Counted from the first letter of the whole stretch, positions 1 through 57,949 are shown. The stretch is DNA of 57,949 nt, filler included, from Sphacelaria rigidula (GCA_964200075.2; 9 parts of 9 records of this genome joined end to end with filler, not necessarily neighbours in it); one strand, 5' to 3'. Notes: generated from the letters alone by a model not told the origin. Numbers and translations are program-made.

Positions 1-138
1 CCTATCGTAGGATGACTCCAGTGCCTCTCGCACGGGTCATGTGACTGGCGAGCGAGGGCTCGTACTGTATTCGCTACGTCTGGTCCTCTGACTGTTGCCA
101 GCGATATCAGCCCCCCACTGCATTACGGTATGAACGAT

Positions 139-1102
139 TCACCACTTTGTCTTCGCCCGTTGTCGGCCCCAACTTAACAGAAACAGAGAAGCAGGGATTT
201 CTGAGTATCCCCTCCCCCCAAAACATTTTAGGAGCGTGTCCGTGAACGTAGTTTGCGTCACCGACAGTGTGCCTCTATCCCAATCTCTGTTCACCGCACA
301 TCTCATGTACCATGTGACCTCGCCGAGATTGTTCGTGGAGAACTTGTCGTTCAGAATTTTGTCCACCTTCGGTATATTTTCCTTAGCACCACTGATCAAA
401 ATGTCATCCACATGGACGACTAAAATTGCACGCACGTCTCCTGCATCCTCCATCTTGAAAACACAAAGGTCAGCCTCACCCTGCACCATCCCGACATCCT
501 CCAAAAGAGTTTGGCACAGAAGATGTGACCACTGCCTGTTTGCTTGCTTTATCCCATAAATGGATATTTCGAGCTTAACGGTCATGTCTGTCAAACCGTA
601 GCAACCTTCAGGCAGCCTCATGTACGCGTCAGTGTACATCTTCGCTTGGACAAAAGCCTGTGCTACGTCGAAACGGTACAACGGTCACTTTTCCTGAACT
701 GCCACTGCCATTTTGTTTTGCATTTTGACGAGTCCGTGGTCGCAAGGGATCAACCCATCTCTCCCCTGGCACACGCCTTGCATTTTGGTCTCGCGGATTG
801 GGTCAGCACTCCAGCACCGCGTCAACTCACGTCAAACAAATTCAGTCGACTACTTTGTTCGTTCACGTTCTCACGCTTTCCACGGTGGAAATAAGATATT
901 ACGAAGAAAAAACTCAAAGCATCGGGAATCGAACCTTTGTTCTCTCCACCCTAATGGCGACAGTCGAGTCATTGCACCACCGGGGCGCGGCAATTGCCAT
1001 GACCAGTTTAATGGAGGCCATGGATGGCGTAGCCGCGAACGTCTCGAAATAGTCGACCGCGAAACGTTGTCTGAATCCTCGTGCTACCAGCCCAGCCTTC
1101 AC
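139..1102 (-). pseudogene. copia reverse transcriptase (RVT_2-like) remnant, split by a SINE
   Basis: KAGLVARGFRQRFAVDYFETFA...KLVMA (1102-1000) resumes as VQEK*PLYRFDVAQAF...YGIKQANRQW...ILVVHVDDILISG below 700. Confidence 0.9.
712..989 (-). mobile_element. tRNA-derived SINE, family 1, inserted in copia RT
   Basis: Minus head GCGCCCCGGTGGTGCAATGA (A box) and GGTTCGATTCC (B box); A-rich tail CAAAACAAAA; degenerate TSD gccactgccat (701-711) / gcaattgccat (990-1000); several homologues in the window. Confidence 0.88.
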
Positions 1103-1322
1103 CTTCGTTACGGTACGATCGGCGTCGGTTTTCCGACGAAATTTTTTTTTGCTGATATCACATTAACTCCTTCTGGTACTGCACCGCTCGAAAACGTTCC
1201 AGCCTCTTCATGACCTCCCACTTCCGCCTGCATCGCGCCAAGCCATGCCTCCCAAAACTATGATGTCGCGACGCCATCAATCTTGGTGGGTACTGCCTCT
1301 ACTTCGCTTACATGCAGACCAA

Positions 1323-1387
1323 CCGGTACAAGCAAACCAAATTCGGGCTGCCCTACTCTGTCTCCCGCAGCAACAAAACAAAACAAA
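1323..1387 (+). mobile_element. Short 5'-truncated retroposon fragment with (CAAAA)n tail inside copia
   Basis: About 65 nt interrupting the copia reading DELADNE...VSEVEAVP and ending CAACAAAACAAAACAAA; no clear TSD. Confidence 0.45.
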
Positions 1388-1988
1388 CTCGTTGTCGGCC
1401 AACTCGTCCTGGATCGAAATAATTACGTCTTGGCCTGCCGCCTGTCTTGCTGCCGCGGTGGTCATCTCCACGGCTGAGCCTTTGTCTTCGGCCATCCCCG
1501 CCAGCGCCATCTCCGCTTCCTTTCTGCTCTTCTCCCCTTCGCTAGCCATCAGCGTCTCGCCGTATGTGTGCGCCGACCCTATGGCTTCACGCGTTTCGCT
1601 CCTAGTACGCCCCGCCCTTGGAGTCGGCAACTCGTCGACCCACGTGAGATCGCGCCGCTGGGTCCTCGGGAGTTGAGGAGCGTCGCTGCTCCCCCCCGCC
1701 GCCTTGCGAGGGACCCGTGGAAGAGGGTAACACTGTGGGGGACGAGGGAGTATACGATGTCGATGTGGACATCGGCGTCAATGTAGGCGTGGGAGTAGGT
1801 ATCGGCGTCGGCGTCGATGTCGGCGTCGGTGTAGACGATGATGATGTTTCCTGCTCCCCCTCACCCCCTCCGTTGACTGAATCCGGAATGGGGATCTATG
1901 GCATCACCCCGTCTTTCCTCCCCACGTCACTTCGCCTCCTCCAGTACTGACAGGGATTTGCGGTGCTGTCCCACTCCCCTCACCTCCG

Positions 1989-2022
1989 CAACAAATGAGT
2001 ACGCCCCCCCCCCCCCCCCCCC
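1989..2022 (+). mobile_element. C-tailed element, extreme 3' stub plus poly(C)
   Basis: CAACAAATGAGTAC, G, then a C20 run, flanked by duplicated CACCTCCG (1981-1988 and 2023-2030); the stub matches termini at 19167-19180 and 44777-44791. Confidence 0.7.
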
Positions 2023-2034
2023 CACCTCCGGAAC

Positions 2035-2132
2035 CTGCCTGGTCCGGCGAAAACCCGGCGTGCTCCGTCCCGGCTTTGTAGGGATGCGAGGTCAATGGTC
2101 TGATGACTATGGCAAGCATGATCATGAGTACA
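2035..2132 (+). mobile_element. C-tailed element, ~100 bp subfamily
   Basis: GCCTGGTCCGGCGAAAACCCGG...ATCATGAGTAC; perfect 14-bp TSD CCCACCTCCGGAAC (2021-2034, 2133-2146); homologues at 38544, 45152 and 56744. Confidence 0.85.
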
Positions 2133-2399
2133 CCCACCTCCGGAACTCGGCTGGGAGGACAGGGCGCTTGAGGAACCGCTGGACGGAGTGTCCACTGTCG
2201 AATTTTGCACCATTTGCTCGCTCACGTCCGGGCCTGTATCGACATTGAAATCCTTCGGCTCGCGGGGCGTCTGGATCGCTTGCTGTAGTGTGCGGGAGGG
2301 AGTGGGGGAGGTGCGTGCCCATATGTGTCTTGTTACGGTGATGGATCCTCGTACAGTCGAGACTCGCATCGCGTTACCTGGGTAGCCGCCTGGGGCCGG

Positions 2400-2936
2400 G
2401 CTCAAATACCAACATTTTCCCGCCTTCGGCTGTGATTCGTTTGTTCGCCTCCTCTTATAAAACCCCGCCTTCAAAAACGAAATGAGATCACCGTCCGGTG
2501 GTGATCCGTACCACATCTGATGCGGTGATTTGCTTTTTGGGTTAGCCGAAGTAGCAGTGCGGTTAAGGGGATAGCACGCCCAGTGTGCCTGTTCAGCCCA
2601 CAGGTTGTCACCATTTAGGATTCACTCATCTGGGTACAGCTCAGATGCTTGAATCTTGGTCGCAAGACCAGCTGTTTCGATTATACCCGATGCTTGCGCT
2701 GCAACGCCGTTGAACTGGGGTGAGACGGGAGTTGTCTTTTCCCGCTTGATATTTTCTCTGTCACACAGCTCACGAAATCCACCCCCCGAGAATTCACCCC
2801 CGTTATCGCTGCGGGCTATCTCGACTTTTCTTGGAAAAAACTCTGCAATGTATTTCGTCAAGTATCGTTCTGCCTCATTTTTCGTGCGGAGGAAATACAG
2901 GTTCGTGAACCGTGAGTAATCATCTCGGGCTATCAT
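2400..2936 (-). pseudogene. copia integrase core remnant
   Basis: IARDDYSRFTNLYFLRTK...IARSDNGGEFSGGGF...TTPVSPQFNGVA, followed by a frameshifted C-terminal WYG...KCWYLSPA segment. Confidence 0.9.
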
Positions 2937-3487
2937 CGTGTATCACTTTCGCCCGTGGGACATGACTGGTTTCGGGCCGAACAGATCTTCAAGCACCCTA
3001 GACGCTGAATTAAGTGCTCTCGTGTGCGTCGATCTTGGAACCGGCGGCGTAGTCCCTTCACCTCCAAGCAACCGCAACAGGGCTGCAACTCTCCAGTCAG
3101 CTGCACTCCCAGCTGATTTGCGGTCTTTCGCAGTAGGTCCTCGTAAACGTGGGCGTACACACAGTGGGAATCGCTTATACCAACGATCTGGGCGCTAGAC
3201 GAAGCCCCCGGCGCAAGCACAGCATATGCTGAAGCATACGTGTCCCTATTTTTCTGATTGAGGCGGTGGGCATATATTTTCAGTTCACAAGTTGGTCCAG
3301 GTATTTTCATTGTATTGCCTGAAATGACATCTACCCTGAAACCGCCACGAAAACCAGTGCAGGTGTGCCTACTATTTTGGATCCTTGTGAGTGACAAGAG
3401 GTGATGACGGACATTAGGTACATGGTCAACATTCATTAATTTGACGACCACACTATCTTTGTCAGATTGGAAAGCAACAGACAAATT

Positions 3488-5003
3488 TCATCTGCCTACG
3501 ATCGGGTAAGTACTACCCCCCGCGCACCGTAGTACCCTACCCTGACACTCTCTGTACTCCGTCATCCTACAGGAATTGGTGGAGAAATACTGGGTAGCCC
3601 CCGTGTTAAACATCCACGGTTCGTTCTCACCCTGCTGTGTATCACCCCCCTGCCCAACACACAATGTGTACTTGCCTGTTCCGTCGTTGATGGCGGTGTC
3701 GAAAGAGGTGAAAGCCCCCCCGTTCGCGTCCGAGCGAACGGAGGAGTCGTCGCTGTCGTCGACCGCACCTATCGCACTCATCACATCTTCTTTCTTCGCT
3801 GTTGATCTCGCACAACCCCAAAACTTGTGCCCCGGTTGACCAAACCTAGCACAGCACTTTTTGGGCAGTCCTTGGCGCGGTTCGTCGAGTTCTCTTCGCG
3901 AATGTGGCAGCGGATTAGCTTCACATTCGCCGGTTTGCCGTCCGACCATGTCGACCCAGAGCTGCTCGAACCCTGGCTACAATCATTTTTCTGACCAGAA
4001 CCCTGGTTTTCCCCCGGGTTTCCTTTGCAGTGTGCGACGGACTGAGGCTATCACAACCTCTCGTGTTAGCGGCCCCTCTCCATCTTCCAGCAATTGCTTC
4101 TGGATGTGATTCGAACGGCAAGGCGTTGAGAAATTTCAAGAGGATGTGGTTTTCGCTCAGGGGCTGATGGTCCTCGTATGAATTCAGGTCTCGTGAAATG
4201 TCTTTCATCTTGAGCAGTTTCTGTTCTGGATCGTCACAAATACCAATCCTGACTCCATCGAAAAATTTCAACAACGCCGGTCTTGCCCCATTTGCTTTGG
4301 GGCGAAAGACATCTGCAAGTTTTCTACAAACTGCACCAGGTGAGTAAAGTCTGAGCAAGATATCTTACTTTCTCTTGCCTTCGAGACAAGCAACAAGCAT
4401 CCGTCTCGCCCTCACTTGGGCTCCCACAATGTCCTTCCCGTATCTAGTCTTCAGATATCCCAGTGATAGTTCAGGGTCGCCAACATCTACGTCGTGCGAA
4501 CTGTCGCCGGCCATGGTAAACACCCAGTCAATTCCTGCGCCCCTCGCGAAGTGGATCAGCTCATGTTTGTACCGTACGAACTCTGAGTTTTTCTCTGAAC
4601 ATTTGGACACGTTCTGTCGAAAAACGAAAACTCCTGACACATTCCCACTTTCATCGTACACATAGACTGACTCACATTCGGGGACAAGGTCCCTAGCTCC
4701 GTCGTCTTTGGCTCCATTGTCCCCCGCATCGCGAGCTACTTCCTCCGGTCCGGCTGGAGTCCCGATGTACTGGCGGTCCGCACGAACTCCAGCACTTCGC
4801 AACTCTACTGTATTGAGATTGTTTCTAGATTCCTTCTGTGGACTATGAGAGCCATCACTATCGAGGACGCCATTGATTTTAACGCCCCCGGACTCTCTCA
4901 CTACTCTCATTTTATTTACTTGATCCTGTAATGCAGTTTGGTTTGACTGCAAGTCACGTAGTAGTTCATCCATGGAGCTCAGCTGGATAGTCACTATCCC
5001 CAA
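3488..5003 (-). pseudogene. copia gag/protease remnant
   Basis: gag-like ORFs 4365-5003 and 3921-4358 (LLKFLNALP); CCHC knuckle with second Cys replaced by Phe; protease motif with catalytic Asp replaced by Asn (WMFNTGAT). Confidence 0.8.
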
Positions 5004-5088
5004 CTATTCAATCACCCTGTTCAGTTTAAACTATATATCCTTCGCCACGGGCCACGGAATACACCAGTGTTACAACCGATTGGGCAAA

Positions 5089-5286
5089 ATGGCAGATCAA
5101 GTTGGAAGGCCTGCTCCAGCAGTCGGTGAGCAGGGTGGTATTGAACAGTTGGGGATGGTGACTAGCCAGCTGAGTTCCATGGCTGAGCTACTGCGTGACT
5201 TGCTGCAGTCAAACCAAACTGCAGTACAGGGTCAACTAAATGCCATGAGGGTAGTGAGAGAGTCCGGGGGCGTTGGACGTCAGTAA
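5089..5286 (+). pseudogene. Second, inverted copia gag N-terminal fragment
   Basis: MADQVGRPAPAVGEQGGIEQLGMVTSQLSSMAELLRDLLQSNQTAVQGQLNAMRVVRESGGV aligns with minus-strand GIVTIQLSSMDELLRDLQSNQTALQDQVNKMRVVRESGGV. Confidence 0.8.
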
Positions 5287-5449
5287 GAAGGATCAAACGA
5301 TGAGTGAGAGCTAGCAGCGGCGCCGCTGTTGGCCTGACCATGGCACTGCAGTCACACACTCGACTACCAGTACCCGTGCGTCAGCATGAATCTATCTGCA
5401 CCTGTACATGTTCACTCAGTGTACCTGCTCACATGAACACGTGCAGGGG

Positions 5450-6030
5450 GGCTCAAGGTATCTGGATGTAGTTGCGAAGAAACAGGAGGATCGCGTTAGA
5501 CTCGGGGACATGAGAGGCTAGCACGGGTCCCTGCACGGAGGATAAAAGGTAGTGGGAAAAGAAAACAGAAATCGAGCGATCTAGTGGGGACGTGGACGCG
5601 ACCTGCTACGGCGCGTGGGCTCGACTTCTACGAGATGAGAGCGGTATTTCTCCACTATGCTGAACGCAAGATTGGCAACTATCTATCCAGTCATCACCTG
5701 GAGCATCTCGTCCCAGCCGAAAGCGTTGTCACGAGGACACCCGTAAAGCGTGGGCGAAATAGGAGGGGGCACTGAAAGCTATTACTGATTGCAAAGCGAT
5801 GCAATCGGGTGGGCCACCGGGTGATCTCCTCGATCTCGGGTTGGTCGGGAAGCTTTCGGAGGTTGTGTGCCACTTTTGCAGCATCATCGTTGCTGTTTCG
5901 ACATCTGACGAGGTGCCGCAGGAGTGGGAAGGTGCGTTTATCAAAGTACCACACACAAGAAAAGGGAAAGAACTCACTGAGTGTAGTAGCTTCAGGGACA
6001 CCTCCCTCATGGCGTATATTGGGGTACGCG
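5450..6030 (+). mobile_element. Degenerate RTE-type LINE ORF fragment (pre-RT and RT domain 0-1)
   Basis: R*ERYFSTMLNA..., ALKAITDCKAMQSGGPPGDLLDLGL and EVPQEWEGAFIKVPHTRKGKELTECSSFRDTSL resemble the non-LTR motifs KAxGPDxxPAELLK and [30 protein letters not shown]. Confidence 0.75.
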
Positions 6031-6351
6031 CTAGAGTAACGAAAGGTAGCTATGATCCGGAATGCCTGCCGTACTGCCGACAGCGTCGCGTGAAAGCCAC
6101 AAGCCCCTTGCTGTCGGCGGTTGATGGCGTGGGTCTCGAATACAACGACATGCGGTTGATCGTGGAGCACTCTCGTCTCTCCTCCCAACTTGTGATAATC
6201 CATGACCTCCTGACATCGGAATAATTATTACTTATGGGAAGCTACTCGTACTGTACCGAGCTGTCCACGCGACCAGCGTGTGCTGCACATTGCCTATGCG
6301 CCACGCGAGCAACAGTCAGGTCACCACCATAGGTATCGTTTTTCACTCCGC

Positions 6352-6451
6352 NNNNNNNNNNNNNNNNNNNNNNNNNNNNNNNNNNNNNNNNNNNNTTAAT
6401 TAATTAANNNNNNNNNNNNNNNNNNNNNNNNNNNNNNNNNNNNNNNNNNNN
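6352..6451. other. Artificial contig spacer N44-TTAATTAATTAA-N44 (also 12803-12902, 19253-19352, 25703-25802, 32153-32252, 38603-38702, 45052-45151, 51501-51600)
   Basis: Identical 100-nt spacers with stops in all six frames; contig lengths fall monotonically from 6351 to 6349. Confidence 0.98.
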
Positions 6452-6481
6452 CCCCCACCCCCAGGCACACACCCACCAACA

Positions 6482-6512
<31 letters not shown>

Positions 6513-6544
6513 CCCCAACCCCACCCCTTCCCCCCTCTTCAATT

Positions 6545-6963
6545 TTTTTTCCGTGAGGTTTTGGCGACGAAACATTTCAGAACATTTTCGGAACTAAACG
6601 GGAAATATTTCACGAAAAAAAATGAAGGGAGGGCAAGGTGGGGTCTTCGCACACATGCCCTGTACATCGTGTCGAAATTTCATCGAAACCGATTGAAAAT
6701 TGAGCACGGAAATCGGGTGTCAACATTTCTGTTTGCATCTCGGGAGGCCCAGCGTGTATATCGCTACATACAAATATCGAGGCCTATGTTTTTTTCAAAG
6801 CATAATCTCTCGACGGTTTCCCGTGTCAACATACCCGATTCCGGAATATTTCCACGCATCAGATTCCAGGGCAAAAATGCCGCAAATAATGGGTGACCTT
6901 TATTTGTTTCGCCCTCCGGGTCCCCGCCGGCGACGGCCTCTGGCGACCCCTGCGGGGGGCTAG
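6545..6963 (+). mobile_element. Non-autonomous Helitron-like element, 3' part
   Basis: Ends in a GC-rich hairpin (CCCCGC...GCGGGG) immediately followed by CTAG|T at 6960-6964; body shares CCTGTACATCGTGTC.AAATTTCATCGAAA with repeats at 50770-51410. Confidence 0.55.
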
Positions 6964-8100
6964 TTGCGGTAGACGGCGACAGCTAAGTGACCGGCCCGAG
7001 GCCTATTTTTTCCACCTAGTAGCAAGCTATGCTGCAGCAATAGTACACGTAGACCTGCATGCAGCAAGCATTTCTGACGGTGTGTGCTGAAAATCGTCTA
7101 CGGCGCTCACGCACAAAGGTATCCTACAACAACAAAAAAACACATCATGGCAGTATGAGCCCTACACTACATCGCCAGGAGTTGCCGCAGCTACGCAAAG
7201 CCGCGCGGGAAAATGAAACGAGCGCGATGAATTTTCAACGTGGTGAAGTTTAGGAGCATTCACTCACGCTTGAACTGTTTCCAGGGTGGCTGGCGGCTCT
7301 GTCGACTCTATGGTGGCAATACTGCAGTGTCGTAACAACTACAAACATGACCATCACCGGCGTTCACCCCTCTCGCTGACGAAAACACGGAAACCAACCG
7401 ATAGACAATTGAATCCTGCCCGACACCCGAAGCTTTCCTGGGAACCAACATCATATTTACATGTTTGCAAAAGGCCAGGAGTCCTACACTGAGTCGTGGA
7501 ATGTTAGGTCAACAGACGCACTTCTTGCGTGAGCCGGCCGACATACGCTTGGAATATTTGTTCCATTGGTTTGTCATGTTATGACAGATGTAATCTGACA
7601 ATACCTACTGTAATTTTGGAAGATTGTGTCACCTGGATTTTTTTATCAACACATGACGTCGCAGATACAGACCGTGTTTGGCGATGATTCCAAGTGTCCC
7701 GTAAAGCTCTGCCTGTGATGTAAACACTACAGTAGTCAGCGTCAGAAGTATGCAGAATTCGTAATTTCTTACTTTCTCAAAGATTTTCCAAAATTCGTTT
7801 CGCTCGCCACCGCTCATCACAGTGACTGTTGGATGCTAAAAAATGGACATCAGGAGATATTTTTTTCATCTGAACAAATATTGGAAGAAAAAAAATCTGC
7901 GATCAATACTGAGTGACTTACGGGCTTGACCGATCTTCGGGGATCCTGCGAAAGTGCAACCCCAGGTCCTAGCTTTTCGGTATTTTCGGTGAACCGACTC
8001 GATCTCGATCGTATAAGTGGAGACTCAGAGAGAGTTATTTTCTTGAAATTCCACCTATACACTGCGCTAAAGTCGGAAAGCTATGTTTCTTGGACCATTT

Positions 8101-8530
8101 ACGGTCAATAACACCCTCCTGATAAACGGGATCTTTACCCCGTATTGCCCCCACAACACCAACTTCGGCAGTGTGATTTGAGCACCGTCTGCTTATTTTA
8201 CCAAAACTATCGACGCCAGCACTTTCGAGTGCTCATGGAAAATGTTATGCAAGAAAAAACGAAAACAGGTCATCCGCAGAAAATGCTCGACTGAGGTCTG
8301 TGCAGTATAGGAGGGAAACAAGATCTCGTTTTGATTCATCTGAATATTTACCGTTTTGTCGCGCAAGAGCCGGAAAACTCATTTAATTGGACCAAAAACG
8401 GTCAATAACACCCTCCTGATAAACGGGGTATCTAGTTCGTATCGCCCCCAAAACACCAACCTGGGCACTGCAGTTTGAGCGCGGCCTACGCTTTCCCCCT
8501 AAATCTACCGGCGCTAGCACTTTTAAGTAG
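8101..8530. repeat. Dispersed repeat, locally duplicated (8101-8232 and 8398-8530)
   Basis: ACGGTCAATAACACCCTCCTGATAAACGGG occurs twice; related sequence near 42792 and, inverted, near 43110. Confidence 0.7.
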
Positions 8531-9384
8531 TAGTGAAGAATAGTATTCGAGAAAAACTCAAAAACTTCTGATGCTGACTACTATAGCGCAAGGGGATTTG
8601 CGTTGAATGGGTAACACCCTACAGCACGCTGACACATCCACTTTCGGTTCGGATGTCGGCAATGTCGGCAACGCCGACGTGCATCGCTACAACTCTGCCG
8701 ATGCGTCAAGATTGTGCGTGTAACACATCCGTAATATCCGCCTCGTAACGTACAGTCGTGCGAACCCCTCATGTCCTTTTTGTCCGTGTACCGATCGTGG
8801 TCCAACCATGTTTGGGAAAAGATACACCATGAGTACCACTCGACACTCGACACATGTTCGTTTCCAGAGCAAATACATATGCGGATCACATGTGGGGCAA
8901 GGGCGCCAAAAATCGAACCCAACATGATGCAATGTGCAGCTGACACGTTGTAAATCACCGGGTGCGTAAAACCAATCGCATAGTCCTGTCCTTCTTCGAG
9001 CTCATGCATGAACAGCTTACCGGCATCAATTCTGGCGACGGGATGGGAAGGGGGGTGCTAAGAAAAAACATGATCGAGAAGCACGGCAACGTACAGTACA
9101 GTCAACATGTACGAAGAGAAACAGAGGCCTTGTCGCCCTCGACTAAGCGAAACTAACATGTTGCGATGCCGACAGATACTACGCCACCGACAACGCAAAA
9201 GGCTACCCGTACACTCAACTCGATCAGAAAACTGGGTCTGTACAAGTTGAACAATGGCCCTCGAGTGCACCGTTCCACCTTGAACAGACAGTACCACATC
9301 CACCCGAGAGCAGGGGCCTCAAACAATCCACCGAGGCGAGAGAAACCGCAGTTCTACAACAAGTATAATCACATTTGAACAAAC

Positions 9385-9831
9385 CTGCACAGTGTCCGCC
9401 GCTGCATCCCCCTGCTCGTCCTGCGAGGGTGGCGGCGGCCACGATGCGACTGCTACACCATTCGCCGCCTTCATAGACTCCATTACCTCGCTCCCGGCGT
9501 TCGCCTCCGCCTTCTTAAGCTTATTTTTCTGCCGTCGCTTTTCGTTTTTGGTAAGCTTGCGCGATCGACCCCCACCACCGCCACCACCATTACCGCCCTC
9601 CACGGTTTTCTTGTGTACGCTACTACTATTGCTATGACTGATGCCGTTTTCGCCAATACCGTTGTTGTTGGTGTTGTTGGTGTTGGTGGCAGTGTTGTTG
9701 GTGGTGATATTGGTAGGGTCATGTGGTTGTAGCAACATTTTCCCCGCCTGCTTAACCTTTGCCGCTAGCCCTTGATCCCTACCTGTGCTCGGACCGCCAC
9801 GCCTCACCCCGTTTACAGACACCTGAACCAT
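9385..9831 (-). CDS. Probable first exon of a spliced gene; low-complexity N-terminus with a basic NLS-like block (possibly SF3B2-like, unconfirmed)
   Basis: ATG at 9831, 149 codons MVQVSVNG...KLTKNEKRRQKNKLKK...DTVQ, then CAG|GTTTGT donor in phase 0; downstream exons not identified. Confidence 0.6.
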
Positions 9832-9928
9832 TATACAGTGCAGCAGTAATGGCTGGCTTTTGCCCCCTCCTGGACTACTGGACCGTCTCACGAAAAAATA
9901 TAGGAACAAAACAAAAACAAGGCGGCGT

Positions 9929-12613
9929 ATGGATCCCGCGCTACACGTGCCCGTAGATTCCCCGACTCGCGGAAAAGCTGCAACAGCTTCCCCTCCAGTC
10001 TCCCCCTACCCCCCACGCCGCCCTCAAAGAGCCGATCAAGCACACGGACGTATGCCGATGGAGACACCACGCCAGCTCTCCCTTCCTCCTCAGTCCCAGG
10101 ATTTGTTTGCTGGTTTCAATATTCTCGACTATGATCGTTGGACCAGAAAGGACACAGATAGCGGGGATCCACCAAAGTAAACCTTGCTGAGAACGTTCCC
10201 CTCGTTGTTGGCAGGAAAACCACTTATCGGTGCAACCGCAACAGGGCGGGTCTTTCCGTAGCCTTACTTTATAGAAACGTACACGGCCTCTTTGCCCCTA
10301 GCGATGAGAGGATGACATTTATGAAGAATCTGTATGCTTAGAAAATGATACAATTTTGCCACGAAGCTTATTTCAAATCCAGCATGAAAATAGGCCCGCT
10401 GCTCTGTTGTCTGTTATGTGCTGCTGTACACTCTGTCGCACTGCAGTCTGTGAACAAGGCGCGTGCGAGAGGGTCCCTCAGGTTGTTGAAAGCTAGCAAT
10501 GGCACCCTTTGCTTGATGAATTCTTTGGATTTGACTGCACTGCTGGAATATAAATAAGCGAACACGATACGAAACGCGTAGTAGATGCTGCTGGCGGCTA
10601 TTCCTGCAGCCGATGTGCTGAGAACTGGGTTGTTCCGGCGAACACAGGCGGGGCAGGCCCGCCGTATCCTGGTCGTTTTCCTGTGCCTGGTATCATGCCA
10701 ACGAGGGAGGAGGGCTGTCAGCTACACAGTTCGCAAGGTACGCTTGCATCTCTCCCGTTCTGAGGAAACTACAGAGCGCGTCAAGACGTGACTCACCAAC
10801 GATATTATGGCCCCATGCCATGTGCACGCAAGGAGGGGACAGACGGAAGGCCACAACACAACTGTAGCTTGATGCTCTCAGCCGGTACTTCAAAACCTGT
10901 GGACAGTGAACAGTCATGCAGATGTCGTCGGTTGTCACATCGAGTTGCGGTTCAATCTGTTTATCCGTAGTTGAGGGTGTAACGATCGGTATGGCGTACT
11001 GCGTAGCTGCGTCGCTTGAAAAGGACTGTATCCTGTACCGCTCTATGCACCATACTACTGTCTGTGCTGCACTGGCGCTGGGGGTACAACTGAGAACTGC
11101 AACTAAAACAATGGCCAACCGTCGAGTTTGTAATTGCCGACATTACTTGCCTCGCACCCCACTCTTCTACTCATCCCCTCGTATAGGCGCCCGCTATGTG
11201 GTGCGGGTGGTTTCCCTCCATCGCCCGTGTTCGATGTCGAGCGTTTTATTATTGTCATCTACGTACTGTCTGAATCTATACGAGGGGTCGGAACGTTGGG
11301 TGTGCCATCGGGACGGCAGTGTTTGTTCCAGATATGCTTTCCCCCAAAATGTGCGATACTGTTGTAGAGCCAAATATGTACCCCGACCACGCAGTTTGGT
11401 ACCCGCAACCAGTGTGCTTCGTAAGCACAAAATGCACTCAAGTCCATGCAAGGGGCCTTCATTCATATTGCACCTGAGTCATACAAGTTACAGACAGTAT
11501 ATCACACGCGTGGGGATGCGTCTGGTTCGTGTCATTTCTTGACTGTTTGAAGGCCCTGCCTGGGATTCTGCTCAGAGAATTTGCCAGCTGACAGTCGTGC
11601 AAGACAGAATGGTTTGTTTACGCGTGAATGGACGCCGGAAGAATATTAGGCTTTTGTGTCGTCACGCGTTTTCCCCCCCCAAAAAAAATATGCGCCTTGC
11701 TCAGGCCGCTCCGTATAATAGACACTTTTGCAGATTTTTATTTTTGTATTATCGGGAGCGGCCTCAAGAGGGGGTCACTTTGAAGTGGAAACCCCGCCGA
11801 GGCGTTACAATTACTTGATTTTTGTATAGAAGACCAAACAAGAACGCATAAGTTATGCGAATTATGCGAAATCATACGAAACAAAAGCCGAAAGAACATG
11901 GGTGCTTGGCCAAGAGATTCGAAAAAAAAAATTGACCCGCCAGGCGCACAGCATTATTCCATCATGGTTCAGCGAGGTAAGTGCACGTTTTTCGCCCTCC
12001 GTGCATCATTTCTTTAGCTCGACTGCGAGTACTGTCGGGCTCAGTATCAGTAATGTTGCAGCGATGGAAACCCCGCGATGCTTTTGCTACTCACCGCAGA
12101 GATTGGTGAGGGCGACACGCTCACCGCCGCGGATCCATGCGGATTGCGAGGGGTTGTATCAAATTGTGCCCGTCCCGCAAAGATGGCTTTCGGAGATGGA
12201 AGGTAATAGATTCCCGCAAACCGTACGAGTGGGCAGGCGGTAGAAACACCACCCAACCACACCGACACCAGCCGCGCGCCTACAGTACGTACACCCACCA
12301 CCCAACAAATACGCCACGCTGTTCGGCTGTTGAGCAACAATGGTTTGTTTTGAGCACGATCGTACATGTAAGCACTGGCGCGATTATTTTCACTTGTTCT
12401 GTTTTCCTGAGGTGGCAAAGCGCTGCTGGCCTGCTACGTACAAATCACGATGATGTGCGGCATGTGGGAGACGAAATTTTTATGGAGGCACTAAAAGCAA
12501 CTAATATCCCCAACACCCCCCCCAAAAGGCTGTCCTGTTGGCTTCCAAGTTGGGGGCTGGAGTTCAGCGAGCTGAACCATGGGTTGCAGATGATTTCTCA
12601 GCGAGAAATTTGA
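9929..12613 (+). CDS. Tentative 4-exon gene of unknown function, divergent from the 9831 gene
   Basis: Candidate exons 9929-10176, 10610-10737, 12100-12202 and 12412-12613 have GT/AG borders and consistent phases (2,1,2) with no internal stop; no recognisable domain and the last acceptor is a weak GAG. Confidence 0.3.
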
Positions 12614-12671
12614 GGTATCCCAGCGGAGTGCTGAATGAGGGGCCCGAAAATATTGTTGCTTCTTGTTTAGC

Positions 12672-12745
12672 ACGCTTTGAACCGCTTCCATTCTTCGGGA
12701 CAAGTCCCTAGTCTCAAGGGATCATCCCATCTGTCCCCCCGTCCT
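12672..12745 (-). mobile_element. SINE 3' end related to family 1
   Basis: TTTGAACCGCTTCCATTCTTCGGGAC...CTCAAGGGATCATCCCATCTGTCCCCC aligns with 20113-20177. Confidence 0.6.
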
Positions 12746-13825
12746 GACCGCCCTCCCCCGTCCCTGGCCATCGTCGGCGCCCACATCCGCGATCGCCCCC
12801 CGNNNNNNNNNNNNNNNNNNNNNNNNNNNNNNNNNNNNNNNNNNNNTTAATTAATTAANNNNNNNNNNNNNNNNNNNNNNNNNNNNNNNNNNNNNNNNNN
12901 NNTTCTTGCCATTTTTCGTACCTTTCTTGGGCAAAAAACGAGAAGGTATACCTTTTCTAGGCCATTGCCCAAAAAAAAATGCTTCTTGAACCTCATTTTG
13001 GAGATCAAGCCCATTTTGCAGGATCCACTGTTATGAGTAACATACGTACATGTTCCTCACCTTCGATACATACGAGATGAATCAAGTGCACATATTTCTC
13101 ACCAATGATTCATACGCAGAGAAAAAAAGTTCCCACAAGTGTCTGTCGAGGAATCTCTTTCCCACACTGGCGACACCTATGAGATAACTCGTACGCTTCC
13201 CACCAAAAAGCGACAATTTTAACTGTTGAGTCGGGACGAAAAAAGTCGGGAAAATGGGACCGCACAACTGGTGGATGACTTCAAAGCAGAGTTCAGAGAC
13301 TTGAGGAAAAAGTTTCTGCAGGGATTGTTAGCTCAGGGTCAACACACGTACACGACGATATGTGAAAAATGCACTGGTGGCCACTGGGGTGCCTGTGACC
13401 TGAAATTCGGACGTTACAGCCGTTGCACAACGTCTGTAGCGTCCGAATGTGAGGTTGCAGGGACCCCAGTGACAACCCGTGTGGTGCACATTCTCCTACA
13501 AACATCTTAAAAATAACTAAAAAGTTACTCATAAAATGGGGGGGGGATGACGTGGAACCACCACACAGAAGGTAGAACTTCCCTCGAGTGTCGAGGGATC
13601 ACTTTTTCACACATCACTGAAACAAAGTAATTTTGATGTCACAGGAGACTCGAGCGAGATTCACCCCAACATTATCGTCAAGGAAATTCGCTGGGAATGT
13701 GGACATCCCATGTAAAAGACCATCATCCAACGATGGATTCCGAATATTTCCTTTAGCCCCACGATAACTCATCATCGCGTCCAACGCGAGGCAGACACAA
13801 ACGCAGACACATTTTTTAATTCTTC

Positions 13826-13960
13826 ATTGTTGATTGTCGCACCTTAACCGATCCCCCGGGAGTCATGATCCAGTCTACGTCATTATCCACATGATAGGTG
13901 TACTGAAGGTCAACAAAACGGAAACGCTCGCTGAAGAAAAGTGAACAGAACAGAAGGGTA
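13826..13960 (-). mobile_element. Retroposon 3' fragment with GTTAAGGTGCGACAATCAA tail (second copy 47624-47770)
   Basis: Both copies share TTGTCGCAC.TTAAC.GA.CCCC...AGTCATGATCCA and GAAAC.CTCGCTGAAGAAAA. Confidence 0.6.
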
Positions 13961-16214
13961 AAAAAAAGTAGACAAAAGAAAAAACGAAAAAAAAATACGA
14001 GAAAAAAATACGAAAAAAAATACGAAAAAAAAATACCAAACAAAAAGTATAATGGCCGGCCTCTGCAACATGGCTTCGGTGGAAAAGATCTTGCGCAAAA
14101 TCCAGTCATACCCATTCGTGAGAAACAAAAATCCTCGGGAACAAATTGCGACTTATCCATTTCGACCTCACTATTTTGTGTATGCCCTCATCCATGAACC
14201 CTACGGACGCGAGTCACCACACTGCTACCTGCACACACCGAGAGGAAAGAACTTACACAAGAATCCCACGATCCTTTTACAGAAATAACAGCACCGGCGA
14301 CATGCCGCATTGTATATACAGATGAATAAATAGCCCGCAGCTACAGTCACCCATCAACCCACCAAAACTCGCAAAATACACATGGACCATTTACAAAATC
14401 CACCTTTCACGTACAGCCAAACAAACACGATGGACCGAGAGCCCGAAATCGACCAAATACCGTGCACAGAAAAGAGGGCACAGTCGATACTACCAGAAAA
14501 ATAAACGACGTGTTGACAACACCATGACGCGTGGCGAATGCGTGCTTTTCAGTAGCGCAGACTCAGTTCTAGCACGGAGAGACTGAACCCAAACAGTTAA
14601 CGTTGAAACCCCGTAATACCGTAGGCTTGAAGGATGACCATGCCTACGACCACGCCAAGCCGAGGGGGGGCTTCTTACCCAATCGGCACCTGACGTCTAT
14701 GGTTCAACACTCCCTCTTTTCCATCAACAATCCCCAGGGCCAACCGTAACCCTACTCCAACCCAAGGCAGAACGACAAGCCTCGGACGAGGGGGTATATA
14801 CGGTGCCCGAGGCCAAGTATGCGTATGAGTTATTCGGACTATAAGTCCTGCAAGCGAAAATGATGGCCTACACTGAAAACAGTTATGTTCAACCATGAAT
14901 TTGGGGCGCCGCGTTGGGGGAAAGCTCTACTACTGCGCTAGCCGAGGGCAAACTTCACGTGCTCGCGCTAAACATTCTAGGCAAGTGTGAAAATGCCACG
15001 GGTACGCTCTTCTTCGTGTTGGGAACACTTTCCCCCTCGCCTCACCCACGTCCCGGCATACGAGCCCTGCTTCTCCGGACCTCCGGCTAGGGCTCAGAGG
15101 AGCGCTGATCGCACGGGCGGCAAAGCCGCGGAGAAGCATGAGGGTCCGACGGCTCAGCGGCTTGAACAGCCCTGGGATGAACTTGGGTTAAGATGGCACA
15201 ATGACCACTGAGCTAGCTCAACATTGAGAGCTGACTGTTCATGCTCAATGATTATTTCATCTTCTAGCCATGGTTCGAGTCTCTCCCTCCGCACACTAGC
15301 GGGAACACAAACGTACATTAGGCCAAATTCAGCAATTCATCACGCAGAGCCTCTACAATCGCAAAAATAGTGGGATAGCTTATATGAAAGTGCATAGCGA
15401 AATAAACCTGCCGGAAAGACGAACACTTCGCGCTAGACGAGCGAGGGCCATTCATGCATTCGGTGGTACGTATACACCGTCCCTATCACCGCAGGCGGGG
15501 TTCTCATATGCATGCCTACAAAAAGTTATCAAGTTAAAAGTTCCCTCCGGGACGAACGAAGCATCTCAGAACGGAAGCTTGGTGCCCTGCTGCACATCTC
15601 CCACCATGTGTCCACCCTGTTCCATCTTGACTTCATTGTAGCGTACCATTCCCTCGATCTTTCCCGTCGAACGCACCTGTCAATAGTTCAACGTGAAACG
15701 GACACGTGGTCATTTCTGGAACCCGCTCACAAAAGCACCATAACCGTGGCACCCCACATGATGAGACTTACCGCCCTCAAAGGAGGCGACGGCCCAGTGA
15801 TCCACGTGTGTGAGCCGCTAGGAGGAGGGCTGTGCGTTCCAGTGAAGATAGGTGCACCACGAGTTAGCTGCCCCTCATCCACCCACTCATCGGAGTATGA
15901 CAATACTCTACACGTCGGACAACTCATCTCATATACCTCATTTTCGTACAACCCAGCTGTTGAGATATTGTGCAGATCTCGGCGGTATCTATTTCCACTG
16001 GCAGAGCTACATTGTATAGCTCAGCGATACCTTTTCCCACTGGATGGATGGATCGTATCACAGAACCAAGTCAACTCATCATTTGTCCGGAGTATTGATA
16101 CTCCGTTGACGGAATGGACAACGAAAAGCCGTGATGCCGCACGAGTGCGTGCGTGTAGAACATACGGGTATACGCTGGTACGCACATCATGGCGATCAAA
16201 CAGTTTCGATGAGT

Positions 16215-16585
16215 GATGCTACGGTAGGGGCACACAAATACTTTCTGAGGCTGGAATTGTTAAGAGCCTTTTATCTCATCATCCCAAACATGACTTATGA
16301 AAGTATGCGAGAGTACGCCAGGATTACTATTCCAATGTGCTGGGGATATCCCGAATGAAATTGCAAACGGGGATGCCCGGACTCATATTTTTGTGCATCT
16401 AGAATCGTCAGGAGCCCCTGAACTAGACATAATTTCGCGAAAAAAGTGCTTCCCTACCGTAGCATTGCTCTACAAACGGGGATGCCCTGACCCATATTCT
16501 TGTGCGTCTAGAATCGTTAGGAGCCCCTGAACCAAACAAAAAAAAAATCGCGAAAAAAGTGCACCCCTACCGTAGCATTGCTCTG
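16215..16585. mobile_element. MITE-like element with ATGCTACGGTAGGG / CCCTACCGTAGCATTGCTCT ends and a tandemly duplicated right end
   Basis: Inverted termini at ~16216 and 16452-16471; ~110-bp duplication ending 16585; the motif recurs near 16632, 17351, 17763, 18109 and 28651. Confidence 0.6.
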
Positions 16586-17052
16586 ATCTGCATACCGCAA
16601 GATGAAAGTCCTGTGGTACACTGGAGATAAGTGCTACGGTGGTAGGGATGTGGACAAATATTTTCTCCGACGTTTGAACTGTTGGGAGCCCTCTACAAAT
16701 ATCTCATCAAGAAAACGGCGTGTGTGAAAACAGGCTTGGCCAGCTGAAGTGATATTGAGATGAATTTTGGCGATGCGGTGGGTAATTCGAAGAGAGTTAG
16801 GCGCTGAAATTTCGACACGGCATCTTCATTGTCACTGCGCACAACATTTCTGGGGGTACATTAAAAAAGAAAACAGGCAAGTTACAGCAATTTGAAATTT
16901 CTTCAAAAACTAGAAAAATGCTGTGAGTGATTCCGTGAAAAAAAAATACGAATGCACCTCGAGAAATGTTGTGCGCAATGATAATAAAGACGTTGTGTCA
17001 AGATTTCAGCGCCTAGCTCTTCGAATTACCCACCGCATCCAATTTTTTGTGT

Positions 17053-17122
17053 GGCACCCGGTGGTCAAACTGGTAGAACCGCCCCTTATTACAGATGTCA
17101 CGAGTTCGAATCCCGACAGGAC
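17053..17122 (+). mobile_element. tRNA-derived SINE head, family 3
   Basis: TGGTCAAACTGG (A box) and GAGTTCGAATCC (B box) at Pol III spacing; no proper acceptor or anticodon stems. Confidence 0.55.
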
Positions 17123-18859
17123 CATTTTGTTTTTGCGCATAATCTGGCATAGCGCCTTGCATCTGGGGGGTGTGTAGCGCGGTTTGAGGTAGTACTTCTC
17201 CCTCTTACAGTGATAAATGACCGTCGGCTGGGAAATTCTCTCCCATGATGGAGCTGTTGACAACCTTGATGCCATCTTGCAGCACTACTCGTGTGCCAGT
17301 GTGCTTTTGCCTGCGCGTGTCGAGTCAACGCGTGCCTGTGCGGCGCAATTCCCTACCGTAATCCCACCGCATTTCGTGAGACGAAACGTCATCAGACACG
17401 CTATCACGCAACGGCACGAGACGTCCCCGATACTCAATGCAGTACAATGACATACATCATCGCCGAAACTTCGCCAATCGATCAGCGGCGGTGCCGTGGA
17501 TGACCAGGTTGGTCTGCAGTTCACAGCGATATGCTCGAGTCGAGCTGATTTGGTGAACTTGACGACTTATGGTTGGAGATGCAAATACGGGATGTACTGC
17601 TGGCCCAGCTTGCACGTGTTAGCACGCCACGATAAGCATCCCAATGGGCTGGGGATATATCCCAAATAAATTTGAAAACGAGAATGTCCCCCCCCATATT
17701 TTTGGGTAGCTCCTAATTTCAGGAGCTCCTCAACGAGAAATATCTGGGCCGAATTGTGCAACCCCTACCGTAGCATGACTTTTCAGGAGGACCAAGACAA
17801 CCTGATAGGTTCGCTTTGGCACTCCTGCGGACAAAAACGCCAACGCCTCGCTCCAGCATCACGATCCCGGCGGAGAAAACTTACACGCATTGGTTCTAGA
17901 TTACTTTGCTTTTCATGGGTTCTCATGTGCACCAGGAGAGCATAAACTCGATGGAACTCGACGGGCTGCTGTAGAGCTCATCAATTACTCGACATCAAAA
18001 AGTTCAGGCGAAAGCGGGTGATCGGTCCATCTGAACTACATGCACAATCTCAAGGTGGATCTCTCCTAGGATGCTACTCTCAACAGCCCCTTGGGCTGGC
18101 CGGTACAGCCTACCGTAGCGCAGCAGAGTACAATCGCCCAGACCCGGTCATTCACGCAGTGGTCTGTTCCTGACCCGAAGTCACCCTACACCGAACAAAC
18201 GTGGGCTGTGCTGAGCCTTGCAATCGACCTACGCGGGACAGGGCAGTATCGCAGTGTCAGCGATAGCCAGAGCTCTCTCGGGAACTGACTACTTCGTACA
18301 TCCGAGACTGCTCATATCCTCGCCAAGGAAAGTCGGACTTCATGGCAAACGCGCCCGCTATTTGCAGCAGAAATGTAGTTGCATTCGTTTCTGACCTCAG
18401 GTTACTTCCCACCCCGAAACGAAGGAAAAAATGTACTCATCATGCGGATATCGGCGGTGCACGATCCAACAGTGTGAAGAAAAAAAGAGTAAGAGAAAGT
18501 CGCAAGCCTCCGCTAAAGATAGCAACGCGAATGCTACCTACTTATCGTGTACACAGCACAGATCATCATCCAGGGTAACGTCTCTTGTCCTTTTCTCGAT
18601 TGGGTATTGATGCGTGTCCTGTTGCGCAAGAACTTCCCCACTCAAAGCCGCATATTGCAGAGGCTGACCATTTCTAGTTTTTCCTCGTCATTTGTTGCTT
18701 CACTATACTATTCGTGTCTGTTCCAGATTTCTGCTTTCTCCACTTTCCTCAAGCGAGTGCCTCCGTTCTGTTTTGTAGCGCGTACGTCCGTCATGTGAAT
18801 GATGATCATATGTACGGGGGGACCAGTTCAAGTGCGACAATCAATCGAAATCAATCGAT

Positions 18860-19178
18860 CAAGTGGAATCAGCCATAAAATCCAAACAAGCGCGAGAAAA
18901 TCGTGACCCCACCTCGAGGAGCGTGCGCGCGGTCAGTGTCCCATGCAAACGCCCTCCGATGTCGGCTCGCCTTACGTCCGCCATGCCCACGTATTTACCC
19001 CCCTTTGGCACGGCCAGGAAACCCCCACGGTAGTTGCCCTCGAAATATCCTTCTACTATCAGAGTCTGCAGCATGACAATATAGTTGCAGGTCGGAATAT
19101 GGAGAACCAAGTATGCAGAGAATACGGAGAGGAAAAAATGGTTGATGGTCAAACAACTGAGGCAAGCAACAAATGGAT

Positions 19179-19210
<32 letters not shown>
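18860..19210 (+). mobile_element. C-tailed element, long variant (5' limit uncertain)
   Basis: Ends GGTTGATGGTCAAACAACTGAGGCAAGCAACAAATGGATAC with a C31 run (19180-19210); terminus matches the 44767-44847 element. Confidence 0.6.
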
Positions 19211-19948
19211 ACACTAAGGGAAAAACAGCGCGCGGGGGGGGGGCATATCCACNNNNNNNNNNNNNNNNNNNNNNNNNNNNNNNNNNNNNNNNNNNNTTAA
19301 TTAATTAANNNNNNNNNNNNNNNNNNNNNNNNNNNNNNNNNNNNNNNNNNNNCAGGATACTGTTGTCTGTGCTGTCTCATGCAGTTAGTTGTAGGTGTCA
19401 GCTTGCACACAACAGTAGTACGCACGGCTGTAAAAAAATGATGCGTACAGCGTGAGATATGTGGACAACGTGCAATACAGACAATAGCAGGCAGTACTGT
19501 ACTGTCTGTACTGCCGATTGAACAGTAGGATCTACACACCATGCTGCACCCGACGGCTGCCGAAAATTATTTGGGCGACGTGCAGTGCAGACACTACGTG
19601 GGTTGTACTGCCGTATCCAACAGTACAGTAGGATGAAATTATTACTTTGCCAGTGGTACAACGGCTGTGCTAATGATGTAGGCAACGTGCAGTACAGACA
19701 GAACTAAGCACGATAATACTGCCTGTTCTGCCTGCCGCATACGGCAGTATACATGCGCACATGTCAGGTTGGAGACGGTAATATACAACCGCTGCACTAG
19801 AATTGATGCGGAGGAGTGCGTGCAGACATTACTAGACAGTATAGTACTTGTCTGTACTGCCGCGTGCGTGATATGGCAGTATAGATTGAAGATGGCAGGT
19901 TGCACATAGTGCGAGCTGGGCCAGCAGCGATCGGGGGAGGTCTACGTT

Positions 19949-22648
19949 TCAACATATTATTTTCCGGCATTCCTTCAAGCAGTGGCTTGCATATATGACG
20001 GTGATATCTGTTATTTTGCAACGTCTGAGAGCGGAATGCGTGGTATTCCAGTCATGTCTGCTGATAGCGAGAGTTCCTTCGCCGTTTTTTTTGCCATGAC
20101 ATACTTGTCGCATTTTGAACCCCTTCCCTTCCTCGGGACGACTCCGTGACCTCAAGGGATCAACCCATCTCTCCCCGGTACAGGCGTTGCATTTTGGTCC
20201 GGCAGATTGGGTTAGCACTCCTGCCCCGCGTCAACTCACGTCGAACAAACTCAGTCAACTACTCTGTTTACTCCCGTCCTCACGCTTTCCACGGTGAAAA
20301 TCAGATACTACGGAGGAAAAACCCAACGCGTCGGGAATCGAACCCTCGTTCTCTCCACCCTGATAGCGACGGCCGGACCATTACACCACCGGGGCGCGGC
20401 GGCAAGCAGTAGCGCTGTATATACGCGGAGGAGCCAGCAGCTCTTATAAGAGAGGATCACTCACCGCTAGGGCGCTCGGTTTTCTCGTGCTGTAAAATCT
20501 CCATTTTCTTGTTCATCAGTTCGTCTTTTTGCAGCGAAAGTTTGGCCATCTTCACAACAGCGTCCTTGGCCATCTGCGAGGGTGCCGAAGTATGCATCCA
20601 GGAGTCTCATGAACGCCAACAAGCAAGGCTCACAAGCTGCTGTTTTTGCACGCCGACCCTTACGGCGCACAACAAGAGAAGCTGCAAAACGTGCAAAACA
20701 AAAACAAGAATTAAAAAAATATCACCTCGACTTCCTCGGGATTAACAGCTTTTTTACTCGTCCAATTCGCTGCCTTGACCCATCGACAGCTGGTGGGGTT
20801 GTACGCGAAGCCGGCTCCGTAGTACTCGTCCACGTTTTTGTACTTTTTGCCTCGGTAGAGCTTGATCGTTCCTGGATGGTTGATCAAGAGTTGGTCGACA
20901 TTGGAGCAACACACGAGGGAACAGACCGGATCCGAGCAGTTTGTCAAGAGTGGAAAGAAAACAAGAAATTAAGGGTCAATGAGGTGTCGTCGTGTTATCC
21001 CGGACAGTGCCGTTCCGAATATTGAATAAGGAATATCGTCGTATTATCCCGGATGCATAATCCCGTTTCAAGACATCATCGGGTAGAATTCACGCCCATA
21101 AACACACCGCACCACACCTATTGCGACGGCGTCCTTGTACTGCTCCAGCGTTAGGAAAGGCTTCTCCTCCGCCTCAGTGGAGTCACCATCGCTTTTGACG
21201 CTCAAGCTCAGATGGTGTATTGCGTTCGTTATCTGGGAAGTATGCCCCAAATAGCATCGATCGTGGGAAGCAGAGTACAACGAGAAGGCAACACGGGCAG
21301 GTGAGCAGAAAACCTCGAAAATAGACAAAATAAAATAGAGTCACCGGACACGGAACGGGAGGCACGACACCAAGGTGGATGAAGTAGAAGGGGATCATGG
21401 TGTATTGCTGTTCACCGATATGACTTTGTAGCCAGCGAAGAGACAAAAAAGCAACGGGTATGCCTTTGCTTCCACTTGGACTGACCGGCTTGCCCTATCT
21501 CAACGCTACAGCGACCAAGCGCACGAGACACGTGCATACTCTCCACTTGGGTTTTCATATCGTTGGCACAACAGATCACATCACGACCACACACCATAGA
21601 TACAGCTAGAGAGAGCACCGTAGAGGTGCTGAGGGTGACCGTTCCCAGAACAACCGCGACAGTACTACCCTTCCCCAACCCGAGAGAAAAATATATTTCC
21701 CCCAGACAAACATACACCCTCCGCAAAAACGTGGCTACGCGGAACAAAGTGCAAATCTCGCAGTTTTCATATTCACCAGAGCAAGCTCAGCGTCCGCCAT
21801 GTCCAGCTCAGCCCTCCTCGTCCGCTGCTCCGTGGTAGGTGGACACGACCTTCCAACCCTCCTACCATGATCCCCAGACGCCCCGCTGCTGCTACCACCA
21901 CCGCGCTGTGTATGGTGGTCGTCATCCTCCGACGACCATTGCACAGTCCTCTTGCTTCTACTGCGAGGGTTGGTCGATCGCCCTCGTCGCCCCTCGCCAC
22001 GCTCCCGTTCGTCTCGCTGTTCTTGATCCGAACCGCGACCACGTTGCCGCTCGCCCGAACACAGGGTGGGAAGCAGGTGTTGCTTGTCCTCGCGCTTTGA
22101 TGTCGACTCAGATTCCACGACCATCAGCCGCACCGGCTGTGGCTGTGCTTGCGGCGGCGGCGGCGGCGATACAGTAGCAGCACCACTTGGTGGCGGCGGC
22201 GGAAGCGGCGGCGGCGACGGAGATACAGCAGTAGCACTACTTAGCGACGGCGGCAGAGGCGGCGGTGGCGGCGACGGGTATGCGCCAATAGCACCACTTA
22301 GCAACGGCGGCGGTGGCGGCAGCGGCGGAGATACTACAGCAGCACCACTTAGCGGCGGTGGCGGTGGAGGCGGCGGCGGCGGCGGCGACGATACGGCAGC
22401 AGCACCATTTAGCGGCGGGGGCGGAGGCGGCGGGAGCGGAGGCGGCGACGATACGGCAGCGACCCCACTCAACGGGGCACCCCAGCGGGTCTTACGGTGC
22501 GATTGTGGATCATGCTGCTGCTGTTGGGGCGGTGGCGGCGGCGAAGTAACACTCGGTGGGACATCCCAGCGTTTCTTACGGCACGGCTTCGCATCTTGCG
22601 TGCCGCCGCTGACGCCGCCACCTGAGATCCAGACATTTTGCTGGCGGT
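19949..22648 (-). CDS. Spliced gene, 5' end undefined: ULM-like motifs, polyproline repeats, R-rich segment and an unknown C-terminal domain
   Basis: Exons ~22648-21777, 21232-21118, 20871-20726, 20573-20465 and 20007-19949; the four introns are GT-AG with matching phases (0,1,0,1): ...AELAL|ITNAIHHLS...AVAI|GTIKLYRGKKYKNVDEYYGAGF...EEVE|MAKDAVVKM...ERPS|DITVIYASHCLKECRKIIC*. Confidence 0.72.
20107..20398 (-). mobile_element. tRNA-derived SINE family 1 (intronic)
   Basis: Full-length homologue of 712-989 with A box TGGTGTAATGG and B box GGTTCGATTCC. Confidence 0.88.
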
Positions 22649-22949
22649 ACCTGAAATTCCCCAAGATATGTAGTTGACACGTTCAACCCATAGGCGAGAG
22701 AGACGGAGAAAATGCTTGATGTTATATGGGTGAAAAAGTACGGAGATACGCGGACTGATTCCGCTTCGGAAACCGGGTATACGCGCGATTTTTATCCATG
22801 ATTTTACCATGCCCCTGTCGACACTGTGTGTGCTAGATGCAACCATACTGCCACGCAGCGGACTGGGCCCGGCGGGATAAGGAATCAGGCGGCCTTGCTT
22901 GATGTGTCATCATGTCCTTTTATGTCGTGTGTGTTGTCGTCTAGTCTAT

Positions 22950-23280
22950 TCTGAACGCCAGTCTACACCTTTCGGTATATGTGGGTGCATAAGCCGGTGT
23001 CGCACAGGAGGAAGGCCAATACAGGAACTTTTGTTCGCTTTAGTACCCTCCCTTCCTTCTGCGGTGCTTGTGTTCTCTTTTATATCGCAAGAGGGTTTCA
23101 GCGGCCCCTTTTCCCCGCCGACCGTGAGTCGAAATTTGCGTAACCACGACATGGACGCTCTCTACTGTTGGGCATCTTGTGAGAAAAAATCCCAGGTCGT
23201 GTGACTACACTGAAAGTTGAACCCACGACCCGACCGTCAGAAATTTTCGATGTTACCAACTGAGCCACCGGGGCAACCGG
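22950..23280 (-). mobile_element. tRNA-derived SINE family 2
   Basis: Head GCCCCGGTGGCTCAGTTGGTAAC...GGGTTCAACTTT; body homologous to 25472-25698. Confidence 0.75.
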
Positions 23281-24269
23281 CTTTTTGTGCAAGGCGCAGT
23301 ATCTGATTCTTGTGAGGTTGTATGCTGCGTGCATCTGTGCATCTACGCACTACAACACTGCCAGGTGACGTTGAGTGGGGGGGGTGAATTGTTATCTTTA
23401 CAGTGGAGCATACCCATGCGAAAAATAAACGCAATGTCATTCATGAACCGTCCCAATTCAACCCCACGCGGTTATCACAACCACATTTGAGATCCCTAGC
23501 ATACCCCCCCCCACCTCGCCAACCGAGCGTCGGGTTATCATTGAACCACCGCTACGCGACGTCCGTGGGGATTGCGATGGCTTCTTGTCCCTGAAAAAGG
23601 GTCAAACCAAGACCATTTCCGGGCCAACTGTTTTTCACAGCCGTTTGGCTACATGGGGGCGAGCGGCAACTCAATATTAAAAAATGGGTGTCAACTAAAC
23701 AAATATCAATTGATGGAATAAAAAAGACGAGAAAAAAAACAGACACCGTGAAGGGCCCGTACAAACATCACCAAACAGGCCTACGGGACAGAGAGAGTGT
23801 CCGTGAAAACGTGGGACAGAGGAATCACACACGACAGCAATGCTCCCCATAACCCCGTCGTGTCAGGCGCCATCGCTCGCGGTTGGCTTCAAGTGTCTGG
23901 TTGCCGCTACATATCAAGAACATTCAAGGGGAGAAGGGGGGAAGGGGGGCGGGGGTATTTCGACAAAAGTCAGCACAGAAGATTACTGCGGACGTGCTTC
24001 AAAAAGTTTCACGATGCCCTGAATGCGGAGGCTACCCTAGCCGCCCCAGCACGGAATTCCAAACAAAGCGTTCCGTACAAGTTGTGGTGAGCTCAGGCGC
24101 AAATCTTTTTCTCGATTTCTTGATGAATACACACCAAAAATGTAGCTGGAAAGGAGGTGTGCAACAATCGTCGATCAAGATGCAGAAACGAGTAGGAAGA
24201 TGCAACATTCGCGCCGCGTCCCGGTGGTCTACCTAGTCAAGTGAGACTAGTTGGCAAAGATTCGTTTTC

Positions 24270-24413
24270 TGAGAAAAATCTGATTTTCGATTGTTAAAAG
24301 CGTGAAGAAGTGAGCGGTGCGGGAGCGCTGGTGGTCATGATCCAATCCGCGATAACAAAATGTAAGGTCTTTGCCGGGGGAAAGATGGATCGAAAGTTTG
24401 ACGCGAAAAAAAA
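24270..24413 (+). mobile_element. Degenerate, internally deleted SINE family 1 fragment
   Basis: AAAAGCGTGAAGAAGTGAG...GTCATGATCCAATCCGCGATAACAAAATGTAAGG aligns with 47320-47450. Confidence 0.6.
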
Positions 24414-25471
24414 ACGGGACACACATTGTAACGGCTCCTGGGTTGGGGTAGCCGTCGCTATCGAGATGTGCTCCCATGTTGGGGAGGTGGCCACTGTGTT
24501 GCTCGTTACCCAACACCTCAGCCACGGTGTAGGACTTTACTCAGGAGCAGCACCGGTATAGCTTGTTTCGATACAGGAAGTATACCCGACATGGACGACC
24601 TGCAGTCGCAATTGGTGATTCTCAATCGCGAGCGGACGACGGCAATCTGGTCGCCACACACATTCCGCGTTCAGGCGAACCCTAGCTACACCCACGCCTG
24701 GACCCAACATGTTCCGAGATTTTGAAAATCAAATCAGGGGCTCACAGTCAACCTGTCTCACCCGGACGAACTACATACCCCCAATGAGGCCTAGGCCGCA
24801 AATCTCCAAGGGCCTTGGTCGCAAATCGTCAAGGGTAATAGTGAAAGACATGTTCAGCGCCCCTCCTGTTACTCGTAAGAGTCTGCATGGTCGAATGTGC
24901 AATCCGAAGACGGTGACGATAAAGAACAAGTCATTGACGACGACGTCAACTGCATCCACAACCGAAGCATCCCGTTACGTGTGCGGCCTGTTCCTCCTAC
25001 GCTCGAAACAGACGAACCCCGATGGCCACGGCGATTCGGGCGGCCAAGCGCGCGGAAATTTTCGCGTCGCCGAGCAACGATTCTCTCAGGTTCTTGCGAC
25101 GGCACTGGAGCAGGAATCCGTTCGTCGAATGCTCCATATATGGTTTCCACCTTCTCCCGATCCTCCTCGTCCACGCCCTCTGCCTGTCTCCAGAGATCCC
25201 CGTGGGTCTGCCAGGGGACCTCCCATCTGAGCTCCTCGATCTTTGGGTTTTATAGCAAGGATCTCAATTATCCACGAGCCGTCTAGATAGTCGCAGCATT
25301 TTTTTCTCCCTGCCACAAGAAAAAATGTCGACATAATTCAGCCCGAAACATTCCAGGGACGGCAATAATTAATTGATTGAAGATTGTTCGAGGATGGATG
25401 GTTGGATGGTTGATTTTATTTTTTGAACGAGGGAAAGACAATGTGGATCGAAAATAAATTCAATATCAATA

Positions 25472-25698
25472 TACAGCCGGGGTCACACAGGAGGAAGGTC
25501 AAAACAGGAGTTTTTGTTTGTTTGTTTGTTTTTAGTGCCCATCCTTCCTTCTGCGGTGGTTGCCTTTACTGTTTATCGCGAGAGGGGTTCAGCAGCCCCT
25601 TCCCCTCGTCGACCGTGAGGTCGAATTTTTGTGTACCCACGACATAGTCGCTCTCCACTGTTGGGCATGTTGTGAGAAAAATCCTAGATCGCTCCAGG
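25472..25698 (-). mobile_element. SINE family 2 copy, head lost at the contig end
   Basis: AGCCGGGGTCACACAGGAGGAAGGTC...CCTTCCTTCTGCGGTG...GTTGGGCATGTTGTGAGAAAAATCC matches 22992-23192. Confidence 0.75.
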
Positions 25699-25802
25699 AA
25701 TTNNNNNNNNNNNNNNNNNNNNNNNNNNNNNNNNNNNNNNNNNNNNTTAATTAATTAANNNNNNNNNNNNNNNNNNNNNNNNNNNNNNNNNNNNNNNNNN
25801 NN

Positions 25803-25862
25803 TGAGACCACGGACTCATCCCGAGGAAGGGGAGGGGTTGAAAGTGTGACGAAAAAAAAAAT
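25803..25862 (+). mobile_element. SINE family 1 3' end with A tail at the contig start
   Basis: CACGGACTCATCCCGAGGAAGGGGAGGGGTTGAAAGTGTGACG followed by an A run. Confidence 0.7.
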
Positions 25863-26443
25863 CGTAGGCCGCAGGCCATTGAGTAGTCATCTGCGTGTAC
25901 CGTCAAAATGGTTGCAGCATCGATTATTGTCTGACTGGCTCGTGGCTGCTGCGGATCGGGGCCCTTGTGGACTGCATGTACGCGTTTCGGGATATTGAGG
26001 TGGAACTCGAACATTAGGATCTTGCCAGGTGGAGGCCATAGCTAAATAATGACGCACAAATTTTTCGAACGGCGGTGCAATGCTTTTGTTCGTCTTAGTT
26101 GGTCGACAGCCGGTACACCGCGGTTACTATGGGCACTTCCAGGTTCGCGTACCCAAGAGTTCGCCACAAGAAGAGCACGCGGTACAGCACGTTGGCTGAT
26201 GAGTGCTCACCACCCAACGTATCGCACAACATCTTGCCCCCAGCAAGCGCTCAAGCCAGTCTACCACCTCTGTGGAGTAAGATTGATGATTTTGATTGAT
26301 TCGTTGTCGCACTTTAACTGGCTCCCCAGGGGTCCAGCCGTGGTCTCACGTAGACCATACCAGCATTTCACCACTAGCGAAGACACGAACAAAAACACGC
26401 CCAACGACCCATTACTAGGCTTACATAATAGCTAATATCTCAC

Positions 26444-29400
26444 CTGCGTACAGTAGTACCCTTCGTAGCATTCCCCGGTAATCTGACCAGTTTCACCTGC
26501 GCAATAACTTCCCCCAGGACACGCCTGCGGCGTCGGGGTCCCCTCGGGGCAGTATTCCCCCGCTTGACACGGTCCGCCTGACAACACAGGAAGGCCGACG
26601 GGAGCGAATGGGAGGCAATGCAGAGAGTTGTGCGTTCTGGCAAATGCCGATGTTTCTCCGCTCACACTGTACATGTTATCACCGAACTCCTCTTTGGAAG
26701 CATTCCATGAAACAAAGTGTCACAAATATGCCCAAAGTTTATCCCAATCTTCGCTAACATCAGCTCAAAAACATAAGCCATAGCGATGAGGCGAAGTTGC
26801 GGAGACACTTGGTATCCTCTGTGACTTCACGCCAACTTGTCTACTTAAGATATATATATATATATGTAAACAAGAGTTTCGGCGCCTTTCGCCGCCACGC
26901 TCAGTGGGTCGGCAGCAAAGATTCATGAGCATTGGTGATAGTTATGTGCGTTGTGTAATGGCACACGGTATGGTCTGAAGAAAACTCCGTAGCTGCTCAT
27001 CAGCTGAGCTGGTGGTGCATGACCTTGTATAAACCTGTTTGGATTCAATGACAAACAATTACTTGTGTGAGACGCTCGCACAACACACGCACACGAAGGG
27101 TCAGCACCCCTTGAGAAAATGCCGATTCCAAGTTCGGAAATGAAGTGAGAACCGTCGTATCCGGCCAGTCATGATGAACAAACGCTCATGTACCGTAAAA
27201 GTAGTGGCAGCAGCAGCAGCAGCAGCAGCAGCGCAGAGGCAGGAAAAAAAGGAGGTACAGTTGAAACGATGGGGCATGCATGTAGTATCAATGCATGCTT
27301 GAGGTATACAAGCCCTGCCCCGAGAGGAAACGTTTGTGTTAAATGAAGAGCGGTGGCATGATTGACGATATTGTCTCGCGTCTTTTGATTCTCAAAAATA
27401 CATGATGCCGACTCCATCTTCAAGTTAAAACGATGCCGATTCCACAAACGAAGAGCGGTCGAGATGGATGACGATACCCTCGACGGTGGAAGGGCCCCCT
27501 CACACGTGGACACAGGAAATTAAACGGGACGCATCGCAGCCCCCATAACGCCGCAACGCCATGCGGGAAACAATGGTATACTCTAAACCCAAGCAGAAAC
27601 AAAATACACCCTCATGTCCAGTGAAATTCAAGCGAAGAGATATTAGCAAAGAACACGTGCTCTAGAATCAATTAAAGACAAAATGCTGGCTTCTCAGAGG
27701 TTCAGAGAACAAAATGATCCCGAAAGACACGTACCTCAAAATCAAGGAAATACGAAATGCAATGGTACCAATACGTAAAGTGTAAAAATTGGAACGAATG
27801 ATGCTGATGCCAAATTCTATAAATTTTGAAAAGGCTGGGAAAAGTGTTGCATGATACAGCAGCTGAACAGAATGGAAGAGACATGCGTGCGGAATCGAAA
27901 CACGCTCGAGGTGGAGCATACCATTCCCAGACAACACCCTCCCAGTAATAGATATTCTGACGTAGGGTAAGCACCGGCCCAAAACTCACCAAGAATACAT
28001 CGTATGCCGCATCTCCTTCTTCTCCTTGTGCAGGGAGTAAGAACGTCTCTATAACAAAAGAGCGATGAGAGTCTGTCTTATCGGGATGAAAACTTTGTTT
28101 GCGGGATCAGTTTTCAGATTTGCACCAACAACGACCATGTTTCAATCCTATCGAAAACACTGGTTGCCCAGTGGTTGCCCAGATCTCCGAACAGCCTCAG
28201 AGACGCAGTGTTTCATTCCCTGCAGCGGTTGATGGTCCCAAAATCCTCACACATGTACAACAAAGGAGCGGGGAAGAAGCTCAACACCTGCACGCCGAGC
28301 TCCGAAAAGACTCGAAAGACACGTGCCGTACGCTCGCGTTAGTTCCAGCGCTAGCTCTTGCTCGAGTACACACAGCGGCCTTTGTTTGGCGGGAAAATGT
28401 TCAGCATTGGAGGACTAGCGGCCGGGCGGGCATCATTTCGCAACCCCAAACCCTGACGTTTGCTGACCCCCTTGTGTGGGTCTTCTCGGCACGCGTCTGA
28501 CGCAAATCATTGCTTTCAATTCACCTTAAAATTCAATAGGGGTGCATTTTTCAGTCCAAAGGTTGTCTGAGGCTGCACACCTAGACCCAGATATTTGTCA
28601 CCAAGAGGTTCCTACAGCAAAAGAGCCCCAGAAAAGAAAACAAAGTGCAGCCCTACCGTGGCACTGCTCTGAACCAAATCACCTCTCGCTCGGCTGATCA
28701 CCAGCTGAGGCTTAAACTAAGCGACGCCGGTGGGTCGGAAGTAGTGGGGCTCTCAGGTGATGGGGCTATGTTGGGTTTTGTGTTGAATATTTTGCATGTA
28801 TCCCTAGGGTTGCTACGACCATGTTCTCCTTTGAGTAAAGTTGATTGCTTCTTCACGCCGCGAACAATATTATTGGCGGTCTACTTCCGGAGTGGTGTCG
28901 CACCGACCAATCACATGGCGAAAATAGCAGACTGATTTAGAGTAAGAACAACTTACTCTGTCCCGATCAGACACGACCTGACTACTGTGTTGTTGCATTT
29001 TTCGTGCATTTAGCTCGGACGGTTAGGTGACCCAGACATCACCTTTGTGCACGGTGTTATCACTGGTTCATTCATAAGTATCACGCACTTTAATGGCAGC
29101 GACTTTGATATTGATTTCCGGGACGGTCACTGCTAGTAACGAGTCCACAACTCGCTCTTTGTTTTCTTCTCTTTGGTATTTGCCAAGAGTGTTGCCTTCG
29201 AGAGCCCCCTGTAGAACTAGGGGCTGAAGCATGGCATCACTAAGAAGAATCCTTGAGGTCGTTCTAAACAAACCCCCTAGTTTTGAGATTCCCCGGTCCT
29301 TCTTGTCCTCCCACCTTCTCAACTATTTCGTCATATTTTGGAAACAAAGTCTATTTTTTCGTCAGCGTCTTTCATCTCCACATGTTCACCCCCTTTGTCG

Positions 29401-31605
29401 TTTTTCTTCGTCTCGACATCAGCCCATCACAAGCTCGAAGTGCACGGATTTGAAATGACGTGAAAGGTTCGAAGGTGCCGTCATTGTCGAACGGGCCTCG
29501 TTGTCGGGTAACACGATGGGCACGTACCGGTTTCACATGTGCCATTTGACGTCAGGACGCAAAACGGTGTCGCTGAAAACGAGCCCCCTGTGCAGTAAAA
29601 TCCTTCCGCACACCTACCACGAAAAATACGGAGATGATGGCGCACAGTAGCATAGCACACAGTGCAACAAGAACAAGCAAGGAGGTTTTCAACGTAAGAG
29701 CGTGGGATGACGCACCTGGGCGACCATGCATGGGTGGACCGTTTCGCTTCCTCACGTCCCGCTCTCGAATTTCACGATGAAGAGTTATATGACCTCATAG
29801 ACATGTACCTCACGTGTGCCTAACCGTTCAGCCACCTTTTGTGCGTGCCATGATATTGCGTATACAACAGTGTCTGCCCACGAGTCGAAGCACTGTATTT
29901 CGGGGACCTCACATCAAGTGCAACTCCTGAAAAAAAAAATACGAACGACAAACAGATCGGATGATACAAGTTCATCACAATGCTAGGCAGGGTGAACACG
30001 CGAGTCGGCAAATGTACAAAACAGAGCATGCACGTATTTTTCTGCTTGCATGACAAACCCTGCTTTCCGCCAGATGAGAAATGATTTGTGGCATCTACAG
30101 TACGCTCCCCGCTGTCTTCTATTCCTTCTACTACTTGGAGCCCGTTGCCTAGCATGTTCCTCGCGCAGAGTGGTGTACCGATTTCGAAGTGACGTATTTG
30201 ATCGCTCTTTCAAGACTTCCAAATGCGCACACCTGTATTGTACGTATGCATGTAATGTACGCTGGGTTGGTAGATTTCGTTTTCTTGTCGCAGTTCTCAC
30301 CTGCCCGTGACGCTCGTATTGGCCGAACCTGCCACGTACGAGCCAGCCGGGGCATCTATACAACCAGCCAGCGACGAAGTCGTGTTTGTGTCGACATATG
30401 TACCGGGGGGGCAGGGGTACTCTTGAGCATATCGTGTCCCCTCCAAGCAATAATAGCTGTCAACGTAGAGTGAGTAGCATGACGAAGAAGAAGCCGGGGG
30501 GGGACGAGGTAGTTAGTAGTGGGTTGAAGTTGAAGCAGCAGCAGCAGCAGCAGCAGCGGCGGCGGCACCATCACCAACAACAACAACAAACGTGTTTCAC
30601 CTACTGACTGCAATATTCTGATCGAAAAGAGACTCAAACTGAAGTCCGCGGTAATCGGTACATGCCGAACTATCTGCATGTCAAACACCCAGCGAAGTTG
30701 ATCAAGCATTGGCATGTGGCCAAACATTCTCAGCCGAGCGATAAACTATTGGACCATTGGTCTCGATACACATCCCCATCAACGGCACTTACGAAATCGT
30801 GTCCAACTAACGCCAGGTATATGTGCATGTCTCCCGCATTCTCTGCAAGCGACGTGAGTGTGCAAGTGGATCGTTTTGCAGTTTTCTGGTATTATTCAAA
30901 ACCGGATTTCGAGTTCACAACTTCATAGATAATCAATCAATCAATCAACCCATGGTGGACGGAGAGAGCAGACCTTATCAAGTAAATACCTTTTTCATTT
31001 TTTTCTGGTCACACGAAGACGCTACGCACCACAGTTAGTTATACTCGGGTAACACATAAAATACCGAATCACTCAAAAAGGGTGCTTTGTGGTTCCTTGT
31101 AAGACGGAGGGATCTCTTCCAGCGTATAAATCTTCGTCACACACTCGTGCGATGTCACAAAAGTGGCGTTGTTTGGTACTGATGAAATTCAGCGTTGCAG
31201 TATGTACCAGAATCGACAAACGCATCTCCACCCGTACAACACTACAATGCCGCGCCACGCATCCGCACATGTCACTCACCCGGCAGGACACGGACCACTC
31301 AAGTACTCGGTAGAGTTTGCTACGCAGTAGTACCCCGCCGGGCACACAGTACACTCCTCCTGTCCCTCGAGACTGTTGTAGGTTCCCGCTTCACAGGCGA
31401 GGGGAGTATCGCTTCCCGCAGGGCAGTAGGTGCCATGGGGGCAAATATCTCCGCCGTATTCTAGGGTGGCAACGAAGTAAGTGCCCGCCGTGGGTGCGGC
31501 TCCCTCAACCCCACGTCTACAGTAGTATCCCGCGGAGCAGTTGCCTGTGGGATCTAGCAAGCCTGTCGTCTCGCAATATTGCCCGTCTGAGCAAGGCACG
31601 CAATC
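26444..31605 (-). CDS. Internal exons of a large Cys-rich repeat protein (GCC2/GCC3, ephrin-receptor-like CPxGxYC repeats)
   Basis: Exons 31605-31280, 30456-30301, 29613-29528 and 26577-26444 have GT/AG borders and matching phases (2,2,1): DCVPCSDGQYC...CPAG|YYCLEGTRYAQEYPCPPGTY...VTGR|CAEGFYCTGGS...CET|GGPCQAGEYCPEG...CYEGYYCTQ. Confidence 0.92.
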
Positions 31606-32283
31606 CTAGTTTGTGTTTGTACGGCGGGGCGACGTGCGGTAATTGACGACCAGGAAGCCATGGAAGAAGAAGGGGTCCTCACGACGAAACGGCAAGTGGG
31701 AGAGGTGTAGCGTTGGGCAGGATGGCGGTGAAGAGGAAGGCTAGCTCGGGTTTTTGTTTTTGACGAAGCGACAAAATCCTCATGAGATAGTCAACAAAGC
31801 TTACCGATTATTTTCAGCTGCTTTCCTCGTGATCAATTTCATGTGATGAGCTTTTAAAACGCTTATGTGTGAATGTACATCATTCGTATTGGACCCACGT
31901 TTTCCCTTGAGTACAGACGGCAAAAGAGCATGTGCTCCAGCGTCCATGTACCTACAGCGTCTAGATCCACACAGTCCCCTGTATCTCATCTTGTTCACGC
32001 ATGGAGCATAGAAAAGCAAAGTATTCCTGTAGGTAAAGTGTCCTCAGGCCTCAAAATATGGAGTGAGCTGGATGGGGGGGGGGGGGGGGGGGCGGGAGGG
32101 CTGCGAGGACGGGCGGGGCGGGGTGGGGCCACGGGTTGGCGGTAGGGAGGTGNNNNNNNNNNNNNNNNNNNNNNNNNNNNNNNNNNNNNNNNNNNNTTAA
32201 TTAATTAANNNNNNNNNNNNNNNNNNNNNNNNNNNNNNNNNNNNNNNNNNNNAGTACCGCATCTGAATTTGAATGTCCCTATG

Positions 32284-32600
32284 GTTAGGGTTAGGGTTAG
32301 GGTCAGGGGCGTGGTACCTGCAGGGACTGACCCGACCGGTTTCGAAAAACGTCCACCCTGAGGTGTTTTGAACTACGGCGCGGTCCTCTCAGCACGCGGT
32401 CCTCTCACGCATTACAGGGGTACCACGCCGTAGTTCAAAACATCTCAGGATCGACGTTTTACAACACCAAGCGGGCCAGTTCCTGCAGGGACCACGCCCC
32501 TGATCCTGACTCCAACAGTACCCCTAACCTTAGCCCTCACTACAGGGATGTTTGAACTCCTACGCGGTCCGAAACGCACGCGGCGCTCCCACCCATTACG
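32284..32600. repeat. Inverted repeat bounded by telomere-like (TTAGGG)n / CCCTAA units
   Basis: (TTAGGG)3 TCAGGGGCGTGGTACCTGCAGG...GTTTTGAACTACGGCG is mirrored by CGCCGTAGTTCAAAAC...CCTGCAGGGACCACGCCCCTGA...CCCTAACCTTAGCCCT. Confidence 0.75.
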
Positions 32601-34163
32601 AACAATGTTTTCGTGAGATTGAGAGCAGAGGATACGACTTAGATTGAGAAGCGGCCAAGTCATGAAGTAACAGCTTCTGTTTCGAAATGCCCGTCTACGA
32701 GACCCGGTACGCTTTCTGCAGCTTTCTATTGAAGCCCTTGATATTCCTGGGTACGATGTCGACGTGTAGCTGTAAGCATACACCAGTGAGAGTGGCAACG
32801 GAAAGCACACACAAAACAAAATTGGTCAAGTTAAAGCGGATTACTTAACCCACTCTCAGTCAATGCTCTACTCTCATTCTCACGCATAGATTGTTTACAG
32901 GGGATGCACACGCTCGTGAATGTGTGGTCTATTGCGCATCAATTGTGGGTGTACACTTTCAGGAGACTACGGGGAGAGGGTGTACCACCCCACAGATTGT
33001 AGTCTCTTCTTTGCTCGTACACATCGGTACTGACGTTCTTCCCGCTTTTGTGGACGTATGAAGGAGAGTTGAGGAAGTGATCAACTACGGGTACCACTTC
33101 AGAAGCTGTACGCAGGTCTGATAATCCCATATTCAGGCTGTAGAGTAAAAAATCGTGAACTAAATATCGCTCGTACCGGCATGAGAAAACGCCAGGTCAA
33201 CATCGTCCGCCTAGACACATCCGCTACCGGAATAGTTCACTTTACCCATCGTATCTTGTTGATCGTTGTCTGGCCCGAAGCGTACTGAATATCTTGGATA
33301 CGAATGACAGCCTGAAACGAGGTTCTTCATTTTCTGGTGTCGCCACTTCCAGAGACAGCCACGAACAGCCGATCATCGGAATTGAAGTTGAAGCTTTTCA
33401 TTGAGGATGAGAATCTGGAGGAATTTGTAAATGTTCGTATCCACATCAAATCTTCGGAATATGATTCCAATCTTTCACTCAGTGGTAGCTATTGAAAGTA
33501 CATCCTGGAAAATGGGGTCGACATCAAAAATGTTCAGGTGACATCTTTTTTGCAGGGATGACGCGAAACAGTAACACCGAGCGAAACCATCTTTCCCCCA
33601 AACTCTGCCGCAGTGAATCAGTTGTAGCCAAATGCATAGAACGAACGCGGTGTACACGCGTGTCGATGACGATATCACCAGACAGAGAAGCAACGACAGA
33701 GAGGAAACTCCTCGCCCGTGTCCTTTGTGTGTCCTCGCTCGGCGATTACCAATCGCTCGAGACACTGGCATCATGCATGTTACCAGCACGTACCGATTTT
33801 CTCATGTGCCGGTAGGCATGTTATTATGTTGGTGCGCACAGCCCCGCACAAAACATCGAACAGCGGAGATTTCGTCTCTTCTAGTCTCTGGAGCTCACCA
33901 ATGCGAAGATCGATCTATCTCTGCCTCTCTTTTTGGACAGGACCCGCCTCTGTGCGCTGAAAACCATGTTGAAAAACAGGGCCATGTTCCGGTCACCGCT
34001 ACTACTCTTCTGTCACACAGATGCCAGAAAGGGTGGTGCGCTGCGGCAAAAATAACAGATCCAATTTGAACTTGGGGGATGTTATTCATCGTCGATTTGA
34101 CCGGACATGACATATGTGACCATCCAGGTGCCCGACCACAAGAGCCTGCAACAGGCCATTTGA

Positions 34164-37100
34164 GGGGGGGGTGAGAGATGGGACACTTATGCAGACCTTC
34201 TTGACTGCGGAGCGAAAAAAAATACCGATGGTGGTGATCTGACTGTTGCTAGCATGGTGCAGAGGGGTGCATCAATTCTGCAATCTGGAGCTTTCGTTGC
34301 TCTACTCTACTGACTCCCGTCTACAGAGCATCTGCAAATTGGTCACACACGGTAACCATATTTCCATTATGTACCGAATCTCGGAACAGCTAAAGAAACA
34401 AAACAGTTGGATTTTCTAAACTACCCCTACATCATTGAAAATAATCTTGTTACCTGAGGAACTGCGGCTTCCCTAGGTTTTCCGAAATTCGGTACATAAT
34501 GTACATGTGGTTACCGTGTGTGACCGCTCCGCAGACTGTAGATTTCTGTCACTCAAGATCAGATTGCCATGTGGACTCCTCCCATCACGGGCACATGGAC
34601 TTCAGCAGCTTTAGTGATTCATGTGTCAACCTTCAGCATAGTACACGAGAAAAGGACCATAGCCTCTCTCCACCAGAGTGGCAAATCGGTCCTACTCGTC
34701 GTCCAGGTCACCATTACAGAGTCCGGCAATCAGACCCGCAACTCGACCTACAGTGTCCCTGACCTTAGGTAACAATGGTGGCTAGGTCTAAAGCACCCCC
34801 AAAGCTCTATACTACCAACAAGTAGTTACATCAGAGCTTGACAAACTCAGACATCATTGGTACCTGATAGTACCGTCGTTTTCCGCGAAAAATAGAAATC
34901 TCTTCCGCTGCTTTCGACAACAGCTCCATACAAGCTTGCCCCACTTCCGAACAACTCGCTAGAGATCCCAAGAATATTTCGTCCATCATGAACATGTAAT
35001 CACGCTACTTGCACCACTTCGAGTTAAAAAGCGATAGCTAGCGCCAAATTCTCAAATATTCGCCCACAACAAGTCCCTCAACATACAAAATGCACTCTTT
35101 GTACGTTCAACACCTGCGAAACAGAGTGCAATAGCCAAATGATACATCATCTTCACGCTAGAAGGAAATAAGCACCCAACACGTCTAAGAAAACCAACCA
35201 CGTGCTTGTTCAAATAGGTGACATTCCATACCAAAACGTGCCACGGTCAAAGATCATTGATGCATGCGCGCATGATGTCTTTATCTTCAATCGTCGGAAG
35301 CAGTCGCGTCATACCTGCACACATACGACAAGCCTACGCATTTCGTAGTTTGTTTCTCAATTCAGGCGAACAGCAGCAATCCATATATCCTGCACTCAGT
35401 ACGTGCAAACCGCACAAATATGATCCGACTGTGTTCCTGCGCGAACAGGATTATACGAGCTTCTCTTCATTTAGCATGCAGCAGTATATTGAAAACTGCC
35501 CCACCCTAGGTCGTCACCAGATACCATTCTTCATATCAGTACCATTTGAGCAAACGTTCGCACATGCCTGCCAGAATTCCACTTAGCATATGAAAATCCG
35601 CACATGCATGCCAATATTTCACTCAGCATATGCAATGTCACCTTCCTCGCAGCAAACACCATGCATCATCCGTGCCAACCAGATCAGTGCAACACACACA
35701 TGCCAAATATCCACGTGTACGCCAGAGCTTTACCCTGCACACGCGATACGATCATACTCGCTCAACAACCATGTTTCATGCGCAAGCATGACCACAAACG
35801 ACACAATAACAAGCTGAAATCGTTCATAATGTGTCTCCTCATTCTCAACAAGCACTCGATCACCACAGCACTTGCTCCTCAAGATCAGTACCCCACTCGG
35901 CGCTCACCACGACAGCAAACACCTTAGGTAATGCCTTCTTTGTAGTCCTCCAGCCCGCTCCTGAGAAACAGCAGCACTCAAACCACAACCCAATGCACAG
36001 CGTGGAGCAGCCTTTCTTCTCGGACTCTATCTCCTTGCACCTTCAGTCTAGCTACACCTGGCACCCCCATGGTGTAGCTCAGCACGCCTCTAAAAGGTAT
36101 ATTCGCACCGCCATCCCAATGCAACAGATCATCTGCCTCCACAGATACTTGGGCAGTACTGAACACTTGTGCTTCAGTCAGTTTTACAGAGGAAACCAGA
36201 GGCGAAACGGGAACAGCTACACAGTCCCGAACAGCAACACCTCCTGATGGCACACTATCCTCCTCAAACACCCCGCGGCGAAACAGTTGAGACACCTCCG
36301 CCATCGCCGCCGAATACGCCAAAGATGTCCGTTTAAACAGCAGTGCACACGACCACCCCAACACCACGCGACGCTCGTCGTCGCCGTCAGAATTGTGATC
36401 GCTAACAGCATCACGAGCTTGCAGCTCGCGCTGCGTACCCGCTTCGCGCGGGTCACACGCCCCTGTTGTTTCGATCATGCAAGGCGTGTCCACAGCCACG
36501 CGCTGCTCCGGCGGCAATTCCGCCAACCCGGCATCCACCTGTCCTTGAAGCAGACACCCCTGCAAATCATCTGAACGATCTCTTGCCATGTCACTGGAGC
36601 AGATAGATTCACCCTGAGCATCGCAAGCCCCAAGCTTGCTCTGCTCACTCTCATCACGAAGATAACACCCGCTTGCAGCGGTGAGCATGCACGGTGTGTC
36701 CCCAACCACGCTCTGGTCCGGCGGCCACAAGCAACCTGGACGTTTGCCGCTCAGCGCTAGATCATCGGAGCAAATTGGCTTCGCGCTTCAAACAGCAGTG
36801 GCAGCAGCGGCTGGATCAAATACTCCCGCTTCAGCCACCACCTCCTGCTCAGCGCACTCCTGAACGGCAACAGCGGCTGCTAAGCTGCCTGCAGTCTGCT
36901 CGAGCTGCGTGACATATTCGCCCTCTCCAGCAGCAATATCAGCATCCAAACTAATGCTTACCGTGGAACTGTCAGCCGGCGCTCTCTCATGCCTACCCGC
37001 TTTGACAGACACGTGCTGTGTCTCCTTCCCGCTCCTCACAATGGAAACAACTACCCTGTATCGTGGTTTAAGACGCGCCCTACTGACTGCACCTTCAGCG

Positions 37101-38517
37101 GGTCCACTATCGCGCCTATCCCCTCGGGCAGACACATACTTCTCGGCTTCAACAGTGCAAGCATCTGCCCTGTATCGTGGTTTCAAACGCGCAGCACCTA
37201 CTGCACGTTCGGCGGGTGCACTGTCGTGCCTGTCCTCTCGGGCAGACGCATATTTCTCGGCTGTCACAGGGCAAGCAGCCCAACGGACGGTGCATGCCTG
37301 CGCAACGCGAAAAGCAACTGCTTGTTCTCAACATCATACTCATGCTCCAAGAACGTGTCACACAGACAAATCACAATATGTTTCGGCATGAGCTCAGAAA
37401 CCGCTGTCACCTCAAAAAGGTTTGTCCACCGCGCGTTCACCTGATCTACATCTTGCAAATATTGCTCGTATTTGCGTAAAAACTCGGCCGATTTCTCGCT
37501 CGAAAACTTGCGGCCGTAGTACGGCATCTCCAGCGCCAGTACAGAAACAAGACGACCATCGACGATGACATATTCCTGCACCTCATCCATGTCGGTCAGC
37601 AGTACAGCACTCCACGCCGCCTATTTGAAAAACGAAGTCGCCTCCCACTCACGGGAACAACAACTCTCTCCTTACATCGAGACGCGCTGCACCACCTTAA
37701 AAATGGCAATGGCCACAGCGCCTCTTCCTCACGTAGGTCTCACCATGTGTTTGAAGTCCTTAGACTCCTCTTCCTGGCCGTACCTGGCCAAGCGTGGAAC
37801 AAGCAACTCTCGCTGGCTCCACCAGGCAGTAATCGCCCCGCTTTTTTTGGAACGCTCACGGACTCGCCAGCTGTCGATGAACGCCCCGAACCTCACGCAC
37901 GAGCGATACCACAGCCCGCCCTGACACTGCCTCAGAAACTCCTTGGCTCTACTTCTCCAAATCCTCGCGACGTTAACACGCCTTGAGCTGGTCTTGTTTA
38001 CTGCAAACTGATCAGGCCTGCAGACTTCCCTATCTTGAAGTGTCAGCTGCTTTTCAGCGGACCTACCGCCTGAGCGGACTTCATGAACGTTCATTGTAGA
38101 CTTCTGTCACTCAAGATCAGATTGCCATGTGGACCCCTCCCATCACGGGCACATGGACTTTAACAGCTTTAGTTATTCATGTATGAACCCTCAGCATAGT
38201 ACAGGAGAACAGGACCATAGCCTCTCTCCACCAGAGTGGCAAAACCGGCTCTACTCGTCATGCAGGTCATCATCACAGAGTCCGGCAATCAGACCCGCAA
38301 CTGCACCTACAATGTCCCTGACCTCAGGTAACAATGGTGGCTAGGTCTGGAAGACACTCTGCAGACGGGAGTCAGTAGAGTAGAGCAACGAAAGCTCCAG
38401 ATTGCAGAATTGATGCACCCCTCTGCACCATGCTAGCAACAGTCAGATCACCATCATCGGTATTTTTTTTCACTTCGCATGTCAAGAAGGTCTGCACAAG
38501 TGTCCCATCTCCCCCCC
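34164..38517. mobile_element. Foldback/MITE with ~220-bp inverted arms, split by an LTR element
   Basis: 34175-34328 is the reverse complement of 38356-38511; 34341-34386 mirrors 34480-34525. Confidence 0.85.
34537..38351 (-). mobile_element. Non-autonomous LTR retroelement (LARD-like) with gag-like remnant and no recognisable pol
   Basis: Direct repeats 34537-34792 and 38095-38351 begin TGTAGA and differ by roughly 9-10% by eye; 4-bp TSD AGAC (34533-36, 38352-55); G-rich PPT-like tract next to the left LTR on minus; gag-like ORF 37264-37590 (EFLRKYEQY) and repeat-containing ORFs 36788-37267 and 35978-36730. Confidence 0.85.
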
Positions 38518-38543
38518 ACACACACACCACACACACCACGGCG

Positions 38544-38602
38544 CTTCGCGCTTGGTGGTTTGGGTGCAAGCCTGGTCCGGCGAAACCCCGGCGTGCTCCG
38601 TC
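38544..38602 (+). mobile_element. C-tailed element 5' part, cut by the contig end
   Basis: CTTCGCGCTTGGTGGTTTGGGTGCAAGCCTGGTCCGGCGAAACCCCGGCGTGCTCCGTC matches 56744-56801. Confidence 0.8.
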
Positions 38603-39104
38603 NNNNNNNNNNNNNNNNNNNNNNNNNNNNNNNNNNNNNNNNNNNNTTAATTAATTAANNNNNNNNNNNNNNNNNNNNNNNNNNNNNNNNNNNNNNNNNN
38701 NNTGACCATATAACGTACCCCGGTAAACAATATCGCGTGTTGCCGCCGGTGTCACAAACAAAGATCGAGTCCAAGCTTTTACCCCGCATCACATGCGAAA
38801 TATGACAAAAAAAAAAAAACGCGTGATGCGATATCAGCGGCAAAGCAGCATGCAGTGAAGCTGGCGTATCTGCGCAAGAAGAGCCTTCGTCACCTACAAT
38901 TCACCTCTTCAATTTACTCCAGCAAGAGCTATGACCGTCAGAAACCTGAGTGAGATGCGGAGATGCTTCGGCCTCTACTTTTTTTCTTCTTCCTTCTCCA
39001 TTATTTTTTTCTCGTCGTTTTTGAACCGAGCTGACTACTTGGTCTAGTGGTGAAAACCCTCTACAGGCTGGTTCACGCGTATCACCCAAAAAACACTCAT
39101 CGGC

Positions 39105-39385
39105 AAAACTTCACGCCGTTTAAAGGAGTTAGACCCTGAAATTTCGCACGAATGTTCTATGGGTCATCACGCAACTCTGCAGGAACGGTTTTGTTTCATT
39201 TAATGTTTGTTACCGTTTTTCAGGGGTCCCAGTTTTGGGGGGGGGGAAACCTCGACCCAATCGGACCCCCGTAAAACGGTAAATAAAAATAAAAATAAAC
39301 CTCGTTCCTGCAAAGTTGCGTTATGTCCCATATAGCATTCGTGCAAAATTTCAGGGTCGAACTCCTTAAAACGGCGTGAATTTTT
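39105..39385. repeat. ~83-bp inverted repeat (MITE-like)
   Basis: 39105-39188 is an imperfect reverse complement of 39303-39385. Confidence 0.75.
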
Positions 39386-40144
39386 TGGCCTTTGTGCGAT
39401 GAAGTTTGCCGTACCGCGGTGAAACCGTAAACTAGTTGATTTTAGTACCAAAACGGCGTTTTTCGGCCTTCTTTGACGTGGCATGGAAATTCAAGCATCA
39501 GTTGATTGATTTTTGCGACGAAAATTTGTGGAGTCTGTCCTTGCGTTGTGCGGAGACAGATAGCTTGCGAAAAAAATATATACATCGTAGTGCCGTTTTT
39601 CTGGGGTCCCAAAATGGAGACTACTTCGAAAAACGACTTCGACCCCGTCGGACCCCCGAAAAACGGTGGAAAACTCAAGAAGTATCAAACAATTGTACGT
39701 AGAAAGTTGCGTAATGATACAAAGTATATTCACGCAAAGTTTCAGGATCTAACTCCTTATGACAGGGTGAAAGTTTGCGCGTTTGTGGAGGACGGGCTTG
39801 AAATGTGCAACTCTTAACTACTTGGTTTTAGGGTGGAAACGTCTTTTGGGGTGAAGTTGACGTCAAGGCAAGAAAAGCTGCATGAGATTTTCGAGTTTAT
39901 CCATCAAACTTTGTACATGTGTTCCTTGGACTCTCCCAGGATGCATGATATCATTATTTTCATTTTAGGGCATTCTGTACAGCCTTCCGGGGGTCTTCAT
40001 GCTGGGACCCTCGGAAGCCGGTAGAGAACGGAGAAAACGTTATATATTGTCAAGAATACAATTTTCCATGCTGAGCATCAATACCTGCGGAAATGCCGAG
40101 TTTGATGGCGATCTGAGCTTTTCTACAACAGATAAAGGGGACAC

Positions 40145-40352
40145 CGTTACGAGGCTCCCTGGGTCTTTCGTGCGTATAATTAGTGGAAATTAGACGACGC
40201 CAACACCCGATATCACCGAAACATCACGGTTTCGGGTATAATTCGACACCCGTAGAAACCGTTCCAAAAATACGATTTTCCCGTTAGATTCACGTGTCGA
40301 TGACGGTTACTACAATTCGAAGCATGTAGAGATTGGGTGAAAATTGGGCTTG
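40145..40352. repeat. Dispersed repeat, inverted homologue at ~48893-49098
   Basis: TTAGACGACGCCAA...TCACCGAAACAT.ACGGTT.CGGG...CCCGTTAGATTC is shared by both copies. Confidence 0.7.
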
Positions 40353-43300
40353 GTATACGTAATTTAGATCTCGGAACAGTTTGAAGTGTNNNNNNNATTT
40401 TCGTCCATAGCACCAGCTACGGCCTTCAACAAAAACCCGGCCATGTCACCCTCTTCGTCTCTTCATTGCGGTCAGTACGATACCATATATGCGACTATTG
40501 GGTACGTGTTACGGAAGGTATTTGCTGAAGACACAATTTTGGGTGATCATCGTGAAGCAGCCTGTAACGAAAAAAAATTTGTGCCGAGTTCGATTCTCGA
40601 CGCGATCATTTCTTCTTTCCCGTAGGTGGAGGAAAGATCTTTCCCACTGTCGCGGAAAAACGTTTGAGGCACCAGATCTTGTTGCCGTTTTGGCAACCCA
40701 GAGGATCGCGTCGAGATGGCTTTCGAGCTCAAAAGCACGCCTTTTGTCTGCACAATGAGTTACCTCTGTGGTTCCAAAATTTCCATTCTCATGTGTTTAT
40801 GGCATTTCGTTGAATTCAAGTGGAAGCTTGGTGCCTCGCGTCCGTAGGGTTCATGGGTGAGAGCTCACACGCGAAAAGTCTCGTGGCCGAAACAGACGAG
40901 GCACAGTCTGTTACCACGGCTCTCTGTTCTTCTTTTTCGTTTGGGTATGAAAATGTGCTTCTGCGCAAGATCTCCTCCACCTGGGGCTATGTCCCAGGGG
41001 CTGGCCACTCCTATGGTACTGAGTACTGGGTACGGGTGTTTTTTTTTTCCTTGGGATGTGGAGAGGATACAACCATCTTCAGATCCTCACTGTGATGTGA
41101 GCGGTGGCAAGCGAAAAAAACTGGAAAAAATCGCCTACTACGAAAAAATTACCAATATTAACAGTTTAGGCGCCCAGGACTGCACTTTGTTTTCTTTCCC
41201 CCAGTCTACTCTGTTAGTTCTACCCTCCTCCTTTCTGCTCGTCTCACTTTTCTTCAGCGAGTGTTTTCTGTTTTACCTTGGGTCCACACATGTCTCTTGT
41301 TGCAGCGGCTGGACCCCTGAGAGATCGGTAAACTTGTAACAATTAAACAATCAAATAAATAAGCCGTTGGCCGTCAGAGCCGAAGAAGAAAAAAGATAAC
41401 TCCTCGTTTTTCAATCTTTACTAAGGTCGCTTCTTAATGGCAGACGAGAAAGAAATCCCGTGAAACCGCCTTTTTGGTCATTCTACGTCGTTTTACGCCC
41501 CAACAGAGCGCTAGGCAGATTTTGAGACCTTGCAATGACTTGCTCCACTCGTCGAGGCGGTTTCACAACGTATTTGCGTTTTCCGGCGTCCGCAGTTTCC
41601 TATTTCTGGCCAAACTCGCACTTGTGTCCAAGGACGGGAAAGTCAAGCGAGAACTGGCAGTTTCATCTATATTTGACCGTTCTCGGACAAAAGTGCAAGT
41701 TTGGCAGACACAAAACTGCGGCAACCGGATAACGCAAAGATGTCCTGAACCCATCTCAACGAGGCCAGCAAGTCATTCCAAGGTCTCAAAATTCGCCTAG
41801 CCCTCTCTCAAGAGGTAAAACGACCACGGAACAAAAAAGTAGTTTTACCGGGGGGGGGTTTGCAAGGTTTGTCGTAAGAAGCGGCCCGAACATCAACTTC
41901 CTACTTGCTCCTCTCCTCTCAAATAAATTATTCGTACCTCGTCGCCCTCCACGGTTCCGGAAAGGCCTGCAGCAGAGAAAGACACCAGTGGCCGTCTAGC
42001 ACCACCAGCGATGCACGTGCGGAGCTCCAGCCCGATAGAGGTCACCTGCGAAAAACACAAAACGGTTCAAAAGTGAGGCGATGTCAGGTGACTGAGCCAT
42101 CCTTCCTTCCCTCCCTCCCTTCCTGCCTCCCGCGGTAAGGTGGTGTTTCGACCAAACGGTTGGCCGAAAATATAGTCAACACTTCTTGAAGTCACGCTCG
42201 AGGCCGGAAAATGAGCATCGACAATGAATGGCCTGACTCTCATGATTATTTTCACTGCTCGGCAGCAGCGTTTTGTTATATAGCTTGACAATGACCCCAC
42301 CGCATGATACCCTACAGCGTAGATGCACGTTTGTTGCACACCACGCCCATGACGTGTGGCAGCCGGGTACAACAATCAATGAACAGCACTTTCCGCGATC
42401 GACCGCGTATGCGTGGGAAGCCAGCCGTACAAAAACTCCAGCGATTTCGAGCCGAACCAGAGGATTTTTGTAATTTTTCTTGGAGTCGGCGATTTTTAAA
42501 GGTTTCTTCCGTGTGCCACTGCTCACTTCAGTGAACGTGTGCTCCCAAAGTTTGGGGATCCGAACATACAAGGCATCCGCTCCATATTGCGAAAAAATAA
42601 TCATATCTGCACTAGATATTGAACGACGTTCGCGCTGACCGGTCCTCGGGGTGTCCTTGCAACTACCCAGCTCCACATTTCGACAATTGGGTATTTTTGC
42701 TCGATTGAAGTAATGCCGATCGTTTTCGTGAACAAACGTGAAGTTTGTCTTCTTTCAACATAATAATTGGGCTGGAGCCGAAAAACTGACTGTCGATAAC
42801 ACCCCCTGCTAAACGAGGTACTTAACTTCGTATCACCCCGACAACACAAACGTAAGGATTGTGTCCTAAGCACCAATTGGTTTTTTTCTCAAAATTCATC
42901 GCTAGGGCTTTCGAGTGTCTCGAGTGCTAAGGAAAAATAATAATGATATATTACCCTATTCTACAGGAGAAGTATATAATGAATGAATGATTTACAGATT
43001 GTTTGAGGATGGATGGTTGGATGGTTTATTGAATTTTATCTTTTGGACAAGGGAAATACAACATATACGATAATTTTGCAGTAAGGTACACAGATACGAA
43101 AATTGGCAGGGGGTGTTATTGACCGTCACTGATCCGAAAAACACAGCTATTCGGGTCTACCGCAATGAACATGTGAAAATCAAAAACACTTTAAATTTTT
43201 CGCGAGAATGATCAGGATTGCTTCAATTGGGCAAGAATACTCAAAAGGGCAAGAACCTGGGGCTGGGTGGGCGCAGGACCGCCGAGGACCAGCCGATTAG

Positions 43301-43598
43301 CACGTGAGTTGTCGAGTATTTATTATAGTGCAGAGAATCTTATTCCGGAGTGTGGAGGGGGTACCTAGTATCTCCCGATCCCCCAACTTTGGGACCAAAC
43401 AGTCCCTGGGACGAGCGGTGGCACGCGAAAAAACTGTTGAAAGTCGCCGACTTGAAAATATTTACAAAAATCCTTTTTTTCAGCTGGAAACTACTGTAGA
43501 CTCTGGATATCCCCCCCAAAATGAAGGTACGCCAAAAATAACGCTCTTGCGGATAACACGGAAACGAGAACAAGGAGTAAAGCCCAACACAACACAAA

Positions 43599-43660
43599 AC
43601 AGCACAGCACAGCACAGCACAGCACAGCACAGCACAGCACAGCACAGCACAGCACAGCAC
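43599..43660. repeat. (ACAGC)12 microsatellite
   Basis: Perfect pentanucleotide array. Confidence 0.97.
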
Positions 43661-44766
43661 AAAAGTTTCTCACCTCAAACACGACGCGAGGGACGGCCAA
43701 CAACCGATTCCACACCTCGCTCCCAATGCCCCCCTTCTTCTTTCCGCTGGGGGCGGTCCGCGGTCCCACCGGAGAAGGCGCTGCCGTCACCTTGACGCTC
43801 GACTGCGCGTTAGCCTTGGCAGCGATCTGACGGTATATGGTAACACATACGTCGTTGGTTAGATTGACTCGACAATACTAGTACATGTAGCGAATGAAAA
43901 TACTCAGGACTGACTCGAGGATTCATTCTTCATTGTAGTTTGCTGATGCCATCTGTAAAATCAGTTCTTTGATGACTTACTGTACATCCTCTTCGTTTTG
44001 AACAGGAAGGGGGAGGCTTTTGCGAATACGATTCGAACCATGGTTTTGGTCCTCAAAATTTCAATGTCCTCCATACGTTGCAATTTACAGCAGCTTCCAT
44101 CTGCTGTAAATTATCAAGGAAAAAGTAAAAAAAGAGAGTATCACGGTAATTTCTAGGGGATCAAAGCTCAGAATCACCAAGGTGAGAGTCTCATGTATCG
44201 ACGTAACTTTACCCTGGTAATTTACAGCCGAAAGAAGCCCGAAAAAAGTACCAATGCAATTAATTTCATTTCCGTATTTCCAGACTTTCATCGACTGTAA
44301 CTTTGCGACCAACTTGTGTGAAGCCCCGAACCTCATGCAAATTAAGCGTCTTTCCAACCGTTCCACCGCGACGGCAGGCCATCTGGGCAATTGATCACTT
44401 CTTCAGGTGATATTGATGCCGATTCGACAGATGGCCTACGCTGGCGGCCGAAGGATGTAGCGGTGGCACCACCTGTGCAACCTAAGCACGAAGAATCCCA
44501 ACACCATTTTGAGCAAAAGTTACGGTGTTGTACTCGCGGTGCTCTTAGGAGGGACCAAAAGACCTCCCCGGATAAAAATGTCGGATTGACTCAACACAGT
44601 ACCTCAAAAAGCGGCGTTTACTTCTTCATTTGATTGTCGCACGTTAGCAGACCTGCTACAGTACGAAGGGAACAACCGCGGTCATTAGATACAGGATGGA
44701 CGTACTCAAAGTGAGTAAAGAAGACGGAAAACACTTGCCGACGTACAAAACCTCTCAACACGAGGA

Positions 44767-44847
44767 GGGGGGGGGGGTACTCATTTCTTGCTTGCCTTAG
44801 TCGTTTGACCATTAACCACGCATCTCTTTCGAGACGGAGTCATCTAG
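44767..44847 (-). mobile_element. C-tailed element, ~70-bp subfamily
   Basis: Minus: CTAGATGACTCCGTCTCGAAAGAGATGCGTGGTTAATGGTCAAACGACTAAGGCAAGCAAGAAATGAGTA then a C11 run; degenerate TSD acacgaggagg (44758-68) / acacaaggggg (44848-58). Confidence 0.75.
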
Positions 44848-44858
44848 ACACAAGGGGG

Positions 44859-45051
44859 GAAAGGAAGAGTGGGAATATATATCAAAGGGGGAAAATCGAT
44901 TTTCATTGACGAAACAAACATGGGAGCTTCGGCCGAATTTTGAAGGTTAACAACAAGGTAATCATTTCAGTGTGCCCATAGGGACGGCTGATCCCCTCTC
45001 GCGATGAAAATCGATTTTCCCCCTTTGAAATATATTCCCACTCTTCCTTTC
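44859..45051. mobile_element. MITE with ~48-bp near-perfect TIRs
   Basis: GAAAGGAAGAGTGGGAATATATATCAAAGGGGGAAAATCGATTTTCAT (44859-44906) is mirrored at 45004-45051 with one mismatch. Confidence 0.85.
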
Positions 45052-45151
45052 NNNNNNNNNNNNNNNNNNNNNNNNNNNNNNNNNNNNNNNNNNNNTTAAT
45101 TAATTAANNNNNNNNNNNNNNNNNNNNNNNNNNNNNNNNNNNNNNNNNNNN

Positions 45152-45198
45152 TACAAAGCTGGGACGGAGCACGCCGGGTTCTCGCCGGACCAGGCTAA
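45152..45198 (-). mobile_element. C-tailed element 5' part, cut by the contig start
   Basis: Reverse complement TTAGCCTGGTCCGGCGAGAACCCGGCGTGCTCCGTCCCAGCTTTGTA, preceded by a C-rich flank. Confidence 0.8.
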
Positions 45199-45505
45199 GG
45201 GGGGGCGGGGTATTTGATTGCACGAAAACAGAGGCTCACAGGTGTGTCAGACGACCTGCCACACTCGCGTTGCGCTTGTACTTCGTTTAAAACGGTGTCA
45301 AGCAGTACGAATGAGGGTTATTTATCGATAATAAGGTCGTTCAAAAAACAATTGCTGCTTTCAACGACGATTTGACTTGGAATTTCGTGCAAAAAGAGGC
45401 CCAAAACCCCCCCCCCCCCCCCCCGCCCCCCTCTAACGTGGGATGACTCTTTACAACAAAGCAAAGTGTCCAATACACGCACGCAAGGTAATCATTTTTC
45501 ATTAC

Positions 45506-48500
45506 CTGTGCATGAGCTTTGCGGCCGGATCGGCCTGTTCCATCTCCAGATTCTCGCGCTCCAGTTCTTCGTCCTCCGAACTTTCCGGTCCGCTCGCGAT
45601 ATCCGGACTCGGAGACGCCGTTAACTCGCGAGTGCTGGGACGTGTCTCCTCGACCTGTATAGACATACATTTTCATGAGAGAGATGAGACGGGTGATAAT
45701 TCAATCAACCCATTAAAATACCATTAACCCACCACTACAGTAACTAACCGAGTAATCAACCAATCAACCGATGAACCAATCATCCAAATAAAGAGTCAAT
45801 AAACACCAGTGTGACAATGGTATATGTACAAAGTGCGAAAAATAAAATAAAATAAAAATAGTAGCATACAAAACTAACTACATCCTCTGCCCCTAAGCTA
45901 AGGTAGTAATGTTTGTACGGGACGGGCCCTTCTTAACGGTGTCGGATTTTTTTTTGCCCTCTTCAATCTTCTTTTATTTCATCGCATTCTTCTTTTTTTT
46001 TTCATTACTTCAAGAAGTTGTTTTCGTTTTCTTCGAAAACTGCTGCTAGCCACCACCACGCAAAAATATCGTTCGCGAACCGTGTGAATATTCACCACTG
46101 TGGACGATGCATCTCGTGCCATCATTTTTATTTTTAGCCCTTCCCGCCATGAACAGTACAGTTAACAGTTTCGGATTCTGGGTGTAGGGGCATTGCGTAA
46201 AAACATGACGATACCCGCGGTGGTGCATTGGCATACACGGAATGATGCAAGATTGTGCTATGTTTTTTTTTTTCCCCCGTCGCACTTTGAACCCCTCCCC
46301 TTCCTCGGGACACGTCCGTGATCTCAAGCAATCATTTTGATAATATCTCCCCCGGTACACGCCTTACATTTTGGTCTCGTGGATTGGATCATGACCTACA
46401 CTCCCGCACCGCGTCGACTCACATCAAACAAACTCAGTCGACAACTTTGTTTGCTCCCTTGCTCACGCTTTCCACAACAGAGGAAAAAAGATATCACGAA
46501 GCAAAAATCCAACGCATCGGGAATCGAACCCTCGTTCTCTCCACCCTCATGGCGACGGTCGGACCATTACACCACCGGGGCGCGGCACACGGCACTACAG
46601 TATACTGACTGAAGTCCGGGCACTGTTCGGCATGTACAGAAGTACAAAAGAGGTGAGCACCCTGTCGAACCATCGTACTGGTACGAGCTGGGCCAGCCAA
46701 CACTGGGTGATTTTTTCGCTCAGGCGACGCACCGCGGGATATTAGGAGTTGGACGCTGAAATTTCGACAGCAGCTTTTTACAATCGACATGAACATCATC
46801 CCGTGAAAAGAAGAAAAAAAGGAAGTCATCCCGATTTGAAATTTCATCGAAAACAAGACAATGTCGGAAGTCCAGGGGAAAAATTAGAATCTGCAGCTGC
46901 TCACGGGATGTATCATTTCCTTGGGTGCAGAAGGTCTTCGTGGAATTTCAGCCCAAGAGTCGTCGAGTTAGGTGGTGCGTGCAACGTTTTGCGTGACGCT
47001 GCTGCACCCATAAAATTCAAGTGACGGGAGACTCCAATTCTGGAGGTCATGAGTTCGAATCCCCACAGATTTGTTTTTTGTCCGTTGTTCAGGATGTATA
47101 TTATGTATTTTAGTACATTTTTTTTTTCATTTTTTTTCTTCATTCGGCGGCTGTGCCGTGTGTCACCAGGTCGGTCTGCACTTCACAGTGATATGCTTAC
47201 ATCAGCCGCTGCGACCCGGCGGTGTAATGGTCCGACTGTCGCCAATAGGGTGGAGAGAACGAAGGTTCGATTCCCGATGGGTCGTTTTTTTTTCTTCGCG
47301 ATGTATGATTTCCACCGTGGAAAGCGTGAGAACGTGAGTAAATAAAGTAGTCGACTGGATTTGTGTGACGTGAACGGACGCGGTGCGTGAGTGCTGATAG
47401 TCATGACCCAATCCGCGAAACCAAAATGTAAGGCGCGTACCGGGGGAGAGATGCAATGATTGCTTGAGATCATGGACTCATGTCGAGGAAGGGGAGAGGT
47501 TAAAGGTGAGAAGAAAAAAAAAAAAAAAGGGTTTATTCGGGAAACTGGGAAAGCTGTGGTGTGAGCAACTTCCAGCCACTTTCAAGCTGGCCCAGCTCGT
47601 ACACATTTCGGTACGGCTGAGTGTTTGATTGATTGCCTGATTGTCGCACTTTAACTGACCCCCCAGGTAGTCATGATCCAACCGTGGTCACATGACAGAC
47701 GTACGTACCCAAGATAGAAAAAAACTGAAACACTCGCTGAAGAAAAAGAAGGAACAGAAAAAAGTCGAACAGAACGACATCGTAGACACCAAGACGTGAA
47801 AAAAAGCGAAAATCCCCCACTTCCAGGTATGTTGTTGTTGTTGTTGTCTTCACATTGAAAACCGTTCCGATATCTGCGCGGTACATTGGTACTGGGCATC
47901 TNNNNNNNNNNTGAAAAACTCACAAAACGCGATACAAGCAAACAGAAATAAAGAAGAAAGAAAGAAGAAAGGGAGTACATACTATACCTGATCTAAAAAA
48001 GAAAACCGCCTTACAATATGACCCTTTGGACTCAAACGCAGATTACGTCTCGATCCAAAGGGGGATAGATAATACAACAAAATAGTTGAAACAGCTGAAC
48101 ACGGGAATACGATAGGACGAGAAGCGTATAGGATTCAACTTTTGAAGGGGGTGGGTGGGGGGGACGAGTGTATGATTCGTCTGGAAATTACTTGATTCTT
48201 TTAGTATAATAGTGTCATTAATTCGTACCGTACTCAGGTTTCAGGAGTGGGGTAAATTTGGTGGTTTGAACGAGCGATGATTTACCGTTCTTGGACAAAA
48301 ATTCTTGTTTGGCCAAAGTAAAAATTGCGGCCCACCGGAAAACGGGCAGATGTTCTGGAACCGCCTCAACGAGTAGGGCAAGCCATTCCAAGGTGTCAAA
48401 CTCCGCCTTGCTGCCTTTCGGGGCGTAAAACGACGTTAAAGCTCCAAAAAGAGACTTTTCCAGATTTTCATTGATGTCACTCCATGTTGTTCTGTATGTA

Positions 48501-50281
48501 GGGTACGGGTATGTTCAAGAGTGGATGGAATTCTCTCACAGCTTACAGAACTGTCGAGTACCGCATAGAACTATCACACAACGTATGAAACCTGTCGACA
48601 GGGTACGATACGGAGGTTGCACAGAAAAACCCTTACTCGCACCCTGGTATTTCCACAAGTGTTTGGTACAGGCTGGTTCAGATCGAATACCCACAACTTA
48701 TTCCCCGGCTGATGAGGAACGCGATACCCAGCCAATACACACAGATGTGGAATCATACTGGCTGCAATAGACATACAAGAGGGTGACATAGCCAGAGTTT
48801 TGTTTAAGGCTATAGCGGTGGCGCTATGGAGAAAAGTATGTCTCGACCAATCAGCGCCCTTCAAACTGCTCCGAAATTGAAAAAACGAATTTCAAGCCCA
48901 ATTTCCACCGAATCTCCACATGGTTAGGATCGTAGTAGCCGCCATCAGCTGGGGAATCTAACGGGAGAAACAGAGTTGAAAACGGTTTCAACGGGGTCGC
49001 ATTTTGCCCGGAACCGTAATGTTTCGGTGATGTAGAGCTTTGGCGTCGTCTAATATTCACTCATGATACGTACAAAATACCCACGGAGCCTCGTGACGAT
49101 TTCCTTGTATCTGTTGTAAAAAAGCTCACATCATCCTCAAACTTGGCAGTTCAGTAGGTATTGATGCTCCAGATGAAAAAATTGTATTCTTGGCAAGATT
49201 TCAAAGTTTTTCCGTTCTCTATCGGCTTCCGGGGGTCCCAGCATAAAGTTAGGTGGTATCCCAAGGAACATGTGCATCAATTCTCGTTGCTCAACTCGAA
49301 AAACTGAATCGGCTGGGTCTTGTACCGTAAGAAGAACCCTCAAAAAAGGCGATTCTGTACTTCAATCAAGTGATTAGGGGGGCACGCAGACTTCAGCGCA
49401 CGTTTTGGCGTTTTCTGACGCCGTTTTTTCGAGTTAGACGACGAAAAATTGCACACATGTTCTGGAAGGTGCTATGTAAGACTCGGAGACCGTTTTTTCT
49501 TCTTTCTAATTTTCAATTTTTCGTGTTGGTGGCTTTTTATCCAAGGTCGCGGTTGACCTACTTGACCGGGGGAGGGGTCAGATCCCGACTATCTCGACAC
49601 CAACAGAAAAAAAACGGTCTTCGAGTTTTAGATAGTGCCCTCAAGAACATGGGTGCAAATTTTCGTGATCTAACTCGAAAAAACGGCGTGAGGGAATGCC
49701 GGGAAATGAATTTGGGGTATTCAATCTGGACCAGCTAGTTTACTCCCACCCCGAGGAAGAGCAAAATTTTCGTACAGATCTTACAGAACTATCGGGGCAC
49801 CGGCATGAAAGGCTTAGAAAACTTAGTCGGGCACGGTAACACTCGGGTAAAAGCCCCGGGTATACAAAACAAATTGTACCCTACAGAACAACACCTTACA
49901 TCTGGAAATGTTTGTGTACAAGTATCAAGTGGATACGGGGCGACACGCCAGTTAGCACTGGTGGAGACTAGGGACGGAAATTCCCTCTCCCCCAGCAAGC
50001 ATGATTAGGGTACCCACCAAGCAAAACGCGGGGTACCCACTATGCTAACACAGGGTACGCACCAAGCTAATACGGGGTTACCGACGAGCTAATACGGGGT
50101 TACCAACGAGCTATAATAATACGGGGTACGCACCGAGCGAATGCGGGGTACCACCAAGCTAACGCGGGGTACCTACCTCTTCTTCCTCTCCCTCCGCGCC
50201 TTCCACGCCTTCCGCGCTCTCTACGCCTTCTACATCCACTGCCACCAAGTCTTCTAGGTCCTCTGAGTCTTCCTCCACACC
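45506..50281 (-). CDS. Two internal exons encoding acidic low-complexity sequence
   Basis: 50281-50177 (CAG|GVEEDSEDLEDLVAVDVEGVESAEGVEGAEGEEEE|GTAGGT) and 45654-45506 (CAG|VEETRPSTRELTASPSPDIASGPESSEDEELERENLEMEQADPAAKLMH|GTAATG); phase-0 compatible. Confidence 0.6.
46263..46584 (-). mobile_element. tRNA-derived SINE family 1
   Basis: Full-length homologue with A and B boxes and an A tail (T run 46263-46273). Confidence 0.88.
47211..47528 (+). mobile_element. tRNA-derived SINE family 1
   Basis: GCGACCCGGCGGTGTAATGG...GGTTCGATTCC...GAGGAAGGGGAGAGGTTAAAGGTGAG followed by poly(A). Confidence 0.88.
49411..49694. repeat. ~90-bp inverted repeat (MITE-like)
   Basis: ACGCCGTTTTTTCGAGTTAGA...GACCGTTTTTT is mirrored by AAAAAACGGTC...TCTAACTCGAAAAAACGGCGT. 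Confidence 0.75.
50007..50173. repeat. ~22-bp intronic minisatellite, about 7 units
   Basis: GGGGTAC(C/G)CACCAAGCTAA(T/C)AC-like units abutting the 50177 splice donor. Confidence 0.85.
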
Positions 50282-50769
50282 CTGGATGAGAAAAAAAAAA
50301 ATGGAACAAATTATTCACCACAGATATAAATAATTTTTGGGGGCATGACAAATAGTAATTTTTTCAACGAAGGAACCAGGACAGAATGAAAGAACACAAA
50401 CAAAGCGAGACAAAGCCACACACAGACAGAATGCACAAACTGGGTAAAAGAAAAAATGAGGAATCCTTTACATACAACTGTGATTTCTACTTCTATGTTT
50501 CATTTACCCTCCTGCCCTGTGATAGTGTGTCAGTATCCACAAAACAACCCGGAAAAACGATGCTAATTATAAAAACACACTAAAAAAAAAAAAAATCGAG
50601 TAATCAACCCTGGAACTTCAAAACTGTCACCGGAGAGGGAGACCATTTTCCTTTCATTACAGGACGCATCATGCACGTTCTTCAATAACCGTACTTGTTT
50701 CCTGCTTTTTCTTCTATTTTTATTTTTTACAGGCTGGGCCGCCCAAGAAGCCACCAGGAATGTTGAAAC

Positions 50770-51410
50770 GCATTTTCTTCGCTCAATTTTGGATCGTTTT
50801 CGATGAAATTTTGACACGATGTACAGGACGTATGTGTAAACACCTCATCTTCCATCCCCTGTTTTGGTTTCTTTCTTCTTCGTGAATTATTGGCAATTTT
50901 GTTCCGTAGAAAATGTTCTGAGATGTTTCTTCGCCAATGACTCACGAAGAAAAACAAACAAAACCAGGGGATGGAAGGTGAGAAGGTGAGCTGTTCGCAC
51001 ATACGTCCTGTACATCGTGTCAAAATTTCATCGAAAACGGTTCAAAATGGAGCGAAGAAAATGCATCATTCCGTCGACAAGCGGTTGCTTTAGTATATGG
51101 AGGTGGATCAGTTACGAATATTTCAAACACATTTCCTGCGCTCAATTTTGGATACTTTTCGATGAAATTTTGACACGATGCACAGGATGTATGTGCAAAT
51201 ACCGAACATTTCCTCCGATGTTTGTTTTTGTCTTTCTGCGTGAGTTATTGGCGATTTTGTTCCGTAAAAAATGTTCTGAAATGTTCCGTCGCCAATAACT
51301 CACGAAGGGAAGAAAAAAAAAAACACACGGGAGGAACGAAGGGGTGTTTGCACATACTTCCTGTACATCATGTCAAAATTTCATCGAAAACGACTGAGTA
51401 TTGAGCTCGG
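50770..51410. repeat. Two tandem ~290-bp units, each with ~70-bp inverted arms
   Basis: TTTTCGATGAAATTTTGACACGATG.ACAGGA / CCTGTACATC.TGTCAAAATTTCATCGAAAAC pairs at 50770-51064 and 51130-51410. Confidence 0.75.
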
Positions 51411-52753
51411 GAGTTGTGCCACGACTTGTGCGGCACCACGTGGCACAAAACTGACTGTAACCGAAAATCCAATCTCAGCCGTTTTCTCTTGGCTAATTCC
51501 NNNNNNNNNNNNNNNNNNNNNNNNNNNNNNNNNNNNNNNNNNNNTTAATTAATTAANNNNNNNNNNNNNNNNNNNNNNNNNNNNNNNNNNNNNNNNNNNN
51601 CTTCCGCTTTCGCCCCGGGCCTTGCCTCCCCTAAAACTTTTTGTCCTGGTCCTTCTTGGGGGAGATGGAGGCCCCCCCCCCCCCCCCCCCTCCCAAAGGA
51701 GCACATCTTCGTGAGATAACGTATTGAAACAAACAGTGGCAATGTCTGCTCTACACAGCCGCTTTCGATACTCGTACATAACTTCTATATCCGATAATTG
51801 TGCGTACAACGTTCAGAGAAGAAATACATGAAAGTGTCGGCAGTTTTCCTATTGGTCAACATCGGTATGTCGCTGATTTTTCGCCAAATCAACCAGTCAG
51901 TCCTTGAGGGGCCGTGCAACGTGAGGTACGTACATGTCGGATCCCCTTGGGAAAGCCACAGGAAGCACACAACATCTCTCCGCTGCGGGCGGCGGATCTG
52001 CTACATGGGCGCTGTTAAAAAAATCCACGTACGCCTATTGCAATAGGGTATAACGACAAACTGGTGGCGCTGCAAGAGTGCGGTGCTACGCACACAACGA
52101 CCCCGCGGGGAACCACTCACGGCAACACTTCAATTATGTGCCGACGAGATGTGGAGTAAATCTTCAAATCTTGACAAGATGGACTGCCATCGGCCAAACC
52201 AAACTAAACGACAACAACGCCGACACCGATACCGACACCACCAACATCCCCACAACCACCACAATCACAACGACAACAAATTCGATTTCATTACAGCCGA
52301 AAACAATCTCACACCCGAGAATATGAACACGCCAAGGAGGTGGGGCAAATCAAAATGTACCAAACAATTTTTCACGAAAAAAAAGAAAAAAGCAAAAAAG
52401 AAGAGCACAGGATAAACTGACCCCCACAACCAATCCGATGCTCGGACTCTTTCTTTTTCTTGGGCCAATCAGAAGACTGCGTGGGTCATCTTTACCCTTG
52501 TGTCTGCCAGTGAGCACGTACATTAGATCCGAGACGAGCAGGTCAACGTACACCTCAAACGTGTAAGAAATCATTGAACACCAGGGCAGGGGAAAAAATC
52601 AAATTATCACCAATATAACGAAATGCCAGTTGTAAACTGTAATCTGACCAGTGCACACAAGACCAACTCAACAACAATGCCCCCCCCTACGAGCAAGGAA
52701 AATAGTGGAAACCGTTTGATTGCAACGGAGAACAAACCACACCCTGGAGAAAG

Positions 52754-52905
52754 ACAATATATGGTCAATGGTAAAATAGACACGAAAAGCACTGCGTAAA
52801 GTGTAGGCCTGTTGCGACTATTGTCGGCCGCCGACAAAAGTCGCAATAGGCCTACACTTTGCGCAGTGCCTTTCGTGTCTATTGCAACTATTGACCATAT
52901 ATTGT
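52754..52905. repeat. 152-nt near-perfect palindrome (foldback MITE or pre-miRNA-like hairpin)
   Basis: Arms of ~75 nt centred on TTGTCGGC-C-GCCGACAA, about 90% complementary. Confidence 0.9.
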
Positions 52906-53141
52906 TCAACGTGTGGAACAATCCGACAGATGGGCCGAAATTTTTTCGAGGAAATATTTCCATCTTTTTCCCGAACAAAAAATGGATGAAAAACACAATT
53001 TCTCTCTCCTCCCTTCCTTCTGGGGCGTTTCAGCACTCACCCGGCGCAAAATTATCGATCACCTTGCAGCTCAATAGGCCATGGCTGTGTGTATACATGT
53101 ATATACTATATAAATATGTGTGTGCCCGCGACAACCTTCGC

Positions 53142-55555
53142 TCACTGCTGCAACTTTTGTTGACAACCATGGCATAGCGTCACGGTAGCGGGTGCTCCTG
53201 GCGGTGCCCGTGGTGCTTCCTCGACCACCATCTTCACCCTTTCCTGACCGCGACCATGGCCGCTGCTGCGTTCCATTCCACTTCGGGTCTTGAACCTAGC
53301 TGGCGTTACATATTTCGGCGGGGGCATCTCCTTCTCAGACGGAACAGACCGGAAATTTCTGAGTGCTGACGAAGTGACCAGGGATGTGTACCTAGGCGGC
53401 GGAGTGTCACCACTGCTGTCTCCATCCGCCGTCGCCGTCGCCGCCGCGTGGAATCTACCGGGTGTCGTCTTGGGATTATTATCAGGATTCGGTGCCCATT
53501 CTCGGCGCGCCAGTCTCAGCGGCGTGATGTACCCCGGTAACTCCTCCCCCTTGTCGTCATCCGCGTTGGACGACGCGGACGAATTGCTGGGAGAAGCGAC
53601 TGCCGCGCTCCGTCGCGGCAGGGACGACGGCCGAACATGCTGCGCCGATCGTTCTCTAGGCGTAGGCACCTCCAATCCGCTGAACACCGTCTCCAGCTTG
53701 GGAGCGACGTACGCTGGCTTCTTGTAGGTTGCAGGCGCGCCCACCACGCCTCCTCGCGCATTATCCGGTGTTTCCTGACCCGACAACCGATACGTTGTAT
53801 TGCCGACTGCATTCGGTAAGGGCACGGCTGACTGCGGGTGTGGCAAATACACCGCCGGTATTCCCCCCTGCGCTGCTGCTGTCACTACTGTCCCCCTTTG
53901 CTCCTCGCCCTCGAATGTCCCCATCCCATAACGCCCGTAGTTTCGGTTACTGGGCGGTGTCTTGTATCGCGGAAGCTCCCGCGCTGTCGCGGCCTCCAGG
54001 ATATCCTCGATCTCCGTAGATTCCATGACCCCCCGCCAGATTTTCGAGGGTGTGGAGTGCTGCTGCTGCTTCCAAGACCAGATATCTGTCTCAACCTCCA
54101 CCGCCGATGAGAATTCCGCAGCCTCACCACCGGCGCCGCTGCCCTGCGAAGGTATCTTTCCGGGTGTCGACGCACTCGGTGGCGGGTAATACGCCTCGTG
54201 CCTCGAGTAGCGTGCCGTTGAGCTGAGTTCCAAACTCTTGCCCCGGCGTCGTTTGCTCATCGCGGATGTCGCGCGGCCGTCGCCGCTCGGGACGTTCGGG
54301 GACGGAGTGTTGTACGTTTCCGTTGCCGGCGATCCAACACCGGCGACGCTGTGACGGCGAAAACCCTTCCCCTGCGCCACATACTCCGTCCTAGGGATGA
54401 CCATAGTCCTGGCGCTCTCCTCAGGCGTTCCCGGGCGATCGCAGGAGGATCCACCTCCAGAAAGTGGCGGCGGTATGATGTGCTTCTGCCAGTCTTCCGC
54501 CATTTGCCACTCATCCGGAGTACTCGGTTTGATGTCCCGCATCCATTTCGCCGGCGTCTCGTGCTTGGGCGGAGGAACCGACGCCCTCCTCGTCATGAAA
54601 TTTTGCCCCTGCGGAGATGTCTTTGCGGTCCGCGCCCCGCGTGGAAGCTTCGCCGGCGTGATGTATTGGGGCAGCTCCTCCTGCTCATCTTCCTCTTCCA
54701 CATCCATTTGCTCCGAGTAATGGGACTGTAGCGATCCATTCAAGGAATCTTCATTGTTGATCCCGCTCCCGCTCCCGTCCCTGCCGCCGCCGATGCCGAT
54801 GCCATTGGCGCGTTCCGGCTGCACCAGCGTGGTATATCTCGGCTGCACGCCATCAATGTGGGTTTCATCCGTCGCCTGGGAAGTGGACTTCTCTCCCGAT
54901 TCTAAAGTGCTGCTCATCAGCGGCGAGCTCGCCGCGGCGGAATCTTCCGAGGCCGTCGATTTCGGAGCCCGTTTTTTCATCGCTCCCTTTTGGAGATGAC
55001 CCCTACTGCCCAACCCCTCCTTGCTCAGACCGTGCTCGCGGCGCGTGACGATTTCGATTTCTCTCGCTCGTGCCGCTCCTTCAGAGATCGAAGACTGGCG
55101 TGCTGGCTGTCGAGGGTAAGCCGTCTCGCAGTCCCCGCTCATCGTACCGCCGCCGCCGTCGCCAGCAGCACCGTCACTATAATCCGCGCCATGGCTACCC
55201 CCACCCCGAGAAGTACACCCCTCATCGGCAGACACCCCCTCCGCACGACTATCCTCACTCCGCTTGCTCGCGAACTTGCGCTGTAAGGCACGCTGCTTCC
55301 GACATCTCATCACACACCAGCACCCGAAGGCGGCGATGATGAAGGTCCCGGCGAGAACTACGCAAAGCACCTCCACCCACGAGACCGTCGATCGGGCCTC
55401 AGTGCCCTTGACCGCCGCGTCCATGGCTTCCCCATCGTCGGGAACCCCTCCCAGGATCGGTGAGGGCGTTGGTATGATGGCGAAACCGCTTCCCGTGGCA
55501 GACGTTGTCGCTGCTGGGGACGGATAATCCGTGTTTCGACTTTGGCCCACAATAC
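53142..55555 (-). CDS. Terminal exon of a single-pass membrane protein with a ~720-aa disordered cytoplasmic tail
   Basis: Acceptor CGCAG|GT ATT at 55555 (phase 1), then 804 codons to TGA; S/T/P stalk, TM WVEVLCVVLAGTFIIAAFGCWCVM followed by basic RCRKQR; GC-rich and stop-free over 2.4 kb. Confidence 0.88.
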
Positions 55556-56743
55556 CTGCGGTCTCCAACGTCGTCGTTTTATTTCGTTTCGTTGCCAAAC
55601 CAAAGGAAGCAGCGGAACGGAACGACACAACGACACGAACACACACACACAGAACGCGCCCAGATGAGGAAGGAAGACATTTATCATCGTTGCAGATCAA
55701 TACGAGAACAGGGTTCGATCGACATTTTGACCCCCCAAAAAGAAGGGAAAGACGGCACCGACACTTTCGTTGATATTTTAATAACAGGACGATACACACG
55801 ATACTTGTACTTGATCTCGATTCGATATTCCGCTGCATTGTGTCTGTCAGAGTAGGTAGAATGAACAGCAGTATGATAGGTAGTACATAGACTATTAAAG
55901 CGCAGGCTCTAGTATACAATGAACGAATGCCACACGAGAGCGCTTTAGCATTGGGATATGAAAAGCAGTTCCTGTGTATGCGTCACGAAATGACGGTACC
56001 GATATTTTTGGGGTCGTGGTTAAAAAAAACGATTATCGGTATCATGGGTGTTTTAGTTGTCAATAGCTACCAGTAGGTGGAGGAATGCAACCATATTTGT
56101 AGGTACCAAGATTTTTAATTTTCCGGGTTATCGTCCCCAATGAAAAGCTCCATGCTCGATTTCGAGGTTCGCCTATTCTTGGAAAAAAAATCGTACGCGA
56201 TCCTTAATCCGACAATCAGTGCGAGGTGCAAGTTTTGGACTCTTTCACCGCCACGATGGGTCATGTATACAATCGGCATCACTCTCCACGGAAACAGTGG
56301 AAATATGATGAGACTCACGTGGCCCACCCTGGTGATCAAGAGGCCATACACACAAACAAAAACAGAGGGTGTGTTTTCATTTCACTGGAATCCGTTGACA
56401 CGTTCTTCAGATCACTCTTCCTCTGATGTAACTGTCTACTGATAGTTGCATCGTTACGCTACCTCGTTCATTCAGAGATATTTGTCAAGCGGGGATCCTG
56501 GGACAAAGAAAAGGCAGTGGTGAAATAAATACAAGCATTGATTGCGCTGCACAAGCTGTGAAAGCGATCTTATGTATATGGGCCACTGAAGAACTCTTGT
56601 TCTTCATGCTCGCGAAGAAAAATTGGAATGTTTACAGCCGCTTCTCAGGCCGTATCGATGCAGAATACAAAAAATACGATTGCTCACGAAGTCTGTTAAC
56701 GTTGAATTTTATGTGATTGGTCGGTTCGATACCCCCCTCCCTC

Positions 56744-56869
56744 CTTCGCGCTTGGTGATTGAGTGCGAGCCTGGTCCGGCGAAAACCCGGCGTGCTCCGT
56801 CCCGGCCTTGTAGGGATGCGAGGTCAATGGTCCCATGACTATGGCAGGCATGATCATGAGTACACCCCC
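56744..56869 (+). mobile_element. C-tailed element, complete ~120-bp copy
   Basis: CTTCGCGCTTGG...GCCTGGTCCGGCG...ATCATGAGTAC-ACCCCC; flanks acccccctccc / acccccgtccc look like a degenerate TSD. Confidence 0.82.
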
Positions 56870-57777
56870 GTCCCCTGCCGCCCCCAAGAAGACATGAAGA
56901 AGTCTGTTTGCGCGAACCAACACTCTGTTTTCCGCGAAGGGTAGCATGAACGTGGTAGCCGCAGGGGCTGTGGACACATGGCGCAGTTGTGACACAAACC
57001 CCAACACGACAGTATATGAAACTACGAATGCCCCTACCCGAGCCAACACGAGGCACAAACCTCAACCCTTGGGGAACCCTCCCCTCCCATCCCCGTTCCA
57101 GACGCCTCATTATTTCAAGTGCTGACAAAGAACGAAAGATGGGAAAAGAAAACACCGTCAACAACCACTTTCACGGCGGAAGGCCACAGAAGAATCCACC
57201 GGCATACATCATGCTCGCACCAAAAATGTCGCCCCGGTGCGATCGGATTAGTTTTTATCGAATGAAGGGACGCAACGGGTCAAGTACGTTCACGTTTGTG
57301 CTCGCAGTAGAAACCAGCACCACCTGTACATTTTCTAAATATTTAGTCCCATGTGGCACTGCGGCATACATTTCTTTCGGCGAGGCATCCCACCGGAGTC
57401 TTGTTGTGCTGCAGTCCGGAGGTCGTACCCGCCCAACACTCGGCGAGCGTGTTGAGCCACATCACAGAAACGACGTATCATGACCGAGCACACTGAAATC
57501 CCCTCACCACACGTGAGAGGATTGAGGTGCGAGGCAGTATTAACGCGATTCACCGCCAGTTGGAGGCGGTCGCGGGTATGAAGAACACGCCTTGGGCAAA
57601 GTCGTGGTCCTCGGAAGCTGGAGACAATGCACAAAATCATGTTGAAAAACAGCACCTCGAAATCAGCACTTTTCCATTGCCAGGGCCGAAAGGGTTAGGC
57701 CGTAGCTGCTCATCACCTGGACACGTGGTGCTTTCTGTGCCTTGGTCAAATCTTTTCAGTTAAACGAGAAACGTATT

Positions 57778-57949
57778 GCGACCCGGTGGTGTAATGGTCC
57801 GACTGTCGCCGTCAGGGTGGAGAGATCGAGGGTTCGATTCCCGATACGTTGGGTTTTTTCTTCGTGATGTCTGATTTCCACCGTGGAAAGCGTGGGAACG
57901 TGAGTAAACAAAGTAGTCGACTGAGTTTGTGTGACGTGAGTTGACGCGG
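57778..57949 (+). mobile_element. tRNA-derived SINE family 1, 5' half at the window end
   Basis: GCGACCCGGTGGTGTAATGG...GGGTTCGATTCCCG...CGTGGAAAGCGTG. Confidence 0.88.

Follow-up and report, generated by a model that had tools for sequence, protein, structure and literature searches.

Seven C-tailed insertions as a probable LINE/SINE retrotransposition system of an alga

The eel pair UnaL2/UnaSINE1 exemplifies 'stringent' recognition: the SINE bears the 3'-terminal stem-loop of the LINE and relies on the LINE reverse transcriptase (RT). L1 and Alu copies end in a poly(A) homopolymer, are truncated at the 5' end, have duplications of varying length, and sit in targets rich in the tail base. 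A C homopolymer is an unusual tail for a LINE; the literature searched mentions it only in a supplementary-table remark and does not study its origin, and nothing relevant on poly-C-tailed non-LTR elements was found beyond Ectocarpus.

The remark belongs to the 2025 curation of Ectocarpus transposons (PMC12477816, Supplementary file 1), which lists the RTE-X LINEs RTEX-1/2_Ec32, each with a single EN-RT ORF and ~5.5-5.9 kb long, with '(C)n 3'' and C-rich duplications. Two non-autonomous families, RTEX-N1_Ec32 (607 bp) and RTEX-N2_Ec32 (188 bp), are the most abundant of that genome at 2000-6000 copies, and the entry of the former gives '60 bp 3' end 83%' and notes that it 'can be present in tandem' (PMC12477816). 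The other clade-placed LINEs are RTE with (CAA)n tails and CRE with (CA)n; three further families stand as LINE/Unknown in Table 1 of that paper, whose main text is silent on the C tail (PMC12477816).

Here we analyze a 57,949-nt stretch of DNA (the window) composed of nine sampled pieces, each of ~6350 b, with N/ttaattaattaa spacers between them; copies truncated at piece edges therefore reflect sampling, not assembly. Seven insertions in the window very probably represent one LINE/SINE retrotransposition system of an alga, probably a brown one.

A 3' end common to a LINE and a SINE-like element

Two patterns define the insertions. A 29-nt motif, GGTYRATGGTC-N4-RACTNNGGCARGCA, has four matches in the window (2090+, 19140+, 44789-, 56822+) and none in 100 shuffles, and a body word (2038-2069) occurs four times with at most one mismatch (2038+, 38571+, 45163-, 56770+) and never in shuffles. 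The seven insertions listed in an earlier note on this DNA are real. Searched against public metagenome and genome contigs, the motif matched five contigs (three metagenome loci, two genome-contig loci), all of which are the 3' end of a LINE; viral contigs gave no match for the body pattern or the 3' motif. The motif corresponds to the last codons of the LINE ORF (...VVNGQMTKASNK, stop TGA); behind them stand GTAC(G) and C8-13. The LINE has almost no 3' UTR: its TGA stop lies within the terminal ATGAGTAC, after which come (G) and the C run. The 'structured' motif of the earlier note is foremost the C-terminal coding sequence and stop codon of a LINE. Folding support is weak: Z-scores range from -0.7 to -2.1, and RNAalifold found a compensatory change in 0 of 14 pairs. 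One covarying pair was read by eye; MAFFT misaligned the first hairpin between LINE and SINE.

The autonomous LINE is ~5 kb long and encodes a single ORF of ~1330-1380 aa with an AP-type endonuclease, an RT, and a C-terminal Cys/His motif. RVT_1 was detected in the ORFs of L001 and L003 (E 2.8e-33 and 3.1e-31), open frames of 678 aa extend beyond the edges of the external loci, and L006 holds an intact 1382-aa frame with zero stops, to which P0001 aligns over residues 1-1360 at 88% in a single open frame. Two full-length relatives, P0001 (80% identical to the ORF of L003) and P0002 (73%), have precomputed matches to PF00078 and to PF03372 (with or without PF14529), which place the AP-type endonuclease N-terminal to the RT. 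The nearest solved structures to the RT are those of L1 ORF2p and R2 (PDB). An RT of LINE type, an AP-type endonuclease, and a fixed 3' end with 5' truncation and variable-length duplications identify the element as a LINE. The single RT on which the earlier note had all copies depend finds its counterpart in the LINE ORFs of L001-L006, and the long RT-bearing copies that it proposed to look for exist in external contigs. The window holds none: tblastn with 101 LINE proteins returned no match at E <= 1e-3. Pfam searches of 89 of the 100 listed frames (at least 110 aa) yielded a copia RVT_2 as the sole match. A 925-aa ORF at 53142-55919 matched nothing but itself in a protein search. The putative occurrence of the LINE in the organism of the window rests on three short tail fragments.

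These three insertions (1988, 19139, and 44777 minus) are 5'-truncated LINE 3' ends of 16, ~42, and 63 nt (Table 1), and the other four (2037, 38531, 45152 minus, and 56744) are likewise 5'-truncated but derive from one SINE-like element. The earlier note had read the differing upstream bodies as several non-autonomous families, a division that dissolves once the other bodies are aligned to the end of the LINE ORF; its possible ~300-bp body at 18860-19136 aligns to nothing, only the ~42 nt at 19139-19180 are element-derived, and for 18800-19136 neither the window nor the external loci contain a relative. The G at 1988 can be assigned either to the duplication or to the LINE stub.

The SINE-like element is a short non-coding body joined to a LINE-derived 3' end. 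By blastn against a 5259-nt LINE contig, similarity is limited to the last 59-64 nt at 81-83% (59 nt at 83% for copy 2037-2135; 64 nt at 81% for copy 56744), and the head has no similarity to the LINE 5' region. On these alignments the element is a head of obscure origin followed by what appears to be a diverged copy of the last ~60 nt of the LINE. Copy 38531 extends 13 nt further 5' than copy 56744, and these 13 nt match the loose-end consensus obtained before 56744 from read contigs; a relative in the algal contigs of G002 is ~290 nt long, versus at most ~135 nt for the window copies. Rfam gave no match in the window at the gathering score, none on 56700-56890 at E <= 10, chance-level matches only on 38440-38602, and nothing relevant on seven loci with longer relatives, while ARAGORN found nothing in the head. 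A Pol III-derived head (tRNA, 5S, 7SL, snRNA) was thus not detected by either program in window copies that lack the 5' end, in agreement with the earlier view that these are not tRNA SINEs. A hammerhead ribozyme, prompted by CTGATGA (2100-2106) in the second copy, was dropped: the copy at 56832 reads CCATGA, and Rfam returned none.

Table 1. Positions of the LINE-derived and SINE-like insertions in the window, with their termini, tails, and duplications
Feature	Position	Strand	Terminus	Basis or remark
Left copy of 8-nt target-site duplication CACCTCCG of LINE stub	1981-1988	+		right copy 2023-2030; read from sequence
LINE 3' end stub, 15-16 nt, 5'-truncated, GCAACAAATGAGTACG	1988-2003	+	ATGAGTAC-G-C20 (2003/2004-2023)	letter-for-letter identical to L001/L003/L005 ends, including G after TAC
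C20 tail of LINE stub	2004-2023	+		between element end and right duplication copy
Left copy of 11-nt duplication ACCTCCGGAAC of SINE-like copy 2037	2024-2034	+		right copy 2136-2146
SINE-like copy, short form ~96 nt, begins GCCTGGTCC; end GAGTAC (2131), then A, CCC	2037-2135	+	ATGAGTAC-A-C3 (2132-2135)	94% to 56769-56873
LINE 3' end copy, ~42 nt, 5'-truncated, diverged	19139-19180	+	ATGGATAC, C31 run including last C of TAC (19180-19210)	alignment to LINE 3' ends
C30 tail of 19139 LINE copy (31 with last C of TAC)	19181-19210	+		read from sequence
SINE-like copy, 5' part, truncated by sampled-piece end	38531-38602	+		body-word match
C10 tail of 44777 LINE fragment (11 with last C of TAC)	44767-44776	-		read from sequence
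LINE 3' end copy, 63 nt, 5'-truncated, codons ...PSRKRCVVNGQTTKASKK then stop	44777-44839	-	ATGAGTAC, C11 run including last C of TAC (44767-44777)	alignment and motif match
SINE-like copy, 5' part, short form, begins AGCCTGGTCC behind C-rich flank; truncated by sampled-piece start	45152-45196	-		body-word match
SINE-like copy, 121 nt, 5'-truncated; end GAGTAC (56863), then A, C5	56744-56869	+	ATGAGTAC-A-C5 (56864-56869)	motif and body word

C tails, duplications, and abundance

The five complete termini carry C runs of 3 to 31, as the earlier note had read them, and its overall picture was right: the copies are retroposed, the 3' end is fixed, the 5' ends are truncated to varying degrees, and duplications and C tails are present. 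At least eight C follow all eight LINE 3' ends (five external, three in the window), directly behind GAGTAC(G). Clean duplications accompany two of the five complete copies, both at one target, where they are exact and nested (8 and 11 nt). The three other complete copies have no clear duplication, with only GGAAAAA repeated at 19139, and none is recognisable at seven diverged relatives from G002. Two of the four duplications claimed earlier therefore stand, and the 'degenerate' ones at 44767 minus and 56744 are mere C-rich resemblance. Both features listed for the Ectocarpus RTE-X LINEs, a (C)n 3' tail and C-rich duplications, are present, and C-richness of the flanks is modest: a visual count over the first 15 nt behind ten tails, two of whose flanks are the same site, gave C at 56 of 150 positions (37%), versus 26% C in the window.

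Could the runs be targets rather than tails? An element without a tail that inserts into (C)n microsatellites would leave runs that are the split or duplicated target. A C run does precede many copies (the loose ends before 56768, the flank of 45196, the L017 relative, and the C7 of family X before 38531), no element could be recognised ahead of four long C/G runs in the window, and the entry for RTEX-2 in the Ectocarpus curation reads '(C)n termini/TSD' (PMC12477816). We consider this reading unlikely. First, at 1988-2030 the C20 separates the element end from an exact duplication that is no C run, which marks the run as a true tail. Second, copies 19139 and 44777 (minus) are flanked by a C run (C30 and C10) at the 3' end but not at the 5' end. 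Third, the run sits directly behind GAGTAC(G) at every LINE end. A true tail together with a preference for C-rich targets accounts for both sets of facts.

Copies of the SINE-like element also lie head to tail, as revealed by joints that go back 100 nt (56869 -> 56770), and before 56768 the loose ends consist of C (102-158 contigs per DNA run). Across four public runs its summed depth exceeds that of single-copy sequence ~10^5-fold, a ratio that does not equal copy number; the depth sums in bin 56689-56900 are 2.6e6, 1.07e7, and 5.6e6 versus ~10, 65, and 28 in single-copy bins (runs X1, X2, and X6). Four SINE copies per 57 kb window suggest a lower figure than the depth ratio, unless arrays hold many copies. 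Among the public sequencing runs listed as containing the sequence, none is annotated as RNA. Run X4, which is RNA-like (one contig skips 52778 to 52893), holds the SINE-like element, a presence that does not by itself demonstrate C-tailed transcripts.

Candidate insertion mechanism and remaining alternatives

A LINE/SINE system with true C tails would insert by target-primed reverse transcription. The endonuclease would nick the bottom strand in G-rich DNA, the one well-resolved site being 5'-GGAGGT / G-3', and the freed 3' end of the nicked DNA would base-pair with the RNA's C tail. The earlier note's proposal that priming occurs on a nicked, G-rich strand is plausible, and draws on this one target site and the modestly C-rich flanks. 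The RT would select its template via a ~65-nt terminal domain in which GUGCUC/GAGUAC closes two small hairpins. Tail length (3 to 31 here) may vary by slippage or untemplated addition, and old C tails would be good targets, giving rise to the C runs preceding many copies and to the head-to-tail arrays. In its most specific form, which we put forward tentatively and hold to be possible rather than probable, brown-algal RTE-X elements would follow the L1 poly(A) mechanism with C in place of A: the RT would recognise this domain, which overlaps the final 22 codons and the stop of its ORF, the hairpins being kept in the non-coding SINE with other loops; it would extend the C tail itself and prime on it from nicked, G-rich DNA; and it would prefer older C tails, piling copies up head to tail, raising one partner to the order of 10^5 copies, and seeding the genome with long C/G runs.

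Several unrelated non-autonomous families, maybe driven by a Penelope-like or other unfamiliar RT, are very improbable as an account of the same insertions. A second repeat family (38095-38517 and copies) has a C run at its end behind an unrelated 3' end, and more than one C-tailed lineage may exist; against this, the three 'other bodies' match the end of the LINE ORF, and the partner combines an AP-type endonuclease (Exo_endo_phos) with a LINE-type RT (RVT_1), not the GIY-YIG endonuclease and PLE-type RT of a Penelope-like element. A DNA transposon, a Helitron, or a homopolymer artefact of assembly or sequencing is scarcely credible: homopolymers are error-prone in sequencing, which is the only point in favor, but the terminal inverted repeats and Helitron ends for which the earlier note had suggested a check were not seen (the reverse orientation ends GTACTCAT... 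and ...GCGCGAAG, not TC...CTRR, and none of the 25 longest window repeats listed is an inverted repeat at copy ends), the same C runs recur in five independent public assemblies and in Logan contigs of four runs, and the RT-encoding partner has the same end.

Relation to described LINE/SINE pairs

The LINE/SINE pair is of a kind already catalogued in Ectocarpus: RTEX-1/2 with (C)n tails and the partners RTEX-N1/N2 are listed there (PMC12477816), and the system, on whose novelty the earlier note did not commit itself, is not an undescribed one. The LINE is most likely a relative of RTEX-1/2_Ec32, an RTE-X assignment inferred from the Ectocarpus table and shared C-terminal peptides. It has in common with these families the single EN-RT ORF, the (C)n 3' end, and C-rich duplications; Ectocarpus proteins occur in cluster 2 (P0002), which we infer to be RTEX-1/2_Ec32, and the Ectocarpus protein P0003 ends in ...RVANGQMTTASNK, so that the C-terminal peptide, hence the 3'-terminal nucleotides, is common to cluster 2/P0003 and the LINE here. 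At 73% protein identity to the Ectocarpus-type P0002 and 66% to P0003, the LINE therefore belongs to a different family or species. Compared by description only, the SINE-like element resembles RTEX-N1/N2_Ec32 in its obscure head, its 3' end (~60 bp at 83% there; 59-64 nt at 81-83% here), C-rich duplications, and tandem copies, but the window copies are at most ~135 nt long and all 5'-truncated. Its abundance looks one to two orders above the 2000-6000 copies in Ectocarpus.

What the window adds is fourfold: the end common to the LINE and its partner is coding sequence plus stop codon, the same nick site was used by two independent insertions, copies lie head to tail behind C runs, and the partner can reach extreme abundance. 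The finding leaves knowledge of how retroposons work unchanged; it is of use for annotating repeats in genomes of brown algae, and a study of target-primed reverse transcription could start from it. In UnaL2/UnaSINE1 the partners share a stem-loop and the tail is a short tandem repeat, whereas here the common region is coding sequence with its stop codon and the tail is a C homopolymer. L1/Alu are alike in that copies are truncated at the 5' end, have a single-base tail and duplications of variable length, and favor targets rich in the base of the tail; the tail base here is C, not A, and the tail is therefore not made by cellular polyadenylation, and the partner, unlike Alu, has LINE sequence.

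Seven insertions and their assignment

The 57,949 bases comprise nine pieces of ~6350 b each, joined by spacers of N, ttaattaattaa, N, so the features that the earlier note called contig ends are sampling cuts between joined pieces. On reading the sequence, all seven insertion places were present as described. The shared 29-nt motif occurs four times in the window and in none of 100 shuffles, and a 32-nt body word likewise occurs four times against none in shuffles. The loose pattern ATGRRTACCCC, with one mismatch allowed, gives 14 window matches against 2.5 expected; three of the nine extra matches were read (8829, 30414 minus, and 35884), and these have no C run behind them and no element sequence in front. 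Five complete ends are followed by C runs (C3, C5, C10-11, C20, and C30-31), with a G or A between TAC and the C run in three of the five.

The insertions represent one LINE and one SINE-like partner, rather than the several non-autonomous families first proposed. This assignment follows from an alignment of the window insertions with LINE 3' ends (A1) and from blastn against a 5259-nt LINE contig, in which similarity of the SINE-like copies is limited to the last 59-64 nt (81-83% identity), with no match to the LINE 5' region. The SINE-like heads, longer relatives included, were recognised by neither Rfam nor ARAGORN. The ~300 bp body proposed upstream of 19139 is without a relative in any sequence compared. 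Two of the proposed target-site duplications are exact and nested; the others amount to C-rich resemblance.

Elements, duplications, and other repeats located in the window
Feature	Position	Strand	Detail
Truncated LINE 3' end, stub	1988-2003		16 nt including G before C run; alignment A1
Truncated LINE 3' end	44777-44839	minus	63 nt; alignment A1
Truncated LINE 3' end, more diverged	19139-19180		~42 nt; alignment A1
SINE-like copy	2037-2135		one non-coding family
SINE-like copy	38531-38602		same family
SINE-like copy	45152-45196	minus	same family
SINE-like copy	56744-56869		same family
Exact duplication CACCTCCG	1981-1988 and 2023-2030		flanks LINE stub
Exact duplication ACCTCCGGAAC	2024-2034 and 2136-2146		flanks copy at 2037
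Ty1/copia retrotransposon	1-6351 (piece 1)	minus	RVT_2 at 142-684, E 3.2e-17
~423-nt repeat family	38095-38517	plus	C run 38511-38517
~423-nt repeat family	34537-34789	plus	
~423-nt repeat family	34169-34328	minus	C run 34164-34171 (minus)
~423-nt repeat family	6293-6351		
High-copy repeat	57778-57949		inverted relative to the next two
High-copy repeat	817-988		
High-copy repeat	20226-20397		
Inverted repeat, 48 nt	44859-44906 / 45004-45051		arms 98% identical, ~100 nt apart
C or G run, no recognisable element end in front	6482-6510		C29
C or G run, no recognisable element end in front	45407-45424		C18
C or G run, no recognisable element end in front	51672-51690		C19
C or G run, no recognisable element end in front	32074-32092		G19

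Both nested insertions sit within the Ty1/copia element of piece 1, and the 48-nt inverted repeat lies directly upstream of a truncated LINE fragment. The ~423-nt family terminates in ...GTGTCCCATCTC and a C7-C8 run. This 3' end does not resemble that of the LINE, and the family may have its partner in another C-tailed LINE lineage.

The partner LINE and the shared 3' end

Scanning the 29-nt motif against public metagenome contigs yielded three loci, and against prokaryote genome contigs two more, the latter clearly algal contamination of MAGs. At each of the five external loci, a long ORF terminates in the motif: ...GAPSRKGCVVNGQMTKASNK is followed by the stop codon TGA, GTAC(G), and a run of C8 to C13. 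The ORF carries an RVT_1 domain (E 2.8e-33 and 3.1e-31) and runs without a break for 1382 aa in locus L006. Full-length relatives in the protein collection (P0001, 80% identity; P0002, 73%) have an AP-type endonuclease domain N-terminal to the RT and a Cys/His motif close to the C-terminus, and the closest solved structures to the LINE protein are L1 ORF2p and R2 proteins. The partner is a LINE that encodes a single EN-RT ORF, and its 3' UTR is practically absent. Algal LINE and SINE-like copies occur on contigs of two genomes filed as bacterial MAGs, G002 (loci L004, L007, L009-L014, and L016-L024) and G001 (L005, L006, L008, and L015), a sign that these bins contain eukaryotic contamination.

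A structured 3' end is suggested, if thinly, by predicted folds. For nine 3' ends, RNAalifold predicts a hairpin UGGUC-N4-GACUA with extensions, in which 0 of 14 pairs show compensatory change; folded singly, two LINE ends have z-scores of -1.7 and -2.1, and the window copies lie between -0.7 and -1.3. Both LINE ends are predicted to fold into two hairpins closed by GUGCUC paired with the terminal GAGUAC. Read by eye, the alignments and folds keep the closing stem and both hairpin stems in the SINE-like element. In the first loop the LINE has GAAA and the SINE-like element has 9 nt, the second loop varies (AAAT, AAAC, TAAT, TGAT, CCAT, and ATAC), and one first-stem pair is U-G in L001, U-A in L003, and C-G in both SINE families. 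Because the LINE region is also coding, the SINE comparison alone speaks for structure.

The C run as tail and probable target, and abundance

The C run is a true tail. The C20 (2004-2023) separates the end of the element from an exact duplication, which is no C run itself, and at 19139 and 44777 long C runs follow the copies on the 3' side only. Insertion targets are also C-rich, modestly: the 15 nt after the tail at ten ends, two of whose flanks are the same site, contain 56/150 C in a count made by eye, compared with 26% C over the whole window. The two nested insertions share a junction, which would place a bottom-strand nick at 5'-GGAGGT / G at this one site. Public runs that match piece 9 bear the labels of a coded organism and 'algae metagenome', and contigs from three DNA runs (X1, X2, and X6) extend this picture: 102-158 contigs per run terminate in a C run just before 56768, the start of the element's short form, and contigs link 56869 back to ~56770 via short C-rich linkers, indicating head-to-tail copies. 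Another repeat's C7 tail immediately precedes the copy at 38531. Together, these observations fit a true tail combined with preferential insertion into earlier C tails.

C or G runs of 11 or more number seven in 57 kb, three tails and the four runs with no recognisable element end in front; the latter may represent insertions of a tail alone, other families, or C microsatellites. In one relative (L016, 1470-1500, minus), the last ~11 nt of the element (ATCGAGTAC...) are doubled, 13 nt apart, before the C run; template slippage, or the insertion of a stub into a tail, may have left this doubling.

Summed contig depth in the element's bin reaches 2.6e6 (X1), 1.07e7 (X2), and 5.6e6 (X6), against ~10, 65, and 28 in neighbouring single-copy bins, a ratio near 2e5 that is not a copy number. 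Since the 57-kb window holds four SINE-like copies, arrays may account for part of the excess. The high-copy repeat at 57778-57949 has a summed depth of ~2.7e5 against ~10 for single-copy sequence (X1). In each DNA run, 310-575 contigs extend upstream of 56744 with a common 30-nt consensus (agreement ~0.75), so every SINE-like copy in the window is 5'-truncated. Algal contigs of G002 carry a related family that reaches ~290 nt and shares 71-85% identity with the window copy.

Mechanism and relation to catalogued elements

The retroposon reading of the earlier note is right in outline: LINE and partner share a 3' end, copies are 5'-truncated, C tails are true, and duplications are exact, at one site; head-to-tail copies and very high abundance add to this. 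On the established model of target-primed reverse transcription for AP-endonuclease LINEs, the bottom strand would be nicked in G-rich DNA, the freed 3' end would pair with the C tail, and the template would be chosen via the common 3' domain. The tail would be lengthened by slippage or untemplated addition, and C tails would themselves be targeted by later insertions.

The system is not new in kind: Ectocarpus holds catalogued counterparts. Literature searches for poly-C-tailed non-LTR elements outside that genus returned no relevant result. The 2025 Ectocarpus transposon curation (PMC12477816, Supplementary file 1) lists RTEX-1_Ec32 as 'single EN-RT ORF; (C)n 3'', TSD 'C-rich', 5511-5867 bp, and RTEX-2_Ec32 with '(C)n termini/TSD'. 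Its non-autonomous RTEX-N1_Ec32 (607 bp) is annotated '5' head unknown', 'can be present in tandem', and '60 bp 3' end 83% RTEX-1/RTEX-2', and RTEX-N2_Ec32 (188 bp) 'could be SINE'. The portions of the main text consulted name RTEX-N1 the most abundant family and leave the C tail undiscussed (PMC12477816). According to part of the Saccharina genome paper, recently active RTEX-1 elements are present in kelp (PMC4421812). The P0002 protein cluster includes Ectocarpus proteins, and the LINE here shares its C-terminus, ...RVANGQMTTASNK, with the Ectocarpus protein P0003. The LINE RT probably belongs to the RTE-X clade, and the SINE-like family, judged by its descriptive features, may be homologous to RTEX-N1/N2. 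The LINE and its SINE-like partner belong to a kind already on record, the brown-algal (C)n-tailed RTE-X LINEs with their non-autonomous partners.
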